From: Planctomycetia bacterium
GTDB taxonomy: Bacteria > Planctomycetota > Planctomycetia > Pirellulales > Thermoguttaceae
Assembly: GCA_030527185.1 (NCBI GenBank)
Contig: JAUNBF010000004.1
Location: 30,347-94,346 of the forward strand
DNA length: 64,000 nucleotides
Direction: 5' to 3'
Shown: positions 1 through 64,000 of the stretch, piece after piece
Numbering within the stretch: position 1 is the first letter of the stretch
Layout: each line of letters opens with the position of its first letter
Notes under the pieces: model-generated
What the model saw: the letters and a program-made list of their open reading frames with translations, nothing else
What the model was told of the DNA's origin: nothing
Database searches by the model: none
Translations under genes and position numbers: made by a program

Positions 1-679
1 CATTCAGGTGTTTGTGCAACAACTCATTGGAACTTCCACCTGTAAATGGAGGACGCCCCGCAATCAACTCGAAGAGCGTGCAACCGAGACTGTACAAATC
101 GGCTCGCTGATCGACCGCTTGCCCACGAATCTGCTCTGGCGACATGTAACTGCGAGTTCCCTGGACTTTGTTCGATTTGCCGAGCAATCGTGTCCAGAAT
201 CCCTGCGACCGCACCGCAATCGCAAAGTCGATCAGTTTCAGACTGTCGTTTTCATCGTCGATCATGAAATTATCCGGCTTCACATCCCGATGAACCCACC
301 CCTGAGCATTGAAATAGGCCAGCGCTTCCGTCGCCGCCACCGCCAGCTTGGGAACGCGATAGGCATACTGCTCGGTTCCTTTACGGATGAGCGCTTTCAT
401 ATTCCCATGCGGGTACCACTCCATCACCAGGTAAGGCTGATTCCCATCGACCCCATAGTCCAACATCCGAATCACCTGAGGATGATCCAGTTTTTCTCCG
501 ACGGTATACTCCCATTTGAGCAAGGCCGCGGCCGCACGGTTCTTCATCTGTTTCTCAGAGAGCGTTTTGACAGCCACAAACCGATCTCCCCGATCGTCCC
601 GTGCCTGCCACAGTTGGGCATCCTGCCCAGTATTGACCGGGTTGAGCAAACGGTAGGAACCTAAATATTGTTTTGCCAT
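1..679 (-). CDS. Ser/Thr protein kinase, N-terminal catalytic domain; the gene continues past the window start
   Basis: Absent from the ORF track because it runs off the edge. The reverse complement from ATG 679-677 reads MAKQYLGSYRLLNPV..GDRFVAVKTL..GWVHRDVKPDNF..KVQGTRSYMSPEQIRG (Hanks kinase subdomains). The listed + ORF 8-664 is its antisense shadow. Confidence 0.85.
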   Translation of the reverse strand, partial: MAKQYLGSYRLLNPVNTGQDAQLWQARDDRGDRFVAVKTLSEKQMKNRAAAALLKWEYTVGEKLDHPQVIRMLDYGVDGNQPYLVMEWYPHGNMKALIRKGTEQYAYRVPKLAVAATEALAYFNAQGWVHRDVKPDNFMIDDENDSLKLIDFAIAVRSQGFWTRLLGKSNKVQGTRSYMSPEQIRGQAVDQRADLYSLGCTLFELIAGRPPFTGGSSNELLHKHLN

Positions 680-1091
680 AAAAGACCTAAAAATATCTTG
701 TGGTGAAACAGGGACGAAAACGAACTCCCTTCCCTGTTTGGAAACTGTCATTTTCCCCAAAAATTTCCATCTCTGAAAGCGGAATATCTCCCAGGACATT
801 CTGTCAATGGAACTTCATTTTAACAGATAAATGGATTTTGTTCAATGCGGGTAGGGAAGATTCCAGAAAAAATATTCCCCGGAAATAACCACAGACAAAA
901 TAAAGTAAAAAGACCCAGAAAAACGCAGACCGCCCATGGGAACCCCGACACACACGCAAGAGGACACTTATGGCTGCTGGCGCAAACCCCTGACCAGGTT
1001 CATGGTCTTACGTTGTGCGGAATCCCCATGGGCGATCCAACATTCCTCCATTCTAACAGAAATACGCCAAAAGAAAAGGGGGTACTTTGGG

Positions 1092-1106
1092 GGAATTATC
1101 AATTCC
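1092..1106 (-). repeat. Single TAATTGA-type unit within GGAATTGATAATTCC, 7 nt after the ubiX stop
   Basis: The sense (minus) strand reads TAA CAGGGGT GGAATTGATAATTCC. It has the same core as the tandem heptamer repeats at 25635, 28571, 42376 and 58083. Confidence 0.4.
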
Positions 1107-1113
1107 ACCCCTG

Positions 1114-1788
1114 TTAGCCAGCCGTTTCCAGAAAACTTTCTTCATTCCATCCTTCGGCAGCGATGTTATTTTGTCCACGCCAACGACGAATGAGATTGTT
1201 GTCGATTTCCAACTGATCACAAATCCGGGAAACGACGAAATTCACAATATCGCGCAGGTCTTTCGCACCATGATAAAACGCGGGAGTGGGGGGGAGAATC
1301 ACTCCTCCTGCCTGCGTTACGGTGAGCATATTTTGCAGATGGATGAGCGAAAGCGGCGTTTCGCGTGGGACGAGAATCAGTTTTCGACGTTCTTTCAAAT
1401 GCACATCGGCAGCGCGATGAATCAGGTTCAGATGGACACCTGACGCAATGCAACCCAACGTCCCCATCGTGCAGGGACAGACGACCATGCCGTCCGTTTT
1501 GTACGAACCACTGGCCACGGGAGCGGTAAAATCGTGGTTGGGGTGAAAATGAACCTGACCAGACGGAAAAATTTCAGAGACGCAGTTTTGCGACAGGCCG
1601 AGCTGAATCGGGTCGAAGGCTTCCGGGTTGAGCGTAACGTTTAGTTCCTTCTCCAATACTTTGTAGGCCGTATCGCTAATCATCAGATGGATGTCGCACT
1701 CGCTGGCTACCAGCACTTCAATCAACCGGACGGCATAGGCGACGCCACTGGCACCCGTAATTCCGATAACAATTTTTCGGTCACACAT
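1114..1788 (-). CDS. ubiX: Flavin prenyltransferase UbiX
   Basis: 224 aa. IVIGITGASG flavoprotein N-terminus and MVVCPCTMGTLG..LILVPRETPLS blocks are typical of UbiX/Pad1. ATG at 1788. Confidence 0.9.
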   Translation of the reverse strand: MCDRKIVIGITGASGVAYAVRLIEVLVASECDIHLMISDTAYKVLEKELNVTLNPEAFDPIQLGLSQNCVSEIFPSGQVHFHPNHDFTAPVASGSYKTDGMVVCPCTMGTLGCIASGVHLNLIHRAADVHLKERRKLILVPRETPLSLIHLQNMLTVTQAGGVILPPTPAFYHGAKDLRDIVNFVVSRICDQLEIDNNLIRRWRGQNNIAAEGWNEESFLETAG

Positions 1789-1952
1789 TTTCCATTTCTC
1801 CTTTTCGTAAAGACCCCAAATTTTTCTCTATTCATTATAGTCGATTCGAGAAGATTTCGGAAGTGGTGAAGATAAAAAAGGTTCCCAGAGGAGCTTTGTG
1901 GGATGGGGACTTTACAGGAAGAGGGAAATACCGCAAAATGAAAGGAGTGAAG

Positions 1953-4112
1953 ATGGAAAAGATGGTACGGAGGTTAAGAATGCGTTGGAGTGTGTTGGTA
2001 ATCGTAGGGGGAATCCTGGGAATGGGTTGGGCGGAAGCGCAGAATCTGGATCGGGAAAAGATCGTTCGGCGGCATACGCTGGAAAATCTTCCGATGGAGG
2101 TGGAAATTCCTCTCGGAAATGGGGAATTTTGCTTCAATGTGGACGGTACCGGCGTCCAGACGCTGCGGGGAAACACAATGGCTCATTGGGGCTGGCATTC
2201 GTTCCCTTTGCCGGAGGGATTTTCGGAAAAAGATATTCCCGCCACGGGGACTTTTCAGCAGGGGCGTAACACCCTTGCTGGCGATCACTCCTTTCCCCCG
2301 GAAAAACAGGCTTTACGGCAATGGCTTTTCGACAATCCTCATCGGGCGGATTTGGTCCGAATCCAATGGACGCGAGGGGATGGAACGGCCATTCCACCGG
2401 AAGCGATTCGGCAGGTTTCCCGAAAAATGGATTTGTGGACAGGGTTACATCGGTGTGAGTGGATTCTGGATGGAGAGACCGTGGTGGTGGAGACGGTGGT
2501 GGGAATGGAGAGTGACGCTCTAGCCGTGCAGGTACATTCCCCTCTTCTGGCGGTAGGAAAATTGATCGCAACGCTCGATTTTCCCTATCCGACGATCATT
2601 TCCGAGGCTTACTGCGGCAATTTTCAGGTTCCCGAAAAACATCGGACGACGCTGTTGTCGAAAAACGATGGGGATGGGGTCAAACTCCGGCGAAATGTGG
2701 ATGATTTGGAATATCGGGTTCAGGTTGGTTGTTGCGAAGCGGGAAAAGTGGCGGTTCAGCCCGAAATCCATAGGGTGACGATTACGTCCCATGGGGAAAC
2801 GCTTGCTTTTTTCTGCCACTGCGAACATCCGACCAGCCTTCATTTCCAGCCGAATGCCGAGGAAAGGGAAAATTTCGATTTTGCGAGGTGGAAGGAAAAA
2901 ACGGCGGAAAAATGGGTGGAATACTGGAAATCGGGAGCGGCGGTCGATTTTTCGGAGAGTACGGATTCACGATGGCGGGAATTGGAGCGTCGCGTGGTTC
3001 TTTCGCAGTATTTAATGCGGAGTAATTCTGCCGGAAGTTGGCCGCCGGCGGAAACGGGGCTGTTGGGGACAGACTTTTGGCGTGGGCAGTTTCACGGCGA
3101 GATGATTTACTGGCATTTGGCGCACTATGCCCTCTGGAATCGTTGGGAACTGGCTCAACCGGCGTTGAAGTGTTACGCTCGATTTTTGCCGACGGCCCGC
3201 CAACTGGCGTCGCAATTGGGGTATCGAGGAGCGCAGTGGCCGAAATCGGTTGGCCCGGAAGGACGTTCGGCACCATGGGTGGGGAATCAGGTTTTGTTGT
3301 GGAAGCAGCCGCATCCGATTCTTTTCGCGGAGTTGGAATACCGCCATGCTCCCACACGTGAAACGTTGGAAAAATGGGAAGAAATTGTCGAACAAACGGC
3401 GGAATTCATGGCGGACTATCCTGAAAAAGGGGAGGATGGGCTGTTCCATCTTCGACCCGTCATGCCACCGAGTGAGCAGGGAATTACGGTGGACAGTGTT
3501 TTCGATTTGGCGTACTGGCGGTGGGGGTTGGAACAGGCGAATCGTTGGCGGGAACGGTTGGGAAAAGAACGCAACGGCCAGTGGGACGAAATTCGCAAAG
3601 ACCTGGCACCTCTGCCGACGCTTCCCGGAACTCCTGAAAAGGTGACGGTTTACATCCATTCTGCCGAGTGGACGGACACGTACGAAAAGTATGCCTGGGA
3701 ACATCCCAATCCGGTGGGGGTTTATGGGATGATTCCTCCCACCGAAGGGGTCTGTCCTGAAATTGCCCGGCGAACGGTGCGGAAAATCCAGGAGACGTGG
3801 AATTGGGAACGGGTTTGGGGATGGGACTTTCCCTGGACTGCCATGGCGGCTGCGCGGACGGGACAACCGGAAATTGCGGTGGAGATTTTGCTGCATCCCA
3901 GCCCACGCAATGCCTATGATTTGCGAGGTGTGAACGCGAACAACCCCTGCCCGTATCTTCCTGGAAATGGCGGGGTTCTGTACGCGGTGGGGATGATGGT
4001 TGGGGGTTGGGAAGGTTGTCCTCAGGTGGATCGTTCCCGGGGTGAGGCTCCGGGGTTTCCACGCAATGGGAAATGGGTGATTCGCTGGGAAGGTTTTTGC
4101 CCCGCACCATGA
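1953..4112 (+). CDS. Secreted hypothetical protein, possibly an (alpha/alpha)6-barrel glycoside-hydrolase-like fold
   Basis: ORF 1863-4112. The best start is ATG 1953, preceded by AGGAG. Signal peptide MEKMVRRLRMRWSVLVIVGGILGMGWAEA. The W/H-rich helical region (FHGEMIYWHLAHYALWNRWE) resembles six-hairpin glycosidases. The function is not verified. Confidence 0.6.
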   Translation: MEKMVRRLRMRWSVLVIVGGILGMGWAEAQNLDREKIVRRHTLENLPMEVEIPLGNGEFCFNVDGTGVQTLRGNTMAHWGWHSFPLPEGFSEKDIPATGTFQQGRNTLAGDHSFPPEKQALRQWLFDNPHRADLVRIQWTRGDGTAIPPEAIRQVSRKMDLWTGLHRCEWILDGETVVVETVVGMESDALAVQVHSPLLAVGKLIATLDFPYPTIISEAYCGNFQVPEKHRTTLLSKNDGDGVKLRRNVDDLEYRVQVGCCEAGKVAVQPEIHRVTITSHGETLAFFCHCEHPTSLHFQPNAEERENFDFARWKEKTAEKWVEYWKSGAAVDFSESTDSRWRELERRVVLSQYLMRSNSAGSWPPAETGLLGTDFWRGQFHGEMIYWHLAHYALWNRWELAQPALKCYARFLPTARQLASQLGYRGAQWPKSVGPEGRSAPWVGNQVLLWKQPHPILFAELEYRHAPTRETLEKWEEIVEQTAEFMADYPEKGEDGLFHLRPVMPPSEQGITVDSVFDLAYWRWGLEQANRWRERLGKERNGQWDEIRKDLAPLPTLPGTPEKVTVYIHSAEWTDTYEKYAWEHPNPVGVYGMIPPTEGVCPEIARRTVRKIQETWNWERVWGWDFPWTAMAAARTGQPEIAVEILLHPSPRNAYDLRGVNANNPCPYLPGNGGVLYAVGMMVGGWEGCPQVDRSRGEAPGFPRNGKWVIRWEGFCPAP

Positions 4113-4140
4113 AATTTGGGAGAAATATTTTCCCCACCCG

Positions 4141-4169
4141 TTGACAGGAGCGGGGAGATAAAATAGACT
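4141..4169 (+). promoter_or_regulatory. Sigma70-like promoter TTGACA-17-TAGACT upstream of the first Gfo/Idh/MocA gene
   Basis: TTGACA 4141-4146, 17-nt spacer, TAGACT 4164-4169. About 65 nt upstream of ATG 4234. Confidence 0.5.
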
Positions 4170-4233
4170 GATTGTAGGAATATGTCCATTCAGGGCAGGA
4201 TTGTTTGTCAAACTATATAGAGGAGAAGTGAAC

Positions 4234-5595
4234 ATGAATTGGAAGACCCACCGACGTAATTTCCTGAAATCGACCGCTGTGGCAGGTGCCGGAGTGTTGA
4301 TTGTCAAGGATTTGCTGGCGAATGAATCCCCGAACGAGAAGATTGCCTTTGCCTGCGTCGGAATTGGTGGAAAGGGGAGCAGCGACTCGGCGGACGCGGC
4401 ACGGTTTGGTCAGGTCGTGGCGGTTTGCGACACGAACCGGAATCAACTCAAAGGGGGCGAAAAACGTTTTCCCGGCGCGAAGTTGTACGAAGATTATCGG
4501 GTGCTGTTCGAGGAGATGGGCAAAAGTATTGATGCCGTGACCGTCAGTACGACCGACCACATGCACGCTCCGATTGCGTCGATGGCGATGCGGATGGGAA
4601 AACATTGTTTTTGCCAGAAACCGTTGACGCGAACGATTTCGGAAGCACGGAAACTGGCGGAACTGGCGAAGGAAAACAACGTCGTGACGCAGATGGGAAA
4701 CCAGGGAACGGCCAGCACCAATTCCCGCGAAGGGGTGGCGTTGATTCGTAACGGGCTGGTGGGCGAAGTGAAGGAAGTGATGGTCTGGACGAACCGTCCG
4801 ATTTGGCCGCAGGGTGGTGAACGGGGCACCCCGGCGGAAGTCCCCGCGTATCTGAACTGGGAAGCGTGGCTGGGCTGCGCTCCCCAACGACCCTTTGTGC
4901 CGGGTGCGTATGATCCGTTTGCGTGGCGTGGTTGGTGGGATTTCGGCTCCGGGGCATTGGGAGATATGGCGTGCCATACCGCCAGCGTGGCGTATCGCGC
5001 GTTGGATATGAAAGACCCGGTGAGTGTCCAGGCCACGACCTCCGGCCACAACTACGACAGCTTCCCGAAATGGTCGACGATTGAGTTTGAATTCCCCGCC
5101 ACCGATTGGCGTCCCGGATTCAAGTTCACCTGGCTCGACGGCGGCAAACGGCCTGATCCCGAATTGTTGGGTGGAATCCAGCCTGCCGGTTCCGCGTTTT
5201 TGTTGATTGGAACGAAAGGGACGTTCTATTCGCCGGATGATTACGGCAATACCCGCACGATTATCGGAGCGGCGAAGGATGACGAGGCGGCGCTTTTGGA
5301 AAAAGTCCGTCCCGAAGTCCGCGTGGCTCAGGAAGGGCATTTCGGCGAATGGGTCGAAGGAATCAAGAAGAATGATCCGACGTTCCCGATGTCGAACATG
5401 ATTACGCAGGCAGGCGGCTTGACCGAAACGATTCTCCTGGGGAACCTGGCGGTCTGGGCGGCCAATAAACCGGAAGAATTGGGCGAAAAAGTGGAGTGGG
5501 ACGCCAAAAATCTGAAGATTTTGGGGAATCCGCAGGATCGGGAGCGGTTGGAATCGCTCGTCTTCCCGAAATATCGCGAAGGTTATACGCTGTAA
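4234..5595 (+). CDS. Tat-signal Gfo/Idh/MocA family oxidoreductase (paralogue 1)
   Basis: SD GAGGAG then ATG 4234. Twin-arginine signal HRRNFLKSTAVAGAGVL. Rossmann segment FACVGIGGKGSSD..VAVCD. Conserved STTDHMHA and CQKPL blocks. Confidence 0.9.
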   Translation: MNWKTHRRNFLKSTAVAGAGVLIVKDLLANESPNEKIAFACVGIGGKGSSDSADAARFGQVVAVCDTNRNQLKGGEKRFPGAKLYEDYRVLFEEMGKSIDAVTVSTTDHMHAPIASMAMRMGKHCFCQKPLTRTISEARKLAELAKENNVVTQMGNQGTASTNSREGVALIRNGLVGEVKEVMVWTNRPIWPQGGERGTPAEVPAYLNWEAWLGCAPQRPFVPGAYDPFAWRGWWDFGSGALGDMACHTASVAYRALDMKDPVSVQATTSGHNYDSFPKWSTIEFEFPATDWRPGFKFTWLDGGKRPDPELLGGIQPAGSAFLLIGTKGTFYSPDDYGNTRTIIGAAKDDEAALLEKVRPEVRVAQEGHFGEWVEGIKKNDPTFPMSNMITQAGGLTETILLGNLAVWAANKPEELGEKVEWDAKNLKILGNPQDRERLESLVFPKYREGYTL

Positions 5596-5608
5596 TTGTT
5601 TTTTTCAG

Positions 5609-5652
5609 CCTTCCCGTGGAACAGTGGTTTTGCGGGAAGGATTTTCTGCTTT
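5609..5652 (+). terminator. Putative rho-independent terminator
   Basis: Stem CCTTCCCG (5609-5616) pairs with CGGGAAGG (5633-5640). 16-nt loop, followed by ATTTTCTGCTTTT. Confidence 0.5.
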
Positions 5653-5669
5653 TAAAGAAGGAGTTTGAG

Positions 5670-7025
5670 ATGAAGACCCACCGACGTAATTTTCTGAAAT
5701 CGACCGCCGTTGCCGGGGCAGGGGTGTTGATTGCGCGTGATTTGCTGGCGAATGAGTCCCCGAATGAAAAGATCGCTTTTGCCTGTGTGGGAATTGGGGG
5801 GAAGGGGAGCAGCGACTCCGCCGACGCCGCCCGATTTGGTCAGGTGGTGGCGGTTTGCGACACGAACCGGAATCAGTTGAAAGGGGGCGAAAAACGGTTT
5901 GCTGGCGCGAAATTGTACGAAGATTATCGCGTGATGTTCGATGAGTTGGGCAAAAGTATCGATGCGGTGACGGTCAGTACGACGGATCACATGCACGCTC
6001 CGATTGCCGCCATGGCGATGCGGATGGGAAAGCATTGTTTTTGCCAGAAACCGTTGACGCGGACGATTTCGGAAGCACGGAAACTGGCGGAACTGGCGAA
6101 GGAAAACAACGTCGTGACGCAGATGGGGAACCAGACCACCGCCACGACCCCCTCACGAGAGTGCGTCGCGTTGATTCAGGCCGGTTTGATTGGCACGGTC
6201 AAGGAAGTAATTAGTTGGAGCAATCGTCCGGTCTGGCCGCAGGGTGGGGAACGTGGCACTCCGACGGAAGTTCCGGCGTATTTGAACTGGGAAGCGTGGA
6301 TTGGATCTGCCCCGATGCGACCGTATGTGGCAGGTGCGTACGATCCCTTTTCGTGGCGTGGTTGGTGGGATTTCGGTTGTGGAGCGCTGGGCGATATGGG
6401 TTGCCATCAGTTGAGTGTCCTGTATCGTGCCACCGATTTGAAAAATCCGGTCAGCGTTCAGGCCAAAACGTCCGGTCACAATTGCGACAGTCTGCCGAAG
6501 TGGTCGGTGATTGATTTCGTTTTCCCGGATACGGAACAACGGCCTGGGTTTACGTTTACATGGCTGGATGGTGGTCAGCGTCCGAATCCCGATTTGTTGC
6601 AGGGAGAGACGATGACGGGAAGTGGTTTTCTGCTCATTGGCGAAAAGGGAACGATGTTTTCGCCGGACGGGCAGGGTGCCAGCCGCAAGATTCTGGGTTC
6701 TGCGAAGGATGACGAAGCGGCCTTGCTGGAAAAAATCCGCCCGGAAATCCGTGTGGCGAAAGAAGGGCATTTCGGGGAATTTGTGGAAGGAATCAAGAAA
6801 AATGATCCGACGTTCCCGATGTCGAACATGATTACCAATTCCGGCGGCTTGACCGAGACGATTCTGCTGGGCAATCTGGCGGTCTGGGCAGCCAACAAAC
6901 CGGAAGAATTGGGCGAAAAAGTGGAATGGGACGCCAAAAATCTGAAAATTCTGGGAACGCCGAAAGATCGCGAACGGCTGGAATCGCTCGTTTTCCCGAA
7001 ATATCGCGAAGGATACACGTTGTAA
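5670..7025 (+). CDS. Tat-signal Gfo/Idh/MocA family oxidoreductase (paralogue 2)
   Basis: The track ORF starts at 5496 but overlaps paralogue 1. SD GAAGGAG then ATG 5670 gives MKTHRRNFLKSTAVAGAGVL, co-linear with paralogue 1 and highly similar throughout. Confidence 0.9.
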   Translation: MKTHRRNFLKSTAVAGAGVLIARDLLANESPNEKIAFACVGIGGKGSSDSADAARFGQVVAVCDTNRNQLKGGEKRFAGAKLYEDYRVMFDELGKSIDAVTVSTTDHMHAPIAAMAMRMGKHCFCQKPLTRTISEARKLAELAKENNVVTQMGNQTTATTPSRECVALIQAGLIGTVKEVISWSNRPVWPQGGERGTPTEVPAYLNWEAWIGSAPMRPYVAGAYDPFSWRGWWDFGCGALGDMGCHQLSVLYRATDLKNPVSVQAKTSGHNCDSLPKWSVIDFVFPDTEQRPGFTFTWLDGGQRPNPDLLQGETMTGSGFLLIGEKGTMFSPDGQGASRKILGSAKDDEAALLEKIRPEIRVAKEGHFGEFVEGIKKNDPTFPMSNMITNSGGLTETILLGNLAVWAANKPEELGEKVEWDAKNLKILGTPKDRERLESLVFPKYREGYTL

Positions 7026-7072
7026 TGATTAATGAACTAATGATTAATGGTTAGTGGTTAATGGTTGAAAAT
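7023..7072 (+). repeat. Heptanucleotide tandem repeat starting at the stop codon (TAATGAT-type units)
   Basis: TAATGAT TAATGAA c TAATGAT TAATGGT TAGTGGT TAATGGT TGAAAAT. The first unit contains the TAA stop of paralogue 2. Confidence 0.8.
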
Positions 7073-7109
7073 TGGGATTGTTCTTGTTTTTAGGGGGATT
7101 TTTTCCCTC

Positions 7110-7138
7110 TTGTGGGATTTTCCAAAATCGGATAGACT
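7110..7138 (+). promoter_or_regulatory. Possible promoter TTGTGG-17-TAGACT
   Basis: Same TAGACT -10 hexamer as at 4164. 17-nt spacer. Upstream of ATG 7203. Confidence 0.35.
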
Positions 7139-7202
7139 AACAAGAATCATGGGTGCGGTGCAAGTCCGTGTTTAATAGATGAAACCTCGAAGGAGAAAAC
7201 AG

Positions 7203-8567
7203 ATGACATTAAGAACCAACCGACGTAATTTTCTGAAGACCAGTGCCGTAGCGGGGGCGGGCGTGATGATTGTCAGCGACTTGCTGGCAAACGAATCGCC
7301 GAATGAACAGATTGCTTTTGCCGCCGTCGGAATCGGTGGAAAAGGCTCCAGCGACTCTGCCGACGCGGCTCGTTCCGGGCGAATGGTGGCGGTGTGCGAC
7401 ACGAACCGCAACCAGTTGAAAGGTGGCGAAAAACGTTTCCCCGGCGCGAAGTTGTACGAAGATTATCGGGTGATGTTTGATGAACTCGGCAAGAGTATTG
7501 ATGCGTTTACCGTCAGCACGACCGACCACATGCACGCGGTGATTGCGGCGGCAGGAATGCGGATGGGAAAACATTGTTTTTGCCAGAAGCCGTTGACGCG
7601 GACGATTTATGAAGCTCGCCGACTGGGTGAAATTGCCCGTGAAAACAAGGTGATTACGCAGATGGGCAACCAGGGTTCCGCGGGAAGTGGCCTTCGTGAA
7701 AGCGCGGCGCTGATTCGAGCCGGTTTGCTGGGCAAAGTTTCGGAAGTCATCGTCTGGAGTAACCGTCCGGTTTGGCCGCAGGGTGGCGAACGTGGACAGG
7801 AAGCTCCGGTGCCGGAATACCTGAACTGGGATTTGTGGCTGGGGAACGCCCCGAAACGTCCGTTTGTGCCGGGTGCGTATGATCCGTTTGCGTGGCGTGG
7901 CTGGTGGGACTTCGGTTCCGGTGCGTTGGGCGACATGGCGTGCCATACGGTGAACGTCGCGTTTGCGGCATTGGATATTCGGAATCCGACGTGGGTGGAA
8001 GCAATCACGTCCGGTCACAACTTCGACAGCCTGCCGAAATGGTCGAACATCACATTTGAATTCCCGGCCAACGATTGGCGTCCCGGCTTCAAGTTCACCT
8101 GGATGGATGGCGGCAAGCGGCCTGATCCCGAACTTCTGGAAGGGGAACAGCCGTCCGGTTCCGGGCTGGTGATTATTGGTGAGAAGGGTAAATTTTACTC
8201 CAAGAATGACTACGGTCAGGATCGGACGCTCTTTGGTGCGTGCAAAGAGGACGAAGCGGCGTTGCTGGAAAAAGTCAAGCCGACGGTTCCGGTGGCACCT
8301 GGTGGACACTTTGGCGAATGGGTCGAAGCGATCAAGCGAAACGATCCGAAACTTCCGTGGTCGAATTTCCCGGACTATGCCGGCCCGCTCACCGAAACGA
8401 TTCTGCTGGGCAACCTGGCCGTCTGGGCTGCCAACAAACCGGAAGAGAAGGGACAGCGCGTCAACTGGGATGCCAAGAATCTCCAGATTGTCGGCAATGT
8501 GGAAGATCGTGCGCGACTGGAGTCGTTGGTGAAACCGCAGTATCAGAATGGTTACGAGAACCTCTAA
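7203..8567 (+). CDS. Tat-signal Gfo/Idh/MocA family oxidoreductase (paralogue 3)
   Basis: ORF 7179-8567. SD GAAGGAG then ATG 7203 gives MTLRTNRRNFLKTSAVAGAGVM. Same conserved blocks as paralogues 1 and 2 but more diverged. Confidence 0.9.
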   Translation: MTLRTNRRNFLKTSAVAGAGVMIVSDLLANESPNEQIAFAAVGIGGKGSSDSADAARSGRMVAVCDTNRNQLKGGEKRFPGAKLYEDYRVMFDELGKSIDAFTVSTTDHMHAVIAAAGMRMGKHCFCQKPLTRTIYEARRLGEIARENKVITQMGNQGSAGSGLRESAALIRAGLLGKVSEVIVWSNRPVWPQGGERGQEAPVPEYLNWDLWLGNAPKRPFVPGAYDPFAWRGWWDFGSGALGDMACHTVNVAFAALDIRNPTWVEAITSGHNFDSLPKWSNITFEFPANDWRPGFKFTWMDGGKRPDPELLEGEQPSGSGLVIIGEKGKFYSKNDYGQDRTLFGACKEDEAALLEKVKPTVPVAPGGHFGEWVEAIKRNDPKLPWSNFPDYAGPLTETILLGNLAVWAANKPEEKGQRVNWDAKNLQIVGNVEDRARLESLVKPQYQNGYENL

Positions 8568-8594
8568 ACGAAGGTTTTCGGGTTACAACGGAAG

Positions 8595-8632
8595 GAGGCA
8601 AAGTGAGAGTGCTTTGCCTCTATTTTCATTTT
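8595..8632 (+). terminator. Rho-independent terminator
   Basis: GAGGCAAAG (8595-8603) pairs with CTTTGCCTC (8612-8620). 8-nt loop, then TATTTTCATTTT. Confidence 0.65.
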
Positions 8633-8657
8633 CCATAGATTTCATAAAGGAGTTTTC

Positions 8658-9833
8658 ATGTCCAAATTACCGGCATTCATGACAAGCCTGACACTTTTAA
8701 CCGCCCTGGCGACGAACGCGATTCCGGCGGCGGGAGAGTCTTCCATCACGGTCAAAACATGGGGCAAATTGCCCTCCGGGGAGGAAGTCAAACTTTACAC
8801 GCTCACGAACAATCTGGGAATGCAGGTGACGATTTCCAATTACGGCGGGTTGATTACGTCGCTTTGTGTGCCTGACAAAGAGGGGAAGATGGAGGATGTG
8901 ATTCTGGGGTTCGACACGCTGGAAGAGTACATGGAGAAGAGTCCCTATTTTGGAGCGGTCGTGGGGCGTTACGGAAACCGGATTGGCGGTGGAACGTTTA
9001 CGATTGATGGAACGGCCTATCAGGTCACGAAAAATGAGAAGGGAATCCAGTGCCTTCATGGCGGAAATGTTGGTTTCGACAAGAAAATCTGGGATGTGGA
9101 AGAAATCACCAGCGAAAACCTCCAGCACGACCGGATCGATACCGATAAAATCATCGGTTTGAAGTTGACGCTGATCAGTCCCGATGGCGAAGAGGGTTTT
9201 CCAGGGACGATCAACACGGTGCTGCATTACATGGTTCCGAAAGACACGAATCTGCTGGTGGTACTCTACGGAGCGACAACGGACAAGCCGACGCACCTGA
9301 ATTTGACGCAACATGCGTATTTTAACATGAAAGGGGCGGGAAATGGCGATATTCTGGATCACGAAGTGACGATTTGGGCAGACCGTTTCACGCCGGTGGA
9401 TGAAAATCTGATTCCGACGGGCGAATTGCGGGATGTGACCGGGACAGCCATGGATTTCCGTCAGCCGAATTTGGTGGGAGCCAGAATCGATGCCGACGAG
9501 GAACAGATCAAAATTGGCGGCGGCTATGATCACAACTGGGTTTTGAACGTGAAGGAAGGGGAGAATTTCCGTAAAGCGGCGAAAGTTCGTGACCCTGCCA
9601 GCGGTCGGACGATGGAAGTTTTCACCACGGAACCGGGCGTTCAATTCTACGCGGGCAACTTCATGAGTACCATGCCGGGAAAGGGTGGAAAAACCTATGT
9701 CAAGCGTGGCGGTCTCTGCTTTGAAACGCAGCATTTTCCCGATTCACCGAACAAACCGCAGTTCCCCTCCACGTTGGTAAAACCTGGGGAAGAGTACAAA
9801 TCAGCCACGATTTTCAAGTTCTCGGCGGAATGA
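8658..9833 (+). CDS. galM: Aldose 1-epimerase (galactose mutarotase), secreted
   Basis: SD AAGGAG. Signal peptide MSKLPAFMTSLTLLTALATNAIPAAG. GRYGNRI, LHGG..GFDKK.W, NLTQHAYFN and FETQHFPDSPN are mutarotase signature blocks. Confidence 0.9.
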   Translation: MSKLPAFMTSLTLLTALATNAIPAAGESSITVKTWGKLPSGEEVKLYTLTNNLGMQVTISNYGGLITSLCVPDKEGKMEDVILGFDTLEEYMEKSPYFGAVVGRYGNRIGGGTFTIDGTAYQVTKNEKGIQCLHGGNVGFDKKIWDVEEITSENLQHDRIDTDKIIGLKLTLISPDGEEGFPGTINTVLHYMVPKDTNLLVVLYGATTDKPTHLNLTQHAYFNMKGAGNGDILDHEVTIWADRFTPVDENLIPTGELRDVTGTAMDFRQPNLVGARIDADEEQIKIGGGYDHNWVLNVKEGENFRKAAKVRDPASGRTMEVFTTEPGVQFYAGNFMSTMPGKGGKTYVKRGGLCFETQHFPDSPNKPQFPSTLVKPGEEYKSATIFKFSAE

Positions 9834-9979
9834 TTCCGAACGTTTGAAAGGAATTTTTGAAAAAATTTCCCCTCCCGCTAATTTTCTGTAACATTCCTAT
9901 TTACAGAGAGTTACGTCGGAGGGATTTTTTATGAAAAGGTGAAAAGTAAAAATTTTTCAAAAATTTTCGGGGAAATTAC

Positions 9980-10008
9980 TTGACTTTCAAACAAAAGGAA
10001 CTTATACT
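9980..10008 (+). promoter_or_regulatory. Near-consensus sigma70 promoter TTGACT-17-TATACT
   Basis: TTGACT 9980-9985, 17-nt spacer, TATACT 10003-10008. Followed by SD AGGAG (10044-10048) and ATG 10056. Confidence 0.6.
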
Positions 10009-10082
10009 GAAGAAAATTCGTTTTGGGTGAAGGAAACTTTGAAAGGAGTGTTGAAATGAAGAACTTGGAACATTGCATTTTA

Positions 10083-10092
10083 CCCCCCCCCC
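10083..10092 (+). repeat. C10 homopolymer tract between ATG 10056 and the PEP-CTERM ORF frame
   Basis: Ten consecutive C. The ATG-10056 frame stops at 10098-10100, and the main ORF is one frame off. Confidence 0.95.
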
Positions 10093-10149
10093 TGTTTTAA
10101 CATAGAAACAGGTATTTCCGGGATTTTCTGGGGAGTTTTTCTTTCCCTG

Positions 10150-12321
10150 ATGCCAACTTTTGCCATGGAGCAAAACCCGTACGATGATCGGGAGCCGTAT
10201 GCCTCCTATACCGATGGTGGTGAATTTTCTCATCAGTCTCTGATAAATAGCCAGTTTTACTACAAAACGTCGGAAGACGCGACTTCGGGCATGTTGCGTG
10301 TGGGGGAGAATCGCGATAATGGGATTGCCGCTCTTTATCAGACCGCCGGAACGGTCCATGCCAACTCCAATTATCCGATTATTGGTCAGAGTACCAATGC
10401 TTCTGCCACAGGGCTACACTTCAGTCTGTATCAACTGAGCGGTTCTACCAAAGCATACATCGTGGGAAGTGGTGGTGCAAATGGACTTTATATGGCTACT
10501 GCCGACTACAATGACGCCGTACTGGAAATCCAGGAAAACTCTCCCGACACGGTTCTCTTTTGCTCGGATATTCGTTTAGGCTCATCCAGTGGCTATTCTT
10601 CCAATGCTCATGTTCAACAAGCTTCCGGTACGATTTACGCAACGACCATAACGACTCCGACTGCCGCAAAAGCAGGGTACGAATATGGTTATACCCTTTC
10701 CGACGGGAATCTTTTTGCAGGTGCCATCACGAATACTCCAATGACCTTTATCGGTGGTACGATGGCGTTTGAAACGTCCAACACCTCCCTGACGAACGAT
10801 GGCGGAACGCTGGAGATTTACGGGAATCTTGCCTCGGCACTCCAGAAGGAAACTTATACCTATGCCCTTTTTGCTGCGGGAAATACGCCAGGGTATACGA
10901 CGTATGGCACCTCCACAGTGACGGGAGATTACGTTCAAAAGAACGGAACGTTGGCATTGGATTACCATGCCGGGACACCAACAAATTCCGACAAACTGGC
11001 CGCCACGAACATAGCGCTGGAGGGGGGAAAGGTTCTGGTTCGTTCCAGCCTTTACGCCAATCATACCGGCTTGGAATCGTTTGACGGACTGGATGGAAAC
11101 ATCACGTCGAGTGCGACGGTACAAGCCTCCATGAGCGGATGGAAATGGAAACTGGACACCACGACCGGCACCCTTTCGACCGACATGAAGACGTGGAATC
11201 CCACCACCCAAACCACCATTGCGGACGGCGATTACCTGACGTTGTATTCCACATCAAAATTTGCCGGAAGTTTCAACATGACGGGGGGGTATTTGACAGG
11301 CCGATTTTATATGGGTACCGACACCGCGGATTTTACGATGAATCAATCCGGTGGTACCACCCTATTGAATCAGACAAGCTACTGGGCGGTGCTTTTGGAA
11401 TCCGGTACAAGTGGTCGACAGGCCATTTGGAATCTTTCCAACGATGCCAAATTCTACGTTTTCGATAACCAGTCCTACAACGGCGAAGATCGACGTATGA
11501 ATATCGGAAAAGGTTATCTTGGGAAAATCACCATTGCGGATAACGTCGTTTTTCATGCCGATGCTGTGGGGTTGGGAGTAAATAATGGAAGCAGTTACTA
11601 CGGACGTGGCATTGTCGAACAGTCTGGCGGTGAGGCCTATTATCATCTACTCCGAATGTACACCCGAAAGGAATCTGTAGGTACGTCCGACCCCTCTTCC
11701 TATACCCTTACCGATGGGAGACTCGTGGTTCGCAAACTGGAATCTTACGCTCCCGACACTTCCGCCACGATTCAACCTCTTTTCCAACTCCAGGGTGGCA
11801 CCGCAACGATTGTGGAGAGTAACATGTCTCTGGTGAACGATGGCTCCACCATTCAAATCCAATCGGTTGGCGATATTCTGGACGATTTTCGTTACCTCAA
11901 CGACGGTGACGAGACGACCGATCGTCCTCTTGGGTTCACGAACATCGGCACCATGGATGTAACCGGTACATTCACGCAAAACAGGGGTATCATCGAATTT
12001 GAAATAGACAGTGAAACACTTTTGGACACGCTCAATGCGTCTGAGGGGATTTTCCTCAATGGCGGCGACCTGTTCGTGGAGTACCTTGGGGAGGAAATTC
12101 TGGCGGAAGGTACCACATTCGCCATTTTTGGAGAAAGTCCCTCCGTCACGTTTGGCGAGTTGTTCAATACTCTCGTTTCCAATCGTGAGGGAACGCAATT
12201 TTGGCAATTGAACACTTGGGGAGCAACCTACGTTGGAAGTGAAATAGCCGTCCCCGAACCTGCATCGTGGCTTCTTCTCGTTCTGGGGCTGGGATACTTT
12301 CTGAAGCGACGTTGGGCATGA
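10150..12321 (+). CDS. PEP-CTERM sorting-domain surface protein with beta-strand-repeat body; 5' end frameshifted relative to the likely true start at 10056
   Basis: The C-terminus VPEPASWLLLVLGLGYFLKRRWA is a PEP-CTERM motif plus TM plus basic tail. T/G/S/N-rich repeats. ATG 10150 gives no signal peptide. The in-frame upstream extension encodes GISGIFWGVFLSLMPTFA but has no start codon. Confidence 0.8.
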   Translation: MPTFAMEQNPYDDREPYASYTDGGEFSHQSLINSQFYYKTSEDATSGMLRVGENRDNGIAALYQTAGTVHANSNYPIIGQSTNASATGLHFSLYQLSGSTKAYIVGSGGANGLYMATADYNDAVLEIQENSPDTVLFCSDIRLGSSSGYSSNAHVQQASGTIYATTITTPTAAKAGYEYGYTLSDGNLFAGAITNTPMTFIGGTMAFETSNTSLTNDGGTLEIYGNLASALQKETYTYALFAAGNTPGYTTYGTSTVTGDYVQKNGTLALDYHAGTPTNSDKLAATNIALEGGKVLVRSSLYANHTGLESFDGLDGNITSSATVQASMSGWKWKLDTTTGTLSTDMKTWNPTTQTTIADGDYLTLYSTSKFAGSFNMTGGYLTGRFYMGTDTADFTMNQSGGTTLLNQTSYWAVLLESGTSGRQAIWNLSNDAKFYVFDNQSYNGEDRRMNIGKGYLGKITIADNVVFHADAVGLGVNNGSSYYGRGIVEQSGGEAYYHLLRMYTRKESVGTSDPSSYTLTDGRLVVRKLESYAPDTSATIQPLFQLQGGTATIVESNMSLVNDGSTIQIQSVGDILDDFRYLNDGDETTDRPLGFTNIGTMDVTGTFTQNRGIIEFEIDSETLLDTLNASEGIFLNGGDLFVEYLGEEILAEGTTFAIFGESPSVTFGELFNTLVSNREGTQFWQLNTWGATYVGSEIAVPEPASWLLLVLGLGYFLKRRWA

Positions 12322-12332
12322 GGGGAAATACC

Positions 12333-12719
12333 ATGAAAAGAAAACCTGTACCAGTACTGTTTCTACTTATCTTTGCCGTGGGTTGCGGACAGAAAACCGG
12401 CACGGTTTCCGGCACGGTTTTGTGGGAGGGAAAACCTGTGGAAAATGGGGTGATCGAGTTTGTGCCGCTGGATGATAAAACGATTCCAGCGACCCCCGCC
12501 CAAATTATCGACGGAAAATATCAGGCCACTGTCCCGCTCGGACGGATGCAAGTGCAATTGACCTGTTATGCGGACGAAGGGAGTTATTATCCTTCAGGAC
12601 CGACAGGACCGAAAATCAAGCCGTTACGGAACGTGATTCCCCCGGAGTGGAATGTGGAGTCCAAACTGGAATATACGGTTTTGAAGGGAGAGCAAAAATA
12701 TGATTATCCGAAAAAATAA
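12333..12719 (+). CDS. Small lipoprotein, carboxypeptidase-regulatory-like beta-sandwich candidate
   Basis: ATG 12333 gives [20 protein letters not shown] (lipobox FAVGC). [19 protein letters not shown] is typical of the small partner proteins of DUF1559 genes. Overlaps the next gene by 20 nt. Confidence 0.7.
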
Positions 12720-13659
12720 TGCTTTCACGTTGGTGGAACTCCTGGTTGTGATTGCTATTATCGGGATGCTGGTGGGGCTACTCCTTCCCGCGGTACAACA
12801 GGCACGGGCGGCTGCGCGTCGGATGCAGTGCGCGAATAAAATGCGTCAATATGGTCTCGCTTTTTTGAACTACGAAACCCAAAATCAGAAATTTCCGTGG
12901 GGGACGCAGCGAGGCGATGGAAAGACCAATCCGCCGGACGGTTCGGGGGGCTGGGTTGCGGGAAGCGGAGCCAAAAATCAAATACGTCGTTCGTTTCTCG
13001 TTTGGATTTGGCCTTATTTGGAACTGAACGCGAACTACCAGGAATTCAACTTCGACTACAATCCCGGCAATTGGCAAAACAGCAACAACATGTCCCTATG
13101 TCAACCCGTGGCGATTTACTTTTGCCCGGACGACCGACCGAATGCACTGTGGTCACCGTCGGATGGAACAAAAAGTAGTTATTCCAAAGGGAATTACGTC
13201 GTCAATTTCGGTGAACTCGACCTTTCCAAAAGCAAGCTGAATCTGAACTGCCAACTGAAGAAAGCCCCTTTCGATATTAACCTTCGACGTACCGCAGGTG
13301 AATTTCGCGACGGACTTTCCAACTGCGTATTTCTGTCGGAAGTGCTGATTTCTCCACTCGATTCCGACTACGATATGCGGGGATTGGTCTTTTATGAAGT
13401 CGATGCGGGGGCTCACTTTATGACCAATCAACAACCCAACTCCGGCTGGGATTACCAGATTTGCCAGGGGGAACCCATTCCCGGTGTCACCTGTTCAGGA
13501 GGTACTCCTTATCGGATTCCTGCCCGAAGCAATCACTCCAATGGGGTGAATGCCGTACGTGGTGACGGTTCCGTATCGTTTGTCAGTAACTCCATTGACC
13601 TCGACGTTTGGAAAAGTCTGGGAACCATCTGTGAGGGAGATATTGTCAGCGAATTTTAG
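12700..13659 (+). CDS. DUF1559 / H-X9-DG protein with prepilin-type N-terminal methylation motif
   Basis: N-terminus [31 protein letters not shown]-terminal [12 protein letters not shown] (H-X9-DG). Confidence 0.9.
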
Positions 13660-13694
13660 TCGCTTGTTTGAGAAAAAGATAGGAATGGAGAAAA

Positions 13695-16247
13695 ATGAAG
13701 AATCGATTGAAGAAGTTGCTTGCCTGCCTTTGGGGGGTTGCGGGGATGATTTGTCCACTTTCCGCAAAAGAGGATTTTCAGTATGTTCTGGAACGGGATT
13801 GGATGCGGCAGGATGCGGAAAAACTGGATGTTTCCCACTGTTTTACCGCTTCGGAAGGGAATGCCTGGGAATATCGGATGGTGGAAAAGGTTCTTCAGGA
13901 ACTTTCCGCCAAAGAGCCTTTTCAAGAGACACTGCGATCGTTAAAAGAGGTTCCAGGAAAGGATGCGCGTTGGAAAGAACTGTATCGACAAGCCTGTAAA
14001 GCACGTCGAATCCAACGGTTGCGGCCTCTTTTGGAGAAAACCTCTCAACTGATTTATTGTCAACATTGTCCGATAGGTGCCGCCGGAAATATCGCGGGGA
14101 ATCACTTTCCCACGGATCGTCGCCGTCCGCCTCATCGACAGGATACTTCTCAACCATTGCATAAAACCTGGAAGAAAGGGAGTCAGCTCCGTCTCCTAAC
14201 GATTGCGAAAGATGGGTCTGTCCACGAAGATATTTTGGCGGAAACCCCGGAAGGCTTTATTCGTGATCCGGCACTTTCGTGGGATGGAAAAAAAGTATTG
14301 GTGGCCAGGCGGGACTCGTTTTTAACCGACGATTACCAGATTTACGAATTGGATTTGACCTCCCGCCAATGGCATCCGATAACCTGTTCGTTGGAAAAGG
14401 ATGGCAAAGTTTATCCCATCAGTTGCGTGGAGCCATGTTATCTGCCCAGTGGGCGAATTATTTTCCAATCGACGCGGTGTGCTCAGTTAGACCCTTGTGG
14501 TTGGGATGTTTCAGGAAATCTTTATTCCTGCGAGCCAGATGGTTCGGGAGTGCGACGTCTGGGATTTGATCAGGTAACGACAATGTTTCCGCAGGTTCTC
14601 GACGATGGTCGGATTCTCTATACGCGATGGGAATACAACGATCGAACACCCATTTTTATCCAACCCCTCTTCGTCATGAATGAGGATGGAACGGGACAGA
14701 CCGCTTTTTATGGGAATAATTCCTGGTTTCCCGTTTCACTCCTGCACGCGCGTGGTGTGCCGGGAAGTACGCTGGTCATGGCGATTGCTTCTGGCCATCA
14801 CACGCTTCAAAAGGGGAAATTGGTATTGGTCGATCGTTCTCGCGGAACAGATGGTGATGTGGGAATCACGTTTTTGGGGGAACCATTTTCATCCCCTCTA
14901 ACTCAGGCAAAAGAGAAAAGTACGGAATTGGATGGTTTTGGACAGGGAGGTGGGCAATTTGCATACCCGTATCCTTTGGATGAGAGATATTTTCTCGTTT
15001 CCTTTACACCAGACGGTTATCAGGGACATGTCAACTATGCCGAACACCTTTATCCCAATACGACAGGGCAACCCTTCGGTGTTTATTGGATGGATGCTTC
15101 TGGACGGCGGGAATTGCTGGCGTTCGATTCGGAAAACTGCTGTATGCAGGCAATTCCCGTTATGGCACGTCCCATTCCGCCTGTACGCAGTTCGCAGATC
15201 AACGAAAACGTAACAACAGGGACGTTTTATGTTCAGAATATTTATCTGGGACCAGGCTTAAAAGGAGTTCCCCAGGGAACCATTCGGAAATTGCGAGTCG
15301 TAGCTCTGGAATATCGGGCCGCGTGGGCAGGAAGTAACAATAACCACGGAGAGGGGGGAGGGTCCTGCGTTCAGACTCCGATTGGAGGAAATAATGCCTG
15401 TTGGGATGTGAAACATGTCCTTGGAGAAGTGGATGTGGAGGAAGATGGGAGTGCTTTCTGGGAAGTGCCTGCCAGAACACCGGTTTATTTCCAGATGTTG
15501 GATGAGAAAGGACGTTGCGTCCAGACCATGCGCAGTTGGACAATGCTCATGCCAGGAGAAAATTTTGCTTGTCTGGGTTGCCATGAACCATCTTCACAAG
15601 TGGGACCGGCCATGCAATCTCAGGGAACGCTGGCAATGAAAAAACCTCCTCAAAAACTCCAGCCAGTGGATGGGAGGCCGCACCCACTTTTGCTGCGAAA
15701 ACCGAACGCTCCCCTTTCTGTAGAAGACTATCTTGGCATCCAGCGTCCAAGAAAAATGGATCCCGACGCGCCTGTGGAAGGTTTCAGTTTTTTGCAAAAG
15801 ATTCAACCCATTTTGGACAAACATTGCGTCCACTGCCATTCGGAACAGGGAAACGGTGAACATCGTTCCGATTTCTGCCTGACTTCCGAGCGAGTACGGG
15901 ATGAGCGGGCGCAACGTCTCTTTACCCGTTCCTATCTCCAATTGACGAATCATGGTAAGGAGGGGAAATGGATTTTCTGGATTCAACCCGAAAGTCGTCC
16001 GACATTGTTACCTCCCTGGCATACAGGTTCGACTCGGAGTAAGTTGATGGATTATCTGGAGCCAACACATTATGAAGTACAGGTTTCCGAGCAGGAGAAA
16101 AAGACCGTGGCTTGCTGGATTGATTTGGGGGTTCCTTTTTGCGGTGCCTATCCCGAAGCCCATCTCTGGAATGAGGAACAAAAAGCTGCCTATGATTTTG
16201 CCCAGCAAAAACGTCTTTTGTATGCCGAACAGGAAGATTACCAGTAA
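13695..16247 (+). CDS. Secreted beta-propeller (PD40/TolB-like) protein with two CxxCH haem-c motifs
   Basis: Signal peptide MKNRLKKLLACLWGVAGMICPLSA. PD40-like DPALSWDGKKVLVARRD..YQIYELDL. CLGCH (15570-15584) and CVHCH (15825-15839). Confidence 0.8.
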   Translation: MKNRLKKLLACLWGVAGMICPLSAKEDFQYVLERDWMRQDAEKLDVSHCFTASEGNAWEYRMVEKVLQELSAKEPFQETLRSLKEVPGKDARWKELYRQACKARRIQRLRPLLEKTSQLIYCQHCPIGAAGNIAGNHFPTDRRRPPHRQDTSQPLHKTWKKGSQLRLLTIAKDGSVHEDILAETPEGFIRDPALSWDGKKVLVARRDSFLTDDYQIYELDLTSRQWHPITCSLEKDGKVYPISCVEPCYLPSGRIIFQSTRCAQLDPCGWDVSGNLYSCEPDGSGVRRLGFDQVTTMFPQVLDDGRILYTRWEYNDRTPIFIQPLFVMNEDGTGQTAFYGNNSWFPVSLLHARGVPGSTLVMAIASGHHTLQKGKLVLVDRSRGTDGDVGITFLGEPFSSPLTQAKEKSTELDGFGQGGGQFAYPYPLDERYFLVSFTPDGYQGHVNYAEHLYPNTTGQPFGVYWMDASGRRELLAFDSENCCMQAIPVMARPIPPVRSSQINENVTTGTFYVQNIYLGPGLKGVPQGTIRKLRVVALEYRAAWAGSNNNHGEGGGSCVQTPIGGNNACWDVKHVLGEVDVEEDGSAFWEVPARTPVYFQMLDEKGRCVQTMRSWTMLMPGENFACLGCHEPSSQVGPAMQSQGTLAMKKPPQKLQPVDGRPHPLLLRKPNAPLSVEDYLGIQRPRKMDPDAPVEGFSFLQKIQPILDKHCVHCHSEQGNGEHRSDFCLTSERVRDERAQRLFTRSYLQLTNHGKEGKWIFWIQPESRPTLLPPWHTGSTRSKLMDYLEPTHYEVQVSEQEKKTVACWIDLGVPFCGAYPEAHLWNEEQKAAYDFAQQKRLLYAEQEDYQ

Positions 16248-16264
16248 AAAGGAAAAAGAATAAA

Positions 16265-19200
16265 ATGCAACGGCTTTTTTTCGGAATATGTTGGAGTAGG
16301 GTGTTGACCGTATGGTGTGTGGCAGTTCCTGCCATGGCTATCGTGACAGAGGTTTCCGCCAATGAGGAAAAATCGCAGAATTTTATCCTTCATCGTCGTC
16401 AACTCCCCTTTCCTCAAACCCGGCTGATTCAAGACTGGATGAGACAGGATCGCGGCCAATTGGATGTTTCTACCTGTTTTCAGAGCGAATCGAGTACGGC
16501 AGAAGAAAAAATGATTCGCCGTGGCCTGGCGGAAATTCAAAAACGGGGCGGGGATACGGCTGATTTGGAAAAAGAATTGCGGAGACTGTTGAAAAAGAAC
16601 GTTCCGGGAAACGATCCCGCGTGGCGGGAATGCTACCTGCAAATGGGAACGTTTCGGCGACAGCTTCGCTTGCGGGAAGTGAGAAAATTCTGCTCGGAAT
16701 ATCTTTTTACCAAGCATTGCCAACTTTCCAATCAGCCCTGTTTTGCTTCCACGGCATTTTTGTCCGATTCCGTATACCAGGATAGATTGGGGGACTGGCG
16801 GATGGGTTCGGAACTCTACCATTTAACCATTTCCGATTCCGCGGAAGTTACGATAACTCTGCTTCACGAGGAAAAAAACGGGATTATCCGCGATCCGGCA
16901 GTGTCCTACGATGGAGAAAAAGTCGCTTTTTCCATGCGTCGCAGCGAATTGCAAGACGACTATCACCTTTACGTGATGGACTGGAAAACCCGCCGGATAA
17001 CACCGATTACCTTCGGGCCTGGAGTGGCGAATTTCGAACCTTGCTGGCTTCCAGACGGAGATTTGATTTTCGCTTCTTCGCGGTGTGATCAGTGTGTGCC
17101 ATGCTGGTCGAGCGATGTGATGAATCTCTATCGTTGCGACGCGGAAGGACGTTATTTGCGGCGTTTGACTTACGATCAGGCACATAATCTCTACCCTCAG
17201 CCGATGGCCGACGGTCGGATTCTTTATACCCGTTGGGAGTATAACGACCGCGTTTCAGGGAAAGTCCACAAACTTTTCATCATGAATCCTGATGGGACGG
17301 CTCAGACGGAATATTACGGCAACAATTCCCATGCTCCCCGTTCGATTATCCATGCGCGAGCCATCCCAGGAAGTTCCCGGGTAATGGTAATCGGAGCAGG
17401 GCACCATACCGACCAGAGCGGGAAATTGATGCGGATGGATCGCAATTGGGGGACACAGGAAAATGAGGGATTGGAATACGTCGCTCCTGTCCGATGGTTT
17501 GAACCGGTGAAAGATGACCTGTTTGGTAAAGAGGGGGAACTTTTTCAGTATCCTTTTCCTATCGACGAAGAAAACTATCTCGTTTCGTATTTGCCCGAAG
17601 GTGGTCCGGCACGTTCCTTTTATCCGATTCCGTTTGGAATTTACTGGATGAATTCGGCAGGAGATCGGGAGTTGCTGGTCTATGATCCGACGATTTCTTC
17701 CGGCCAGATCGTCCCTCGAATGCCACGTGAAAAACCACTGCAAAAGGCCGACGGTTACGATTTTTACCAAAATAAGGGTTTCTTTTATGTTCAGGATGTC
17801 TATTATGGCCCCGGCTTGAAAGGAATTCCACGTGGGACGATCAAGAAAATGCGTGTGATTGCCCTTTCTATTCGAGCGATGTCGGCGGGGGTCGATTACA
17901 ATCAGCCCAGTTCCCAAATCCATACACCTGTCTCTATCGGGAACGGAAGCTGGGATGTCAAGCATGTTCTGGGAACAGTCGACATCGAAGAAGATGGTTC
18001 TGCCTACTTCCAGGCTCCTTCGCGAATGCCTCTTTACTTCCAGCTTCTGGACGAAAAGGGACGAATGGTGCAGACCATGCGCAGTTGGACAATGCTCATG
18101 CCAGGAGAAACGTTTGGTTGTATCGGCTGTCATGAGAATAAAAACGATACCTTCCTCAATCATAAACCGATTACGATGGCTTTGAAAAAACCTCCACAGA
18201 CCATTCAGCCCTTTTATGCCGAGGGAGAAATTGCGATACCGGAATTCTATCCGCTTCTCAACGATTCGCAGAAACGGGCAATGAAATACTTGAATGTCAA
18301 TGCCCCCCAGGCCAACGATGTTCCGCAGGGGTTCAGTTACCTCCGAGAAATCCAGCCGATTTGGGATAGGCACTGCATTGCTTGCCATACGGGTGGCAAA
18401 AGGGATGATGGCACGCTTGCCCCCTTCTCACTTTTGGGAGATACACGCAACTATGGTTGGAAAGAGTGTTGGGAAGGGATTGCGTCACGTCCCTGGTCCA
18501 AAGAACACATCTATCCCCAAACAGGCAAAGACAGAAATCCAGGGCGGAATTACGCTGCCTCGTACCTGGAACTGACCCGATATGGTCGACTTCGATCGGA
18601 TGATAAAAAAAACACGTTTGTCCCGGAAAGTCCATGGCTGAACTGGCTGCCAATGGCAATTGCGGAACCACCCATGCTGCCTCCTTATACCTGGGGCGCG
18701 TTTAAGAGCAAACTGATGGAGTATCTGGAGCCAGAACATTACGGTGTCCAGCTTACCGAACGTGAAAAAGGACGGATTGCCTGTTGGATCGACCTCTGCG
18801 TTCCGTACTGTGGTTCCTACATGGAAGCGAACCAATGGGACCAGATTTCTCATGGTTACATCCATTTTTACCAAAATCAACTTCGTCCTGCCTATCTTTT
18901 TCAGGAGGCCAAACGGCTCCATCACGCGGAGGTGGAGTGTGAGCATCTCGAACGTTTTCAACAGCATTGCGAAGAGGGGAAAAACTTCCAACTGGTAGAT
19001 TTTCCAAAAGATACGGTGGGGGGGAAAGAAATGCGGCAAAATTTTGTGCAAGCCTGGGAAAATCTCCCTCAGACCGTGCCGATTTACGGACTGGCAGAGG
19101 GAAGGGACGCACGCGGTGGCTCCAACATTGCGGGAAACCCCATTCGGAACCTGGCACGGAATCCCCATGCCGCGATTTTTTCCCTTCGATCGTATCCTGC

Positions 19201-19597
19201 TATCACCTCCAATTCACACTACCGGTACTTGCACGAATACGCTCCTACCAGGGCCATTGACGGAGAATTTTCTCGTGAAAAATACTGGAAACCTCTGCGA
19301 CGTACCGATTTGTGGCTGAAATTGGAGTTCGGACGGGAAGTGGAGGTAGAACGGATGGTTTTGACACTTCACTTACAACCGGGACAGACGAAAACCTGGC
19401 AAAATGTCGTCCTGGAATTTTCTCATGGTGAGAAACTCCCTCTGAAACTCCTCTGTTCGGAAAAACCTCAGGAATTCACCTTTCCGACAATGCAATGTTC
19501 GTGGATACGATTGGCAGGTTGGCAAGAACCTTTCCCTTTGAGTGAAAATGGCCTGGCCGAGTGGGAAGTTTATGGAAAAGATTTGCCCAAACCATGA
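16265..19597 (+). CDS. Paralogous secreted beta-propeller/di-haem protein with an extra C-terminal discoidin (galactose-binding-like) domain
   Basis: Shares the blocks ILYTRWEYNDR, MRSWTMLMPGE, KLMEYLEP and ACWIDLCVPYCG with the preceding gene. CIGCH and CIACH motifs. The C-terminus (AIDGEFSREKYW..LAEWEVYG) is discoidin-like. Confidence 0.8.
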   Translation: MQRLFFGICWSRVLTVWCVAVPAMAIVTEVSANEEKSQNFILHRRQLPFPQTRLIQDWMRQDRGQLDVSTCFQSESSTAEEKMIRRGLAEIQKRGGDTADLEKELRRLLKKNVPGNDPAWRECYLQMGTFRRQLRLREVRKFCSEYLFTKHCQLSNQPCFASTAFLSDSVYQDRLGDWRMGSELYHLTISDSAEVTITLLHEEKNGIIRDPAVSYDGEKVAFSMRRSELQDDYHLYVMDWKTRRITPITFGPGVANFEPCWLPDGDLIFASSRCDQCVPCWSSDVMNLYRCDAEGRYLRRLTYDQAHNLYPQPMADGRILYTRWEYNDRVSGKVHKLFIMNPDGTAQTEYYGNNSHAPRSIIHARAIPGSSRVMVIGAGHHTDQSGKLMRMDRNWGTQENEGLEYVAPVRWFEPVKDDLFGKEGELFQYPFPIDEENYLVSYLPEGGPARSFYPIPFGIYWMNSAGDRELLVYDPTISSGQIVPRMPREKPLQKADGYDFYQNKGFFYVQDVYYGPGLKGIPRGTIKKMRVIALSIRAMSAGVDYNQPSSQIHTPVSIGNGSWDVKHVLGTVDIEEDGSAYFQAPSRMPLYFQLLDEKGRMVQTMRSWTMLMPGETFGCIGCHENKNDTFLNHKPITMALKKPPQTIQPFYAEGEIAIPEFYPLLNDSQKRAMKYLNVNAPQANDVPQGFSYLREIQPIWDRHCIACHTGGKRDDGTLAPFSLLGDTRNYGWKECWEGIASRPWSKEHIYPQTGKDRNPGRNYAASYLELTRYGRLRSDDKKNTFVPESPWLNWLPMAIAEPPMLPPYTWGAFKSKLMEYLEPEHYGVQLTEREKGRIACWIDLCVPYCGSYMEANQWDQISHGYIHFYQNQLRPAYLFQEAKRLHHAEVECEHLERFQQHCEEGKNFQLVDFPKDTVGGKEMRQNFVQAWENLPQTVPIYGLAEGRDARGGSNIAGNPIRNLARNPHAAIFSLRSYPAITSNSHYRYLHEYAPTRAIDGEFSREKYWKPLRRTDLWLKLEFGREVEVERMVLTLHLQPGQTKTWQNVVLEFSHGEKLPLKLLCSEKPQEFTFPTMQCSWIRLAGWQEPFPLSENGLAEWEVYGKDLPKP

Positions 19598-19617
19598 ACG
19601 ATCCGAAATTCTCCAGT

Positions 19618-20958
19618 TTATCGCCACGGCTGCGTCCAGGCAATGGGAGTGGTGGGGTGTTCCCATTCTTTCTGCACACCTTTTTGGGTGAAAATTTTGG
19701 CTCGCACATAAAGGTCGTCCGGCTGGAGTGTGTAGGAAGCCTGGTTTCCGTGAACTTCGTGGAGAACCTGCCCGATGGAATCGGAGTATCGTTTCAGCTT
19801 CCGCTTCGGCAGCACGCCCCCTTTCCACCACGCTGGCATCTCCCCCTGAGCCTGATATTCCACCTCTTCCAACGGCTCGGCCTCGAAATCTTTTTTCGTT
19901 CCGATAAACTGGATGGTATACTCATATCCCTCTTCGGGGGCTACCTCCACCGAAAGGGTTTTCGTCGTCGCGTTCCAATGAACGTCTTTCAACGTCAAAC
20001 CTGTGGAAGCGTAAAAATCCCCGCCGTGCATCGATCGCATCAGAGCCGGAATCGAAAGTTCCTCGCTGCGAACCATGACGTAGCCTAAAAACGCGGGTTT
20101 TCCGTAGAACATGTCGTAACTGTGCGTGTCGTCCGTGGCCAATCCGTACAAAAGCGGCGACCCCTGCCGGGCACGAAAGGCGTTGACAATATCCCAGAAT
20201 CGGTCATGCGTCCAAAAAGAGTCCGGGGCATGAAACAACGGTCTGGCCTCCACATTGGCCACTTCAAAAAACTGAATGGATGTCTCCCGTACCAAATCCA
20301 TCGGGTCAATGTCATAAAAACGCCATAACGGATGGTTTAACGTGGTCAGCGTGTTGGGATTTCGTTCTCCCATCAGGCGATTCCGAATCTCCAACGTCCA
20401 GGCCAGGTTGGCAGACGCGTTTTCCAGCGATTTCCACGGATGACCTACCGGAGTGTTGATCATGTTGACATGCACTTCATGCCGATTTTGCGCAGGTCCG
20501 CTCAATTCCATCCCGGAAATAATCAGAAATTTCTCCCGCTCATTCAGAAGATACTCCAGTTCCTCAAAATTCTTCAGACGGCAAAGCTCTTTTCCCGACT
20601 CCCGCTTCACATCCAGAGGAAAATCAAACTGTTCACGGAACCGGGCATAATTTCGCTCCGTCAAATGCCGTTCTCCCACCGCTACCCAGCGATTGGGGTT
20701 GTCATGCGTCACATTATGATCCGAAAAGGCAATAAAATCATACCCCAGCCGACGGTACAAGGCCGCCGCTTCCTCCGCAAAGGCCATTCCATCCGAACGC
20801 AGCGTGTGCATGTGCAAATTGCCGCGATACCAACGTTTTTTTGCACATGGAGAGGGGGAAGAGGCCAAACAGCCATCTTCCGCACGAGCCAAAGAACCAC
20901 TCCTTTCAGCCATTGCCGCAACTGAGACCGTTTGCATAAACATACGACGGTTTAACAT
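19618..20958 (-). CDS. PHP-domain metal-dependent phosphoesterase with Tat-like signal
   Basis: The track start at 20973 is TTG. ATG 20958 gives MLNRRMFMQTVSVAAMA. The GNLHMHTLRSDG and FSDHN motifs belong to the PHP/CehA-type metallohydrolase fold. Confidence 0.75.
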   Translation of the reverse strand: MLNRRMFMQTVSVAAMAERSGSLARAEDGCLASSPSPCAKKRWYRGNLHMHTLRSDGMAFAEEAAALYRRLGYDFIAFSDHNVTHDNPNRWVAVGERHLTERNYARFREQFDFPLDVKRESGKELCRLKNFEELEYLLNEREKFLIISGMELSGPAQNRHEVHVNMINTPVGHPWKSLENASANLAWTLEIRNRLMGERNPNTLTTLNHPLWRFYDIDPMDLVRETSIQFFEVANVEARPLFHAPDSFWTHDRFWDIVNAFRARQGSPLLYGLATDDTHSYDMFYGKPAFLGYVMVRSEELSIPALMRSMHGGDFYASTGLTLKDVHWNATTKTLSVEVAPEEGYEYTIQFIGTKKDFEAEPLEEVEYQAQGEMPAWWKGGVLPKRKLKRYSDSIGQVLHEVHGNQASYTLQPDDLYVRAKIFTQKGVQKEWEHPTTPIAWTQPWR

Positions 20959-20992
20959 TGGGAATCCTTTCAATCAATGACAGAAAAGAGGT

Positions 20993-21916
20993 TTATCTTT
21001 TCAAAAATCGAGAAAATTCCTCTTCGATCTGCTTCTTTTGCTCCTCCGTCAAACCGGGAAGCGGAAGCCGTGGTGGTCCCATCTCGAAGCCCAGCAACGT
21101 GCAGAGATATTTTTGCACCGCGTGGAAAGCGCCGAAAGAATTGCACCAACGGACGTATTGCCAGCTTTCCGCCTGATATTTTCGCGCGTTTGCCAGGTCG
21201 CCACCACTCCACGCTTCCCAAAGTTGCCGGTACACATGAGGAATCAACGCATACGTACTTCCGATTCCTCCCTGGGCACCCAGCACCAACGCGGAAAGGA
21301 GCATTTCATCGCAACCCCAGAGAATCTCGTATTTTCCGGCCTTCCACTCCAGACATTCCTGGTACTCAAACGCACGGGTATCGGTAAACTTAATCCCGGC
21401 CAGATTCGGGATACGTTCTTCCGCTAATTGCAAAAATCGAATCATATCCAGAGCCGCTCCCGTAAATGCTGGAATATGATAATAGTAAAACGGCAATTCT
21501 CCCGCCGCCGCGGCCAGGGGTGCCATGAAATCGACCAACATCTTTTCCGTGCCGACCTTAAAATAACTGGGAGCGGTGGCGCTGATAGCGCTCGCTCCTG
21601 TTTTCCAGGCATGGGAGGCCAGTTCGCAACATTCCGCCAGGCTATTCGCTCCCACCTGCACCACCACCGGCAACCGTCCATCCGACGCGGCCAAAAATGC
21701 CTCCACAACCGCTTGACGCTCCGAAACGCTGAGGCTGACCCCTTCCCCCGTGGTGCCGCAAACGTACATCGCGTTCATCCCGGAGGCCAAAAGATAGTCC
21801 ACATAGGAAGGAATTACCTTCAAATTCAATTCCCCCGTCTCGGTCATGGGGGTATAAGTCGCTGCTGTCAATCCTTTTAATAACATCCTGAGTTCCTGAT
21901 TCTGGGGAATTTCCAA
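20993..21916 (-). CDS. DapA-family class I aldolase, N-acetylneuraminate-lyase-like
   Basis: CGTTGEG motif, GIKFTD Schiff-base lysine region and YYYHIP. The track start is TTG; the alternative ATG is at 21886. NAL versus DHDPS cannot be settled by eye. Confidence 0.75.
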   Translation of the reverse strand: MEIPQNQELRMLLKGLTAATYTPMTETGELNLKVIPSYVDYLLASGMNAMYVCGTTGEGVSLSVSERQAVVEAFLAASDGRLPVVVQVGANSLAECCELASHAWKTGASAISATAPSYFKVGTEKMLVDFMAPLAAAAGELPFYYYHIPAFTGAALDMIRFLQLAEERIPNLAGIKFTDTRAFEYQECLEWKAGKYEILWGCDEMLLSALVLGAQGGIGSTYALIPHVYRQLWEAWSGGDLANARKYQAESWQYVRWCNSFGAFHAVQKYLCTLLGFEMGPPRLPLPGLTEEQKKQIEEEFSRFLKR

Positions 21917-21923
21917 ATTTTAA

Positions 21924-24497
21924 CTATTCTTCCGACAACTCTTTCGTGGGGGTGGGGCCTACAAAGGAATGGAAATTATCCCGTCCCAGTTTCGGCCATT
22001 CTCCGCCCAAATCTGCCGATTCGCACCGCATCCCGACCAGAACATCGTCGTCCAACGCATACGTCAACAGGTTCGGTGCCACAATCGTCCCCGCGGAACG
22101 AACCGCCGCCTCATATTTTACCGCCCACTTCTTGTCACCGCGTGGCGAAAGGGCATAAACCCACCCCGCGTTGTCTCCAAAATAGATCGTGCCATCGTCG
22201 CCAACGACCGGCGTGCTTTCAATCATCTCTTCGGCCTGATACTGCCATCGGATTTTATGGGAAGTGCCATCCACACTCACCAGGTATCCCTGACCGCCCT
22301 GGCGGGTGGAGAGACTTGCTCCCACGTAAATATGGCCGTGCGAATCAATCACCGGTGATCCCAGCAATTGCCCTGGCATGTGTACTGTCCACGCCACTTC
22401 CCCATTGGAATGAAAACCGATCAGTTTTTCTGTCCGGGAAGCGACGACAATGGTTCCCTCTTTCGTGATAGCTGGCGAGGAGTTCAAAAATCCGCCCGCG
22501 TAACCGACTTCACGACCCTGATCCCACAAATTCCGCCCGGAAACATCACCCAGTTGAATGGCAAAAAGATACCCTTCTTCCGAACCGATGTAAAGCGTAT
22601 CTCCCGCAATCACGCCCGACGAGTCGAGTTTGGCACGACATCGGAAATAGGGACGCGAATCCTTACGCCCTTCATTCGAGACGCGAATCAGCCCGCCGTT
22701 GTAGTCGCTGATGATCGTGTTTCCCCACGCATCGACAATCGGAGCCGCGTAACCCAGAGGTTCGCCTACCTGAACCGGCATCCACGACTGTTTGCCACTG
22801 GACGTGACGCAGTGCAAATAACCGTCTGCCGAGTGGAGATGATAGTCCCCATTGGCATCCACCACAATCGGCCCTGGCACGTGCGACTTGATCACATATT
22901 CCCAGGAAACTTCCGGTTCTGGGCGGGAAATATCGAGTGCGTAGAGACTTCCCTGCGACACCAGAATCATCCGCCCCTTGCTGTCCACCACCGGAGCGTT
23001 TCGCATCGGGCGGGCATGGACGGTGAAAGGTGGCTCTTCGGGGAATCCCCAAAAACATCGTTCGGGACGATCAATTTCCGGTCGAATTTCCGGTCGCGGC
23101 TCCGGGGGACGATACCGGGGCCGTGCTTTCGGATCGTTCGCGGAGGCTGGACGCCCTGCCGGAGTTTTCGGGACAGGTTTCCCCATCACATGAATCCCCG
23201 GCTTCTTCAACACCGGTTTTTTCGCAGGTTTTTCCCCTTCTTCCACAGGAGGGGCGGGGAAATTTTGCCGTGGCGGTGCTTTCGGCATGGGACGCTGCTG
23301 CGCCGGAGCAGGGCGGGGCGAAACCGCGGGTCGCGGCTGTGGTACGGATGGACGCAACTGCGGAGGAGCCGAGGGAGGGGCTGACGGGGGAGCCGAAGCT
23401 GATGGCGGCATCGGATTTTTCACCGGAAGAACCGTTTCCTGATTCGTTGCCTCCGTTCCCGTTCCCTGAAAAGACGCAGGGGAAGGAGGCATCGGTACAG
23501 GTGCTGTTGGATAGGAAGGTGGGGTCATCGAAGGTGGCTCAGGTGCCGGCTGTGTTGGCTGTGTTGGCTGCGGCGACATCGGCAGGGTGGGGGAAACAGG
23601 CATGTTCGGCATGGGACTGGGAGTCGAGGGAAAGCCGTTGTACGCATTTCCACCCATGGGATTGCCAGGCATGGAAGGTCCCGAAGGTGCCGACGGCGTA
23701 TTCATCGGGGCGGACGGCATTCCTCCAAAATTCCCCCCCATTCCAGCATTCATTCCTCCAGGCATACTTCCCATCGAACCCGTTCCACCCATATTCCCAG
23801 GCATCCCCGCATTTCCAGGCATGGGGGAAGGCGACATTCCCGCATTACCCATCGGCGTCCGTGGATTCATGGTACCGCCGGGAAAATTGCCCCGAATGGC
23901 TCCACCGGGAATCCCACCGCCAGGAATCCCCCCACCGGGCGTTGTTCCGAAATTGCCGCCGTTGTTTCCGAAACCGCCATTGCCCGGAGGATTTCCCATC
24001 GGTTGTTGCGTGGGGGTGCCAAACGGACTTTGCGGAGGACGAAAACCACCACCTGCCGGATTATTTCCGTACGGAGAGGGATTCCCAAACGGCGTATTGG
24101 GCGGAACGTTGCCATAGGGTGGATTCTGCTGCTGCGGCGAACCAAAATTTTGCTGTTGCGGCTGTTGGGAGCGACCAAAAGAGACATTGGGATTCGTATT
24201 GCCAAAGCCCCCCGAAGGCTGTCCGAAATTCCCCGAAGGCTGTTGCGGAAAACCTTGCTGAGGACGAAAACCGCCCGCATTGCCAAAGCCACCGGACGGT
24301 TGCGAGGGATAGTTGCCACCACCAAAATTGCCCGGAAAACCACCCCCGGAAGGTTGACCATACCCTCCCTGCGAACCGTAATTGTCGGGAAGAGCATGAA
24401 ACAGGCCGATTCCCTGGCTCCCACACTGAGGACAACGGAACGGCTCGGTCGGCTGCTGCAAACAACCACCACATTTGCTACATTGATAGGTTTTCAT
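21924..24497 (-). CDS. Zinc-ribbon protein with a long G/P/N/Q-rich disordered region and C-terminal PQQ-like beta-propeller
   Basis: N-terminus YQCSKCGGCLQQPTEPFRCPQCG. Residues ~40-480 are low complexity (GGFGN, PQQ and MPGN repeats). The C-terminal ~370 aa has repeated G.IY.G/DG.LYAL beta-propeller strands. No signal peptide or TM. Confidence 0.8.
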   Translation of the reverse strand: MKTYQCSKCGGCLQQPTEPFRCPQCGSQGIGLFHALPDNYGSQGGYGQPSGGGFPGNFGGGNYPSQPSGGFGNAGGFRPQQGFPQQPSGNFGQPSGGFGNTNPNVSFGRSQQPQQQNFGSPQQQNPPYGNVPPNTPFGNPSPYGNNPAGGGFRPPQSPFGTPTQQPMGNPPGNGGFGNNGGNFGTTPGGGIPGGGIPGGAIRGNFPGGTMNPRTPMGNAGMSPSPMPGNAGMPGNMGGTGSMGSMPGGMNAGMGGNFGGMPSAPMNTPSAPSGPSMPGNPMGGNAYNGFPSTPSPMPNMPVSPTLPMSPQPTQPTQPAPEPPSMTPPSYPTAPVPMPPSPASFQGTGTEATNQETVLPVKNPMPPSASAPPSAPPSAPPQLRPSVPQPRPAVSPRPAPAQQRPMPKAPPRQNFPAPPVEEGEKPAKKPVLKKPGIHVMGKPVPKTPAGRPASANDPKARPRYRPPEPRPEIRPEIDRPERCFWGFPEEPPFTVHARPMRNAPVVDSKGRMILVSQGSLYALDISRPEPEVSWEYVIKSHVPGPIVVDANGDYHLHSADGYLHCVTSSGKQSWMPVQVGEPLGYAAPIVDAWGNTIISDYNGGLIRVSNEGRKDSRPYFRCRAKLDSSGVIAGDTLYIGSEEGYLFAIQLGDVSGRNLWDQGREVGYAGGFLNSSPAITKEGTIVVASRTEKLIGFHSNGEVAWTVHMPGQLLGSPVIDSHGHIYVGASLSTRQGGQGYLVSVDGTSHKIRWQYQAEEMIESTPVVGDDGTIYFGDNAGWVYALSPRGDKKWAVKYEAAVRSAGTIVAPNLLTYALDDDVLVGMRCESADLGGEWPKLGRDNFHSFVGPTPTKELSEE

Positions 24498-24528
24498 CGT
24501 TTTATTTCTTTATATCGAAGAGAAAAAT

Positions 24529-25335
24529 TTACTGAACATCAACCAAGGCTTTGGAATAGACCGAACCATTCCCGCGAAGAACCACCCAGCCATGAACCTG
24601 AGTCACTTCCACTCCCCGCGACGTCGAACTATGCCGACTGCTGTCAAATCGCTGTCCCACCCGAACGATTTCCACACTGTTGGGCAACCCCACACTCTCG
24701 CACAACATCTGTGCCCACTGAGCCAGAATCGATTCAAACATCTCGCAATGGTACGGCGCATGAGCATTCCAGCGATAAAATGCCTCCCCCAAATCTTTCA
24801 ACAACAGAACCATCTTTTCTGGTGTCGAAGACTGAAACATCATCAAAAGACCCGCAAAATAACGACTATCCACGTCATTGGCCAGTACCCCCTGCAAAAG
24901 TGCCTGGCGTTCGCCTGCAATTTCGGGAACTCCCATCAGAGATTCGCCAAAAATGGCACTTTCCAGCCCGGATACGGACGCTGCCGGAACAGAAGTGGAG
25001 GTCTGGGAAGGTGGCGACGGAACCGACTCTCGGCCATTGCCAACTCGATTCAACTGTTCTTCCAGACGGCTGAATCGTTCCCACAACGTTTCCCCCAGCA
25101 TCTCTCCCAACGCATCCAAACGCTCTATGACTGGCGAAAGTGCCTGTGAAAAAAGACGTGAATCGATAGCCGTTTCCGAACCACCGGAACCGGTCGCTTT
25201 GCTTTTCCGCTCTTCCTGCTGAAGCAGATAGTCGGCAATCTGTTGTTGGGATTGCGTTAAAAGAGCATACAAACCGCCCAGCGAAACCGAATCCGACACG
25301 GCGTTTTCTTCCAACTTTTTCCATGAAAAGGACAT
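24529..25335 (-). CDS. GrpE-like protein (candidate nucleotide-exchange factor)
   Basis: The N-half is coiled-coil-like (IERLDALGEMLGETLWERFSRLEEQLNRV). The C-terminus VRVGQRFDSSRHSSTSRGVEVTQVHGWVVLRGNGSVYSKALVDV parallels the GrpE beta-domain pattern G..FDP..H......V..V...GY...g.v.R.A.V.V. SD GGGAG lies before ATG 25335. Confidence 0.55.
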   Translation of the reverse strand: MSFSWKKLEENAVSDSVSLGGLYALLTQSQQQIADYLLQQEERKSKATGSGGSETAIDSRLFSQALSPVIERLDALGEMLGETLWERFSRLEEQLNRVGNGRESVPSPPSQTSTSVPAASVSGLESAIFGESLMGVPEIAGERQALLQGVLANDVDSRYFAGLLMMFQSSTPEKMVLLLKDLGEAFYRWNAHAPYHCEMFESILAQWAQMLCESVGLPNSVEIVRVGQRFDSSRHSSTSRGVEVTQVHGWVVLRGNGSVYSKALVDVQ

Positions 25336-25634
25336 CTTTTTCTCCCTGTTTTTCTGATTTTGTTGTTCGGATACAAAAGCCCCTGCCTCCGGGAAGGGTG
25401 AAATGAACGCATGAAGCTCGAATAAGGATCAATTTAACGAGGCTCTGGAGCATTTCTAAAAAACATTCTCCCTATTTGGTTATCCATATTGAAAATGGTT
25501 ATATCCCTACCCTATAAAATTTCCATGTCCAATCCCAGGTTCAAATATCCGCCGAGAAAAAAGTAGGAATGGAAATATCTCCATCTTCTGCGGAAACTCT
25601 CCTACGCTGTCAAAATATCAAATGTGGTATGAAC

Positions 25635-25660
25635 ATCAATAATTATCAATTATCAATTAA
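25635..25660 (-). repeat. (TAATTGA)n heptamer repeat 9 nt after the stop of the Hsp70-fold gene
   Basis: The sense strand reads TAG AGCTTTGCT TAATTGA TAATTGA TAATTAT TGATG. Confidence 0.85.
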
Positions 25661-25668
25661 GCAAAGCT

Positions 25669-28485
25669 CTAACCCAACTCAATATTATCCAAACCACCGG
25701 TGTCGAGATAATAACGTTCATCCGCCAGCGTCCGCCAGGTAAAGAAGACGTTTTCTCCCAATACCGCGTCCTGACCTGCCACGATTCCACTGACCGATTC
25801 CACTTCCAGCCCCTCTTCCTGATTTTCGATTGCCTTGTGACGCTTGATTTTGATGGAAACCTGCGTCCGACCAATCCGATCGCCAACGTCCATCTTGATA
25901 ACATAAATCGGCGTGGCCTGGGCTGTTTCCACATCGCTCATCTTGCGACCGATAATCACACGCTGGGAACTGGTCGTGAATTCCGTGATTTCTTCCCGCG
26001 AGCCTTCTTCCGCCGGAGAGAACAAAATCCGCTCCTTCCGAATGCCGCTCGTCGAGTCGCTCATCACGCCCCAGTAATACGTATTCTCTTCCGATTTTCC
26101 CGTCATTTCAAACTTGAACTGTGGCAACATTCCATGCGCTGCCATGAATCCAATCGCCGCACCGACCACCACCGGACTTTTCGGATCGATAATCACACCA
26201 GGAGACATCCCCTTTTCATCCTGATAGGGATACCAGTTTCCCGCGTAGTGGTGGAACATCGGAACAATCCGGGACGGCGAAAGCGGAAGGTACATCCGAA
26301 CCAACTTCTGGATATAACTCAATTTGGAAGGTTGCCCTGCCAGCAAAACGACATCGACTTCATATTCCATACAGCGTTTGCAGAAATCGAACAGCAACTC
26401 GTCGAAAACCTCGTGAACCACCCCCTCAAACTCTGCCTGATGGACATACAGTTCCATATCCTGTTGAAGATTGTAGTAGCCGGGACCACGAAGTTTGTCG
26501 AATGCCTGCTGAAGGGATTCCAGAACCGCCGGATCGATCAGTTCCGGGTCCATGTGATTGATCGGTTCCGTCGTGATTCCCTCCGTCGCCAGCGAAAGAT
26601 AGTGTTGCGTCAACGGAATCAAAAGACGGTTCATCCACATCACTCGCTGGTTCCGAAATTCCCGGTTGCGCGGAACTTCCGGCCCAAAAAGAAGAAGGAC
26701 GTCCTCTTCCTCCATGGCAATGGCATCCCCAAACGCTGGCACAATAATCCGTTCCAACAAACGTTTGGCCAGTTGGTCGCCTGCCAGGGCAATGCCGTCC
26801 TGATGGAGCACTTTGCCACGAACATAGTCGTCAATCTTCGACTCGAAATTGTACTTCGCAATCATCAGGTCGGACGTACCTCCGCCAATATCAATACAGG
26901 CAATGCGGACTTCGTGCTGTTTGTCGCCAAATTCCTCCACTTTATTGGCCGTCGAGCCGCGAACCGCTCCCATCCGACGGCGTGACGCGGGCGAACCCAA
27001 CATCGGAGCGGTATCCACTTTCGGCTCCTCCACTTCCGGCTTGCGACGTTCCTGGTGCAGTGACTCAAACCAAATTCGCGGGTCTTGCCCCAAAAGCCGC
27101 AATTCACTCCAGATGTACGTCAGGTGAACCGCACTCGCCTCGTCAATCGAAAGATTCAACAACGGTTTGACATGCTGGTATTTCCCCAGCGTCAGATTAA
27201 AAATCTCGATCGCCTTTTGGACTTGAGCCTGCAACCGTTCCCGCTCTTCAGGAATCATGCCGCTAGGATACGTCAATGTCAATGTGCGGATTTCCCGCGC
27301 ACGACCAGCATCTCCCGATTGCGTGCGGTACTGAATCGAATTCAGGTACGTGTAAGCCTGCGTCAGAAGTTCGTAAATCGCGGCTGTCATCAGGACTCGC
27401 GGAGCATGTCGCGGTTTCAACGGCATTTCCGGCGCAAAATCGGTCGGTTTCACGCCACTTTCCCGCAGCAGAAAATCGTTGTCGTCCTCATGAATGTATT
27501 TCAACAAAGCTCCGTGCAGCGTCGAACAATACGTCCGCGTTCCCGCGCGGTCATGGGGATCGGCCATGTGCCAGTTGGCGCCTTCCAACCAACTCGAATC
27601 GTCCGCCCACAAATAACGTTTCGGAGAACTAACCCCGGTACGAATATCGTCTGATGTGGCAATCACCTGCAACACATCGTCCGCTTCCTTACCCATACGG
27701 ACTTGCGACAAATCCTCAAACATCGGCGGACGAACCGTCACTTCCACTTTGTTCATCCGCGACTTGCTGCCGCTCCCCCAACTGCTGAACCAACCCTTTT
27801 TCTCGCCCCCCTCATCCACCTGATGATACTCAATTTTCTTCATCGGCATGGGAGAAAGGTACGGCGTGTTGCACCAGTGCGTCTTGGAGGAAAACCAGCG
27901 TGCCGACGGATTCCGAACCGGCTCACCATCGTCGTTCCACGAATCCAGATGATAACGATTCGTCAACTCAAACGGCAACATCTGGGGTGTCTGGGAAATC
28001 TCGCCCGCCACTTCCAGCAACAACGCTCCCGTTCGGCTGTTCCCAAAATCGACCACCATGTGAACATGCTTCGCGTCCCCTGCCGTGGCGGCTGCCGGGC
28101 GAATGCAAATTTCAATCTGCCCCACGCCACGCAAGGGTTGGCCGTTGAGGTCGTGGATATTCTCCAGAACCAACTGGAAATCCCCTGTCAGGGCGTTCGC
28201 GTCGCAAAAATAGCCGACTTCCGGGTCGCCGCACGTCGTGTCCACCGCCAAAAATAGTTTGGACGTCGTTCCCTGAATGATTTGCCATTGGATGAAGGGA
28301 TAGTCCATTCCCGTCGGGGTGGCTGGGGCATTTCCACGTTTCTTACCCCCCGTGTCCGCTTCTTCCGCCAGACCACAGTGACATCGCTGCCAACCATTAC
28401 CGACTTGATGAATATTATAACGTGCCCCTCCCTTCAAGGGAACACACACCACCTGAACTCCGGTATTTGCAAAAAGTACGTACAT
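25669..28485 (-). CDS. Hsp70/actin-fold (ASKHA) ATPase, large, SrfB-like by recollection
   Basis: 938 aa. Phosphate-1 motif VVDFGNSRTG (res ~144-153), connect motif SIDEASAVHLTY (res ~446-457), phosphate-2 motif IDIGGGTSDLMI (res ~531-542) and adenosine-like motif VLLAGQPSKLSYIQ. No Hsp70 substrate-binding domain is recognisable. Confidence 0.75.
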   Translation of the reverse strand: MYVLFANTGVQVVCVPLKGGARYNIHQVGNGWQRCHCGLAEEADTGGKKRGNAPATPTGMDYPFIQWQIIQGTTSKLFLAVDTTCGDPEVGYFCDANALTGDFQLVLENIHDLNGQPLRGVGQIEICIRPAAATAGDAKHVHMVVDFGNSRTGALLLEVAGEISQTPQMLPFELTNRYHLDSWNDDGEPVRNPSARWFSSKTHWCNTPYLSPMPMKKIEYHQVDEGGEKKGWFSSWGSGSKSRMNKVEVTVRPPMFEDLSQVRMGKEADDVLQVIATSDDIRTGVSSPKRYLWADDSSWLEGANWHMADPHDRAGTRTYCSTLHGALLKYIHEDDNDFLLRESGVKPTDFAPEMPLKPRHAPRVLMTAAIYELLTQAYTYLNSIQYRTQSGDAGRAREIRTLTLTYPSGMIPEERERLQAQVQKAIEIFNLTLGKYQHVKPLLNLSIDEASAVHLTYIWSELRLLGQDPRIWFESLHQERRKPEVEEPKVDTAPMLGSPASRRRMGAVRGSTANKVEEFGDKQHEVRIACIDIGGGTSDLMIAKYNFESKIDDYVRGKVLHQDGIALAGDQLAKRLLERIIVPAFGDAIAMEEEDVLLLFGPEVPRNREFRNQRVMWMNRLLIPLTQHYLSLATEGITTEPINHMDPELIDPAVLESLQQAFDKLRGPGYYNLQQDMELYVHQAEFEGVVHEVFDELLFDFCKRCMEYEVDVVLLAGQPSKLSYIQKLVRMYLPLSPSRIVPMFHHYAGNWYPYQDEKGMSPGVIIDPKSPVVVGAAIGFMAAHGMLPQFKFEMTGKSEENTYYWGVMSDSTSGIRKERILFSPAEEGSREEITEFTTSSQRVIIGRKMSDVETAQATPIYVIKMDVGDRIGRTQVSIKIKRHKAIENQEEGLEVESVSGIVAGQDAVLGENVFFTWRTLADERYYLDTGGLDNIELG

Positions 28486-28570
28486 CGTTTTTCTCTATAA
28501 AAAATAAGGTGTCTTGAAAATGTCGTGAATCGTTGAAAAACCATTACATTGTGTCCACGGCTCCCATCGG

Positions 28571-28596
28571 CAATTATCAATTATCAATTATCAATT
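28571..28596 (-). repeat. (TAATTGA)n heptamer repeat, three units, 7 nt after the stop of the P-loop gene
   Basis: The sense strand reads TAG CTTGTCA AATTGA TAATTGA TAATTGA TAATTG CCGATGG. Confidence 0.9.
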
Positions 28597-28603
28597 TGAC
28601 AAG

Positions 28604-31198
28604 CTAGTTCTTTTTCATCTGCGCCAAAATACTTTCAAATGGCTCCAGAATCCGAATCAAATCCTCGTTGCCCGGCGGAATCTGGATATGGTCGCCCGCT
28701 CCCAACGCCAGCGCTTCCGGCAAACGTTCACACCAGCGTTTCACAAACGAGGCTGTCAAACCGTAATTGCCATAATACTCCAACGGCTTTTCATGCGGCT
28801 CTTTCTCGTCATCTTCCACGTCCAACTGCGGCGGGGCAATCGCTTCCTGCGTCGGGCCGGGGTTCATGATGTAGTCTTCCATAATCATCTTCACGTATTT
28901 CCGACGCGCATATCGACGTGCCGCCTCATCCCGTGTCTTCAAATTGACCACCGGACTTAAATCATCTATCAGCGTGTCGATACAATGCTGACTCTGCAAG
29001 TAGTCCCGCAGATACCGCACAAACGTGTTCAAATCGTTCCCGTCCAGCCACGGCGCACCATCGTCATGGCCTTTGGTATAATCTTCCCAACGTTTCGGAA
29101 CCTGTTTGGTCGCCCATTCGTGCAGGAACGCCCGCAGATTCTTCGGCAACGGGTCGCCGTGACGTTTGCCCGTGTCCGCGCAGTCCGCCAACTGCCAGTT
29201 TTCCCCTTCAGGAACACTCAACGCTTCCTGGAGAGCATACACCCTGGCATACGCCGCTTCCGGGTCGTCCGTCAACCAGTTCACCACCCGTTCCGCCGCG
29301 CGTACCCGCTTTTCCCGATCCACGTTCGCGTCCGGGTCCACCACCCAATCCCGTGCCAGCAAAAGGAGGCGATCCAGAACCTGATTGATTTCCATCTCCA
29401 ACTGATTCTGCTTGTCCGTGGCCGTTGTCACCGCTCGAATCCCCGCGGAAATCAGCGAAAGTCCACCGTCGCCATCCGTCATGGCGGTACTCCAGCGTTG
29501 TGCCGGATTGACCATGAAATCCTGAACCATTTCAGATTCCATAAACGCCTTTCCCGCACGAACCCACTTTTCAGGATCATCCGCCTGACGCTGTTCCTCA
29601 TCCGTATCCCACGTTCCCGGATACCGGATCGGATAGGTGTTCGTAAACGCTTTGCCGCGACCACCAAAATCGGTCATCACCGGTCCCAGCGTATCGACCA
29701 ACTGCCGCAGTCGTTGCTGGTACAGACCTTTGTCCGCATATTCCTGACGATTCCGAAATTCCTCATCAATTCCCGTCATTCCAATGAACAACGCGGGCAT
29801 ATCATCCTGCACCTTCGACGGCCAATACTTCTCACCATAACGGGCACGACCCCATTTGTCAATATGGTACTTCATTTGCGAAGTCACTTCCAGGTTGCCG
29901 CCACGCGAAAGAAGAATCAACGTCTGGATCTGCAACTCGTCCGTAAATCGTTCAAACAGGTAAGCCACCTTACCACGTTTGACAATCTCCATCTGCTCTT
30001 CCAGTTTGTCCGCGTCCTGCCGTTTTCCCTGTTCCGCTCCCTGACGTCCGGCTCGCATTCCGGGAATGTCCAGAAAGTCCATCTGCTCGATCACTTTTCG
30101 CCAGTCATCGTTCAATCGGTGCGGCAAAACCGGCAAAACCAGTTCCAACATCGCCGCCTGAATCGTTTCCAGGTCTTCCTCACCATTCCCACTTCCCGGA
30201 ACGTACTCCAGAACGTACCAATCCTTGCGCTGCCGCAAATGGAAATCTGCCCAATCGACCCGCGTAAAACATTTGGAGGTCTTCCGCTCGTGTACCTTCG
30301 CACGCTGCGAATCCAGCAGGAAACGAACCCCCGCCCAGTGTACCAGAATCGCTGGCTCGTGCGACGCGGAAAGTTTTTCCAGAAATTTATTGATTCGGAC
30401 AAACAGACCATTCAACGTTGACCAACCACCCCAGAAAATCTGCCCAGCCGCGTGAATGTATCCCTCCTCCGAAAGCGGATAACGACTCAAAAGAGCGTTC
30501 AGAATCGCTTCTTTCGTCGGAAATCCGCGTCGATCCACCGTCCGCATGTACGAATACGCGTCGAGAATGTCCATCCGCCAGCGTCGATCCACGCTCGTGC
30601 CGGGATATTGCCGGGAAACGTCTTCCAACATCTTCTCCAAATGCGGCTCGTCCCACGGAAAGTCCATCCCACGGCATTCCACCTGAAATCCACGTGCCAG
30701 CACACGAATCCACTCCACTCGCGTCAGGGCCTTCACCATCACCGGATATTCCGGCGAAACGCTTTCCGCAATACGGTCTTTCGTGGTAAATCGCGTTACC
30801 AGTGCCGTGGCTTCATTGGAACCACTTTGCGGATTCAGGTCGTTGTTGAAAGACAAGTCCTTATAATATGCCGGTTCGCCATGAGCCTCGTCCCGACCCA
30901 GAGGGCTGAACTGCTCGCTCTGAGCACGCAAAACCTGGCCCATGAAAAGACTTTTTCCCACCTGTGACGGACCATAAACTGCCGCCGCGACAGGAACTTT
31001 TGACGAGGTATAAAGACTGCGTGCCAGACGCCTCAACTGGAGAACCTCAAATTCGTCGCTCTCCGCAATCGGTAATAAATCAAGTTTCCGACGGTCGCTG
31101 TTGTACTCCGCAAGCCAATCACAAATCTCTGTCGCCAGATTCTCCACACGTTCTGCCTGTCGAATGATCTGACGATCCCGTTCATCTGGAAATCCCAT
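28604..31198 (-). CDS. Large P-loop NTPase (GTPase-like), SrfC-like by recollection
   Basis: 864 aa. Walker A AVYGPSQVGKSLF (res 73-85, nt ~30953-30976). DxxG-type motif FLDIPGMRAG. The remainder is helical. No signal peptide or TM. Confidence 0.7.
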   Translation of the reverse strand: MGFPDERDRQIIRQAERVENLATEICDWLAEYNSDRRKLDLLPIAESDEFEVLQLRRLARSLYTSSKVPVAAAVYGPSQVGKSLFMGQVLRAQSEQFSPLGRDEAHGEPAYYKDLSFNNDLNPQSGSNEATALVTRFTTKDRIAESVSPEYPVMVKALTRVEWIRVLARGFQVECRGMDFPWDEPHLEKMLEDVSRQYPGTSVDRRWRMDILDAYSYMRTVDRRGFPTKEAILNALLSRYPLSEEGYIHAAGQIFWGGWSTLNGLFVRINKFLEKLSASHEPAILVHWAGVRFLLDSQRAKVHERKTSKCFTRVDWADFHLRQRKDWYVLEYVPGSGNGEEDLETIQAAMLELVLPVLPHRLNDDWRKVIEQMDFLDIPGMRAGRQGAEQGKRQDADKLEEQMEIVKRGKVAYLFERFTDELQIQTLILLSRGGNLEVTSQMKYHIDKWGRARYGEKYWPSKVQDDMPALFIGMTGIDEEFRNRQEYADKGLYQQRLRQLVDTLGPVMTDFGGRGKAFTNTYPIRYPGTWDTDEEQRQADDPEKWVRAGKAFMESEMVQDFMVNPAQRWSTAMTDGDGGLSLISAGIRAVTTATDKQNQLEMEINQVLDRLLLLARDWVVDPDANVDREKRVRAAERVVNWLTDDPEAAYARVYALQEALSVPEGENWQLADCADTGKRHGDPLPKNLRAFLHEWATKQVPKRWEDYTKGHDDGAPWLDGNDLNTFVRYLRDYLQSQHCIDTLIDDLSPVVNLKTRDEAARRYARRKYVKMIMEDYIMNPGPTQEAIAPPQLDVEDDEKEPHEKPLEYYGNYGLTASFVKRWCERLPEALALGAGDHIQIPPGNEDLIRILEPFESILAQMKKN

Positions 31199-31330
31199 AA
31201 TACTCTCTGCTTCGGTTGGTTAAAATAAAAAAGACTCGATTCCAAAAAGTTTACTCCAGGGGAAATTCTTCCCAAGAGAAGGAAATCCAGACGGTTAAAA
31301 ATTCAACCGCCTGAATTTTTGTTGCTTTTT

Positions 31331-34300
31331 TTAATCCACACGTTTAATCATTCCGCCTATTCTGAAATTATACGGATATTTCTGAATGTTGCTACCCCCC
31401 GCAGTCCGCGATTCGATAATCAGGGTATATTGATCGTTTCGCCCGCGATACGCAATGGCCGGGCTGGAAAGGAGTACATTCAGACCATCCGCCCCAGGGG
31501 TGCCTGCCACCCAGACTTCCGGGGGGGCCGTATTCGCCTCGTAAACGCGATATTCCAACGCCCCTTCGCCCTGGCTGGCCGAAACGGAAAGCGTGACCGT
31601 GAAGTCGTTGGCATTTTCGTTCAACTGACCATCCACACTCAGATAACGTTCCCCCGCCACCGCCACCGTAGCGTACAATTCCTGCCCGCCATACGCGGCG
31701 CGAATCTGGCTCTTGCCCAGCGAAACCGCCCGGAAGCGGGATGGATCGAGGCTGTCCTGCTGCAAAATCGTCTCATCCGTCGAACTTATCGTGGCGCTGA
31801 CCGGGAAACTCTGCCCTGTTTCGTCGCGTGCCGTGACCACAAACGACGGCGTCGTTTCGCCCACCCGCAGCGTAATATCCATCGGCGAAAGCGACAGTTG
31901 CAACGGCTTCGTCACCGTGACCGGAACATACGTTGTCAAATTGTCGTAAACTCCTTGCGGATCGATCGAACTGACTTGCAAACGTGCCGTTCCGGGAGCA
32001 TTGGCACGAATCGTGTTTCCTTCCACGCTGACCACTCCCGCGTTCTCCACCACACTCACACGATACGCCACATCCATCGGCATCATTCCCGACGACGGCA
32101 TCACTCGCACCGAATCAAACGTCATGGTATTTCCCACGCTCATTTCAAGCGCTCCGGGCAGAACTGCCAAAATGGCTCCTTCCGCAGCCACGTTCCCCAC
32201 CTGAACGAACAGCGGCAATGCCGTCCGGTCGCCCAGTTGAGCGCTGACACGTCCTGTCCCCTCCTTGCCGTTGGGAACGAGCCGATAAATCCCGTTTTCG
32301 CCCCGTTCCAGCGTGAAGAGCGACGAACTGCTGCTCAACTCCAGACCAGGATCCGCCGAAACATCCCGCCCCGGCCGCCCGTCCGAGTATTCCTCCAAAA
32401 TCTGGAGCGGAACCGCCCCCGACGTTTGGGAAAGACGCATCGACGCCGGATTGAACCGCAATCCTGTCACCGAGCCAATCGAGTAACCATCCGTCGTCAC
32501 GTAGTCCACCGCACGATCTCCGAAAACGTCGGTACTGGTAACGCCATGATAACCTCCGTCCAGAATCGTATCTCCCGTCCGGTACGTTACCGCCGCGTTG
32601 GGATCGACATATGCCGACTCCACCGAAACCGGAATCGCCGACACTTCGACCACCTCAATCGTCCCTTCCGAAACCAGACCCGCAAAACGTGCCACGACGT
32701 TCGTCTTACCCACCGTCTTGCCGAAAATCATATTTCCCTGAACGACCGCGATATTCGGGTCTGCCGTTGTAAGCTGCAACCCCGTTTCCGGCTGGAGAAC
32801 GTACAGCCGCCCGCCACGCAACGCCGTCACCTGATACGCCCGACCTTCGCCCACAGCCACCGTTGTGTGTACCGGATCAATCGCCAGATTCGTGTACGGA
32901 TTGTCGTCCACCTCCACGCTTACCGCACGTTGCAAACGATTTTCCCAGTCAATCTGCACCGTCGCTTTCCCTGCCGCAACCGCTTCGACGCTTTGGATAC
33001 CGTTCATCTTCGCCGCGTTGCCATCGACCGAAACTTTCAACTTCGGTTGGGCAAAGAGCGGACGCAGACCACTGTTGCTGCGACCCTGAATGAAGAGGTT
33101 GGAGCGATCTCCCGTCGACATCCGAATCGCCCCCGGTTCCACCACCAGTTCCGAAATCGGATGTTCATCGACCGTAATCGTCGCCTTGCCTGCCTTCCCT
33201 TTTCCGGTAATTTCAGGAATCATCACCGAAATCTCCACCGGGCCGCCCGGTTTCAATCCACACAATTGCAGCCCGCGAACTTCGCAGACCGTCGAATCAC
33301 CACTTCGGAAAACCGCACTGGCGGTGCGTTCCAGCCGCACCGTCCGGTCTTTCGATACCGCGTAAACCCGCAGTTCCGTCGCCTGACCTGCCGAAATCGT
33401 GCTGTTGGCAGGTTCGACAAGAATCTCCCCTTCCTCACGCAAAAGCGTCAACGTTTCCTGATCCACGCCGCCGACAATCACTCGCATCGTCGCTTTTTTG
33501 TCCGCCATCGTGAAAATCACGTCCGTCGCGCCCGGCGTTTTGCCTACCAGTGCGTGACGTGCCGCGTCGTACTCGCAAATGCCCGGCACAAGCGGCGTCA
33601 CTTTGCACTGCATACTGAAATCGACGTTCCCGCGAATCAACGCAAAATCTTTCCCGACCAGCTTGCTTTCGCCGACCATCATCTTGATCACATTGTCGGT
33701 GGGACCCAGTTTTTCGTCAATCGTCGCCACCACTTCCACGGCAGCAGGAGCACTCGTGATTCCCTGCAATTCCGCCGTGATTCCCGCTTTTCCCAGAGCC
33801 ACGGAAGTCGTCACCGGTCCCTGCGGCGCGGCCACTGCCGGATCACTCGATTTCCAGACGATATTTCCCATGGAGGTCAACACGCCGACCGATTTTTTCT
33901 CCTTGTAGCCATGCAACTGGAATGTCACCGTCTCACCCGGCAACATCCGAATATCTTTTTCCGGCACCAACCGCAATTCGTCGATATCGACCGTTTCCGT
34001 CACGTTGAGTGTCAAAGGCGGCTCCTCACTGTCCACCCCTTTGTACTCCGCGATAAACGTCACTTTCCCCGGCTTGGCCGCGACCAACTCACCGTTGGAG
34101 GGGCTGACAATCGATTTATCTCCGGCAATGGCGTGTAAATTCGCGTCCTTGGTGACAATCCGCACAAATCCGTCGGGGTACTCCGCCTCCACACGATAAT
34201 CGACGTATTTCGCCCCCACCGGCATGGAAACTTCCGTCCCGCTGTTACTGATAATCCGCACCGCTGACGGTTCTCCTTCCCGTGGAGCCGGTTTTTCACC

Positions 34301-37300
34301 TGGCACGAACGGATCCATCGTCTGCGTCCAAAAACGAACCATCCGATCTCCCACGTTGGCCTGAAGCCACTGAATATGCCCCGGTTTGAGCGCTTCGAGT
34401 ACCGGAGCCGTCCAAACGACCGATTCTCCTTCAAAATCAGGCATCCACCGGACATTCGGAGCCGGTTCCTCCACCTCCCCTTTCCGCATCCAGATCGAAT
34501 AGGCCTGTGACGCACCTGTCGGCAAAAGTTTTCCGCCCGGTTCCCGTTTCACAAAAAGCTCCACCTCCGGGTCGGCAGGATTCAGCGTGGGCGTCCCCAC
34601 CGTAATCCGACATTCCGCCGTTTTGCCGCGATATTGGGCACGAAGTGTGAAAACACCGCTCTCTTCCCCCGCCACTTCCGCCGATGGTCGCAAAAGCCCG
34701 GACGGAGCACGCCAGAAGAGCTTCTCCGGCACCTTCCACAAAACTTTTTCCGGCAAAACTTCCGTAAACGTTTCCGAACCCTCCAACTGCTCTTCCACCG
34801 CCAAAGAAATCGACTGTCCCGGTGCGAGCGTCACTTCCGAAGGTACGACGCGAAGTGTCTGTGGAGGATTCGTGGCCGTGACGGTCACACGTGCCTGAGC
34901 CGGATTTTTCAAATAAGGCAAAAACGAAGCGGATACATCAAACGGTTCGGAAGCCTGCTTCCCAAACAAAAGAGGACTCTGCCACTGCACCGCGTCCCGA
35001 TTTCCAAAGGAATAGTACACCCCCGGAGACTCCATCGCCACGCTCCACTCGCTCTCCTCCCCCTCCCCGGCATCGGGATTTCGACCTTCCAACATCAGTT
35101 CCAACGGAGCCACTTCCCCAACTGCCACCTGCACATCCGTCGGCTGCCAGTAAAGTCGGGCATTTCGTGGATGAACCACCCGTAAATCGACGCTGGCCGG
35201 ATTTTCCGAAGCAGGGTGTTCCGCAGTCAAGGTGGCTGTGCCTGCCGCGACCGCCTTGTAAGCTCCCCTATTTTCCCCCGCGACCGCCACCACTTCCGCG
35301 TTGCCAGAGGCATATTTTCCCACATTCGGCACCAGTTCCACATCCCCCTGAGCCGTTTTTCCCGTCAAAATCGCCATTCCCGGTTCGCCCGCCACACGCA
35401 GCGACCGATCCACCTCCAACGCCAACATCACCTCCGCTCGTTCCACCGTCGTCAACTCCGCGTGATTCGACTCCGTTCCCAGATAATTCCCCCAGATATT
35501 GACCGGCCCGGCCCCCACATCAAGTGCCATCGCCTTGCCATGGACAAAGTCGAAACCTTCCACTTCGTCGGGCAGGGGATTCGTGTTCCACTGCATTCGG
35601 GTGTACGGAACGAGCGTACTCACACCATCACCATACGTTGCCCAACCGTCAAACGTCTGGCACAGTCCCAACGGCAAAGCCACTTTCCCTCCCGGACGGA
35701 TTTCCAGCCGCATCGGCGCTGGAATCACCTGCACAGACGAGGCTTTTTTCTGTCCCTGGTACGAGAAAACAATCTGTTGCGGGTCGTCCTGTGTCGTCGG
35801 ATTCAGCCCACGAATTCCCATGCGGCGAAAGTCCATCCCGGCGTAACGAACGTTCGGCAACGACTCCGCTCGAACAGCACCGGTATCCAGTGCGTAAAAC
35901 CGCGACGCTCCACATCGGGCAAAAAATTCCGGGCAAATCTCATGATCCACCGCCACGGCTGCCACGGGAGGATACATCATCAGCCCATCCGCTTTCAATG
36001 CTGCCACCGTCACGGGAAGCGTGATTTCCTGCGTCCCATCCGTCACGGTAATTTCCGCCGACCCCGCCTTTTTTCCAATCAGATAACGATTCTTTTCCAC
36101 CCGCACCACATTCGGCTGGCTGCTGGTGACGCTCACCGCCGACTCGTCCCCGCAAATCCACGACAACGGGTATTTCTGATCCACCGCCAGCGTAATCTGA
36201 GCTTCTTTCCCCGCAGGATAGACACGCAATCGCGCGTCGGTTGCCTTCTGTTCAATTGTCAAAACCGTCTCTGCCGTCTGTATCACCGTGGCTGCCGGAG
36301 TGCCGTCGGTCAGTGCGACCTGCAATCGCCCCGTTCCACTCTGCAACGTTCGCAGATGATTCCCGCCGTAGCGTGCCATGGCAGGAGGGTCGATCCCCCA
36401 CTGCAAATGCGACGACCCGGTAAATTCGTACTTTTCCCCCTCCGCCGTCCTGCCGAAAACCTGGAGACCAACCTTTTTCCCCACAGGCAACGTCGCCGTT
36501 CCCAACGCAATTTCCAGCGACGTGATGGCTGCCGTGCCGACACTCACCGTGGCCGACGCGTCCATCCAGCTATCCTGCGGCGTGGCGCGGTAGCGGGCGG
36601 AAATCGTACTTTCCCCCGGCTGCAAACCTTCGACAAAACCTTGGTAAAAATAGACCGTTCCATCATTTTTGGCATTCCAGTCCGCCGCGTTCGACAACTC
36701 ACTGATCCGGCCATCCTCCCATTCCCCCATCAGCCGCACCTGAGCCGTGGAACCATCCGCCAGCGTCAAGTGTTCCGGTTCCAGCCAAATCCGTTGGGGA
36801 TTGACCGCCGCCGCAACCGTCACCGGGACGCTCTTCCGCCGCCAGCCGTGAAAAAAGTGAATCTTCGTCTCCCCTTCGCTGCACGCCAGGGCTGTTCGTG
36901 AATCTTCCTGAAAAAAAGCTATCGTCGGGTCTTCCACCGCCTGAAGCACACGGTCCGTCACATCTTCCGACAGGAAAAAGCCAAAACCGTCCCATCCCGG
37001 CGTGATGACACGGAACGTTGCCGTTGCCCCGACACTCGTTTTCCACGGCCCCGGAACCACTTTCAGCGTCAATTGATTCCACAGAACCCACCCCGCCAAA
37101 AACAACAGAAACAACACCGCCAGAATTCGGCGATTTCTTCGGCGAGCAGCCTCCCGTGCCTTCCGTTTGGCTGTCGGAACTTTCAGACAAATCGGACAAC
37201 GTGCTTTTGCTCCTGGCAGACGGACGTACAACTCGTTACATGCCTCATCGTCACAAATCAACGGCGTGCCGAACTCCTGATGAATCGGATGGTAGCCTGG

Positions 37301-37753
37301 AATCCAGACCAGACGCCACAATCCGCCCGCGTCCTGGTACTTGAAAAAATAGTATGTCCGATCCGGCCGTCGTTTGTTTTCGATCAAATCCTGAAATTCT
37401 TCCGACAATTTCTGGTAGAGAATCTTCTCCGTCGTCGAGGAGGGCTTGATCCGCTCAAAACGCAATTGTAATCGTTCGATCTCACTCGATAACTTTTCGT
37501 TCAAATCTTCATTATTGACCGTCGTGCAGGTTATCTCTTCAATCCGCCCACCCTGGTCGTTCCGAATATAAAAAGAGAGAATTTCGCCATTTTCATCCCA
37601 TTCCGGTTCCGGGGTCATGCCGCCAAACCATCGAAACAGAATCCGATCGTTGGCGTTCGTGGGATCGAAAAGAGGGCAACCAGGTTCCAGTGCCACGGGA
37701 CGGAAGAATTGTCCAGATTCCGAAAGATTGATACGTACAAACGCTTTGGCCAT
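31331..37753 (-). CDS. Giant single-pass membrane protein: cytoplasmic N-domain with zinc ribbon, TM helix, ~1900 aa of Big_2-like Ig repeats
   Basis: 2140 aa. C167/C172..C186/C189 (CDDEAC..CPIC). Basic stretch KRKAREAARRRNRR then TM ILAVLFLLFLAGWVLW (nt ~37076-37129). Many repeats end in motifs like GKKAGSAEITVTDG and GKAGITAEL, typical of bacterial Ig-like group 2 domains. Confidence 0.85.
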   Translation of the reverse strand: MAKAFVRINLSESGQFFRPVALEPGCPLFDPTNANDRILFRWFGGMTPEPEWDENGEILSFYIRNDQGGRIEEITCTTVNNEDLNEKLSSEIERLQLRFERIKPSSTTEKILYQKLSEEFQDLIENKRRPDRTYYFFKYQDAGGLWRLVWIPGYHPIHQEFGTPLICDDEACNELYVRLPGAKARCPICLKVPTAKRKAREAARRRNRRILAVLFLLFLAGWVLWNQLTLKVVPGPWKTSVGATATFRVITPGWDGFGFFLSEDVTDRVLQAVEDPTIAFFQEDSRTALACSEGETKIHFFHGWRRKSVPVTVAAAVNPQRIWLEPEHLTLADGSTAQVRLMGEWEDGRISELSNAADWNAKNDGTVYFYQGFVEGLQPGESTISARYRATPQDSWMDASATVSVGTAAITSLEIALGTATLPVGKKVGLQVFGRTAEGEKYEFTGSSHLQWGIDPPAMARYGGNHLRTLQSGTGRLQVALTDGTPAATVIQTAETVLTIEQKATDARLRVYPAGKEAQITLAVDQKYPLSWICGDESAVSVTSSQPNVVRVEKNRYLIGKKAGSAEITVTDGTQEITLPVTVAALKADGLMMYPPVAAVAVDHEICPEFFARCGASRFYALDTGAVRAESLPNVRYAGMDFRRMGIRGLNPTTQDDPQQIVFSYQGQKKASSVQVIPAPMRLEIRPGGKVALPLGLCQTFDGWATYGDGVSTLVPYTRMQWNTNPLPDEVEGFDFVHGKAMALDVGAGPVNIWGNYLGTESNHAELTTVERAEVMLALEVDRSLRVAGEPGMAILTGKTAQGDVELVPNVGKYASGNAEVVAVAGENRGAYKAVAAGTATLTAEHPASENPASVDLRVVHPRNARLYWQPTDVQVAVGEVAPLELMLEGRNPDAGEGEESEWSVAMESPGVYYSFGNRDAVQWQSPLLFGKQASEPFDVSASFLPYLKNPAQARVTVTATNPPQTLRVVPSEVTLAPGQSISLAVEEQLEGSETFTEVLPEKVLWKVPEKLFWRAPSGLLRPSAEVAGEESGVFTLRAQYRGKTAECRITVGTPTLNPADPEVELFVKREPGGKLLPTGASQAYSIWMRKGEVEEPAPNVRWMPDFEGESVVWTAPVLEALKPGHIQWLQANVGDRMVRFWTQTMDPFVPGEKPAPREGEPSAVRIISNSGTEVSMPVGAKYVDYRVEAEYPDGFVRIVTKDANLHAIAGDKSIVSPSNGELVAAKPGKVTFIAEYKGVDSEEPPLTLNVTETVDIDELRLVPEKDIRMLPGETVTFQLHGYKEKKSVGVLTSMGNIVWKSSDPAVAAPQGPVTTSVALGKAGITAELQGITSAPAAVEVVATIDEKLGPTDNVIKMMVGESKLVGKDFALIRGNVDFSMQCKVTPLVPGICEYDAARHALVGKTPGATDVIFTMADKKATMRVIVGGVDQETLTLLREEGEILVEPANSTISAGQATELRVYAVSKDRTVRLERTASAVFRSGDSTVCEVRGLQLCGLKPGGPVEISVMIPEITGKGKAGKATITVDEHPISELVVEPGAIRMSTGDRSNLFIQGRSNSGLRPLFAQPKLKVSVDGNAAKMNGIQSVEAVAAGKATVQIDWENRLQRAVSVEVDDNPYTNLAIDPVHTTVAVGEGRAYQVTALRGGRLYVLQPETGLQLTTADPNIAVVQGNMIFGKTVGKTNVVARFAGLVSEGTIEVVEVSAIPVSVESAYVDPNAAVTYRTGDTILDGGYHGVTSTDVFGDRAVDYVTTDGYSIGSVTGLRFNPASMRLSQTSGAVPLQILEEYSDGRPGRDVSADPGLELSSSSSLFTLERGENGIYRLVPNGKEGTGRVSAQLGDRTALPLFVQVGNVAAEGAILAVLPGALEMSVGNTMTFDSVRVMPSSGMMPMDVAYRVSVVENAGVVSVEGNTIRANAPGTARLQVSSIDPQGVYDNLTTYVPVTVTKPLQLSLSPMDITLRVGETTPSFVVTARDETGQSFPVSATISSTDETILQQDSLDPSRFRAVSLGKSQIRAAYGGQELYATVAVAGERYLSVDGQLNENANDFTVTLSVSASQGEGALEYRVYEANTAPPEVWVAGTPGADGLNVLLSSPAIAYRGRNDQYTLIIESRTAGGSNIQKYPYNFRIGGMIKRVD

Positions 37754-38040
37754 GAGTTTTATCCATTAACGATTTTAATAGCTTGTCATAATTCCTGTCC
37801 ATCCTCCTCGAATCTCCTTCCCTGGAGCCAAAAAAGGTGACTTTCGATAGGAAGTCGGGGAATGGACAGAACTCCCTGATGAGTGAAAAAAAGGAATACT
37901 CTTTATAGCTTAACTCTTTACCCCGAAAATTTCAAGAACGTTCCTCCCAATTTTGCCAAAATTTTTGAAAATTTTTGAGACTTCCTCCCCACTCTTCCGC
38001 TTTCTTGCCAAAATTTTCACAACTTCCGCTTTCCGTATGC

Positions 38041-38068
38041 TTGACGTGAGGAAAAAATCACTTAAAAT
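38041..38068 (+). promoter_or_regulatory. Candidate promoter TTGACG-16-TAAAAT for the SDR gene
   Basis: TTGACG 38041-38046 and TAAAAT 38063-38068. ATG at 38153. Confidence 0.4.
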
Positions 38069-38152
38069 AGAACTGGATTCTGTGTTTAAAAACTCCTCAG
38101 AGTTTCTATCCCCCCGATAGAACTCTCTTGAATACGAAAGGGAAAAACTTCC

Positions 38153-38959
38153 ATGAGTGAAAAACGAAAACCTCTGGCTGTCGTCACTGGTGCATCCAGT
38201 GGTCTGGGAATGTGTTTTGCACGTCAATTGGCCGCGGAAGGATACGATTTGCTTCTCGTTGCCCGACGTGGTTTTGTGCTGGAGTCGCTCAAAGAAGAGC
38301 TGGAAAGGCTCTACCCCATTGCCGTCGAAACGTTTGAGGCCGACCTTTCCGAAAAAGAACCTCTGCGTGAATTGGAAAAAAAGATCGAGTCGAGCGAAAA
38401 TCTCCTCTACCTCATCAACAATGCCGGGTTCGGAACGGGAGAAAGCTCTTTTCCCAACGTCGATGTCGAACAGGAAACGCGAATGCTGGCTCTGCACAAT
38501 CTTGCCCCGATGCGGTTGTGTCGGGCGGCGCTGATTCCCATGGCGGTCAATAATATGGGATACATCATCAACGTCGCTTCTGCTGCGGCCTTTCTCGCCT
38601 CTCGTGGGGCTGCCGATTACAGTGCCACGAAAGCGTTCCTCGTCTCTTTTTCTCGTGGGTTGCAGTGTGACTGTATCGACAAAGGGGTTCATGTCCAGGC
38701 TCTTTGCCCAGGATTTGTCCGTACCGGTTTTCATCAGTCCGAAACGATGAAAAATAGCGGTACTGGGGAAAAAGTGCCCCACTGGCTCTGGCTGGAAGCA
38801 CCCTGGGTCGCGCAGAAGTCTTTGCGGCAGGCGCGAAAAAAATATCTTCGACGGGTGGCCTATGTTCCTTCCCTACGATATAAAATAATCGTTGCGTTTC
38901 TTGCTTCCCGATGGTTGTCGCCACTGCGTGTTCTGCTGTCTTGCGGACGTGCCCGATAA
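38153..38959 (+). CDS. Short-chain dehydrogenase/reductase (SDR) family oxidoreductase
   Basis: AVVTGASSGLG cofactor motif, NNAG, and YSATKAF catalytic Y-x3-K. Confidence 0.9.
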   Translation: MSEKRKPLAVVTGASSGLGMCFARQLAAEGYDLLLVARRGFVLESLKEELERLYPIAVETFEADLSEKEPLRELEKKIESSENLLYLINNAGFGTGESSFPNVDVEQETRMLALHNLAPMRLCRAALIPMAVNNMGYIINVASAAAFLASRGAADYSATKAFLVSFSRGLQCDCIDKGVHVQALCPGFVRTGFHQSETMKNSGTGEKVPHWLWLEAPWVAQKSLRQARKKYLRRVAYVPSLRYKIIVAFLASRWLSPLRVLLSCGRAR

Positions 38960-38973
38960 ATCCCCAGAAAATG

Positions 38974-39006
38974 GCTCCTTTCGCGGGAACTGTCTGGGAA
39001 AGGAGC
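38974..39006. terminator. Bidirectional hairpin between convergent genes
   Basis: GCTCCTTTC (38974-38982) pairs perfectly with GAAAGGAGC (38998-39006). 15-nt loop. Lies between the SDR stop (38959) and the WYL gene stop (39009). Confidence 0.5.
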
Positions 39007-39008
39007 TT

Positions 39009-40202
39009 CTACGATTGGTATATCTTCGTCATGTTTTTGACATGTTCGATGATTTTATCCCGTAATTCCGGCGGGCGAAGGACTTCCACCTGATCTCCAT
39101 AGCCTAAAATCCACCATTGAATTTCTTCCAGCCCGGAGACTTCCAAATAATAATCCAGCGTTCCGTCGGCTCGTTCGTCAAATCTCCCCGTTCGGTGCCA
39201 GCGTACACTGCGGACATTCGGGGCGACTTTGGCACTGAATCGCAGATGAACCTTGGTATCTTTCTCCTCACGAATCATGCACCACGCATTTCCGAGAGAT
39301 TTTTCATAACTCCAGCCCAAAGGAACCGTAAAACGCTCGTTCGTGACCGTCAAACTCCGAATTCTTTCGATATGAAACGTCCGAATCGCGTTGTGAAGCG
39401 TACTGCGACCTGTTATATACCACGCTCGGCGGGTGAAATGAAGGTGGTAGGGAAGAAGTGTCGTCACGATCGTTTTTCGCTCAAAAACACTATCGTATTC
39501 CATCCTTACCTGAAGACGATTGTTGTGCGCATAAAGAATCTGATGAAAAATGCGTCCATCTTCAGAAGGAAAGGCTGTGGCGCATCCTTGAATACTCATA
39601 CGCTGCAACGTGCCATCCTGTTTCTTTACTCGAAATTCCTCCGAGAACAAACAACTCAATTTATAAATAGCACTTTGTGTTGCCTCCAGGTAAGGAATGG
39701 ACGCGTAATCATTACCACAAGCCAGACAAAGAAGGTACAGTGCCAATGCTTCCTCACAGGTTAAATCCAACGTGAGAAAAAAGCGACCTTCCTTCGAGAT
39801 TAACCGATACTGAGAGCGAATGTTCTTCGTCAGTTGAATCTGCAAGATCGTTTCAATACTCTCAAAGTCTCGATAAATCGAACGTTCTGAACAATTCAGT
39901 TTTTGCGACAAAACCCGAACAGAATACCAATCCTCCTGTAAATACTGAAGCACTCTTAAAACACGAATCACGCGTCGCGCAAGGCTTTCCGAGTTATTTT
40001 CCTCCTCCTCGTCGACCTTTTTCTTCGGCGGTCTCCCGCGACGAACCACTTTCGTCTCCGACTTTTCAGGAATGCTCTTTTTCTTCCCTTTCCCAGGATA
40101 GTTGCTGGAACTCACCATCGTTTCTTCATCGGCAACTTTCTTCGTGACTCTCTTCTTCGGTTTATCGGAAGTATTCCTGGAATCTGTCTCTTTTTTTCTC
40201 AT
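39009..40202 (-). CDS. HTH + WYL-domain transcriptional regulator with basic AT-hook-like N-terminal tail
   Basis: The track ORF extends to 40295 and overlaps argF. ATG 40202 gives MRKKETD... RRGRPPKKK (AT-hook core RGRP). HTH VRVLSQKLNCSERSIYRDF. WYL signature RRAWYITGRSTLHNAIRTFHIERI. Confidence 0.8.
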   Translation of the reverse strand: MRKKETDSRNTSDKPKKRVTKKVADEETMVSSSNYPGKGKKKSIPEKSETKVVRRGRPPKKKVDEEEENNSESLARRVIRVLRVLQYLQEDWYSVRVLSQKLNCSERSIYRDFESIETILQIQLTKNIRSQYRLISKEGRFFLTLDLTCEEALALYLLCLACGNDYASIPYLEATQSAIYKLSCLFSEEFRVKKQDGTLQRMSIQGCATAFPSEDGRIFHQILYAHNNRLQVRMEYDSVFERKTIVTTLLPYHLHFTRRAWYITGRSTLHNAIRTFHIERIRSLTVTNERFTVPLGWSYEKSLGNAWCMIREEKDTKVHLRFSAKVAPNVRSVRWHRTGRFDERADGTLDYYLEVSGLEEIQWWILGYGDQVEVLRPPELRDKIIEHVKNMTKIYQS

Positions 40203-40224
40203 CGTTTCGTCCCCGACAAATCGT

Positions 40225-41136
40225 TTACCGTTGACGCAATAACCAGACAATCGCTCCTTTTTGAGCATGCATCCGATTTCCCGCTTCCTGAACAATCACG
40301 CTCTGTTTCCCCTGCATCACCTCATCCGTCACTTCCAACCCGCGCCGTGCCGGAAGGCAGTGCATGAAATAAGCCTGCGGACAGTGAGCCATCAATGCCG
40401 CGTTGACCTGATATGGAGCAAACGCCTTTTCCCGCTTCGCTTTTTCCTCCTCCTGCCCCATGCTGACCCAGACATCGGTATAAACCACGTCCGCTCCCGT
40501 CACCGCTTCCACCGGGTCCTGCGTCACCCGCAATTTCCAACCAGGTTGATTCTCCGCAATCAATTGAAGCGTCTCGTCGGAAAACTGGTACTCCTTGGGA
40601 ACCGCCAGACTCATCTCAATCCCCAGTTTGCCACAGATAAACGCCAGACTCAACGCCACATTATTCGCGTCTCCCACCCACGCCAGTTTTCTCCCTTGCG
40701 TATCTCCCAGCAATTCCCGCATCGTGAAAATATCTGCCAATGCCTGGCACGGATGGCAAAAATCGGTCAACCCGTTGATTACCGGAATCGGCGACCAGTG
40801 CGCAAATTCCACCACATCTTCGTGATGTTTGGCTCGAATCATGACCAGATCGACCATCTCTCCCAAAACCCGCGCAAAGTCGCAAATCGGCTCCCGTTTT
40901 CCAAAGCCAACCTCCTCCGCCAGAAAAATGGCCGACCCGCCCAGATGAGTCATCCCTGCCTCAAAACTGACGCGCGTCCGCAACGACTGTTTCTCAAAAA
41001 TCATCCCCATCACATAACCGGGATACAACGGTTCGCGAATACCACGACGATACCGTTCCTTCAATTCCCGACCCGTCGCCAGGATTTCTTCGATTTCCAA
41101 TGGACTCAAATCTTTTAGCGTCAGCAAATGTCGCAT
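40225..41136 (-). CDS. argF: Ornithine carbamoyltransferase
   Basis: The track start at 41154 is TTG. ATG 41136 gives MRHLLTLKDL. SLRTRVSFE, HPCQALAD and HCLPA motifs. Confidence 0.9.
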   Translation of the reverse strand: MRHLLTLKDLSPLEIEEILATGRELKERYRRGIREPLYPGYVMGMIFEKQSLRTRVSFEAGMTHLGGSAIFLAEEVGFGKREPICDFARVLGEMVDLVMIRAKHHEDVVEFAHWSPIPVINGLTDFCHPCQALADIFTMRELLGDTQGRKLAWVGDANNVALSLAFICGKLGIEMSLAVPKEYQFSDETLQLIAENQPGWKLRVTQDPVEAVTGADVVYTDVWVSMGQEEEKAKREKAFAPYQVNAALMAHCPQAYFMHCLPARRGLEVTDEVMQGKQSVIVQEAGNRMHAQKGAIVWLLRQR

Positions 41137-41169
41137 GATAACGTTCCTTGACAAGAATTTTTAAGGGTT

Positions 41170-42348
41170 TTACACACTCTTCAAAACATCGCACAAAATA
41201 TCGCAGCCCGCATGAACTTCCGCTTCCGTCAAAATAGCCGCAGGCAAAAGCCGAAGCACCGTACCGTGCGTGCAGTTGATCAGCAGTCCCCGTTCCATAC
41301 ATCGTTGGACAATTTCCGTACCGTTCATGTTCAGCTCGATACCGATCATCGCTCCCCGACCGCGGACATCTTCAATCAAGTCGCACGTCTGCTGCAATTC
41401 CCGGAAACGCTGGAGGAATATCTCGCAGTTCCGATTCGCGTTTTCGAGAAGATTTTCCTCTTCAATCATCTGAATCGTGGCAATTCCGCCTGCCGCCGCA
41501 ATCGGATTCCCGCCGAACGTCGCCGCGTGCATTCCAGGCCGAAGCGAAGTTGCCAATTCCGAACGGCACATCAACACCCCTGCCGCCAGTCCTCCCGAAA
41601 CTGCCTTGGCCAACGACATCGTGTCCGGCGTCACGCCCAGTCGCTGATACGCAAACCACGTCCCGGTACGGCCACACCCTGTCTGCACCTCGTCAAAATG
41701 CAACAACAGCCCTTTCTGGTCACACAACGTCCGCAGCCCCTTCAAAAATTCCTCCGACGGAATCCGAACGCCCCCTTCGCCCTGAATCGGCTCCAGCATG
41801 ATGGCGGCAATCTCTTTGTCGTTCTCCACAATTTCCTTCACTGCCTGCAAATCATTGTACGGTGCATAGACAAAACCAGGCAAAAGCGGTCCCAATCCTT
41901 CATGGTACTTGGCCTGTGCCGTGGCGGAAAGCGAACCCATCGTCCGACCATGAAAACCACCTTCAAACGTGATGATTTTGTACTTTTTCTCACTGCTATA
42001 GTGCAATCGAATCAGTTTGATGGCCGCTTCGTTCGCCTCCGTGCCGGAATTGCAGAAAAAGCACTTTCCGCCAAAACTCCGCTCCGAGAGCATCTGTGCC
42101 CACTCTCCCTGAACGCGAGAGTACCACGAATTCGGAATGTGAATCAATTCGCCCAACTGCTTCCGAACCGCTTCCACCACACGTGGCGGGCAATGTCCCA
42201 ACAGATTGCACCCCCAACCGGGGAAGAAATCCAAATACCGTTTGCCATCTTCATCCCAGATGTACGAACCTTCGCCACGCACCAGTGTGACCGGGTAACG
42301 AGTGTAATTGGGAATCACGTACTTTTCAAACAAATCCAAAGTTTTCAT
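41170..42348 (-). CDS. argD: Acetylornithine aminotransferase (class III PLP)
   Basis: FFCNSGTEANEAAIKL and DEVQTGCGRTG, with the SLAKAVSGG PLP-lysine region. Confidence 0.9.
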   Translation of the reverse strand: MKTLDLFEKYVIPNYTRYPVTLVRGEGSYIWDEDGKRYLDFFPGWGCNLLGHCPPRVVEAVRKQLGELIHIPNSWYSRVQGEWAQMLSERSFGGKCFFCNSGTEANEAAIKLIRLHYSSEKKYKIITFEGGFHGRTMGSLSATAQAKYHEGLGPLLPGFVYAPYNDLQAVKEIVENDKEIAAIMLEPIQGEGGVRIPSEEFLKGLRTLCDQKGLLLHFDEVQTGCGRTGTWFAYQRLGVTPDTMSLAKAVSGGLAAGVLMCRSELATSLRPGMHAATFGGNPIAAAGGIATIQMIEEENLLENANRNCEIFLQRFRELQQTCDLIEDVRGRGAMIGIELNMNGTEIVQRCMERGLLINCTHGTVLRLLPAAILTEAEVHAGCDILCDVLKSV

Positions 42349-42375
42349 CTCTCTATGCCTTTACTAGCCACCAAA

Positions 42376-42395
42376 CAATTATCAATTATCAATTA
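42376..42395 (-). repeat. (TAATTGA)n heptamer repeat beginning at the argB stop codon
   Basis: The sense strand reads GAA TAATTGA TAATTGA TAATTG TTTGG. The first TAA is the argB stop. Confidence 0.85.
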
Positions 42396-43307
42396 TTCCG
42401 GGTGTACGAAATGCGACGAATATTTTCCATTGCTGGCAATAATTTCTGTCCCAATTCCAACCGTCGTGAAAATTTCCAACATCAGGGAGTGCCGCAGACG
42501 TCCATCGACGATATGGACTTTCCGTACCCCTTTGTGAATCGTGTCGAAACAGGCCTGCACTTTCGGAATCATCCCGGAGGAAATCGCTCCCGAGGCAAAC
42601 ATTTTCTCCGCCATTTCCTGTGTCAGCGTCGGAACCAGCGAATCCGGGTCGTCTTTGTCCAGCCGCACGCCATTGACATCGCTGAGATAGACCAGTTTTT
42701 CAGCCCGAAAAGTCTGTGCCACCACCTTCGCCACCGTGTCGGCATTGACATTCAGCTTCATCCCATCCTCTGTCATGCACATCGATGGAATGACCGGAAT
42801 GACGTTCCGTTTCAGCAACTCCTGAATTGGTTCGGTATGGATATGCGTTGCCTCACCCACAAATCCCAAATCGAGAAGCTCCCCATTTTCCCCCTTCAAC
42901 TGGATCGGCTTCCCAAAAACCACATTTTCCGTGTTGAAATTCAGCGACTTGGCATTGCCACCCAGAATGGTGATCTGTTCCACGAGTTGCTCATTGATTT
43001 CCGTGGCCAGCACCTTTTCCACAATCTGGAGCGTCCGCTCGCACGTATAACGCCGCCCCTGCACAAAACGGGACTCCAACCCCGCTTCCACCATTGCCCG
43101 ATTGATTGCCGGTCCGCCGCCATGCACCACAATCGGCTTGATTCCCACCGTCTCCATGAAAACCAAATCTTGCAGCAAATGCGACATCGCCAACGGATCG
43201 GTCATCAAGCTCCCACCCAATTTAATAACGAATATCTTGCCACGAAATTCTCGAATCCAGTACAGAGCCTCAATCAGAATATCCGCTTTCTCTATCGCAT
43301 CCAGCAC
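42393..43307 (-). CDS. argB: Acetylglutamate kinase
   Basis: GTG start. FVIKLGGS, VVHGGGP and NVNADT motifs. Confidence 0.9.
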   Translation of the reverse strand: MLDAIEKADILIEALYWIREFRGKIFVIKLGGSLMTDPLAMSHLLQDLVFMETVGIKPIVVHGGGPAINRAMVEAGLESRFVQGRRYTCERTLQIVEKVLATEINEQLVEQITILGGNAKSLNFNTENVVFGKPIQLKGENGELLDLGFVGEATHIHTEPIQELLKRNVIPVIPSMCMTEDGMKLNVNADTVAKVVAQTFRAEKLVYLSDVNGVRLDKDDPDSLVPTLTQEMAEKMFASGAISSGMIPKVQACFDTIHKGVRKVHIVDGRLRHSLMLEIFTTVGIGTEIIASNGKYSSHFVHPE

Positions 43308-43416
43308 GGCACTTCTCCCAAAAACCAGAGTCCGACAATAATAAGGTAAACTTTTATTCTACCACTCCCCTCCCCAAATGTCAAGCGGGAAGTGAGAAAC
43401 CCTGACTTCAGAATTT

Positions 43417-43452
43417 CCCCTATTCTTCCACCATTTCGCACTGCGGCAGGGA
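43417..43452. repeat. 36-bp direct repeat (copy 1), a duplicate of the dinG 3' end
   Basis: CCCCTATTCTTCCACCATTTCGCACTGCGGCAGGGA is identical to 45635-45670. Confidence 0.95.
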
Positions 43453-43814
43453 CAATCATGGAGGATAGAATGAATGAGCAAATAACTTTTGCGGATTGGG
43501 GAATCTGTGAGACGGAAGCGGAGTACGAGATGGGAAACGTTTTGACGGAAGATGATAGGAGATGATCTCCGTGGAAAACGTGGGCGTCCTCCACGGGATA
43601 AATCACCAGTTTTTTACGCATACAAGTTCCCTATTTTCAAGCACTTGCGAAACTTCTTCTTTGCGAAGCTCCCGATGTGCTTACGAGCGGGGTAAATATC
43701 GCGTTTTACGAGGGATAACAGGTATTTTCAAGAAAATCGATCGGTAAACGTTGATTTTTTGAAATACGACTTTCCATGGCAAAATCAGAGATTGGTTCAG
43801 CGATTCACTAAAAA

Positions 43815-45548
43815 TCACGATTGCGCCAATTCATTACTTTTCAAATATTCAATAAACTCATCCAATATCTGTTGATTTCGTGCTAGAATACTTTCTTCTG
43901 TAAAATCGGATTCCCTTTCAGCCAGGACTTGCAATTCCTGAATATTGGTTCCTTTTTTGCGAGAATCAGGAGTCCCCAGATAGTACCTTTTTTTATCGGC
44001 AAATTTATAATCGGAAGCTCTTATGTTGATTTTCTTTTCCAGGAGAGATTTGTTGCCAAGTAAAGTTAAGCTTTTGGGATTTTGAAGGGTTCTTTCAAAT
44101 TCCAAACGATTTCGCGCATAAATGTGTTCAATGTCAAAAAGGTCATAGATTGAAAGCAGTTCCTGATCCTCATTCTGAAATGCCCACCACGCGAGCATGG
44201 ATTTGGTGATAGGCCGTCGGTTGTTAAACTCGTAGGTTTGGAGTAAACTTTTAAGTGCTTCGACATCAAATTTATGATTACCAAAAGTTACTGGTACCCC
44301 TTTTACGATGTTACACATTTCTGGGTAAATGGGGGTTCTCAATGCGTTAACACCCGGATTAACAATCGCATAAGCCCAGATAAATGCGGTGATTTTATTC
44401 AGGAACGCATAAAAAGTATCGTCATCAAGGTTTCCGCTGGTGTCTTTATGATGCATAAAATATACGGAAACAAGATAAGTCCACATCCCATTAGGGGCAT
44501 AATTTAAAACGAAAAACCTTTGAAGAATACGGTTTGAAAAACGGTCTTCATTCTGAGAAAAGACATCACTCCAAAAATTTGCCAGCAAGACCAGATTTTC
44601 AAAGGTTTCTTCCTTTTTCAACAGGCGGTAATGATCTTTTTCATAAAATAATCTCAGCCCCTCCGTCGTCGTGGAGGTTTCGCCTTGCAAAGCACGTTCA
44701 TAATACATGTACTCTGTAAAGAGAGACTCCATGCCCCAAGAGAAGGTTTTTTCGCAAAGCTCATCCAAATCCTTCCAGCGTTTGATAAATTCATTCTTTT
44801 TATCGCGATTCACGTAAAATTTATAGAATTGAGCCTTGAAAATATCCGTATCCGACAAAGGGAGTCCCCGGTCGTTCAAGGTCATAAAAATCCGAAAAGC
44901 GGAATCCTGCGAGTTGGCTTCAATCGGCAAAAGAACGCAGTTATTTAAAATACGTGTGGGAAAAAGAGCGAAATAAGCGGAATACTCTTCCAAAAAATTT
45001 TCGATTTGTTCCCGGAAAAATTTATAATTGATGGCGTAATTGCTTTCCTGTTCTTTATAGGCCGTACCTTCCGAACCATCACGCAGGATGGAAAGAAACT
45101 CATCCGTATCCTTCTCGGTGGCAACTTCGGAATCTATTTTGAAGGAATCCTGATCTGGATTGTCAAATTCATCGGTCATCCAGATACACTTTGCGATATT
45201 TTCTCTTGTGGTGCGGGAATTTTTATCCTGTTGTTTCTGTCCGAACTCGTAAAAAGCTCGGAGTAACAATGTCAAGGTGATCAAACGCTGCTGACCATCG
45301 ATGACTTCCAGTTTTCCACTGCTGTTTTTGAACGTTACAATAGGGCCAAGAAAATATTCGTCGTTGGTACTGTCAAAACGGTTACAATCACCTCCAGGAA
45401 AGGCGAAGGTGAAAAAATCTTCCCAAAGTGTTTGACATTCATCTATCTCCCATGCGTAAGGACGCTGATAGTCTGGAATGAGAAAGCCTAATTTCGTATC
45501 TCGAAATAGAGCATTGACCGTTTTTTGCTCAATCGTTAGGCGGGACAT
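43815..45548 (-). CDS. DUF262 + DUF1524 (GmrSD-like) nuclease, candidate type IV restriction/defence protein
   Basis: N-terminal ParB-like DUF262 motifs IPDYQRPYAWE and IDGQQRLITL. The C-terminal DIEHIYARN..LGNKSLLEKKIN is an HNH/His-Me-finger-like DUF1524 motif. Confidence 0.8.
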   Translation of the reverse strand: MSRLTIEQKTVNALFRDTKLGFLIPDYQRPYAWEIDECQTLWEDFFTFAFPGGDCNRFDSTNDEYFLGPIVTFKNSSGKLEVIDGQQRLITLTLLLRAFYEFGQKQQDKNSRTTRENIAKCIWMTDEFDNPDQDSFKIDSEVATEKDTDEFLSILRDGSEGTAYKEQESNYAINYKFFREQIENFLEEYSAYFALFPTRILNNCVLLPIEANSQDSAFRIFMTLNDRGLPLSDTDIFKAQFYKFYVNRDKKNEFIKRWKDLDELCEKTFSWGMESLFTEYMYYERALQGETSTTTEGLRLFYEKDHYRLLKKEETFENLVLLANFWSDVFSQNEDRFSNRILQRFFVLNYAPNGMWTYLVSVYFMHHKDTSGNLDDDTFYAFLNKITAFIWAYAIVNPGVNALRTPIYPEMCNIVKGVPVTFGNHKFDVEALKSLLQTYEFNNRRPITKSMLAWWAFQNEDQELLSIYDLFDIEHIYARNRLEFERTLQNPKSLTLLGNKSLLEKKINIRASDYKFADKKRYYLGTPDSRKKGTNIQELQVLAERESDFTEESILARNQQILDEFIEYLKSNELAQS

Positions 45549-45597
45549 GCTATTTCCTTTCGCAAAGAGTTGTGAATTTGTTTCTAATGAACCATAG

Positions 45598-45625
45598 ATT
45601 GTACCACATTAAAAATTTTTGTCAA
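45598..45625 (-). promoter_or_regulatory. Consensus promoter TTGACA-16-TACAAT for the DUF262 gene
   Basis: Minus strand: TTGACA (45625-45620), 16-nt spacer, TACAAT (45603-45598). About 50 nt upstream of ATG 45548. Confidence 0.55.
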
Positions 45626-45634
45626 GAAAATACC

Positions 45635-45670
45635 CCCCTATTCTTCCACCATTTCGCACTGCGGCAGGGA
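45635..45670. repeat. 36-bp direct repeat (copy 2), covering the last 10 codons plus stop of dinG
   Basis: The minus strand reads SLPQCEMVEE* across this repeat. Confidence 0.95.
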
Positions 45671-47692
45671 ATTCAGGAACATTTTGCCGTAAAACTTTTT
45701 TTTGATTCGAGGGTCGAGAATCACGACCATGCCGGTATCCTGTTTGGTGCGGATGAGGCGGCCGAAACCTTGTTTCAACTTGATGACCGCTTCGGGAATC
45801 TGGTACTCCAGAAATGGATTCCCGCCACGAGCTTTGATGGCATCCACGCGAGCTTCCACCAGAGGATGGTCGGGAACGCGAAACGGCAGCTTCGTGATGA
45901 TCACATTCCGCAACGCATGACCCGGAACATCGACCCCTTGCCAGAAACTGTCCGTCCCGAAAAGGACGCTGCGGGGATTCCGTTTGAATTGTTCCAGCAT
46001 CAGCGATCTGGCCATCCCTTCTCCCTGTGAGAAAATGCCCAGATTCTGGTTGACGAGCCACGGCGTCAATTCCGCCACCATCCGATTCATCAGGCCGTAG
46101 CTGGTAAACAGCACAAACGCATGGCCGTCCGTCATTCCCACATACCGACAGATTTTCTCCGCCAATCGCTTTTCATACGCCGCCGGTTCAGAAACGGGGT
46201 CTGGCATTCCGGTGCCCAACACGAGACGTGCCTGGTGCTGGTAGTCGAACGGACTTCCCAACGCCATTGTTTCCGCCTGCGTCAAACCAATCCGTTGCCG
46301 AAAATAATCGAAATTCGCTTCCGTCCCTGGCTTGGCCGATTTGGCGGTGGTCAGTGTCGCGCTGGTCATCACCACGGAATCGGTCGTGTTGAACAACATT
46401 TGCCGCATGAGTGGTCCGACATCCACCGGCGCACCGCAAAGTTCCACTCGTGGCACTTTCCGACCACTTCGACTTCCCGAAAAGACGTTCAGCCAATAGA
46501 CAAAACCCTCTTCCGACTGCGAAATCCACGTATCGATTCCCAAAGCCAGGGCATTCAGCCGTTCCGCCACCGATTCCAATTCCAGACGTTCTTCGGGAAG
46601 GTCTTTTCCCTGCGCATCGTTGAAAATGCACCCCGCCAGCTTGGACAAGGCCACGCTCAACTCGTTTTCCACGATTTTTCGCTGCCGCACCCGCAGTTCA
46701 CTGGAATGGAATGTTGCCTGCAACTGAGCCGTTTTTGCTTCGTACCATTCGCTCAAGTCCCAGAAAAAATTGTCCATCGTTACATAGCATTCCATCGCCA
46801 GACGCCGTGCTTCCGGCAAATCGTGCTGTACCAGAATCCCCTTGTGTGTCCGCAAATTGTAGAGCCGTCGCAACAGGTACTCCACCTGACCGTTGGAAAT
46901 GCCAATACCGAGATGGTCGCCCGCGACGCTTTCCATTGAGTGCGCTTCGTCAAAAATCACCGCGTCGTACTGCGGCAAAATCGCTCCCCCCGCGTTCCGT
47001 ACGGCCAGATCGCTGAAAAACAACGCATGATTCACCACCAGAATCTGCGCATTGCGAATCCGGCGGCGGGCACTCTGGTAAAAACATCGATTGTAAAAGG
47101 GGCACTTTTTCCCCAGACAATTCCCCGTTTCGCAGCAAATTTCCTCCCAAACCCGAGAATCGTATTTGAAATGCAGGTCGGCCAACGTTCCATCCTGCGT
47201 CTGATTGGCCCAGACACGAAAATCTTCCAGTTGCTCCAGGTCGTTTAACTCCGTAAACAACGTCCCCCCATGTTTTCGAGCATTTTCCAGACGACGCAGG
47301 CAGAGATAGTTGGAACGTCCCTTCACCAGCACAAAACTGAACTCCAACGGCAAAAGTGCGCTTAAAAAAGGAAGGTCTTTCTGAATCAGTTGTTCCTGCA
47401 AACTGATTGTCTGCGTCGAGACGATGATTCGGCGAAAAAGCGTTTTCGGAGCCTCCTCCGTCAGGGAGGGATATTCCTGCGACGTGGCCAGAATGGCGGG
47501 AACCAGATACCCGAAACTTTTGCCAACCCCCGTCCCCGCTTCCAGGACCAGATGATGTTTCTTCTGAAACGCTTCCAGAATCGCCTGTCCCATCGTCACC
47601 TGTTGCGGACGGACTTCGTAATCCACCTTCCGCGACGACAGCAAACCTCCTTCGCCAAGAATATTCTCCGGGGTATAAAACGTCTCGGACAT
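45638..47692 (-). CDS. dinG: DinG/XPD-family ATP-dependent DNA helicase with Fe-S cluster cysteines
   Basis: The track start at 47740 is TTG. ATG 47692 gives MSETFYTPE. Walker A EAGTGVGKS, DEAH box VIFDEAHSME, and a Cys cluster CCETGNCLGKKCPFYNRC. Confidence 0.85.
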   Translation of the reverse strand: MSETFYTPENILGEGGLLSSRKVDYEVRPQQVTMGQAILEAFQKKHHLVLEAGTGVGKSFGYLVPAILATSQEYPSLTEEAPKTLFRRIIVSTQTISLQEQLIQKDLPFLSALLPLEFSFVLVKGRSNYLCLRRLENARKHGGTLFTELNDLEQLEDFRVWANQTQDGTLADLHFKYDSRVWEEICCETGNCLGKKCPFYNRCFYQSARRRIRNAQILVVNHALFFSDLAVRNAGGAILPQYDAVIFDEAHSMESVAGDHLGIGISNGQVEYLLRRLYNLRTHKGILVQHDLPEARRLAMECYVTMDNFFWDLSEWYEAKTAQLQATFHSSELRVRQRKIVENELSVALSKLAGCIFNDAQGKDLPEERLELESVAERLNALALGIDTWISQSEEGFVYWLNVFSGSRSGRKVPRVELCGAPVDVGPLMRQMLFNTTDSVVMTSATLTTAKSAKPGTEANFDYFRQRIGLTQAETMALGSPFDYQHQARLVLGTGMPDPVSEPAAYEKRLAEKICRYVGMTDGHAFVLFTSYGLMNRMVAELTPWLVNQNLGIFSQGEGMARSLMLEQFKRNPRSVLFGTDSFWQGVDVPGHALRNVIITKLPFRVPDHPLVEARVDAIKARGGNPFLEYQIPEAVIKLKQGFGRLIRTKQDTGMVVILDPRIKKKFYGKMFLNSLPQCEMVEE

Positions 47693-47740
47693 CGTTTTTG
47701 CCAATAACCTTCCTCTGGTTTCTCTGGAATTCCTTTCCAA

Positions 47741-49096
47741 TCAGAACGTAAATCCCAGACCGGGTTCGTCCAGCACCTCCGTTTGGATACTCCCGTCGGA
47801 AATACGGAAAATTTCGGGATATTTTTCCGCGTAACCCGCGTTGGCACAGGGGCAATACTGCCGTCCATTTCCTTCAATCGCCGCAACTGTCGGAATGTGA
47901 GCGGCCAGCGACGCACTGTGCAAAAACGACGCTCCCGGACAGGTCAAATCCTGAACGCAGAGGAAAAGTCCATATTTTTGTGCCGCCGCCCCCATCAGGA
48001 GCGCTTCTGAATGCCCTTTGCATGCCTTCAGCGCCACGCCGCTATACCCCAACTCCCGGCTCAGCAACAACGACTCCAAATCGACCAGCGACTCATCGAT
48101 CACGACCGGACGTTGCCGTGCCACCCGAAACATCTCCACTCGCGGCAAAGCCTTCAAATCCCGATTCGTCGGCTGCTCGATGTACTGCAAACAGGCCAAC
48201 ATGTGCGGAGAGCGTTCCTCCATCTTCCGCAGCCACTCCAGAACATACTCCTCGTCCCGACATTTTTCGTTGAAATCCGCCGAATAGTACCACTCTTTCA
48301 CGCCACGTTGGGACTGTGCCGCAGAGGTGATCGTCTCGATCGCCACGCACCGCTCGACATCCTGCCGCAAATCTTCCCCGTTGAGCTTGATTTTCAAATG
48401 CGTCAGTCCATCCGCCAGAATCCATTCCTCCAGCGTCTCCGGCAAACCATCGTTCAGCCGCTTCGGAATATCCGCCTCCGTCAGCGGGTCCAGACCACCG
48501 ACGAGATGATACAACGGCATCCGTTTCTTCGGGTGCGGCAAAACGTACTGTTCCAGATATTCGCCCTGAAAATCGTCGCCCAAATAAGCCGACAAATCGG
48601 TGTTGACGAAATCCGGCCCCAGCAGCTGAAAACTGCTCCGTCCCAACATTTTACCATAAGCGTCAAACATCGCTGCTTCCAGAGGACTGGCCGCCACCAG
48701 TTGTGCCAATCGCGGAAACGCCTCGGAAAAACCGACCTCTTCACGTACATCGTCTGCCACGCTCTGGTAATGTTGCGAAAACTGCTGGCACCACTCCAAC
48801 GGATGATGAAAACCGGAAAGCGTCGATGCCCATTCCCTCACCTTTTGCCCAAAATCGACCATGGCAGAGAGGGTCTGATCGTTCGTCATCGCGGAAGAAA
48901 TCCATGCCCACGCATTTCCCATCGTCATGGAGCCGTAGCCCACTCCGCGCTTTCCATCCCGCGACTCGACTTCCGCGCAGACGTTCAGAATCGTCACCGA
49001 ATCAACCACCCGCCCGCCAAATTTCATCGGCGCACGGTAGGTGTAATTCTCGATTCCACTGGCTATATTTTTAATGGCAATATCGGTATTTTTCAT
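47741..49096 (-). CDS. Enolase-superfamily protein (mandelate racemase/muconate lactonizing enzyme-like)
   Basis: Capping-domain start YRAPMKFGG..GVGYG. Barrel motifs HLKIKLNG (KxK), YIEQP and VIDESL (metal ligands). Confidence 0.7.
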   Translation of the reverse strand: MKNTDIAIKNIASGIENYTYRAPMKFGGRVVDSVTILNVCAEVESRDGKRGVGYGSMTMGNAWAWISSAMTNDQTLSAMVDFGQKVREWASTLSGFHHPLEWCQQFSQHYQSVADDVREEVGFSEAFPRLAQLVAASPLEAAMFDAYGKMLGRSSFQLLGPDFVNTDLSAYLGDDFQGEYLEQYVLPHPKKRMPLYHLVGGLDPLTEADIPKRLNDGLPETLEEWILADGLTHLKIKLNGEDLRQDVERCVAIETITSAAQSQRGVKEWYYSADFNEKCRDEEYVLEWLRKMEERSPHMLACLQYIEQPTNRDLKALPRVEMFRVARQRPVVIDESLVDLESLLLSRELGYSGVALKACKGHSEALLMGAAAQKYGLFLCVQDLTCPGASFLHSASLAAHIPTVAAIEGNGRQYCPCANAGYAEKYPEIFRISDGSIQTEVLDEPGLGFTF

Positions 49097-49128
49097 TATT
49101 TTTTCGCAGATTTGGAAAGTGGGGTTCG

Positions 49129-49638
49129 TTAGTTCATCGGCGGGTCGATAATCATATCGTATGCCATAAACTCATGAAGCATGAAAAAGATTCCCAACAG
49201 CAGTACCGCTACGGAAATCCACAACATCACCTCATACGGTGAGGCTTGCGTTAATTTCTGGAAAAAGGAGGGCTTTTCCTCTTTTTCGACAGGACTCTCC
49301 CCATCCGAAACTTCGTCCGAATCCTCCTGGTATTCCGATTCCTCTTCTTCGGCAACGTCCTCATCCGGTTCTTCGGGGTATTCCTCCCCATCCTCTTCCT
49401 GGGGATAATCTTCTTCGGGATACTCTTCTACCGCATCCTCACTCCCTTCCTCCGAGTATTCTTCTTCCGCGTATTCCTGCGGTTCTTCCTCGTACTCTTC
49501 GTAATATTCCTCTTCTTCCGAGGGTTCCTCCCCCCCATCTTCCACAGCTTCGTATTCTTCTTCAGGCATCCATTCTTCCTGGTATTCGTTTTTCTCGTTC
49601 GGATCAGCCATGAAATCTCTCCCTTGAATGTTTTCCAA
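49129..49638 (-). CDS. Extremely acidic E/Y/D-rich protein with a C-terminal TM anchor
   Basis: About 115 aa of EEEYYEEYEEEPQEYAEEEYSEEG-type sequence, then the TM MLWISVAVLLLGIFFML. An alternative start is MADPNEK. Confidence 0.55.
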   Translation of the reverse strand: MENIQGRDFMADPNEKNEYQEEWMPEEEYEAVEDGGEEPSEEEEYYEEYEEEPQEYAEEEYSEEGSEDAVEEYPEEDYPQEEDGEEYPEEPDEDVAEEEESEYQEDSDEVSDGESPVEKEEKPSFFQKLTQASPYEVMLWISVAVLLLGIFFMLHEFMAYDMIIDPPMN

Positions 49639-49822
49639 TTATTTTGACTACACTTCTTGCCCGATTTTTATACACCATCTCTATTATAACCGAAAATCCC
49701 CCTTTTTGGCAAGTGTTTATCGCCATTTCAAAGAAACTTTTTCAAATCTTGGGCAGAATACACCTGTTGTAACAATTATGTCGGCAGAAAATCGCCTCTT
49801 TCATGAATCGAATCTGTTTTCA

Positions 49823-50458
49823 TCATTCCTTTTCCAGCAAAAGGCCACATCCCAGGAAAATGTACAAAAGGCTGCACACGGAATTCATACGGCGAGAATA
49901 GTTCGGATTTTTCAAAAATCTCTCGCCTAAAAAATGACTCACCGAAACGACCAGAATCAGCCACAACGTTCCAATTCCATAAAATGTCCAGCCCAGCAAC
50001 AATATCGGCCATGGACTTTCCACATATTGCGGATTGACAAACTGCGGCAAAAAGGCCAGAAAAAAAAGTGCCACTTTCGGATTGAGGAAATCGACCAAAA
50101 CGCCCTGAAAAAAATCTTTCCACAGAGAATGGTTCTCGATTTTTTTATAATTGGTCGTCGGAAGGAGATGACGCTGCCGCCATGTTTGAATCCCCAGGTA
50201 GAGAAGGTAACACGCTCCCAAAATTTTGATCGTCTGAAAAAGCCAGAGCGACTGTGCGACAAGCAGCGTGATTCCCAGCGAAACACATAGCGTATGAAGC
50301 AAAATCCCCGTCGTGATTCCTAGGGAGGAAATGATCGGTGAAATCCACGTCCGCGTCGAAAGCGTTTTCCCTAAAATGTAAAACGTATCCACACCCGGCG
50401 TCAAGCACAATAGAATCGACGACAAAATAAAAAGTCCGTAATGTTCTATTCCAAACAT
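49823..50458 (-). CDS. LysE/RhtB family amino-acid exporter
   Basis: SD GAGGTGA before ATG 50458. The MFGIEHYGLFILSSILLCLTPGVDTFY N-terminus is typical of the family. Six hydrophobic segments. Confidence 0.8.
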   Translation of the reverse strand: MFGIEHYGLFILSSILLCLTPGVDTFYILGKTLSTRTWISPIISSLGITTGILLHTLCVSLGITLLVAQSLWLFQTIKILGACYLLYLGIQTWRQRHLLPTTNYKKIENHSLWKDFFQGVLVDFLNPKVALFFLAFLPQFVNPQYVESPWPILLLGWTFYGIGTLWLILVVSVSHFLGERFLKNPNYSRRMNSVCSLLYIFLGCGLLLEKE

Positions 50459-50540
50459 CGTTTCACCTCGCAAACTCATTTTGCGGAAATATCAGGAGGC
50501 TGCCTGGAAAAAACAACCCCCTGAATCCTGTGGTGAGCCA

Positions 50541-51800
50541 TCAGCCACCGAAATCGTCGAAGTAAATATTCTCCCGCTCCACACCGAGAGAATCGAGCAG
50601 TTTCAACACCGCTTTCGTCATCATCGGCGGGCCGCACATGTAATACTCACACAATTCCGGCGTCGGATGGTCTTTCAGATACTCATCGTACAACACCTGA
50701 TGGATGAAACCCGTCGGTCCCTGCCAGTTGTCCTCCGGGAGCGGGTCGCTCAAGGCCAGGTGCCAACTGAAATTGGGAAATTCCTTCGCCAGAGCTTCAA
50801 ATTCCTCCGCGTAAAAGACCTCCCGCAGACTTCGGGCACCGTACCAGTACGAAATCTTCCGTTTCGTCTTCAGCCGTTTGAGCAAATCGAAAATATGCGA
50901 CCGCAAAGGTGCCATTCCTGCGCCGCCGCCGATGTAAACCATCTCCGAATCGGTGTTCGATGGGAAAAATTCGCCGTACGGACCGCTGATCGTCACTTTA
51001 TCCCCCGGTTTGAGGCTGAAAATGTACGACGACATCACCCCTGGAGGAAACTTGGTATTTGGCGGGGGGGACGCGATACGGACGTTGAGCATGATAATCC
51101 CTTTTTCCTCAGGATAATTTGCCATGGAGTACGCCCGCAGATCGGGATGATCCACTTTCGACACATAGTCCCACACATGAAAACGATCCCAGTCAGGATG
51201 GAATTTCTCGTCAATATCGAAATCCTTGTACGCCACCTCATACGGCGGGCATTCGATCTGGATATAACCGCCCGCCTTGAAGTTGACTTCCTCACCTTGG
51301 GGAATTTCCAGCACCAACTCTTTGATAAACGTCGCCACATTCCGATTCGAGCGAACCGTGCACTCCCATTTCCTCACGTCAAACACTTCGGCGGGAATCC
51401 GAATTTTCATATCCTGTTTCACAGGCACCTGGCAACTCAACCGCCAGTGATCCCGAATTTCGCCACGGGTAAAATGGTCTTTTTCCGTGACCAGAATATC
51501 ACCGCCACCCTCAATCACCTGAAGACGACACTGCCCGCACGTCCCTTGACCACCGCAGGCACTGGCGACGAAAATCTTCTGCGACGCAAGCGTCTGTAAA
51601 AGTTTCCCACCGGCAGGAACCTGCAACGTCTTTTCAGGATCATCGTTAATTTCTATCTTGATGTCGCCCGTGGCAACCAAAAAACTGCGTGCGATGAGAA
51701 TTGCCACGACCAGGAGCATGACGACGACGGTAAACATCATCACCCCCAGGCCGATCTGCATTCCCGCCGACACAGCCAAAATAACCGAAAAATCAAGCAT
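50541..51800 (-). CDS. nqrF: Na+-translocating NADH:quinone reductase subunit F
   Basis: N-terminal TM, 2Fe-2S motif [11 protein letters not shown], and FAD/NAD blocks RAYSMAN and GGGAGMAP. Confidence 0.93.
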
Positions 51801-51830
51801 ATCGAAAACCTTCTCGTTTGTTGTTAATGA

Positions 51831-52421
51831 TTAAATCCCGGAAAATACCATAAACGCCATGGCAATCAAGCCTACCGTGATGAACGTGATGCCCAATCCC
51901 CGCAGACCGGCTGGAACTTCGCTATACTTACACCGTTCCCGAACCGCCGCCAGAATGACGATTGCCAACGCCCAGCCCATGCCACTGCCGAATCCGTAGC
52001 AGACGCTCTCCGCCAGGTTGTAATCCCGCATTTCCATAAAGAGCGAACCGCCCAAAATCGCGCAGTTCACCGTAATCAGCGGAAGAAAAATCCCCAGAGC
52101 GTTGTAAAGTGACGGAAAATAACGATCCAGCGTCATTTCCAAAATCTGCACCATGGCCGCAATCACGCCGATGAAGCTGATCAGCGAGAGAAAATTCAGG
52201 CTCACCCCTTCAAACAGGGCATTTTCCTTCAAAACCGTATTCAAAATGATATTGTTCACCGGAATGGTAATTGTCTGAACGACGACGACCGCAATTCCCA
52301 GCCCAATCGCCGTTGAAACCCGTTTGGAGACGGCCAGGAACGTACACATTCCCAAAAAGAAGGAAAGTGCCAGGTTTTCGATAAAAATCGAACGGACAAT
52401 AATCGATATATAATGTTCCAT
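51831..52421 (-). CDS. nqrE: Na+-NQR subunit E
   Basis: 196-aa polytopic protein in the Rnf/Nqr D/E family. Operon position is between nqrD and nqrF. SD AGGAGG. Confidence 0.9.
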
Positions 52422-52432
52422 CGTTTCCTCCT

Positions 52433-53050
52433 TTAATCTTCAATCTGTTCCGGGCGATACGTGCGGAGAATCCAAATGAAAAATCCGATCAGGAAAAACG
52501 CACTCGGTGCCAGCAGCATGATTCCCCACGGCTGATACCAACCACCGTCGTTGACCGTCTGGAAAATCGTCATTCCGAAAAGTTTCCCGGAACCCAGCAG
52601 TTCTCGAATCGCGCCAATGACCAGCAAAACCAGACTGTAACCCAATCCATTTCCAATGCCGTCCATGAAACTGGCCACCGGAGGATTTTTCATCGCGTAG
52701 GCCTCCGCTCGACCCATGATAATGCAGTTCGTGATGATCAGCCCCACAAAAACCGACAACTGACGGCTGATTTCAAACGCGTACGCCTTCAAAATCTGAT
52801 CCACCACGATCACGAACGACGCGATAATCACCATCTGGACAATCATCCGAATCGAATCGGGAATGAAATTCCGAATCAGGCTGATCGCCCAACTGGAACA
52901 GGCCGTTACCAATGTCACCGCCAGCGACATCGTAAACGCCGTCTCCAATTTCGTCGTCACCGCCAGCGCCGAGCAAATCCCCAGCACCTGCAGCGCAATC
53001 GGATTGTTCTTGAAAATCGGATCCAATAATACGGAAGAATATTTACTCAT
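52433..53050 (-). CDS. nqrD: Na+-NQR subunit D
   Basis: 205 aa. [18 protein letters not shown]-terminus. ATGA overlap with the nqrC stop. Confidence 0.9.
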
Positions 53051-53838
53051 TGAACGTTACCTCCCTCTTCTGCAAATTTCTTGAGGAACGGTTGATATTG
53101 CGATAACCAGTATCCGACCGTCGCGTTGACACCGTTGCACGTCAATGTCGCGCCCGAAATGCCATCCACCGCGTAAGGATCGTCGGCAGAGGCCGCGCCC
53201 TTAATGATATGCACGGCAGGATGCGAGCCGTCAAACGCTTTTTTGCCGACCCAGCGTGCTTGCCAGTTTTTGTTCTCGATTTCGCCACCCAAACCAGCCG
53301 TCTCACCATGTTCGTAGAACAACAGGCAGCCAATCGTGTTCACATCCGCGTCCAGAGCCAGAAAACCGGACATGATCGACCAGAGTCCTTTTCCCACAAT
53401 CGGAATCACAATCCGCGAAACCTGTTTCGTCTCCGGGTCCAGCGAAACGTACAGCAAACCGCATTTTCCCCGTGTCGGGAGGCCGACGGGATACGTCGTT
53501 CCCGCAATTTCCGCGTTTTCGCCCGGCGTTTTGGCGGCCTGGCGTTCGTCGTACTTCATCGCTTCCGCACCTTCCGCAACCACTTTTCCCGTAGCAAAAT
53601 CGATTTGCAGTACACGGACACTTTCCAGCCGTTTGTCCACTTCCGTTGCGGAAAGACGCTCTCCCGCTTCCAGAAGTCCACACGCCAGGAGGATATTTTT
53701 ATTCTTGAACAATTCCTGATTCTTCTGCTGAATCGGACGCAACGCCACCGCCGCTGCCGACACGAAAACGGAGCAGATGGCACACGTCAGAAACGCCACC
53801 AGAAAGGTTCGGAAAATACTATCTTTTTTATCAGACAT
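53047..53838 (-). CDS. nqrC: Na+-NQR subunit C (FMN-binding)
   Basis: The track start at 53898 is GTG. ATG 53838 gives MSDKKDS plus a TM. Covalent-FMN motif DGISGATLT. Confidence 0.9.
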
Positions 53839-55135
53839 TTCGCAGCTCCCTTCTCTTGATATTGGCCTGAACCACAAAGTAATCGATGGTTGGGGCACAA
53901 ACGTTTCCTAACAGAATCGCCAGCATGACCCCTTCAGGATAGGCCGGATTGACCGCTCGTACCAGAAGAATCACCACGCCGATGAGAAATCCGTAAATAT
54001 ACTGCCCCAGATACGTCATGGAGCCAGTAACCGGATCGGTCGCCATGAAAATCATCCCAAACGCCAGCCCTCCCAACACAAAGTGCCAGTGTGGGAAAAC
54101 GCCGTAAACGGGCGACGTGACCATTCCCGTGGCGTACATGAAGTAGAACACGAACGCCATTCCCATCGAACCGACCAGCAAACTGCTCATGATTCGCCAC
54201 GACGCAATGCCGGTATAGACCAGCAATACCGCCCCAATCAGACAGGCCAGTGCCGAGGTTTCCCCCATCGAGCCGGGAATGAAGCCAAAGAAAGAGTTGA
54301 ACCAGTATTGCATTTCCGTCAGGTGCTGTTGATACGCCAACTGCCGAATCCCTTCCATACCGTCCGTCAGCGCCAGACCCAACGGCGTCGCGGCAGTAAC
54401 ACCATCCACCGCCACCCAAATCGTGTCGCCGGAAATCTGTTGCGGGAACGTGAAAAAGAGAAACGCTCGCGCTGCCAACGCCGGATTGAGGAAATTGCGT
54501 CCCGTTCCACCAAAGAGTTCTTTCGCAACCACCACACCAAACGTAATCGCAATGGCAACCTGCCAGAGCGGAATCGTGGCGGGAAGCGTCAGGGGAAACA
54601 GAAGCGAAGTCACAAAGAAACCTTCGTTGATTTCATGCCCGCGAACCGACGCGAAAAGCAACTCCCAGAGAATCCCCACCACAAACGTCACAATATAAAT
54701 CGGCAGAAAAAATAACGCTCCATACACGAAACAGGCCAGCCAATTCTGCGGGTCGGTGGTCAGCGCCAACGCTCCCCAACCTTCCGTCAACGTTACCAAC
54801 TGCTGCATGAACCAACTCTGCCAGACAAACGAAAACCATCCGCCGCACGTTTCCGGCAGGGCGGTCGCCAGTTTCGCACCACTTTGCTCCATCAGCAAAA
54901 AGGCCTGATAACCGGTATTGTACATTGCCATCAGCACGCACGGGAGCAGGGCAATCATGACCGTCGTCATCGTCCGCTTCAAACAGAGCGAATCCCGAAC
55001 GTGAACACTTCCCGAAGCGACCTGTTTTGGCGTATATAAAAAGGTGTCGATCGCGTCGTAGGCCGGATAGAGAGGATGAAGCAACTTCCCCTTCTCGAAC
55101 CACGGAGCGATTTTATCCATGAGTGAACGCAACAT
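53831..55135 (-). CDS. nqrB: Na+-NQR subunit B
   Basis: The track start at 55156 is TTG. SD AGGAGG before ATG 55135. GGTGRNFLNPALAARAFLFF block and SGAT-type FMN site region. Confidence 0.9.
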   Translation of the reverse strand: MLRSLMDKIAPWFEKGKLLHPLYPAYDAIDTFLYTPKQVASGSVHVRDSLCLKRTMTTVMIALLPCVLMAMYNTGYQAFLLMEQSGAKLATALPETCGGWFSFVWQSWFMQQLVTLTEGWGALALTTDPQNWLACFVYGALFFLPIYIVTFVVGILWELLFASVRGHEINEGFFVTSLLFPLTLPATIPLWQVAIAITFGVVVAKELFGGTGRNFLNPALAARAFLFFTFPQQISGDTIWVAVDGVTAATPLGLALTDGMEGIRQLAYQQHLTEMQYWFNSFFGFIPGSMGETSALACLIGAVLLVYTGIASWRIMSSLLVGSMGMAFVFYFMYATGMVTSPVYGVFPHWHFVLGGLAFGMIFMATDPVTGSMTYLGQYIYGFLIGVVILLVRAVNPAYPEGVMLAILLGNVCAPTIDYFVVQANIKRRELRNV

Positions 55136-55139
55136 AAAA

Positions 55140-56498
55140 TCAACCCTCCTTTTCAATCGTGGTCAGAACCTCCCGAAGCATGGCTCCGAAATCGTTCTTG
55201 CCGGGGTCCACAAACGTACACAGTGCCAAATCCTCTTCCTCCAACTCCAACGCACCCAGCGATTCCGCCTCCTCCAAATCCTTGTACGCCAGCGAACGGA
55301 GCAGGTACGTCGGAAGAATATCCAACGGCATCATCTCCTCGAAACTCCCAATCGGAACGATCGCGCGGTGGCCGCCGTGCAGATTCGTGGACATCTGGAA
55401 TTTCTTGAAAGGAATCAGACGTGACGCATTGACCCACTTGAAGGCAAATTTCGTAAATCCAGGCAAGAGCCATCCAAAGAGATACCGTTTATCCCCCTCT
55501 TCCAGCACGGAAATCTGGTGGTGATAACGTCCCAAATATCCCAGCGCGTTGTCGGCTGTTCGACCATTGAGTACGGAACCGGAGACGATTCGATTGTCCT
55601 CTTTTTCCAACTCCTCCTTCGTCAGGCAACGTACGCACGCTCCCAGCCGCGTCTGGAGCAGCCGTGGCTTCTTCACGCGTGGCCCGGCGAGCGAAATCAC
55701 CCGTGTCGTGTCCAAATTTCCCGTCAAAAAGAGCTTTCCAATGGCGATAACATCCTGATAATGGATGTACCACGCGGTATGTTTTCGACTGGCCGGGGCG
55801 AGGAAGTGGATGTGCGTTCCCGGAAGTCCGGCAGGGTGCGGGCCTTTGAAGGAAACCTCTTCCAAAGAGGCGATTCCCAACTCTTCCCCAGGAATCGTCT
55901 CCGCTCCACTGGCTCGGCAGACGTACATCTTTTCCGCTCCGATTCGGGAGAGGACTTTCAATCCGGCAGCAAACGCTTCCCGGAACATGGAAATGACCAC
56001 TTCCGCGTCGGCTGCCAGGGGATTCGTGTCCATGGCGGTCACCAATAACGCTCGCGGCGTGGAGTCAATGGTGGGAATTTTTCCAAACGGGCGGGTTCGC
56101 AGAGCAGTCCAGAGACCGCTCTCGACAAGATTTTCCACCACTTGTTCGCGTGAAAGAGTTTCCAGGGCACGTTCTTCATACTTCTGGAATGCGATGGCCT
56201 CGTCCCCCTCCAGCTTGATGACAAGCGACAAAAACGCCCGCCGTTCGCCTCGGTTGATCGATTCCACCGTCCCGCAGCCGGGTGAGGTGAATTTCACGCC
56301 GGGATTCTTCATGTCCGTAAACAGAAGTTGTCCCGTCTTGACTTTCTCCCCAACAGCCACCGCAAACGACGGCCGCAGCCCGACATAATCAGGTCCCAAC
56401 AACGCGACTTTACGCACGGGTTTCGGTTCCTGAACTTCCTGCACCGGAACTCCGGCAATCGGAAGGTCGAGACCTTTTCTGATCGTAAATTTCTGCAT
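55140..56498 (-). CDS. nqrA: Na+-NQR subunit A
   Basis: N-terminus [18 protein letters not shown] is characteristic of NqrA. 452 aa. First gene of nqrABCDEF. Confidence 0.92.
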
Positions 56499-56926
56499 GG
56501 TTCTATTTTCTTTGGGTGAAATAAAAACGAATCGTAAAGGAAGCCCGGAGACAGAAATGACCTCCTGACTCCGGCACGTTCAATAATTTACTGTTCATTC
56601 TAGCACACACCCCGATTTTTTTCGATGGGGGAGGGAGGGGTTTTTAGAAAAAATAGTAAAAATTTATCAAAATTCCAAGAGTATGCCTACCAAAACTCTT
56701 CCGTCAAAAGCGATCTGGAGACATCGGAAGTTATTTTTAACAAAATAGGGAATCCCCCTCTCTCCCTTTCTATCGATCAATCATAATCCCGCACTTCCCA
56801 AGAATGGCTTCCGTTTCCACCAGAAAAACCGCTTCTGTTTTCCCATTATTTTTTGAGTAGGCGGAGTTGTTTTATCAACCAGATACAATAGGGAGAGAGT
56901 GACCAAAAAGACCACCCTCTCCAAGA

Positions 56927-58039
56927 TTACTTTTTCAAAGCTTCCAAAAGAATATCAATCCCCTTTTCAATCACGGCATCGTCGGCTGCAAAAGAGATAC
57001 GGAAATGGGTATCGTGTCGGCTGAAAACGTTACCGGGAATCACGAGAAGCTGGTATTCCTGAATCATCCGCGTGACGAACTCCGTCGCACTGGTGGTGGG
57101 AGCTTTCGGAAAAGAGTAAAACGCACCTCCCGAACGGACGATTTCGTAGTCGTTTTTCAAGCCTTCGTAAACCAAATCCCGCTTGTGGCGATAGGCGTTC
57201 AGATACGGTGTCATATCCGTTTCCAAGGCCGCGCACGCTCCCAATTGCAAGGCACTGGGGGCACAGACGAACGTGTATTGCTGAAATTTGAGCATTTGCT
57301 GGATGATTTCCCGTGGCCCATGCGCAAAACCAATCCGCCAGCCCGGCATTCCGTAACATTTGCTGTAGCCATCCAGCACCAGCACGTCCTGATTGTACTT
57401 GGCAGGGGAGGCAAACGTTCCGTCGTAGCAGAAAAATTTGTAAATTTCGTCACTGACCAGCATGACATTCTTCTCTTTTGCCAGCAGAGCCACTTCCCGA
57501 ACCACCTCTTCCGACGCCACCATCCCGGTCGGATTGGCGGGCGAATTGAAGATAATCATCTTCGTTTTCGGTGTAATCGCATCCCGGACTTTCTGCACGT
57601 CGATCTGAAAATCGGGATACGTCGAAATATAGACTGGCTTGGCTCCCAGCATTTTGACCAACGATTCGTACATGACGAAATAAGGGTCGAACAGAATGAC
57701 CTCATCGTCTGGATCGACCATGCTCATCAGGGCAAGCAAAAGTCCACCGCTGGTGCCACTGGTGATGAACGCCTCCCGAATTCCGGCTCCGTACTGGGCA
57801 TCCACCTGCTGTTGGACTTTCTGACGCAGTTCCGCCGCACCCTGAGCCTGCGTATAACCGTTACGTCGGGAGGAAATCGCCTCAATCGCCGCCTGCCGGG
57901 CAACTTCCGGCGCGTCGAAATCGGGCTGCCCAATCGACAGATTGACCGGATGAGCCAGTTTGGCCGCCAAATCAAAAACTTTCCGAATTCCCGAAGCGTC
58001 AAAATAGTGCGTCCGCTCCGCCAACCAATGTTCGTACAT
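56927..58039 (-). CDS. Class I/II PLP-dependent aminotransferase (aspartate aminotransferase-like)
   Basis: LSIGQPDF, NSPANPTG and YSKCYGMPGWRIGF (PLP lysine) motifs. Confidence 0.85.
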   Translation of the reverse strand: MYEHWLAERTHYFDASGIRKVFDLAAKLAHPVNLSIGQPDFDAPEVARQAAIEAISSRRNGYTQAQGAAELRQKVQQQVDAQYGAGIREAFITSGTSGGLLLALMSMVDPDDEVILFDPYFVMYESLVKMLGAKPVYISTYPDFQIDVQKVRDAITPKTKMIIFNSPANPTGMVASEEVVREVALLAKEKNVMLVSDEIYKFFCYDGTFASPAKYNQDVLVLDGYSKCYGMPGWRIGFAHGPREIIQQMLKFQQYTFVCAPSALQLGACAALETDMTPYLNAYRHKRDLVYEGLKNDYEIVRSGGAFYSFPKAPTTSATEFVTRMIQEYQLLVIPGNVFSRHDTHFRISFAADDAVIEKGIDILLEALKK

Positions 58040-58082
58040 GAGAAAACCCTTTCTTATAATGAATTAATGATATTTCGGAAAC

Positions 58083-58117
58083 TCCACTCCCCACTATCCA
58101 CTATCAATTATCAATTA
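58083..58117 (-). repeat. Heptamer repeat array overlapping the 3' end and stop of the UPF0126 gene (TAATTGA x2, then TAGTGGA-type units)
   Basis: The sense strand reads AAA A TAATTGA TAATTGA TAGTGGA TAGTGGG GAGTGGA. The first units encode ..IIDN and the TGA stop. Confidence 0.85.
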
Positions 58118-58778
58118 TTTTGTCTTTCCCCATGGGAGGGATGAAAATTCTCGGCAAGCGAATGTCGCGACGAATGGCGACGATTCGTAAACCGGTCGTG
58201 AGGGTAAAGGCGGTCAGGAAGCCAATCAGTTCGTTCGCCTCGCCACCCCAGCCGAAGTAGTGAACCATCATCAGAGCCAACGCACCGATAATCACGGGAA
58301 TAACGTACAACTCGTCACTCAACGGTAACGACGGTTTGTCAATCATCACATCCCGCACCACCCCGCCGCCGCAGCCGGTCAAAACGGCCAGAATCATCAC
58401 GGCAAAGCAGTTCATCGACGGGTCCTGAACGCCCAGATTGGCCGCCACGCCGGAAAATGCTCCGAAACCGAAAGCGTCGAAATATTTGAACAGATTCAAC
58501 CGCTTCCAGAAGGAACGTGGGAAACAGTACAAAAATACCACGGAGGCCAAAATGACGTACATGTAATTGACATCGGTCAACACGCGAGCCTGATTCCCCA
58601 GAATTCCGTCCCGAATCATCCCCCCGCCGATAGCCGTGACACCTGCCAGAATCAGAATGCCGATAAAGTCGGGACGACGATCCAACGCGCGCAATCCTCC
58701 CGAAAACGCGAACGCTGCCGTTCCAATCAGGTCAAAGCTATAAATAATCCAGTAAGTATAGTCCATCCCTCCTATCAT
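58104..58778 (-). CDS. UPF0126 (YadS/TRIC-like) trimeric cation channel family membrane protein
   Basis: Two internal repeats, each with G.TAIGGGMIRD / GCGGGVVRD motifs. Seven hydrophobic segments. Confidence 0.8.
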   Translation of the reverse strand: MIGGMDYTYWIIYSFDLIGTAAFAFSGGLRALDRRPDFIGILILAGVTAIGGGMIRDGILGNQARVLTDVNYMYVILASVVFLYCFPRSFWKRLNLFKYFDAFGFGAFSGVAANLGVQDPSMNCFAVMILAVLTGCGGGVVRDVMIDKPSLPLSDELYVIPVIIGALALMMVHYFGWGGEANELIGFLTAFTLTTGLRIVAIRRDIRLPRIFIPPMGKDKIIDN

Positions 58779-58867
58779 AGCACGTTGTGAAAATTTTTCA
58801 AGTGAAGGTATGACAGAAAAGAAATTCCTGGGGACACGCTCCAGGCAAGTCGGCCATCCAGAGTCGT

Positions 58868-58905
58868 AAACGCGGCTCAGCGCAAGTCATGGCTGCGCCG
58901 CGTTT
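58868..58905 (-). terminator. Long hairpin 10 nt downstream of the PEP-CTERM gene stop
   Basis: AAACGCGGCTCAGC pairs with GCTGCGCCGCGTTT (14-bp stem, one mismatch, 10-nt loop). T-rich on the plus side, TTT on the minus side. Confidence 0.5.
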
Positions 58906-58914
58906 CTTTTCCGC

Positions 58915-60309
58915 TCACGCGGTTCGTGGCCGTCGCACTCGAAACACTGCGAGGAATCCCATAATAAGAAGACACCAGGTGGATGGTTCCGGGAGTTCGT
59001 TTTCTTTTCCGATAACGAATCGACCTTCCGTACTTACTACCTGAAAACCGTTCGGAAGGCTCAGATTTCCCAGAATTTCCAGATTCTCCGCAGTGAAAAT
59101 CTCGAATTGGGAGCCATATGCGGAACTCCACGGCTGTACGAAGGAAACTTGCAGCGTCCCGTCAATATTTACCTCGTCAAAGTGGATTACGTCGGGATTC
59201 TCAAAGTCATAGAGAATATCCAGCCAGCCATCGGAAGTGGTGTTCAACTCACCACCGGTAGTATCGAAAAAATCAATCGTCTGCCGGGCACCGACATTCA
59301 ACACACCGTTCGTAAGCAGTGTTAGCTGGTCGAACGCGTCGCCAGGATTCGTGGCGTTGATATTCAACGTGCCATAAGCGCGAACCTGCGTCGCCGTGGT
59401 ACTGTCGATGGAACCACCCTCAAAATTCACGACGGCAGGATACTCCGCGGTTGCCGCGTTACCTCCGACAAGGAGTGCGTCCAGCGTCACTGCCGTTCCA
59501 GAAAAATTCGTCGTCCCGGAATATGCCGCCACTTTTTGGGTCGTCGTAAGATTACCGCCGTTGAGGTTCACTTCGCCATTTCCGACGCGGAGGTGATCAT
59601 TCATGGAGACCACCCCACTGGTGAGTGTGAAAGTTCCTTTTCCCGTGGTACGTTTGTTGGAGTTATCGCAACCGACATAAATGGCACCGGAATTCAACGT
59701 GCCGTTGTCGATGAAGACATACCCATCACCGGAAAGACTGGCAACCCGAACCGCGTTGGTCACGAAAACCGCTCCGCCCTGGCTGATATTCAATGTGCCG
59801 GAAATACCGGAGTGGGTGAGATTACTGCCGAGCCTCAAACCGTCGTTGCCCTGGATTGTCAGGACGGAGTTGGTGCCTGTGACCGTCAGGGTACCTTTTC
59901 CACCCGAGGCATATCCTACGTCTGCCTTGCCAGCAACCGTTACGGCAGAGCCATTTTGAATCGTAAGCGTCCCATTACCATACATTCCAATCCAGAATGA
60001 GGAGTCCGCGTTTATTGTGGCGGCATCCACGACGACCTGGCTGGTATTCTTGTTGTAACGGCCAACCCCAAGGCCTTTGAGGGTAAATATGCCATTGCGG
60101 ATGGTGTGCGTGGAGGTTGTACTTCCCCCCGTGTCCACTTCTTCACCCTGCAACCAGATTTGAGTATTGGTACCGGGTGTGTACGTACTTGTCGTGTTCC
60201 AGGTTCCTCCGGTACTCTCCTCGCCATTTTTTAAATAATGGTGTGTCTGCCCATGAGCTGAAAATGCCAGAAAAAGCATGGTCGCAAAAATTGCCATTCG
60301 TTTGTTCAT
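58915..60309 (-). CDS. PEP-CTERM sorting-domain surface protein with autotransporter-like beta-strand repeats
   Basis: Signal peptide MNKRMAIFATMLFLAFSAHG. Repeated G.LT..G / GTL.I units. C-terminus LPEPSTWCLLIMGFLAVFRVRRPR. Confidence 0.85.
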   Translation of the reverse strand: MNKRMAIFATMLFLAFSAHGQTHHYLKNGEESTGGTWNTTSTYTPGTNTQIWLQGEEVDTGGSTTSTHTIRNGIFTLKGLGVGRYNKNTSQVVVDAATINADSSFWIGMYGNGTLTIQNGSAVTVAGKADVGYASGGKGTLTVTGTNSVLTIQGNDGLRLGSNLTHSGISGTLNISQGGAVFVTNAVRVASLSGDGYVFIDNGTLNSGAIYVGCDNSNKRTTGKGTFTLTSGVVSMNDHLRVGNGEVNLNGGNLTTTQKVAAYSGTTNFSGTAVTLDALLVGGNAATAEYPAVVNFEGGSIDSTTATQVRAYGTLNINATNPGDAFDQLTLLTNGVLNVGARQTIDFFDTTGGELNTTSDGWLDILYDFENPDVIHFDEVNIDGTLQVSFVQPWSSAYGSQFEIFTAENLEILGNLSLPNGFQVVSTEGRFVIGKENELPEPSTWCLLIMGFLAVFRVRRPRTA

Positions 60310-60341
60310 CGTTTTCCTTTCTATTTTTTATTTTCTGTCTG

Positions 60342-61292
60342 TTAGGGAGAAAGAGTTGCGACTTGTCCATCGTTCCGACTTCCCAAGTAGCGATAAACCG
60401 TTTCCCAATCAATGTCATACGCGACGCGTCGCACTGAACCATCGCATAAGGCCATGCCAAACGATCCGGCATGACAACTTCCAAAATTACGATAAACGTA
60501 AAGCCCCGAACGATCCTGACGCGGCTGATACAGTTCCCGATTGTCCCCTGATTGAATCGTATAAGTGAAACGATGCACGTCCGTATCGAATCCCTGAAAC
60601 GCGCTCTGATTATCACAAGCGTCGGTGCCCGTTTCGTAATTCTCTGGCATGAGGTACTTCTCACCAAGTAAAAAAGTATTGGAAGTACCGTCTCGAATTT
60701 CACCGATGGAAACCTGGCTGCGGGAATAGATTACCCCGTCAAAATCCGAATCCTGAAATTGCCATAAAGAACTGTGAGAATCGGAATACTTCGCCAAATC
60801 ACCCGCAGAAGAGGGTTTGTCGACCGCCAAACGTCCCAGAGAACCACTGTTGGCCGCGTAATCCGTTTTCAGACAACCTTCTTTGGAAATATCGTCGCAG
60901 TTGACGTATTTACAGACATGGGAATAGCTTTTCACCGCACGACGGGAAGGGCATATCAGGAAAGACAACACTTCCTTTTCCCGGTGGGCGGCCCCCGTCT
61001 TTTGTTCTGGAGTCACCGTATCGGGCTGACCGTCCGCACCGAGCTGATACAACGCTCCCTGTTCCATGTACGGGAGAATTCCATAAATCCATCCGCCGGT
61101 CTGTTTTTTCCCCTGTCCCCGATCGGGATCGCCCGTCCAATAATAATTCCATCCGCCACTGGGAAAGGCACGACACGAAGATTCGCAATTCAGACAGGCT
61201 ATCGCCATTTGACGTAAGTTGTTTTGGCACCGCATGTTCCGTGCCGCTTCACGTGCCTGTTGTACTGCCGGAAGAAGAAGTCCGACAAGCAT
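60342..61292 (-). CDS. DUF1559 / H-X9-DG protein; N-terminal prepilin motif and true start (ATG 61405) separated by a frameshift at a G11 tract
   Basis: The track ORF begins at an internal Met of ..[27 protein letters not shown]. The in-frame upstream extension encodes [15 protein letters not shown] but has no start codon. C-terminal HAGSFGMALCDG (H-X9-DG). Confidence 0.8.
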   Translation of the reverse strand: MLVGLLLPAVQQAREAARNMRCQNNLRQMAIACLNCESSCRAFPSGGWNYYWTGDPDRGQGKKQTGGWIYGILPYMEQGALYQLGADGQPDTVTPEQKTGAAHREKEVLSFLICPSRRAVKSYSHVCKYVNCDDISKEGCLKTDYAANSGSLGRLAVDKPSSAGDLAKYSDSHSSLWQFQDSDFDGVIYSRSQVSIGEIRDGTSNTFLLGEKYLMPENYETGTDACDNQSAFQGFDTDVHRFTYTIQSGDNRELYQPRQDRSGLYVYRNFGSCHAGSFGMALCDGSVRRVAYDIDWETVYRYLGSRNDGQVATLSP

Positions 61293-61371
61293 ACCGATAA
61301 TGGCAATGACGACCAGAAGTTCGACAAGAGTAAATCCTACGCGATTTTCGTGAAGAAAACACGCATTTTTA

Positions 61372-61382
61372 CCCCCCCCCCC
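61372..61382 (-). repeat. G11 (plus-strand C11) homopolymer tract just after ATG 61405
   Basis: Eleven consecutive C on the plus strand. The leader frame MVWKSVKLGGGVKMRVFFTKIA* stops at 61339-61337. Confidence 0.95.
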
Positions 61383-61482
61383 AACTTAACAGATTTCCAG
61401 ACCATTTTTACTCCTTTGCAAACAATGTCTATCGACGAAATTTTTTTGGTTCAAGGGAACCATTCCCCCAAACCATCATTCT

Positions 61483-61511
61483 ATCATAGTCCACATCCCC
61501 GGAAATGTCAA
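61483..61511 (-). promoter_or_regulatory. Consensus promoter TTGACA-17-TATGAT for the DUF1559/PEP-CTERM pair
   Basis: Minus strand: TTGACA (61511-61506), 17-nt spacer, TATGAT (61488-61483). SD AAGGAG (61416-61411) lies 5 nt before ATG 61405. Confidence 0.6.
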
Positions 61512-61613
61512 GTAAAAAACCTTCAATTTTATCCAGTGAATAAAATCAAAGGTTGTATTCCATGGTTGCGTCGGAAAATTGGGGAGTGGAATCAGGAGAT
61601 TTTCCCCCATGAC

Positions 61614-61641
61614 TGGACAAAAGTGAAAATCGTGATAGAAT
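61614..61641 (+). promoter_or_regulatory. Candidate promoter TGGACA-16-TAGAAT for argC-argJ
   Basis: TGGACA 61614-61619 and TAGAAT 61636-61641. ATG at 61696. Confidence 0.45.
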
Positions 61642-61695
61642 AGTAGTCTTTGTTCTGTTTGAGTTTTACGTTGCATTTTCTGGAAGGAAAAAATC

Positions 61696-62706
61696 ATGGT
61701 TCGCGTTGCTGTCATGGGAGCCACCGGTTATACGGCTCTGGAGACGATTCTTTTGCTGTTGCGTCACCCGGAAGTGGAAATTACCGCCCTGACGACCCGG
61801 TCGGAGGAGCGACCGCACGTTTCCCAGATTCATCCGCAACTGGCTGGCCGGCTCGATTTGTGTTTGGAGAATCTTTCGCTGGAGGAGATTGCACAGCGCA
61901 GCGATTGTGTTTTTTCCTGTTTGCCGCACAAAGCCTCGGCAGAGCGGATTCCGGGGCTGCTCGACGCGGGGTGCAAGGTGATTGATTTAAGTGCCGATTA
62001 TCGGTTGGACAGTCCGGCGGTGTTTGAGCAGTGGTACGGTGTGCCTCACCCCGACGCGGCACGTTTGGGGAAGGTACCCTATGGTCTGCCGGAACTGTTT
62101 CGTGAGGAGATTGTGGGAAGTCCTCTGGTGGCGAATCCGGGGTGTTATCCGACCAGTGCGATTGTGCCGCTTTCGCCGTTGTTGAAGAAGGGTTGGATCG
62201 AGCCGTTTGGGATCATCATTGATTCCAAGAGCGGTGCCAGTGGAGCGGGAAAAAGCCTGAAACCGCATTTGCTGTACTGCGAGCTGAACGAAGGTTTTTC
62301 GGCCTACGGTGTCGGCGTTCACCGGCATACCCCGGAAATTGAGCAGATTTTGGGCAAAATGGCTGGGGGACGTGTGGAGGTTATTTTTACCCCACATCTC
62401 GTGCCGATGGAGCGTGGCATTTTGACAACCACGTATTCGCTTCCGGTAAAACCACGGACGCAGGAGGAGATTCTGGAGGAGATGCGGGCGTTTTATGCGG
62501 GGGAACCGTTCATTCGGATTGTCGATAACCTGCCGAATACGCGGGATTGCCGTCACTCCAATTTCGTCAATGTCACCGCTCGGATTGTCAAGGATCGGAT
62601 CGTCACGATTTCGTGCCTCGATAACCTGATCAAGGGAGCTTCCGGCGCGGCGGTTCAGAATTTCAATCTTTTGTACGGTTTCGATGAAAAAACCGCGTTA
62701 CTATAA
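61696..62706 (+). CDS. argC: N-acetyl-gamma-glutamyl-phosphate reductase
   Basis: VAVMGATGYTALE N-terminus and active-site region ANPGCYPTSA. Confidence 0.92.
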   Translation: MVRVAVMGATGYTALETILLLLRHPEVEITALTTRSEERPHVSQIHPQLAGRLDLCLENLSLEEIAQRSDCVFSCLPHKASAERIPGLLDAGCKVIDLSADYRLDSPAVFEQWYGVPHPDAARLGKVPYGLPELFREEIVGSPLVANPGCYPTSAIVPLSPLLKKGWIEPFGIIIDSKSGASGAGKSLKPHLLYCELNEGFSAYGVGVHRHTPEIEQILGKMAGGRVEVIFTPHLVPMERGILTTTYSLPVKPRTQEEILEEMRAFYAGEPFIRIVDNLPNTRDCRHSNFVNVTARIVKDRIVTISCLDNLIKGASGAAVQNFNLLYGFDEKTALL

Positions 62707-62715
62707 GGAGTGATC

Positions 62716-63903
62716 ATGGCTCATTACATTCCTCAGGGTTTTCGGTTCGCTTCGCTTTATAGTGGAATCAAGCAGGACACGTCGAGATCGGATATGACGT
62801 TGATCGTTTCGGACGTCGACGCGGTGGGAGCCGGGGTTTATACGCAGAATCTCGTCTGTGCCGCCCCTGTCGTGTTGGATCGCAGTCGGACGCCGGGATC
62901 GCATTTCCGCTCGATTTTTGCCATTTCGGGAAACGCGAATGCCTGTACCGGAGAGCGGGGTTATCGGGATGCCGTTCGGATGGCGGAGTTGGCCGGGGAG
63001 GTTTTGGGAACTCCGGCAGAATCGACGCTTGTCCTCTCGACCGGAATCATCGGCCATTTCCTCCCGATGGAGACGATTGAAAAAGGTTGCCGGGAAATCG
63101 TTCCCCATCTGGCCAGCGACGAAACGGCTCTCGACGGCGTAGCTCGCGGCCTGATGACGACCGATACGGTGCCGAAGTGCTTTACGAAAAAAGTCCTCAT
63201 CGACGGTGTTGAAATTACGCTGGCTGGCCTGGCAAAAGGCTCTGGGATGATTGCTCCGAACATGGCGACTTTTTTGGGCGTGGTGCTGACCGACGCGAAA
63301 TTGAACCCGGCAGCCGCGCAGAAACTGCTGCAAAATGTGGCGGACAAGACGCTCAATTGCGTGACGGTGGAAGGGCATACCAGCACCAACGATACGCTCC
63401 TGATGTTGGGAAATGGCCTGTCGGGAAGTGCGGACGTGACGGAAAATCCGGCGTTCGTGGCGGCGGTGGAAGAAATTTGCGAAGCGATGGCTCGCTCCAT
63501 TGCCAGCGATGGCGAAGGGGCGTCGCACCTGGTCACGATTCACGTTCACGGCACGAAAACGGTCTCGGACGCTCGGAAAATTGCCCGGGAAATTGCGGAA
63601 AGCGCACTGGTGAAGTGTGCGTTTACCGGCAACGATCCCAACTGGGGGCGAATTGTCTCGGCGGCGGGTTACGCGGGCGTGGCGTTTGATGTTGCGCAAG
63701 TTTCGCTCGATGTCAACGGTTTCCGGTTGTTTGAAAAGGGGTCGCCTGTTGCGTTCGACGCGGCGGAAGTCTCCCGTTCCATGCGGGAAAACCGGGAAAT
63801 TACGGTCGATTTGCGCTTGGGCGAAGGGACGGAAGAGATTCGGTTCTGGACGTGCGATTTGACAACGGAATATGTTCACATCAATGCCGATTACCATACA
63901 TGA
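62716..63903 (+). CDS. argJ: Bifunctional glutamate N-acetyltransferase / amino-acid acetyltransferase
   Basis: The track start at 62710 is GTG. SD AAGGAG before ATG 62716. Autoprocessing-site region GMIAPNMATFLG. TTDT and NDPNWGRI motifs. Confidence 0.9.
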   Translation: MAHYIPQGFRFASLYSGIKQDTSRSDMTLIVSDVDAVGAGVYTQNLVCAAPVVLDRSRTPGSHFRSIFAISGNANACTGERGYRDAVRMAELAGEVLGTPAESTLVLSTGIIGHFLPMETIEKGCREIVPHLASDETALDGVARGLMTTDTVPKCFTKKVLIDGVEITLAGLAKGSGMIAPNMATFLGVVLTDAKLNPAAAQKLLQNVADKTLNCVTVEGHTSTNDTLLMLGNGLSGSADVTENPAFVAAVEEICEAMARSIASDGEGASHLVTIHVHGTKTVSDARKIAREIAESALVKCAFTGNDPNWGRIVSAAGYAGVAFDVAQVSLDVNGFRLFEKGSPVAFDAAEVSRSMRENREITVDLRLGEGTEEIRFWTCDLTTEYVHINADYHT

Positions 63904-63908
63904 TTGCC

Positions 63909-64000
63909 ATGCAGGAAAATCCCCTTCACACGCATTTGCGGCTGATTCTGGTTCCCGGAGTGGGGCCGCGCACGCGAAAAAATCTCCTGGACTATTTTGG
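63909..64000 (+). CDS. dprA: Probable DNA-processing protein DprA, N-terminal fragment (runs off the window end)
   Basis: ATG 63909. MQENPLHTHLRLILVPGVGPRTRKNLLDYF matches the helix-hairpin-helix-like DprA N-terminus. Only 30 codons are visible. Confidence 0.45.
   Translation, partial: MQENPLHTHLRLILVPGVGPRTRKNLLDYF

Follow-up and report, generated by a model that had tools for sequence, protein, structure and literature searches.

Repeat-driven ON/OFF switching of gene expression is known mainly from pathogens, among them Neisseria, Haemophilus, Campylobacter and Helicobacter. In Neisseria, pilC carries a poly-G tract in the region coding for its signal peptide, and CTCTT repeats lie in the leader of about 11 opa paralogues. 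Antigen 43 is a phase-variable autotransporter adhesin that is switched epigenetically through Dam and OxyR, and changes of reading frame are also known from programmed recoding, as +1 frameshifting at CCC-C and poly-proline sites and in the prfB type. Poly-G switches such as those of hmbR/hpuAB are documented in Neisseria (PMC3786947, PMC5953494), and poly-G/C phasomes in Campylobacter and Helicobacter (PMC6321876, PMC2823697). Our literature search found no paper tying repeat-driven switching to Planctomycetota or to DUF1559 proteins; the mechanism we propose below is a textbook one, and the phylum and gene family appear to be new to it.

The window analyzed here is a single 64-kb stretch of DNA from an uncultured gut planctomycete with a G+C content of 52%, and all positions refer to it. 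Protein accessions place it in the MAG of the MDO4582xxx-4584xxx series (locus tags Q4D62_); MAG S1R_St_28 (JAUNBG01) was rejected as its source on account of a G+C content of 40-44%. It holds two loci at which a long G/C homopolymer stands between a start codon and the gene that this codon appears to serve. We propose that both runs are hypermutable tracts that act as translational ON/OFF (phase-variation) switches, a reading that we consider probable. Slipped-strand mispairing during replication would change the length of each tract, which sits between a strong Shine-Dalgarno (SD)-ATG pair and the leader segment that would confer export: at locus 1 the hydrophobic core of its Sec signal peptide, and at locus 2 the G|FTLVELL prepilin cleavage/methylation motif. 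One third of tract lengths would join the start codon to the gene, and the other two thirds would lead to stops shortly past the tract. The majority alleles in the sequenced population, C10 and G11, would both be OFF and a single slip away from the ON lengths C9 and G12.

These putative switches resemble pilC and opa in that the repeat lies just 3' of the start codon, within the stretch that codes for the export leader of a surface protein, and in that one length class in three would be ON; as with opa, many paralogues per genome share a common leader and repeat, so that loci could switch independently. They differ in phylum (Planctomycetota and low-GC gut Bacilli), in the genes concerned (those of prepilin-like DUF1559 proteins and of a beta-helix PEP-CTERM protein), and in a short flank motif that recurs across species, with ATGTTAAAnT on the 5' side of the tract and TAAA on the 3' side; and whereas switching in Neisseria has been measured, here it is proposed from sequence. 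The likeness to Campylobacter and Helicobacter lies in G/C homopolymers of about 8-13 bases inside ORFs, in gut-associated organisms with tens of loci per genome, and in tract lengths that vary among strains while the tracts themselves are kept. In those genera unrelated classes of genes carry the tracts, at varied positions, whereas in 585 kb of the genomes considered here 80 of 82 G/C runs of at least 9 fall in prepilin leaders, a concentration to which the C10 tract of the window is an exception. With Antigen 43, the PEP-CTERM protein of locus 1 would share an elongated beta-helix surface form and, as proposed here, ON/OFF control, but its switch would be a homopolymer rather than Dam/OxyR, it has a PEP-CTERM anchor and no beta-barrel translocator, and the structural match is weak (TM about 0.2).

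Tracts between start codons and putative export signals

At locus 1, on the forward strand, a promoter-like site recognized by consensus match alone (TTGACT-17-TATACT, 9980-10008; 10 of 12 positions) lies upstream of an ATG at 10056, and direct reading of the sequence places an SD element, AGGAG (10044-10048), 7 nt before that codon. The frame opened by this ATG, the candidate OFF-state reading, comprises 14 codons (MKNLEHCILPPPLF, 10056-10100) and ends at a TAA (10098-10100); within it, 27 nt past the ATG, is the C10 tract (10083-10092). The ORF for a 723-aa PEP-CTERM protein (annotated as MDO4582751.1, 10150-12321) occupies another frame, which is open from 10060 and contains no ATG, GTG or TTG until the ATG at 10150. 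Its upstream extension reads CFNIETGISGIFWGVFLSLMPTFA/MEQ and, judged by hydropathy and alignment, would encode a signal-peptide core and cleavage-like site (10093-10164) without a start codon of its own: the Kyte-Doolittle maximum reaches 1.94 in the core (GIFWGVFLSLM), whereas the annotated N-terminus has -0.20, and alignment with protein P0002 puts the mature N-terminus in the same region. When tract lengths from C8 to C13 were simulated, C9 and C12 alone joined ATG 10056 to the ORF, and C8, C10, C11 and C13 each ran into a stop at most 2-3 codons past the tract. On hydropathy only, then, the protein is predicted to have a signal peptide in the fused C9/C12 reading and not from its annotated start, with the first 12-13 codons from ATG 10056 supplying the n-region in the ON state. 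This is the arrangement that the initial annotation had described, namely a well-signalled ATG with promoter and SD that C10 puts out of frame with the PEP-CTERM ORF, an early TAA, a signal-peptide-like extension without a start, fusion through C9 or C12, and an ATG 10150 product devoid of an export signal, and every element of it withstood our reanalysis. Attenuation through a terminator-like hairpin after the early stop (10115-10134) was considered and dropped, its folding energy being no better than that of shuffled sequences (z = 0.05). The locus 1 leader has no Rfam match and no known RNA element, and a search there for repeats of an invertible promoter turned up nothing convincing, the sole repeat being an A/T-rich 17-nt inverted repeat 5' of the promoter.

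The second run had been reported to share this arrangement, and it does so on the reverse strand. A promoter-like site picked out by eye (TTGACA-17-TATGAT, 61483-61511), whose -35 region is similar to that of locus 1 (TTACTTGAC), lies upstream of a start region (61337-61416) in which an SD element, AAGGAG (61416-61411), is separated by a 5-nt spacer from an ATG (61405-61403). Translation from this ATG would give the OFF product MVWKSVKLGGGVKMRVFFTKIA, ending at a TAG (61339-61337). The G11 tract (61372-61382; C11 on the forward strand), flanked by GTTAAGTT on its 5' side and TAAAAATG on its 3' side, splits the SD-ATG from a gene for a DUF1559 protein with a prepilin-type N-terminal methylation domain (60342-61385, reverse strand), whose frame continues open across the tract, where it lacks a start codon. 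G9 or G12 is needed to join the two, and out-of-frame lengths stop 0 or 11 codons past the tract. The ORF is otherwise intact over 347 codons, and its product matches PF07596 (2.9e-42), PF07963 and TIGR02532, has a GspG-like N-terminus whose helix matches solved type IV pilins in structure comparison, and combines the cleavage-methylation motif with an SBP_bac_10 domain, the pairing by which we recognize DUF1559/type IV prepilin-like proteins. The second gene of the locus (58915-60309, reverse strand) encodes a PEP-CTERM protein of 464 aa that has a T5SS/PEP-CTERM-associated repeat and whose signal peptide is normal.

No G/C run in the window other than C10 and G11 exceeds 7 bases, the next longest being seven runs of exactly 7 that lie at 1288, 11283, 19018, 23733, 31521, 49530 and 51064, and a first-order Markov model of the window predicts about 0.24 C and 0.07 G runs of at least 10, or about 0.3 in total; both the uniqueness of the two runs and an expectation of well under one had been anticipated in the initial annotation. 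GGG accounts for 24% of glycine codons and CCC for 21.5% of proline codons in the window, and the other Gly-Gly-Gly (n = 12) and Pro-Pro-Pro (n = 1) tripeptides are written throughout in mixed codons. Contingency loci are recognized by a repeat that is hypermutable (about 8 or more units for G/C) and over-represented relative to chance, and that is sited so that its length switches expression; C10 and G11 are both long and over-represented, and each lies in a 5' coding region where a change of length would alter expression. Because both runs lie 20-27 nt past the SD-ATG of a gene for an exported protein, a chance origin of the pair appears very unlikely.

The 723-aa protein of locus 1 scores 22.4 bits against TIGR02595 (cut-off 16) and 19.3 against Pfam PF07589, slightly below the cut-off of 20.7, and its C-terminus, VPEPASWLLLVLGLGYFLKRRWA, has the PEP motif, hydrophobic helix and basic tail of a PEP-CTERM signal. 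The predicted structure (pLDDT 71) is all-beta with a C-terminal anchor helix at residues 706-722, and its matches to the beta-helix autotransporter passengers 7koh, 3h09 and 2iou are weak (TM about 0.2); as modeled, the protein resembles a surface protein of this passenger-like, beta-helix type. The ORF, of 742 codons, is otherwise intact. Downstream, co-directional genes (12333-19597, forward strand) encode a lipoprotein-like protein of 128 aa, a DUF1559 prepilin-like protein of 319 aa whose leader is plain, and two large proteins, of 850 and 1110 aa, which have a cytochrome c motif and whose middle domain is hydrazine-synthase-alpha-like. Since gaps in this stretch are tiny (-20 to +35 nt), we infer that 10150-19597 forms one operon headed by the PEP-CTERM gene. 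As the switched gene comes first in its operon at each locus, an OFF tract would probably also lower expression of the genes that follow, namely the lipoprotein, the DUF1559 protein and the two large cytochrome-c-type proteins at locus 1 and the PEP-CTERM protein at locus 2.

A family of poly-G prepilin leaders

The arrangement at locus 2 recurs widely, apparently in a large and so far undescribed family of runs that lie in pilin-like genes of bacteria from the gut. Scanning GTDB for runs of nine or more G within 5-35 nt of a prepilin motif recovered at least 117 stretches, including at least 80 tracts in Planctomycetota MAGs, many of them from named gut sources. The common layout is an SD-ATG, 3-8 codons, N-V-K-x, poly-G, 2-12 codons and G|FTLVELL, with a poly-G of at least 9 between start codon and cleavage motif, flanked by GTTAAR-n-T on the 5' side and TAAA on the 3' side. 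Locus 2, which reads MVWKSVKL-G11-KNACFLHENRVG|FTLVELL and scores 15.1 by PWM (family median 13.8), belongs on these features to the family.

Among the Planctomycetota matches listed, tract length has a mode of 12 (34 tracts), with 9 tracts of length 9, 8 of 10, 13 of 11, 12 of 13, 2 of 14 and single tracts of 15 and 22, where chance would predict geometric decay. By the SD-ATG rule, 36 of the matches listed are in frame and 40 out of frame, and by the GTT-codon frame 30 of 54 are in frame, proportions of ON and OFF that are approximate because MAG consensus lengths may contain errors. In five orthologue groups with flanks 80-96% identical, tracts differ by 1-2 bases; orthologues in different species with 92-96% identical flanks carry G11/G13, G11/G10, G11/G13 and G12/G13, and in pairs of unlike length examined by hand one member reads as ON and the other as OFF. 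The modal length of 12, the mixture of frames and the length differences between orthologues make the family of the locus 2 tract look phase-variable. This evidence comes from poly-G tracts of prepilin leaders, whereas the C10 tract is a run of C in a PEP-CTERM gene.

Single MAGs carry 6-9 poly-G leader loci, and the arrangement also occurs in low-GC gut Bacilli (20-32% G+C). In the Bacilli the flank is conserved as the peptide N-[VSI]-[KRN] with different codons, while in Planctomycetota the word ATGTTAAA is conserved though read in two different frames. A small lipoprotein-like ORF comes next after the family locus in 27 of 50 cases, and a PEP-CTERM gene is the partner in one of 50, the window itself. 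Some homologues have long N-terminal extensions (motif GGQKRSACLP) for which we found no counterpart in the window.

The C10 tract works like the poly-G family and is not a member of it: it is poly-C on the coding strand, lies in a Sec signal peptide and has no prepilin motif, and its locus shows no homology to the family loci past a flank motif of about 10 nt. On the minus strand, however, locus 1 reads tATGTTAAAACA-G10-TAAAATGC, a match to that motif that scores 12.9 by PWM (family median 13.8), a value reached by 0 of 421 background G5-8 runs.

The proposed switch and other readings of the tracts

The initial annotation had left phase variation and a homopolymer sequencing error side by side. 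The recurrent family of the twin tract, the non-geometric lengths and the agreement of two assemblies favor the switch; against it, locus 1 is a lone instance, and its only homologue, at 51% identity, shows an ordinary signal peptide free of any tract. The case for C10 itself is a circumstantial one, consisting of one instance and one allele, and we infer its switching, together with the reversibility and rate of any length change and the polarity on downstream genes.

If the tracts had been miscalled, with true lengths of C9 and G12, both genes would be in frame in nearly all cells, the tracts still being mutable. Each tract is indeed exactly one base off an in-frame length, the sequence comes from a metagenome bin, and every sequencing platform is prone to error in long G/C homopolymers. 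A separate Logan assembly of SRR24915838, possibly built from the same reads, nevertheless has C10 (contig L001) and G11 (L003) as in the window; the same genome has at least one more leader tract, a G12 (L124), and MAG and Logan contigs agree on C10, G11 and G12 at the three loci. Moreover, the 77 family tracts listed come from many projects and assemblers, and about half of them are out of frame, while consensus error in short-read assemblies is expected to be far below half. We regard miscalling as unlikely.

The two genes might also be recent pseudogenes, with the tracts as mutational hot spots at which dispensable accessory genes were knocked out and with no adaptive or reversible switching. 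Comparison with relatives bears on this. We found no other allele of either tract in public assemblies, exact-protein look-ups with five flanking and operon proteins returning SRR24915838 alone; cluster members led to two relatives, SRR22588136 (94-96% identity) and ERR14654836 (84%), in both of which the tract regions are absent. The closer relative lacks both operons, with synteny breaks at 9833 and 61588, and the more distant one retains only a decayed, 5'-truncated remnant of the PEP-CTERM gene, leader absent, a pattern that fits the loss of dispensable genes. L049, with a relic leader tract, and L124, with an additional T5 frameshift in its leader, point the same way. Against decay, the window ORFs are otherwise intact; tracts of 10-13 bases persist across species despite changes of length, and in-frame states exceed one third, both of which argue for maintenance by selection; and in L074/L075 a G13 tract compensates for an upstream frame change. 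Decay of the genes thus seems improbable to us. A metagenome match to the locus 1 flanks was judged to be chance, as it has no C run and lies in AT-rich intergenic sequence.

Programmed recoding, by which the out-of-frame lengths would be functional and would set a low level of product, is very unlikely. The possible routes are a +1 slip of tRNA-Pro on CCC-C with an EF-P-sensitive stall at Pro-Pro-Pro, a -1 slip on the G run, and RNA polymerase slippage. CCC-C and poly-proline sites are shift-prone, and locus 1 looks like such a site: its ORF lies +1 to the ATG frame, and the run consists of three CCC codons and a C with a zero-frame stop nearby, so that tRNA-Pro could slip. A programmed site, however, would be a conserved slippery sequence in a fixed frame relation, as a rule accompanied by a stimulator, whereas here locus 2 would need the opposite shift, the family tracts occur in all three frames at lengths of 9-15 with no conserved configuration, and the locus 1 leader has neither a fold better than shuffles nor an Rfam match. 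Least probable of all is that tract and flanks form a DNA-level element, for instance a site of recombination or what remains of a prepilin-leader cassette that became inverted, with the frame break at locus 1 incidental: the minus-strand fit of locus 1 and the word read in two frames speak for it, but homology ends about 10 nt either side, no flanking inverted repeats bound an invertible segment, conservation in low-GC Bacilli is at the level of the peptide, and the two copies in the window stand in direct orientation 51 kb apart.

Implications for DUF1559 proteins and gene catalogues

If the tracts do switch, gut planctomycetes would hold a multi-locus phasome centered on the most expanded and least understood gene family of their phylum, which would argue that the pilin-like DUF1559 proteins are exposed at the surface and targeted there by host immunity or phages. 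We tentatively extend this to a broader hypothesis, which may well prove too generous: that poly-G tracts in prepilin leaders of the form M-x(2-6)-N-[VSI]-[KRN]-x-Gly(n)-x(2-12)-G|FTL[VI]ELL constitute a widespread, undescribed phase-variation system in uncultured bacteria of animal guts, spanning at least two phyla (Planctomycetota, in Thermoguttaceae and termite-gut lineages, and Bacilli of 20-32% G+C). Several loci per genome (6-9 in single MAGs), switching independently, could then generate combinatorial surface variation under pressure from hosts or phages, and the C10 tract might be the same cassette, inverted and co-opted for a PEP-CTERM adhesin operon. With such a system, the hugely expanded DUF1559 family would gain its first functional entry point, its members being marked as surface structures that are exposed and selectable.

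Switching tracts would also cause MAG-based catalogues to undercount such genes. At the loci described here, PGAP and Prodigal call a 723-aa protein that lacks a signal peptide, the DUF1559 protein in versions of 316 and 241 aa, and starts at MGGGG, and these truncated or odd-start calls look like artefacts of the OFF state. Two further PGAP proteins of the same MAG begin with MGGG.

Two homopolymer tracts at the heads of operons

Judged from sequence, phase variation is the best reading of the two long homopolymer tracts in the window: it is well supported for the G11 tract that heads a DUF1559 operon (locus 2), and circumstantial for the C10 tract that heads a PEP-CTERM operon (locus 1). At locus 1 the DNA bears out the arrangement described in the initial annotation, with a promoter-like site, a ribosome-binding site, a start codon, a C run and a frame break. 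On the plus strand, TTGACT-17-TATACT (9980-10008) matches 10 of 12 consensus positions, the Shine-Dalgarno sequence AGGAG (10044-10048) serves ATG 10056, and C10 (10083-10092) lies 27 bases past that ATG. Translation from ATG 10056 yields MKNLEHCILPPPLF and stops at TAA 10098-10100. The 723-aa ORF, which is MDO4582751.1, a PEP-CTERM protein of the NCBI MAG labelled Planctomycetia bacterium, occupies the +1 frame, has its first ATG at 10150, and stays open upstream to 10060 without an ATG, GTG or TTG. This upstream extension encodes CFNIETGISGIFWGVFLSLMPTFA/MEQ, and the CFNIETGISGIFWGVFLSLMPTFA stretch is the only hydrophobic one near the N-terminus (Kyte-Doolittle maximum 1.94, versus -0.20 from the annotated start). 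Among simulated lengths of 8-13, only C9 and C12 fuse ATG 10056 to the ORF, as had been predicted, and both other frames reach a stop within 2-3 codons of the tract. The protein's only homologue, P0002 (51% identity), carries an ordinary signal peptide, MLKQSFLVFVILAGNLLGAELFA, without a run; aligned with it, the window protein has its mature N-terminus approximately at the TFA/MEQ site, which supports the fused reading.

The second tract, for which an equivalent arrangement had been claimed, conforms to that description. Its 11 bases (61372-61382) read as G11 on the minus, coding strand, and follow AAGGAG, a 5-nt spacer and ATG 61405-61403; the frame of the DUF1559 prepilin-like gene has no start codon of its own, and G9 or G12 is required to join it to this ATG. 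The N-terminus of this protein matches solved type IV pilins, and the next gene codes for a PEP-CTERM protein of 464 aa whose signal peptide is normal. We also confirm that these are the only G/C runs of 10 or more in the window, where run lengths end at 7 and the next are 10 and 11, and that fewer than one is expected by chance (first-order Markov expectation of about 0.3 for runs of at least 10). Wherever else Gly-Gly-Gly or Pro-Pro-Pro is encoded in the window's genes, the codons are mixed.

The two promoter-like sites have in common an extended -35 region (aaaTTACTTGACtTTC at 9975-9990 for locus 1; tttTTACTTGACaTTTC at 61505-61520 for locus 2), which may reflect control by one regulator or sigma factor. 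A 17-nt A/T-rich inverted repeat (9852-9868 and 9949-9965, 94% complementary, 80 nt apart), situated between the epimerase gene and the locus 1 promoter, encloses a CCCTCC...GGAGGG-T6 terminator-like stem. A single metagenome match to the locus 1 flanks (CATTGCATTTTA-8 nt-TGTTTTAACATAG; L123, 5379-5411) was judged to be chance, as it has no C run and falls in AT-rich intergenic DNA of an unrelated contig.

A family of poly-G tracts in prepilin leaders

We scanned GTDB, with one genome per species, for runs of nine or more G followed 5-35 nt downstream by a back-translated GFTLVEL motif, and retrieved at least 117 stretches. At least 80 tracts among the matches listed come from Planctomycetota MAGs. 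Many of these MAGs, though not all, have names that make a gut source evident, including rumen RUG bins and Thermoguttaceae sampled from the rectum and colon of goats and deer; from isolate names, we read the Kf353-, Cc175-, Hs463- and Th196-type 'Planctomycetaceae' bins as coming from termite guts, and S1R_St_28 as coming from stool. The family layout consists of a Shine-Dalgarno sequence and ATG, 3-8 codons usually ending in N-V-K-x (DNA aATGTTAAAnT), the tract, usually TAAA or CAAA, 2-12 codons, and G/prepilin motif. The G11 tract at locus 2 is a typical member, its flanks scoring 15.1 bits (family median 13.8) with a position weight matrix (PWM) built on tract flanks. Across 585 kb of Planctomycetota DNA, 80 of 82 G/C runs of at least 9 are located in such leaders. 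Close DUF1559 homologues mostly have short plain leaders (for example MKRG/FTLVELL), which makes the tract-bearing leader a specialised subset.

Tract lengths in this family have a mode of 12, where chance would give geometric decay: the 80 tracts among the matches listed comprise nine of length 9, eight of 10, thirteen of 11, thirty-four of 12, twelve of 13, two of 14, and one each of 15 and 22. Judged by the Shine-Dalgarno-served ATG, the matches listed divide into 36 in-frame and 40 out-of-frame loci (23 need +1 and 17 need -1); a GTT-codon marker puts 30 of 54 in frame, a share above one third but well short of all. Orthologues from separate species, whose flanks share 92-96% identity across about 1.3 kb in all four comparisons, differ in length: L023 (G11) versus L078 (G13), L055 (G11) versus L107 (G10), L004 (G11) versus L074 and L075 (G13), and L019 and L014 (G12) versus L119 (G13). 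By manual assignment, one side of each comparison is ON, with the upstream ATG joined to the gene, and the other is OFF. In L074 and L075 the leader frame itself differs (MLKW, not NVKL), and reading is restored by G13 rather than G12. The stool genome S1R_St_28, distinct from the window's genome given its G+C of about 42% versus 52%, has eight family loci among the matches listed, five in frame and three out. Many loci per genome in mixed states is the pattern that would be expected of contingency loci.

The conserved DNA word preceding the tract, ATGTTAAA, mostly reads AAT GTT AAA (NVK), and reads ATG TTA AAA TGG (MLKW) in L074, L075, L102, L119, L014, L078, L023, L091, L034 and L076; tract length is shifted to match the MLKW reading, with G13 in frame in L074 and L075. 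Through the same word, the +1 frame gains a second ATG and the +2 frame a TAA, and translation might thereby be possible in two length classes out of three. One contig, L049, carries a family-type leader (...PVKL-G11; minus strand, about 4788-4798 in reversed coordinates) with no prepilin motif after it and, about 480 nt downstream, an ordinary DUF1559 gene that carries a start of its own (MQVTSKRG/FTLVELL); this leader looks like a relic. Nine DUF1559 proteins of Planctomycetia MAGs (P0009, P0014, P0023, P0033, P0064, P0065, P0077, P0104 and P0118) are annotated with long N-terminal extensions containing motifs like GGQKRSACLP...RLQPAAAVVAP, probably the translation of an intergenic DNA repeat that lies upstream of DUF1559 genes and is absent from the window.

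The arrangement also occurs outside Planctomycetota. Among the matches listed, MAGs labelled Bacilli, Lactobacillales or Tenericutes, with 20-32% G+C, contain at least 21 tracts (G9-G15) in prepilin-type leaders (L005, L006, L011, L016, L018, L020, L026, L030, L043, L046, L051, L059, L063, L067, L083, L085, L097, L098, L110, L113 and L116), and their names point to rabbit, reindeer, deer and Hadza human guts. At this G+C content, G9 should essentially never be expected by chance. The CANROP01 MAG has six loci among the matches listed, with near-identical flanks, lengths of 9, 9, 10, 10, 10 and 11, and leaders of the form M-x-R-T-N-V-R-T-Gly(n)-HLELNN-G/FTLIELL. The Bacilli-type and planctomycete leaders have the peptide pattern N-[VSI]-[KRN]-x-Gly(n) in common; the codons differ. 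In a Neisseria sp. MAG (L066, 3737-3787), G10 directly precedes the ATG of a pilin-like gene (MQKTLQKG/FTLIELM), placing it in the 5' untranslated or promoter region, not in the leader.

Proposed phase variation and its rivals

We propose that slipped-strand mispairing at the tracts would change their length and so switch the first gene of each operon ON or OFF, heritably and reversibly. Both operons would be OFF in the majority of the sampled population, and in OFF cells the downstream genes would probably be less expressed.

A homopolymer miscall in the assembly remains a rival, since both tracts are one base off an in-frame length. Against this, C10 and G11 are identical in the MAG and in separately built Logan contigs of SRR24915838, the run holding the window's organism; the two assemblies possibly share reads, and their agreement indicates majority alleles reproducible between assemblers. 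Half of the family is also out of frame. The same run yields a third leader tract of this genome (SRR24915838_31505; L124, 1640-1730), GTTAAGCT-G12 ahead of RLRYPLKRVKSG/FTLVELL, whose upstream ATG is out of frame through a T5 run; T4 would give MTFRNVKLGGGG.... PGAP starts this protein (MDO4583473.1) at MGGGG, and a second MAG repeats the state (MDO5113250.1).

Recent, non-adaptive pseudogene formation also remains, and is favored by losses in relatives. A relative in SRR22588136 (94-96% nucleotide identity in flanking housekeeping genes; L126, L127) is without both operons: synteny breaks off exactly at 9833, where the aldose epimerase gene ends, and picks up again at 61588, upstream of argC, with other genes between. 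Another, in ERR14654836 (84% identity; L125), keeps only a 5'-truncated PEP-CTERM remnant joined to a homologue of the 1110-aa gene of locus 1. Both tract-headed operons are thus accessory and labile in evolution, which fits contingency loci and equally genes being lost. Yet the ORFs are intact, tracts are kept across species, and lengths compensate for frame changes. The initial annotation had looked to tract lengths in relatives: locus-2-type orthologues do differ, whereas for C10 we found no relative with a tract and no second allele in public assemblies.

Programmed recoding remains as well, in that CCC CCC CCC C, combined with a Pro-Pro-Pro stall, could plausibly promote a +1 shift; locus 2, however, would require the opposite shift, all frames are present in the family, and no stimulatory structure was found. 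The last rival to remain, a DNA-level element with another role, has the flank motif as its sole argument.

On paper, locus 1 would operate as the family does, yet it is not a member, with poly-C on the coding strand, a Sec-type leader and a single instance. Read on the minus strand (10071-10110), it gives tATGTTAAAACA-G10-TAAAATGC, near the family flank motif. This scores 7.7 bits unshifted (null p = 7e-4) and 12.9 with a one-base shift, against the family median of 13.8; none of 421 background G5-8 runs reaches 12.9. Locus 1 has no longer similarity to the family beyond this motif, and no invertible-segment repeats. The likeness may reflect a relic inverted leader cassette, or convergent A/T-rich, stop-containing flanks.

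Known systems and operon products

In Neisseria, pilC has a poly-G tract in its signal-peptide region and the opa family has a leader repeat common to many paralogues. These genes, together with the poly-G phasomes of Campylobacter and Helicobacter, are the closest known systems, and the mechanism would thus be of a known kind. The novelty appears to lie in the host phylum, in the gene families (DUF1559 pilin-like and PEP-CTERM) and in a leader cassette that recurs in many paralogues and in two phyla; we found no papers in the full-text literature tying DUF1559, Planctomycetota or Thermoguttaceae to phase variation or homopolymeric tracts. The tracts therefore represent a candidate case of a textbook mechanism operating as a multi-locus, apparently unrecognised system in gut planctomycetes and gut Bacilli.

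The tightly spaced genes of locus 1 code for the PEP-CTERM protein, a lipoprotein-like protein of 128 aa, a plain-leader DUF1559 protein (MIIRKNNA/FTLVELL), and two large proteins. AlphaFold, run with three sequences, models the 723-aa protein as an all-beta fold plus a C-terminal helix (pLDDT 71). In the PDB this fold most resembles the passenger beta-helices of autotransporters (IgA1 protease, EspC, Hbp, pertactin and Ag43), a likeness that is tentative because TM-scores are low (about 0.2). The two large proteins (850 and 1110 aa; 13695-19597), which lie behind the putatively switched gene, are paralogues that combine a middle domain resembling hydrazine synthase alpha with beta-propeller repeats and a weak cytochrome c motif.

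Follow-up and report, generated by a model that had tools for sequence, protein, structure and literature searches.

The closest described relatives of the gene cluster that we analysed are the srfABC genes of Salmonella enterica (STM1593-1595), Xenorhabdus stockiae and Haemophilus parainfluenzae. Canonical SrfA has a cytoplasmic kinase-like N-terminal domain (SrfA-N) of ~130-200 amino acids, a transmembrane (TM) helix, and a periplasmic domain, which can be as small as a lipocalin domain of ~120 amino acids. An AF3 model places SrfB, and then SrfC, on SrfA-N, and it has been hypothesized that SrfABC is exported in vesicles (preprint 10.64898/2026.09.18.752743). In Xenorhabdus, SrfA, SrfB and SrfC co-immunoprecipitate as a heteromeric complex. 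The cytotoxicity of the three proteins from X. stockiae is the sole experimental phenotype for SrfABC, and it was shown with lysates or by transfection, not by natural delivery (PMC6950479).

Here we describe five adjacent minus-strand genes, g1 to g5, from a Planctomycetia bacterium. They lie within a stretch of 64,000 nucleotides, which we call the window. Our preferred reading is that they encode a SrfABC-type transmembrane NTPase complex of the Pirellulales (Planctomycetota), with the gene order A-C-B, which acts on or through a giant envelope protein with Ig-like repeats. (We give this reading a probability of roughly 55%.) ORF calling and translation recovered the five ORFs exactly where a first-pass annotation had placed them (Table 1), and the motifs that it had picked out from the sequence (Walker A, DIPG, DFGNSRT, IDEASAV, DIGGGTSD, CDDEAC/CPIC, and the zinc ribbon of g5) are all present and could be assigned to positions.

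Table 1. Features of the cluster, with positions counted from the first nucleotide of the window
Feature	Residues	Position (strand)	Description
Promoter-like site		37772..37801 (-)	Divergent spacer before g1 (399 bp): TGGACA-18-TAAAAT; 10/12 consensus matches, consensus match only
g1	2140 aa	31331..37753 (-)	SrfA-like bitopic membrane protein: N-domain, zinc ribbon, TM helix, Ig ectodomain
g1 N-domain (g1N family)	1-160	37274..37753 (-)	Cytoplasmic alpha/beta domain; remote similarity to the HipA-like kinase fold
g1 zinc ribbon	167-189	37187..37255 (-)	Four Cys, CDDEAC (167-172) and CPIC (186-189), before the basic stretch and TM helix
g1 TM helix	210-228	37070..37126 (-)	Single helix; basic stretch on its N-side
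g1 ectodomain	232-2140	31334..37060 (-)	Extracytoplasmic; at least 14 diverged Ig-like repeats
Hairpin		31283..31318 (-)	g1-g2 spacer; 16-bp stem, 13 nt past the g1 stop; weak T-tail
g2	864 aa	28604..31198 (-)	SrfC/Virul_Fac P-loop NTPase; GTPase-like motif order
g2 Walker A / G1	76-83	30950..30973 (-)	GPSQVGKS
g2 Walker B / G3-like DxxG	377-380	30059..30070 (-)	DIPG
g3	938 aa	25669..28485 (-)	SrfB-family Hsp70/actin-fold ATPase
g3 phosphate-1	146-152	28030..28050 (-)	DFGNSRT
g3 phosphate-2	532-539	26869..26892 (-)	DIGGGTSD
g3-g4 spacer		25336..25668 (-)	333 bp, AT-rich, with repeats
g4	268 aa	24529..25335 (-)	Helical low-complexity N-half; strongly conserved C-terminal alpha/beta domain (118-268)
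g5	857 aa	21924..24497 (-)	Zinc ribbon (6-26), ~440-aa linker, propeller (~481-857); no export signal

Two proteins belong to the SrfB and SrfC families

The first-pass annotation had likened g3 and g2 to SrfB and SrfC, and both comparisons proved correct. g3 matches Pfam's model for SrfB (PF07520) with 268.2 bits (the cutoff is 27.1 bits; E = 2e-79), in three stretches that extend to the end of the profile, and the identical protein at NCBI is named "virulence factor SrfB". g2 matches Virul_Fac (PF10139) with 182.8 bits (the cutoff is 28.1 bits; E = 1.4e-53). g3 is a member of the SrfB family and g2 is a member of the SrfC/Virul_Fac family.

Planctomycete and proteobacterial members of the SrfC family share the motifs GxSQxGKS, TRF, DxLDxPG and TxxD, with conservation that is either complete or at least 90%. 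In the numbering of g2, the residues that are invariant across the family are G76, S78, Q79, G81, K82 and S83; T135, R136 and F137; D374, L376 and P379; and T475 and D478; D377 and G380 seldom vary (conservation of at least 90%). The match to PF10139 covers positions 26-628 of 878, so the C-terminal third of g2 is diverged. We found no relative in PDB or Pfam that would place g2 in a class of GTPases.

In g3, the phosphate-1 residues D146, G148, N149, S150 and R151 are invariant, even if proteobacterial SrfB is included. D532, G534-T537 and D539 of the phosphate-2 motif, which aligns with DLGGGTFD of DnaK, are invariant as well, as are G717, P719 and S720 of the adenosine motif (again with proteobacterial SrfB); IDEASAV is at residues 447-453. 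When we compared a profile of g3 to PDB, all 20 of the matches were weak (E = 0.036-0.9) and were to the nucleotide-binding domains (NBDs) of Hsp70s or to MreB, with the alignments on the phosphate-2 and adenosine motifs. This supports the Hsp70/actin fold that had been proposed from the motifs. Pfam's HSP70 model (PF00012) did not match g3, and this search detected no Hsp70 substrate-binding domain. The best 120 homologs of g3 are at least 65% identical to it, and every one with a named source is from a planctomycete.

A giant membrane protein with the architecture of SrfA

g1 contains the only 19-residue segment in the five proteins with a Kyte-Doolittle hydropathy of 1.8 or above (the maximum is 2.08); AF2 places this helix at residues 194-231. 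The basic stretch KRKAREAARRRNRR lies on the N-side of the helix, which points to an N-in topology. g2 to g5 have no TM or signal-like segment, in agreement with the first-pass annotation, which had found no export signal in them.

The AF2 model of the N-domain of g1 (g1N) is confident (pLDDT 92.9, pTM 0.81). Using Foldseek, the matches at ranks 1-17 were all HipA or HipT kinases, followed by CtkA and IP3K. The kinase matches are individually insignificant (E = 0.029-0.8, TM ~0.2); these weak HipA-type matches fit the degenerate kinase-like fold that was reported for SrfA-N. In sequence, NCBIfam's model for SrfA (SrfA_fam, NF040486) matched none of 29 members of the g1N family, even at E ≤ 10. 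(This model does find SrfA from Leclercia, with 480 bits, and SrfA-N from Cereibacter, with 79 bits.) The hhalign alignment of g1N to five SrfA-N sequences was colinear, with a probability of only 0.4%. Nevertheless, g1 has the parts of SrfA in the same arrangement (an N-domain at residues 1-190, a TM helix at 210-228, and an ectodomain at 232-2140), and it is encoded beside the SrfC and SrfB genes. Despite the lack of detectable homology, this architecture and position suggest that g1 is SrfA-like.

The g1N family includes 290 representative clusters, and in nearly all of the 150 that were listed, the domain lies at the N-terminus or close to it. The zinc-ribbon cysteines (C167, C172, C186 and C189) show little or no variation in alignments of the family; an Anammoximicrobium-like subgroup lacks them.

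The ectodomain had been described as Big_2-like, which our searches bear out only in part. An iterative 63-column HMM linked 14 diverged Ig-like repeats across residues 232-2017. As for Big_2 itself (PF02368), just one repeat (residues 505-590) matches it, slightly below threshold (22.4 bits vs. the cutoff of 22.8, E = 1.2e-4, profile positions 11-79 of 79), and the other 13 repeats are tied to this one through the iterative HMM only. Pfam also gave other weak matches of Ig type in the ectodomain, and none to a lipocalin domain. Planctomycete g1 proteins vary from 556 to 2240 amino acids, with ectodomains that are Ig-like or CarboxypepD_reg; the orthologs among the cluster loci have 866-2240 amino acids, and the g1 with 556 amino acids is from locus L097. 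The ectodomain varies and SrfA-N is conserved in proteobacteria too, as SrfA from Cereibacter matches SrfA_fam over residues 4-184 only.

Two proteins that srfABC lacks

g4 had been described as having a GrpE-like C-terminal segment and hence as the exchange factor for g3. Our analyses support neither claim. Pfam's GrpE model (PF01025) matched 0 of 26 homologs of g4 at E ≤ 10, and a profile of g4 found no GrpE in PDB at E ≤ 10. The probability from hhalign for g4 and E. coli GrpE was 1.6%. The likeness of the C-terminal segment had been seen by eye, and its score against GrpE (8.8) is no better than for shuffled GrpE (9.4 ± 1.5). Full-length g4 did score above the shuffles (21.0 vs. 13.4 ± 2.4, with 0 of 100 shuffles reaching it; z ~ 3). 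This alignment covers the N-terminal coiled coil only, and it may be a generic effect of coiled coils.

The AF2 model of g4 has a five-helix domain and three strands, with a mean pLDDT of 70 (~90 for residues 120-215 and ~70 for the beta part). Comparing this model to PDB with Foldseek gave no match at E ≤ 0.001, and GrpE was not among the best 50, although the beta part is modeled at only ~70 pLDDT. Overall, these tests of g4 as a GrpE-type exchange factor were negative or at best limited to the coiled coil. Among the 35 homologs of g4, all of those with a named source are from Planctomycetia, and the invariant features of their alignment are LLKDxGEAxYR, C212, RxD/RH and GW...LR...KA. g4 is a planctomycete-specific partner, and its C-terminal domain does not match a known fold.

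g5 begins with a CxxC...CxxC zinc ribbon, and its linker is intrinsically disordered and of low complexity (rich in P, G, N, S and Q). Residues 653-800 match PQQ_2 (PF13360) with 58.4 bits (the cutoff is 27.6 bits). The scores of g5 for the equivalog models of BamB are far under their cutoffs, so g5 belongs to the same fold family as BamB but is not BamB. The zinc ribbon and the propeller are kept together in 35 of 39 loci with g5, while the linker varies from 84 to 511 amino acids.

The cluster is conserved across the Pirellulales

To survey the neighborhood, we used 80 species-level genomes of Pirellulales and anchored the loci on g2. The SrfB gene (g3) adjoins in 67 of 68 loci, g1 adjoins in 64 of 70 (upstream of the SrfC and SrfB genes), g4 adjoins g3 in 44 of 45, and g5 adjoins in 35 of 39. 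All 34 of the complete five-gene sets, which are from different species and families, are colinear, and the same order is found on metagenomic contigs. The five genes are co-conserved, as the interpretation in the first-pass annotation required. Between families, g2 and g3 retain 56-91% identity, and the identity follows taxonomy, which suggests that the cluster was inherited vertically within the Pirellulales.

Not every lineage has the entire set. A clade of ruminant Thermoguttaceae has g2 and g3 without g1, g4 or g5 nearby, and divergent lineages carry g4 or g5 without the other. For example, the divergent locus L096 has g5 and lacks g4; a canonical Hsp70 gene adjoins the cluster in that locus.

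Comparison to srfABC and to other systems

The cluster resembles srfABC in that both have members of the SrfB and SrfC families, with all of the NTPase motifs kept, and a first gene that encodes a cytoplasmic N-domain of ~200 residues (with a kinase-like fold, for which the match of g1 is weak), one TM helix, and an extracytoplasmic domain. Also, genes with vWA domains recur as neighbors in both lineages. There are many differences. The order is A-C-B in the window and in all of the planctomycete loci and A-B-C on five proteobacterial plasmids. g1N is not recognized by the SrfA model and is followed by an additional four-Cys zinc ribbon. The Ig-like ectodomain has ~1900 residues, instead of the ~120-residue lipocalin domain of SrfA (with its four Cys and FLNGxW motif). 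g3 is just 24-26% identical to proteobacterial SrfB. The genes for a Lol-like ABC transporter and FGE that flank proteobacterial srfABC are missing, and the distribution of the cluster looks vertical, in one order, whereas srfABC is borne by plasmids or islands. According to the first-pass annotation, the partners were different and no characterised system had this composition. This is correct for g4 and g5, which are the only new partners relative to the srfABC core. It overlooks g1, which shares the architecture and position of SrfA and probably has a similar kinase-like N-domain, so the core is a variant of srfABC and the composition is not wholly uncharacterised.

DnaK-GrpE is a more distant comparison. 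g3 has the Hsp70/actin ATPase motifs, with weak profile matches that are almost all to Hsp70 NBDs, and LxPVIExLD in the coiled coil of g4 resembles LLPVIDSLD of GrpE. In contrast to DnaK and GrpE, neither g3 nor g4 is matched by the corresponding Pfam model, and g4 is dispensable in L096.

In PilM-PilN, GspL, FtsA-FtsN and MreB-RodZ, a cytoplasmic ATPase with the ASKHA fold binds a membrane protein with one TM segment; the cytoplasmic part of this protein, where the ATPase binds, is short, and its function is carried out by the periplasmic part. By analogy, it is plausible that g3 couples to g1 as actin-fold ATPases couple to bitopic adaptors, although a SrfC-type NTPase is missing from those systems, which also have only small periplasmic parts. 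SiiE, LapA and BapA have very long arrays of Ig-like (Big) domains outside the cytoplasm, with varying numbers of repeats, as g1 does. They are substrates of type I secretion systems, with C-terminal signals and no cytoplasmic domain or TM anchor, whereas an N-in anchor holds g1 in the cytoplasmic membrane, and g1 is linked to NTPases on the cytoplasmic side; we found no type I secretion genes near the cluster.

What might the complex do?

We propose that g1 is an N-in bitopic platform, whose kinase-like N-domain (which would be catalytically dead) and zinc ribbon would receive g3 and g2. Docking of the NTPases on this domain had been proposed in the first-pass annotation, and it fits both the AF3 model of SrfA-N, SrfB and SrfC (preprint 10.64898/2026.09.18.752743) and the co-immunoprecipitation (PMC6950479). 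Two lineage-specific cytoplasmic partners would join: g4, in which a coiled coil precedes an alpha/beta domain, and g5, with its zinc ribbon, disordered linker and propeller. At the cytoplasmic face, g2 and g3 would bind and hydrolyze nucleotides, and this activity would be coupled via the TM helix to the chain of Ig-like repeats in the periplasm or at the surface. This coupling might control how the ectodomain is assembled, positioned or put under tension, or it might report the ectodomain's state to the inside of the cell. Either way, the system would be a housekeeping envelope machine and not a host-directed toxin. Given the 56-91% identity of g2 and g3 across the order, and the fixed gene order, a core cellular function fits better than a diversifying toxin.

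Alternatively, g2 and g3 (with g4 and g5) might be dedicated to the biogenesis or quality control of g1: they would hold, target or extract it, to aid the export or folding of the ectodomain or to remove stalled copies, and mature g1 would not be regulated. This would account for the Hsp70-like fold of g3, the tight linkage of g1, g2 and g3, and the Hsp70 gene beside the cluster in L096. Also, g1 has no cleavable signal peptide and instead has an internal signal-anchor after ~210 cytoplasmic residues, and the hairpin after g1 could tune the stoichiometry. However, the same SrfB/SrfC pair serves SrfA with small ectodomains (the lipocalin domain, or the short g1 in L097), so the size of the ectodomain cannot explain the system. 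Since, in addition, g3 has no detectable substrate-binding domain and our tests do not identify g4 as a nucleotide exchange factor, we consider this explanation to be rather unlikely. Yet another idea is that the cluster is a tripartite toxin, as proposed for SrfABC of Xenorhabdus and Haemophilus, with the complex, or vesicles that carry it, being delivered to other cells and being toxic to them. The families to which g2 and g3 belong, the cytotoxic heteromeric complex of X. stockiae, and the hypothesis of vesicle export all point this way. We think that a toxin is improbable: the sequences and gene order are conserved across a planctomycete order whose members are mostly free-living or commensals of the gut; the neighborhood has no genes for secretion systems, immunity or Lol-like export; the cytoplasmic proteins have no export signals; and the reported toxicity was from lysates or transfection.

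About as improbable, in our view, is an NTP-dependent conflict, defense or signaling system in which the surface protein with Ig-like repeats detects an invader or a neighbor and the NTPases, helped by partners of the vWA, PP2C, kinase and FHA types, set off a response. In ~8-11 loci, a pair of vWA-like and PP2C_2 genes does lie directly next to the cluster, on one side or the other; in 7 loci, a divergent upstream gene encodes an FHA membrane protein; genes for Ser/Thr kinases are often nearby; vWA proteins flank proteobacterial srfABC as well; and the window encodes a GmrSD-like nuclease and a helicase 6-10 kb from the cluster. But the window itself has none of these vWA, PP2C or kinase genes, and kinases are about as common near the cluster as expected for planctomycete genomes (by our rough estimate). 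No model in PADLOC-DB 2.0 matched, with two marginal hits only (E = 0.009 and E = 0.06), and the proteins have no nuclease, protease, pore-former or NADase effector domain. The cluster has no relative among 2.9 million viral contigs, and its conservation looks vertical instead of island-like or patchy. Finally, the juxtaposition of unrelated genes by chance might be suspected from the AT-rich spacer before g4, which could carry a separate promoter, and from a dapA-like gene that lies 7 bp downstream of g5 and is not conserved with the cluster. Because each protein has a family of homologs, and the order recurs in dozens of species (with the same order and strand in every complete locus), the arrangement is far beyond chance; the conservation data refute this explanation, and we give it a negligible probability.

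Returning to the SrfABC-type complex, a broader version of it is possible, and we hold it only tentatively. SrfABC might be an ancient modular transmembrane device, and not a toxin family. The cytoplasmic domain of a single-pass membrane protein, with a pseudo-kinase fold, would recruit the Hsp70/actin-fold ATPase and the GTPase-like NTPase, and these would exert a mechanical effect on an exchangeable ectodomain or signal from it. In the Pirellulales, it would be a conserved envelope component that controls an Ig fiber of up to ~2000 amino acids with the new cytoplasmic factors g4 and g5. If so, the fiber could span the enlarged periplasm of planctomycetes. The planctomycete version suggests that a so-called virulence-factor family is a general envelope machine.

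Organization of the cluster

The gaps between g1, g2, g3, g4 and g5 are 132, 118, 333 and 31 bp. The next gene upstream of g1 encodes an SDR protein on the plus strand (38153-38959), so g1 heads the unit. The promoter-like site upstream of g1 should be viewed in light of the number of such sites in the region, which is not above the expectation from shuffling. The hairpin between g1 and g2 is a putative attenuator or processing site. The spacer between g3 and g4, which contains TTGATAATTGATAATTATTGATG repeats, may hold an internal promoter; its length varies among orthologs.

A five-gene cluster with SrfB and SrfC

All five minus-strand ORFs lie where the first-pass annotation placed them, and every motif that it quoted is present in the translations. 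In transcription order, they encode a giant membrane protein with Ig-like repeats (g1), a P-loop NTPase (g2), an ATPase (g3), a coiled-coil plus alpha/beta protein (g4), and a zinc ribbon/linker/beta-propeller protein (g5). The gaps from g1 to g5 are 132, 118, 333, and 31 bp, and the ORFs on the opposite strand of this region are shadows. Upstream of g1, a short-chain dehydrogenase gene runs on the plus strand (38153-38959; adh_short, E = 5e-36), so g1 heads the unit; the divergent promoter region between the two is 399 bp. A minus-strand ORF of 290 amino acids (37910-38782) was considered as a sixth gene and rejected as a spurious shadow ORF, because the real gene there is the dehydrogenase. 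The hairpin after the g1 stop codon could fix the expression ratio of g1 to g2-g5, and the repeats between g3 and g4 could have a role as operator or internal promoter. An Rfam scan gave no match inside the cluster.

Features of the cluster and its surroundings (coordinates are in the window unless a comparison locus from another genome is named)
Feature	Position	Strand	Details
g1	31331-37753	minus	2140 aa
g2	28604-31198	minus	864 aa
g3	25669-28485	minus	938 aa
g4	24529-25335	minus	268 aa
g5	21924-24497	minus	857 aa
Promoter-like site			upstream of g1
Hairpin	31283-31318	minus	16-bp stem; 13 nt past g1 stop
g3-g4 spacer	25336-25668		333 bp, AT-rich, tandem TTGATAAT-like repeats (ttaattgataattgataattattgatg)
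g5 disordered linker	23058-24389	minus	residues 37-480
dapA/DHDPS-family gene	20993-21916	minus	starts 7 bp past g5
Recurrent neighbours in other loci	L007 15502-20746; L072 2-5041; L005 26-931; L051 1590-2789		

The likeness of g3 and g2 to SrfB and SrfC, which had been suggested earlier, was borne out by Pfam: g3 belongs to SrfB (PF07520, E = 2e-79) and g2 to Virul_Fac/SrfC (PF10139, E = 1.4e-53). For g1, Pfam gave weak Ig-type matches alone, and NCBIfam added nothing for any of the five proteins. Neither g2, g3, nor g4 has a sequence relative among solved structures. When we ran a profile of planctomycete and proteobacterial SrfB sequences against PDB, it matched only the nucleotide-binding domains of Hsp70 proteins (DnaK, mortalin, and BiP) and MreB; these matches were weak (E = 0.036-3.8) and align at DIGGGTxD and the adenosine motif. 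On these grounds, we assign g3 to the ATPases with an Hsp70/actin fold. From planctomycetes to enterobacteria, there is little or no variation in four motifs of g2 (GxSQxGKS, T135-R-F, DxLDxPG, and T475-x-x-D), whose order is G1-G4-like. Sequence profiles from PDB and Pfam assigned no fold or GTPase class to g2 beyond Virul_Fac and a weak AAA_16 match.

Conservation across planctomycetes

Proteins of NCBI MAGs match g4 and g3 with 100% identity, and genes near the cluster encode DUF1559/N_methyl and HZS_alpha domains; the window is thus from a Planctomycetia MAG. We found 35 homologues of g4, and those with a named source are all from Planctomycetia. Where they are on long contigs, the order of the five genes is unchanged. 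Of the 389 relatives of g3, the best 120 have an identity of 65% or more, and those with a named source are all from planctomycetes; two further genomic contexts agree with the five-gene order. We also scanned one genome per GTDB species, using an alignment of g2 as the query. This identified 130 species; each of the best 80 is a MAG from a planctomycete, with 56-91% identity. The ones among these 80 that are classified to family or order belong to Thermoguttaceae, Pirellulaceae, Pirellulales, or Ca. Anammoximicrobium.

To count neighbors, we compared the window's proteins to all ORFs of the best 80 loci with phmmer, and considered only the loci that could be evaluated. The five genes, which had been proposed to form one cluster, are indeed conserved together: g3 is beside g2 in 67/68 loci. 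The counts for presence are 64/70 for g1 (45/50 for its N-domain), 44/45 for g4, and 35/39 for g5. In each of the 34 complete five-gene sets, the genes are colinear and on one strand. The length of g1 in these loci ranges from 866 to 2240 amino acids, and the flanks of the cluster vary.

More divergent loci have partial clusters. L096 has g1, g2, g3, and a zinc ribbon/propeller gene, without g4, while L097 has a 556-aa g1 followed by g2, g3, and g4, without g5. From these patterns, the invariant core is the platform protein (g1) with SrfC and SrfB, and g4 and g5 are frequent lineage-specific partners. In a clade of Thermoguttaceae MAGs from ruminants (L040, L042, L043, L044, L046, and L048), there is a g2-g3 pair that is about 66% identical to the window's; g1, g4, and g5 were undetected within 7-10 kb, and unrelated secreted giant proteins or housekeeping genes adjoin the pair instead. 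In L095 (328-3940) and L098 (1-11233), the N-domain of g1 is fused to CarboxypepD_reg repeats, with no SrfB or SrfC nearby.

Some other genes were seen near these divergent loci. The g4-less cluster of L096 is followed by a canonical Hsp70 gene, apparently frameshifted (23145-24848). In L098, kinase-like proteins flank the N-domain gene, and one of them is fused to an FGE-sulfatase domain; FGE/SUMF1 is also found in the flank of proteobacterial srfABC.

g1 as the probable counterpart of SrfA

In canonical SrfA, the N-domain is cytoplasmic and its fold is degenerate and protein-kinase-like; a transmembrane helix follows at around residues 210-250, and then a periplasmic lipocalin domain (preprint 10.64898/2026.09.18.752743). 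In an AF3 model from the same preprint, the N-domain serves as a platform, first for SrfB and next for SrfC. In Xenorhabdus, SrfA, SrfB, and SrfC form a heteromeric complex, as seen by native PAGE and co-IP (PMC6950479).

g1 shares the layout of SrfA and also its position beside the genes for SrfB and SrfC. In a hydropathy scan of g1-g5, g1 has one transmembrane helix (residues 210-228), as had been proposed, and g2-g5 lack one. The KRKAREAARRRNRR stretch ahead of the helix implies that the N-terminus is inside. A separate homologue search with the N-domain gave nothing; a later, exhaustive HMMER search found 290 representative clusters. In nearly all of the 150 matches listed, the domain begins at or near residue 1, and the proteins have about 500-2400 amino acids. 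An AF2 model of the N-domain, from an alignment of 28 family representatives, is confident (pLDDT 92.9, pTM 0.81). Foldseek gave no significant match for this model in PDB; its first 17 ranks are taken up entirely by Ser/Thr kinases of the HipA/HipT type, and CtkA and IP3K come next (E = 0.029-0.8). This remote kinase-like similarity of the model is of the same kind as that reported for the N-domain of SrfA.

We could not demonstrate that the two N-domains are homologous in sequence. SrfA_fam (NF040486) did not match any of 29 family members, even at E ≤ 10; as a control, it finds Leclercia SrfA and, in Cereibacter SrfA, the first 184 residues only. With hhalign, neither a 4-sequence nor a 29-sequence profile of the N-domain gave anything significant against SrfA. 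The 29-sequence profile does align end-to-end and colinearly with five proteobacterial SrfA N-domains (for example, YFFKY..G.WRLVWCWGY vs. VYLV.G.PVLTFWGF), with a probability of just 0.4%. We therefore regard g1 as an architectural equivalent of SrfA, not a proven homologue. It is probably a functional equivalent as well.

The two proteins also differ. g1 has a four-cysteine zinc ribbon (C167/172/186/189, nearly invariant) that SrfA lacks, and in place of the lipocalin domain it has at least 14 diverged Ig-like repeats. These had been described as Big_2-like: the Ig-like repeats are there, but Big_2 itself matches one repeat only, at 22.4 bits vs. a cutoff of 22.8. All four cysteines are missing from the N-domain in an Anammoximicrobium-like subgroup (L079, L082, and L084). 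In this subgroup, g5 is not adjacent in 3 of the 4 loci with enough flank, so the ribbon and g5 may co-vary.

g4 and g5

g4 had been proposed to be GrpE-like, and to be the ATPase's own exchange factor. Our tests did not support this. g4 has no Pfam family, the GrpE HMM did not match any of 26 homologues, and a g4 profile against PDB found no GrpE at E ≤ 10. In the AF2 model, helices 118-214 have a pLDDT of about 90 and three strands are at about 70; Foldseek found no fold match for it in PDB, and GrpE was absent from the top 50. Using hhalign against E. coli GrpE, the C-terminal motif scored no better than shuffled sequences (8.8 vs. 9.4 ± 1.5), so that resemblance is due to chance. The N-terminal coiled coil, where LSPVIERLD resembles LLPVIDSLD of GrpE, scored 21.0 vs. 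13.4 ± 2.4 for shuffles (0/100). This is weak evidence because shuffling the residues destroys the heptad periodicity, and the signal is possibly just the coiled coil. For the C-domain of g4, neither solved structures nor Pfam families yielded a relative.

The C-terminus of g5 is a PQQ_2/BamB-type propeller (Pfam). The first 200 residues of its linker contain 11 FG dipeptides in GGFGN or NFG contexts, which is reminiscent of FG repeats. This enrichment is limited to the closest relatives, from gut and rumen; other g5 linkers are 84-511 amino acids, rich in G/P/Q/N/S/T, and without FG.

Comparison with proteobacterial srfABC

SrfB proteins on plasmids are 24-26% identical to g3 (tblastn). On five proteobacterial plasmids, the order is srfA-srfB-srfC, often followed by a hypothetical transmembrane gene, a vWA protein, a Lol-like ABC pair, and a SUMF1/FGE enzyme. 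All of these accessory genes are absent from the window, and g4 has no homology to the transmembrane gene.

Several other genes recur near the planctomycete clusters in subsets of genomes: a small vWA-like protein, a PP2C_2 phosphatase, a Ser/Thr-kinase/WD40 protein, and an FHA-domain membrane protein. The vWA-like and PP2C_2 genes abut the cluster in 8-11 loci, and the FHA gene is divergently upstream in 7. A TPR/SHD1 protein is downstream of g5 in 8 loci. We rejected the Ser/Thr kinase as a specific partner: it was found in 14 of about 72 loci, which is roughly the rate we would guess for kinase-rich planctomycete genomes. The dapA-like gene after g5 and the 451-aa ORF downstream of it were also rejected as members of the cluster, as they recur at most in the closest relative; no other planctomycete locus was seen with the dapA-like gene beside the cluster. 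On a Rahnella plasmid (L092), a DHDPS-family gene is two genes upstream of srfA (1921-2811), which is probably a coincidence, and an HscC gene is 3 kb from srfC (13285+).

What might the cluster do?

The cluster is a form of a known and functionally obscure SrfABC-type system, and not something new in kind. In thousands of genomes, SrfB and SrfC carry the annotation "virulence factors". We know of no biochemical function for either protein, and the only functional work that we are aware of treats both as a toxin. Our literature search found no paper that ties SrfB or SrfC to Planctomycetes, dynamins, or Hsp70, and no paper on partners like g4 or g5.

The most economical mechanism, by analogy to the SrfABC interaction data, is that the pseudo-kinase/zinc-ribbon domain of g1 would be the site in the cytoplasm where g3 and g2 assemble, and that g4 and g5 would be cofactors. 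Nucleotide turnover by g2 and g3 might then be coupled to the chain of Ig repeats on the other side of the membrane, or else the state of the chain might be relayed inward. Rival explanations are a chaperone system dedicated to biogenesis or quality control, a toxin carried by vesicles, or a conflict or signalling system. As for defence, PADLOC gave no significant match and no relative turned up in 2.9 million viral contigs, so we rejected it. Identity for g2 and g3 is high and tracks taxonomy, and synteny is fixed while the flanks vary. Together with the lack of defence or viral matches, this makes us favor a cellular machine with vertical inheritance, rather than a mobile toxin or a defence island.

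Here, SrfB and SrfC form a syntenic and apparently vertical pair (56-91% identity) in an order of mostly non-pathogenic planctomycetes, and their membrane partner has the architecture of SrfA with a wholly different and much larger ectodomain. This argues for a general role of SrfB and SrfC in the cell envelope, with a modular logic of a platform plus two NTPases. The cluster also offers a high-confidence model of the platform domain and two new, obligate-looking partners (g4 and g5) with testable interactions. The ectodomains form a natural size series (556 to 2240 amino acids), which is a way to study the task of the NTPases. In the cell biology of planctomycetes, the cluster is a candidate machine that would connect the cytoplasm with the surface and the unusual periplasm.

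Other features of the window

The window's sole gathering-level Rfam match is a bacterial small SRP RNA (932-1029, minus strand; RF00169, 46.8 bits). At 43815-47740 (minus strand), a GmrSD-type restriction endonuclease (577 aa) adjoins a DinG/XPD-like helicase (700 aa); GC content dips to 0.42 here, at a distance of 6 kb from the cluster, and the pair could form a small defence island. At 13695-19597 (plus strand), preceded by a DUF1559/N-methyl prepilin-like protein, are tandem paralogues of 850 and 1110 amino acids, each with a hydrazine-synthase-alpha middle domain (HZS_alpha). The second paralogue has weak matches to cytochrome c and PD40 as well.

Follow-up and report, generated by a model that had tools for sequence, protein, structure and literature searches.

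A conserved chromosomal five-gene cluster of a Planctomycetia bacterium is, on balance, probably a planctomycete form of the SrfB/SrfC system, i.e., a membrane-associated, nucleotide-driven assembly in which an Hsp70-like SrfB would be served by a GrpE-like exchange factor. Judged from its sequence, the predicted ATPase is no orphan but belongs to the SrfB family (PF07520) and is encoded beside a homologue of SrfC (PF10139). The interpretation given in the sequence-only reading, a divergent Hsp70-fold ATPase paired with its own GrpE-like gene, is supported.

Organization and conservation of the gene cluster

Within the window, i.e., the whole analysed stretch of 64,000 nucleotides (GCA_030527185.1 JAUNBF010000004.1:30347-94346), the cluster comprises, in this order, the genes for a giant Ig-repeat protein, an SrfC-like NTPase, SrfB, a GrpE-like protein and a Zn-ribbon/beta-propeller protein (Table 1). 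The sequence-only reading was confined to 24529-28485, but the actual unit is larger and consists of all five genes; both ORFs described there (SrfB and the GrpE-like protein) and all motifs quoted from them were recovered at their positions. A gap of 333 nt between srfB and the GrpE-like gene excludes translational coupling of this pair, and the propeller gene starts 31 nt past the GrpE-like gene. The stem-loop lying between srfC and the giant gene may act as a terminator or attenuator inside an operon. The GC content of the cluster is about that of the flanking DNA, and the neighbourhood is of housekeeping type (arg genes, NQR, DHDPS). A WYL regulator and GmrSD are encoded in the window 1-6 kb outside the cluster. 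By Pfam, no J-domain was detected in any cluster protein, as had been observed before; genes for an ABC transporter, vWA or FGE-type proteins were not found in the cluster (Pfam, NCBIfam), and PADLOC yielded no significant match there. A weak match (E 0.009) was obtained between SrfB and the PADLOC candidate PDC-M61B.

Table 1. Coordinates of genes, motifs and further features of the cluster (positions counted from the first nucleotide of the window)
Feature	Position (nt)	Strand	Residues	Basis
Giant bitopic membrane protein, 2140 aa	31331..37753	-		translation
Giant protein, predicted TM helix	37076-37126		210-226	
Stem-loop, 16 bp, then T-rich tail	31283..31318	-		consensus scan
SrfC-family protein (PF10139 Virul_Fac), 864 aa	28604..31198	-		Pfam E 1.4e-53
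SrfC, Walker A GPSQVGKS	30950-30973		76-83	
SrfC, GTPase-like D..DIPG	30059-30079		374-380	
SrfB-family Hsp70-like (ASKHA) predicted ATPase, 938 aa	25669..28485	-		PF07520 268 bits, motifs, hhalign
SrfB, phosphate-1 DFGNSRT	28030-28050		146-152	
SrfB, connect-1 SIDEASAVHLTY	27115-27150		446-457	
SrfB, phosphate-2 IDIGGGTSD	26869-26895		531-539	
SrfB, adenosine motif LLAGQPSKLSYIQ	26320-26349 (VLLAGQPSKL)		about 714-726	
SrfB, connect-2 DPKSPVVVGAAI	26155-26187 (DPKSPVVVGAA)		767-778	
GrpE-like protein, 268 aa	24529..25335	-		profile, HMM-HMM, AF2/Foldseek
GrpE-like protein, GrpE-like core	24535-24822		172-267	
Zn-ribbon/beta-propeller protein, 857 aa	21924..24497	-		translation, PF13360 E 1.1e-15
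Propeller protein, Zn ribbon CSKCGGC...CPQCG	24420-24482		6-26	

The gene pair, whose co-occurrence in other genomes had been named as a test of the earlier proposal, is widely conserved: in 56 of the 60 Pirellulales/Thermoguttaceae loci with enough sequence, srfB is directly followed by a GrpE-like homologue encoded on its strand, and the remaining four carry srfB without such a partner. Reciprocal look-up from a divergent GrpE-like homologue again placed its gene between srfB and a propeller gene, and the same gene order is present in a closed 8.7-Mb genome. Most related loci also contain homologues of the giant protein (upstream of srfC; N-terminal ~650 aa conserved best) and of the propeller protein (downstream of the GrpE-like gene). 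A GrpE-like partner was found neither in the srf loci sampled from Proteobacteria and Bacteroidota nor in PLSDB. Since the partner is absent from these as well as from four of the 60 loci, SrfB evidently can work without the GrpE-like protein.

SrfB, an Hsp70-like predicted ATPase

The 938-aa protein matches PF07520 ("virulence factor SrfB") with 268.2 bits (E 2e-79; Pfam cutoff 27.1), and the identical protein is labelled 'virulence factor SrfB' at NCBI. Its sequence identity is ~24 % to proteobacterial SrfB and 56-88 % to syntenic homologues across free-living and gut Pirellulales. The three Hsp70-type motifs named earlier (phosphate-1, connect-1 and phosphate-2) indeed follow each other in canonical order; the adenosine and connect-2 motifs, just as the SrfB membership and the SrfC neighbour, had been missed. 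Nine residues of catalytic type (D146, N149, T152, D448, E449, D532, G536, T537 and D539) are conserved without exception in 25 of 25 planctomycete homologues, as are phosphate-1 DFGNSRT and the DEAS of connect-1, and the motifs recur in SrfB of Cereibacter, Klebsiella and Runella. C85 and C94 are likewise invariant in the 25 homologues. The 'CHCG' Cys/His pair pointed out previously did not prove to be conserved (C35 in 19, H36 in 3 and C37 in 18 of 25).

Comparison of lobe II with the DnaK nucleotide-binding domain (NBD) by hhalign yielded a probability of 92.0 % (P 6.4e-7), rising to 94.4 % (P 9e-8) with a more diverse SrfB alignment. SrfB residues 525-781 are thereby aligned to DnaK 186-379, taking in DxGGGT, the IIB 'GGDDFD'-like segment, the adenosine motif and connect-2. 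From these alignments, lobe II can be assigned as homologous to the ASKHA (Hsp70-actin-sugar kinase) superfamily, and its Hsp70 likeness is supported beyond chance; SrfB as a whole is not an Hsp70 proper, and Pfam gave no match to HSP70 (PF00012) at E<=0.01. In case of lobe I, an Hsp70-like fold is suggested by the motifs only (HMM-HMM P 0.078, no alignment with DnaK). A very large insertion had been proposed between phosphate-1 and connect-1: extra length is indeed present (spacing ~300 residues vs ~160 in DnaK), but the net excess of lobe I is closer to 140 than to 240 residues, and no boundaries can be assigned to the insertion, given the missing HMM-HMM alignment of lobe I. The proposed lack of a substrate-binding domain (SBD) was borne out by hhalign, which detected no similarity to the DnaK SBD in the N-terminal, insert and C-terminal regions (P 0.025-0.85).

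The GrpE-like protein

The gene next after srfB is without annotation, its 268-aa product having no match in Pfam, NCBIfam or PADLOC, and defines a separate family comprising about 290 clusters at 50 % identity. The protein is composed of a helical N-terminal region (helices predicted at 19-48, 59-79 and 82-102, with low confidence), a disordered linker (103-117) and a compact C-terminal domain (118-268), in which two helices and a small beta-domain form the GrpE-like core.

Searching PDB sequences with the family profile gave GrpE (1dkg_A) as best match (E 0.0019). The co-linearity with GrpE claimed for the C-terminal segment was reproduced by hhalign, which aligned residues 172-267 to E. coli GrpE 92-192 over 92 columns (P 5.7e-4, or 3e-4 for the C-terminal domain alone, at a probability of only 30-40 %). 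The score of 33.3 was reached in none of 150 column shuffles (highest 22.9), and a reversed control also stayed below it. Residues invariant in the family (F230, D231, H235, G249, W250, A263 and V265) coincide with the FDPxxH, GY and AxVxV positions that 12 authentic GrpEs have in common. The C-terminal GrpE fold, named earlier as a further test, is favoured by an AF2 model of residues 118-268 (pLDDT 96.6, pTM 0.90): a Foldseek search against 350,542 PDB chains ranked four GrpE/GrpEL1 chains at positions 1-4 (9bls_C, 9blt_C, 1dkg_B and 9bls_B, three of them from GrpE-Hsp70 complexes), at modest statistics (E 0.03-0.5, probability <=0.85, TM 0.31-0.38, rmsd about 19 A). The N-terminus displays weak co-linear similarity to that of GrpE (E 0.0019 by profile, P 0.036 by hhalign).

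On the other hand, Pfam GrpE (PF01025) matches none of 31 family members even at E<=10, and a PROSITE-style GrpE signature pattern fits 0 of 174 members vs 9 of 12 true GrpEs. A library-wide search with the family profile did not reach canonical GrpE, remaining within the about 290 clusters, and no GrpE match was obtained with a first full-length model. The beta-domain is ~9 residues shorter than that of GrpE, three extra helices precede the core, and in one family member (P0033) a zinc ribbon takes the place of the N-terminal coiled coil. Taken singly, the tests for GrpE likeness are of moderate significance (E 0.002-0.05). Sequence and model thus point with moderate, not overwhelming strength to a remote GrpE-like protein that fails strict GrpE family criteria.

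SrfC, giant protein and propeller protein

SrfC combines a Walker A motif (P-loop NTPase) with a GTPase-like D..DIPG motif and shares 23 % identity with Klebsiella SrfC over 603 aa (E 8e-31); G76, S78, Q79, G81, K82, S83, D374, D377, P379 and G380 are invariant among planctomycete and proteobacterial/Bacteroidota SrfC. Transmembrane (TM) segments are absent from SrfC, SrfB, the GrpE-like and the propeller protein, and exactly one is present in the giant protein, which holds the sole hydrophobic 19-mer above 1.6 in the cluster. Its helix is predicted to separate a cytoplasmic N-terminus of ~209 aa, with a Zn-ribbon-like CDDEAC...CPIC, from an external part of ~1900 aa consisting of Ig-like (Big_2/HL_N-beta-type) repeats, the latter based on weak Pfam matches. 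In the 857-aa protein, the N-terminal Zn ribbon is followed by a G/P/Q/N-rich low-complexity linker of about 450 aa and a C-terminal PQQ/BamB-like beta-propeller (about 480-840).

Comparison with known systems

Both the 938-aa and the 864-aa protein genuinely belong to the families encoded in the srfABC operon of Salmonella, Xenorhabdus and Klebsiella plasmids (PF07520, PF10139, COG4457/COG4458), with SrfB motifs as well as SrfC Walker A and DxPG common to Cereibacter, Klebsiella and Runella. As in srfABC, SrfB and SrfC are accompanied by a protein predicted to span the membrane once and to have its N-terminal domain in the cytoplasm, matching the topology described for SrfA (bioRxiv 10.64898/2026.09.18.752743). 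Unlike srfABC, however, a 2140-aa Ig-repeat protein stands in the place of SrfA and the order is X-C-B instead of A-B-C; the vWA/Lol-like ABC/SUMF1 cassette following proteobacterial srfC is missing, and GrpE-like and Zn-ribbon/propeller genes are added relative to the sampled proteobacterial/Bacteroidota loci and PLSDB. NCBIfam contains an SrfA model (NF040486; bioRxiv 10.64898/2026.09.18.752743), which matched none of the cluster proteins submitted, and BLASTP of the giant-protein N-terminus against Klebsiella SrfA found nothing. If a kinase-like N-domain, a TM segment and a lipocalin-like C-domain of SrfA together with the order A-B-C are taken as defining, the cluster is not a full tripartite SrfABC system, as no SrfA homologue was found and the order is giant protein-C-B, SrfC itself being present.

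With DnaK-GrpE (PDB 1DKG, 9BLS), the pair shares phosphate-2, adenosine and connect-2 in lobe II of SrfB, the helix pair and small beta-domain of the 268-aa protein with conserved FDxxxH, G-aromatic and AxVxV positions, the long helix predicted at the N-terminus, with its weak co-linearity to the coiled coil of GrpE, and the vicinity of the two genes, as often observed for grpE and dnaK. It differs in that SrfB, outside PF00012, possesses neither substrate-binding domain nor lid and has a lobe I larger by ~140 residues, that the 268-aa protein, outside PF01025, has the shorter beta-domain, the three-helix segment and the disordered linker, and that the genes reside in a membrane-protein/NTPase cluster without a J-domain protein rather than in a heat-shock regulon.

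The likeness to TagQRST-PpkA-type envelope signalling cassettes beside proteobacterial srfBC (PMC3608642; bioRxiv 10.64898/2026.09.18.752743) is one of genomic context: in both, Srf NTPases are paired with envelope-spanning or periplasmic proteins, and a Ser/Thr kinase gene is located ~4 kb off the cluster of a planctomycete with a closed genome (L001). Unlike these cassettes, the cluster in the window is devoid of ABC transporter, vWA and FGE-type genes.

Alternative explanations

The 268-aa protein could be derived from GrpE and yet no longer act as exchange factor, serving instead as an adaptor or a dimeric scaffold by which SrfB is tethered to the propeller or giant protein; its extra helical domain (118-171) and shortened beta-domain, the position of its gene tight to the propeller gene and 333 nt from srfB, the zinc ribbon of P0033 and the SrfB proteins of other phyla lacking such a partner would all agree with this. 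Such a change of role is nevertheless unlikely, since the most conserved residues of the family are the GrpE signature positions, the Hsp70-like NBD of its partner has an apparently intact active site, and no GrpE-fold domain is known to occur outside Hsp70 nucleotide exchange. Alternatively, the resemblance to GrpE might be due to chance or convergence, the 268-aa protein being an unrelated, planctomycete-specific Srf accessory protein. While the missing Pfam and signature matches, the modest Foldseek statistics with low TM and large rmsd, the full-length model without any match and the hhalign probability below 50 % speak for it, this is distinctly improbable: GrpE ranked first in the profile search against PDB, in HMM-HMM comparison with shuffles and in the 3Di search, which differ in their inputs, conserved residues coincide with those of GrpE, and the adjoining gene encodes a protein of the one type on which GrpE is known to act.

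Cytotoxicity was reported for co-expressed SrfABC of Xenorhabdus stockiae (PMC6950479), and membership in the SrfB and SrfC families might accordingly suggest a secreted toxin or virulence factor of the SrfABC type. This is very unlikely in view of the absent SrfA homologue and the order giant protein-C-B, the lack of TM segments in SrfB, SrfC and the GrpE-like protein together with NTPase active sites typical of cytoplasmic machines, the high SrfB identity and synteny in free-living and gut Pirellulales, which fit a conserved cellular function better than a toxin directed at a host, and the housekeeping neighbourhood. An equally slight chance is given to an NTPase-based anti-phage or conflict system, as might be concluded from Runella plasmid pSP2_1, where srfB-srfC directly follow BREX genes and precede an S8 peptidase, from the weak similarity of SrfB to PDC-M61B, and from the WYL regulator and GmrSD nearby; PADLOC matches were not significant, strong conservation and stable synteny across an order are atypical for defence islands, and the GC content does not depart from the surroundings.

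Proposed function

GrpE reloads Hsp70 with nucleotide. For the membrane-associated SrfB/SrfC assembly favoured here, we infer as follows how SrfB and the GrpE-like protein make contact and exchange nucleotide, what the three further proteins do, and what the biological outcome is. SrfB would be a cytoplasmic Hsp70-like ATPase that has kept the catalytic residues of the Hsp70 NBD, with family-specific N- and C-terminal domains taking the place of the substrate-binding domain. The 268-aa protein, as a remote, diverged GrpE homologue, may dock on the nucleotide cleft of SrfB and speed up ADP release, which would place SrfB under controlled ATP/ADP cycling like DnaK with GrpE. SrfC would represent a second, P-loop and GTPase-like NTPase, and the Zn-ribbon/beta-propeller protein a likely adaptor. 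The giant Ig-repeat protein is likely to be the platform in the membrane, or the client, and both NTPases would engage its N-terminal domain in the cytoplasm. An Hsp70-like SrfB followed by a distant relative of GrpE suggests that Srf proteins, which are poorly understood, are cytoplasmic machines cycled by nucleotide and not toxins. The phylum Planctomycetes is known for endocytosis-like uptake and for beta-propeller proteins that are coat-like. One may speculate, as a rather improbable specific form, that an exchange-factor-regulated Hsp70-type ATPase and a dynamin-like GTPase act jointly on the cytoplasmic tail of the giant protein, with the propeller protein as adaptor.

If true, the cluster would represent a bacterial non-chaperone Hsp70/nucleotide exchange factor machine with which Planctomycetes remodel membranes or surface proteins; by extension, the widespread 'SrfABC toxins' would be misnamed and really be cytoplasmic NTPase machines.

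SrfB, a predicted Hsp70-like ATPase

The 938-aa protein matches the Pfam family "virulence factor SrfB" with 268 bits (cutoff 27.1) and its upstream neighbour belongs to the SrfC family; the ATPase is therefore not an orphan. Its open reading frame and that of the adjacent 268-aa protein lie exactly where the sequence-only reading had placed them, and the three Hsp70 motifs are present in the order read there, i.e., DFGNSRT (residues 146–152), SIDEASAVHLTY (446–457) and IDIGGGTSD (531–539), followed by two further Hsp70-type motifs, LLAGQPSKLSYIQ and then DPKSPVVVGAAI. In HMM–HMM comparison, a model of 25 planctomycete SrfBs aligns residues 525–781 to DnaK 186–379 (92 % probability, P 6.4e-7), values that improve to 94.4 % and P 9e-8 upon addition of the SrfBs of Cereibacter, Klebsiella and Runella. 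The aligned region spans phosphate-2, subdomain IIB, the adenosine motif and connect-2, upholding the proposed Hsp70-like nature of the protein. For lobe I, hhalign gave no alignment with DnaK, and the fold of this lobe therefore rests on the motifs. Searches against PDB sequences yielded nothing meaningful with phmmer and no match with the SrfB profile.

Residues D146, N149, T152, D448, E449, D532, G536, T537 and D539 are invariant in the SrfB alignment, and the ATPase motifs are common to different phyla; the SrfB family therefore probably hydrolyses ATP. SrfB is predicted to be an Hsp70-like ATPase that resides in the cytoplasm and retains an intact active site. Its regions outside the nucleotide-binding domain are without similarity to the substrate-binding domain of DnaK, in agreement with the supposed absence of the latter. 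The CHCG Cys/His pair, also pointed out from the sequence, is not conserved in SrfB (C85 and C94 are) and was discarded as a metal site for this reason.

Features of the window (positions along the 64,000-nt stretch)
Feature	Position	Strand	Remarks
Bacterial small SRP RNA	932–1029	-	RF00169, 46.8 bits; the window's sole Rfam match
Three tandem GFO/IDH/MocA oxidoreductase paralogues	4201–8567	+	two with TAT signal peptides
Aldose 1-epimerase	8658–9833		after the GFO/IDH/MocA trio
DUF1559/N-methyl prepilin-like protein	12700–13659		precedes the PF18582 paralogues
"Hydrazine synthase alpha middle domain" paralogue, 850 aa	13695–16247	+	PF18582, E ~1e-32 to 1e-34
"Hydrazine synthase alpha middle domain" paralogue, 1110 aa	16265–19597	+	PF18582, E ~1e-32 to 1e-34
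srf-like cluster, whole	37753 down to 21924	-	five genes
GrpE-like gene, 268 aa	24529–25335	-	remote GrpE likeness
SrfB gene, 938 aa	25669–28485	-	PF07520
SrfC gene, 864 aa	28604–31198		upstream of srfB; PF10139
Hairpin, 16 bp	31283–31318	-	perfect-looking, T-rich tail; 13 nt past the stop of the 2140-aa gene, ~85 nt before srfC
290-aa ORF	37910–38782		between WYL regulator and giant gene; no family match
HTH-WYL-WCX transcription regulator	39009–40295	-	~1.3 kb past the giant gene's start
GmrSD-type restriction endonuclease	43815–45548	-	PF03235, E 7.8e-39, and GmrSD_C
DEAD_2/Helicase_C_2 helicase	45638–47740		adjoins the GmrSD gene

The GrpE-like protein

The 268-aa protein is without Pfam, NCBIfam or PADLOC match, and phmmer against PDB sequences retrieved nothing meaningful. 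Its 35 close relatives stem, as far as they are named, exclusively from Planctomycetia. In a library of 1.84 billion proteins, the family comprises 290 clusters at 50 % identity (243 below 1e-30) and does not extend to canonical GrpE. It is a discrete, new family lacking an existing Pfam or NCBIfam model, with strong conservation over the last ~100 residues. In one homologue (P0033), a zinc ribbon plus a hydrophobic segment take the place of the N-terminal coiled-coil region, while the GrpE-like C-terminal domain is kept; two other proteins of the srf-like cluster, the giant one (in its cytoplasmic part) and the propeller one (N-terminally), also have zinc-ribbon-like motifs, which hints at a shared docking element.

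Likeness to GrpE emerged from profile and structure comparisons. Among 177,635 PDB sequences, the best match of the family profile is E. coli GrpE (1dkg_A, E 0.0019), covering the N-terminal helix and the LLPVIDSLDRA region, followed by generic coiled coils (E 0.34). When 12 authentic GrpEs from annotated records were compared by hhalign with the 174-member family alignment, residues 172–267 proved co-linear with E. coli GrpE 92–192, i.e., two bundle helices and the beta-domain (score 33.3, P 5.7e-4); the C-terminal domain alone yielded P 3e-4. The score exceeds those of the reversed template (20.8) and of all 150 column shuffles (maximum 22.9), in support of the co-linearity originally proposed for the C-terminus. 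The family-invariant residues F230, D231, H235, G249, W250, A263 and V265 fall at the FDPxxH, GY and AxVxV positions of GrpE.

An AF2 model of the full-length protein (pLDDT 73; beta region 65–78) retrieved no GrpE with Foldseek and was superseded by a model of the C-terminal domain (residues 118–268; pLDDT 96.6, pTM 0.90) based on a 110-sequence alignment. Among 350,542 PDB chains, the top four matches of the latter are all GrpE, namely human GrpEL1 with mortalin (9bls_C, E 0.03; 9blt_C, E 0.043; 9bls_B, E 0.53) and E. coli GrpE bound to DnaK (1dkg_B, E 0.045, probability 0.85), whereas the fifth is unrelated (E 1.3). The predicted fold thus agrees with the expected GrpE fold at moderate statistics. 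The TM-scores of the GrpE matches are low (0.31–0.38), as expected since the extended helices of GrpE are set against a compact helical domain.

Family members do not match Pfam GrpE even at E ≤ 10, and a PROSITE-style GrpE signature pattern is found in 0/174 of them versus 9/12 true GrpEs. Compared with GrpE, the beta-domain lacks ~9 residues, and there are three additional helices ahead of the core. We read the protein as a remote, "GrpE-like" homologue outside the canonical family, homology being moderately supported. The original interpretation accordingly holds for the likeness to Hsp70 and GrpE, with the qualifications that homology to GrpE is moderately, not strongly, supported, that the exchange activity is putative and that the ATPase already had a name (SrfB).

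Conservation of the gene pair

A scan with each species represented by one genome yielded 147 relatives of this SrfB, the best 80 of which belong to Pirellulales, Thermoguttaceae or related MAGs, except for one contig binned as Nealsonbacteria. Where at least 1.5 kb is available downstream of srfB, a member of the 268-aa family directly follows it in the same orientation in 56 of 60 loci, bearing out the anticipated co-occurrence of the pair. The GrpE-like protein is hence conserved beside SrfB and, like it, predicted to be cytoplasmic. In most related loci, SrfC is encoded upstream of srfB and a giant protein before SrfC, and a PQQ-type propeller gene follows the GrpE-like gene; the same order was found in a closed 8.7-Mb planctomycete genome (L001) and, by reciprocal look-up, around a divergent family member.

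In the four exceptions (L017, L050, L066 and L068), unrelated metabolic genes are located downstream of srfB; a related locus (L014) still has an ORF of >2200 aa upstream of srfC. Loci L014–L017, L066 and L071 represent ruminant-gut Thermoguttaceae, the SrfB of which is ~68 % identical to the window protein and in which a different giant ORF (the one of >2200 aa in L014) precedes srfC-srfB. Both the GrpE-like and the propeller gene are missing in L017 and L066, the loci of this clade with downstream sequence. L017 also encodes a 2012-aa PATR-repeat (autotransporter-passenger-like) protein ~4 kb downstream.

Other members of the cluster and genomic setting

The cluster also encodes a predicted second, P-loop NTPase and a putative single-pass giant surface protein. 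The latter (2140 aa) begins with ~209 cytoplasmic residues, which include a basic stretch and a CDDEAC...CPIC motif; the only transmembrane segment of the cluster (210–226) comes next, and Ig-like repeats make up the following ~1900 residues. Conservation of this protein is best over the N-terminal ~650 residues. In SrfC, a GxSQxGKS Walker A and a D..DxPG motif are invariant and common to the SrfCs of Klebsiella, Cereibacter and Runella, pointing to a P-loop NTPase with GTPase-like switch II. Since phmmer and profile searches of SrfC against PDB sequences returned nothing meaningful, its GTPase/dynamin-like assignment is a motif-based one, and we infer that SrfC may be dynamin-like. The gene for the 857-aa protein begins 31 nt past the GrpE-like gene; its product has a Zn ribbon and a beta-propeller as well as a G/P/Q/N-rich low-complexity stretch of ~450 residues. 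The hairpin ahead of srfC may set the expression ratio of the giant protein versus the NTPases. PADLOC and NCBIfam provided no useful matches for the cluster, which is of unremarkable GC content and surrounded by housekeeping genes (DHDPS, arginine biosynthesis, NQR).

At the place corresponding to the neighbouring WYL regulator and 290-aa ORF, L001 has an oppositely oriented FHA-domain gene. The GmrSD gene lies within a low-GC stretch (44001–46000; 2-kb dip to 42 % versus ~50–55 % around), suggesting a horizontally acquired defence gene. The two PF18582 paralogues, which are next to each other, also carry TolB-like propeller signals, and TAT-signal GFO/IDH/MocA genes similar to those of the window are found downstream of srfB in L017 and L050. 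The 64-kb window yielded no tRNA genes. An identical protein at NCBI assigns it to a metagenome-assembled genome of Planctomycetia.

Comparison with classical srf operons

SrfB and SrfC occur in Proteobacteria, Bacteroidota and Planctomycetota as well as on 143 PLSDB plasmids. The plasmid-borne operons of Cereibacter and Klebsiella differ in composition (SrfA-like, SrfB, SrfC, hypothetical, vWA, ABC ATPase, permease and SUMF1), and on a Runella plasmid SrfB-SrfC follow BREX genes. In the latter (Runella sp. SP2 plasmid pSP2_1, L100, 1–19500), srfB-srfC are located directly after pglZ and brxL and before an S8 peptidase gene, a defence-island-like setting unlike the proteobacterial and planctomycete arrangements. 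No member of the 268-aa family was found in the srf loci of Cereibacter, Klebsiella and Runella (hmmsearch with the family profile) or on any PLSDB plasmid (tblastn), and ten neighbouring hypothetical proteins of classical srf loci matched neither GrpE nor the family (hhalign). On present sampling, only the planctomycete srf variant has the GrpE-like partner. The membrane topology of the giant protein is analogous to that of SrfA (bioRxiv 10.64898/2026.09.18.752743), but BLASTP of its N-terminus revealed no sequence similarity to SrfA of Klebsiella, so that the likeness is confined to topology.

Possible function and implications

In the open-access papers searched, SrfABC is treated as a toxin/virulence operon of which the mechanism is not given, and no biochemical activity is described for SrfB/SrfC. 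For the planctomycete cluster, a secreted toxin is argued against by SrfB being 56–88 % identical across the order and syntenic in free-living as well as gut species; the same identity and synteny speak against a fast-evolving defence system and argue for a conserved cellular role.

One may envisage that the GrpE-like protein, probably a dimer formed through its N-terminal helices, prises open the SrfB cleft and accelerates ADP release, so that SrfB would switch between two states in a regulated cycle. The cytoplasmic domain of the giant protein could be what SrfB and SrfC target or what they work through, with the propeller protein as a putative adaptor.

The SrfB and SrfC families are already known, and the window genes are so annotated. 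New are the GrpE-like family, its close conservation alongside srfB in Pirellulales and the distinct five-gene architecture; neither an Hsp70-like fold of SrfB, nor a GrpE-like partner, nor such a pairing is described in the open-access papers searched. The work defines an unannotated family of ~290 clusters at 50 % identity. With a predicted Hsp70-like SrfB of intact active site, a family of "function unknown" gains direct biochemical tests, which are likewise opened by its pairing with a diverged GrpE across a whole bacterial order. To our knowledge, recruitment of a GrpE-type exchange factor to an Hsp70 relative that is not a chaperone would be without precedent; if true, the pairing would show the Hsp70/NEF module to reach further than known so far.
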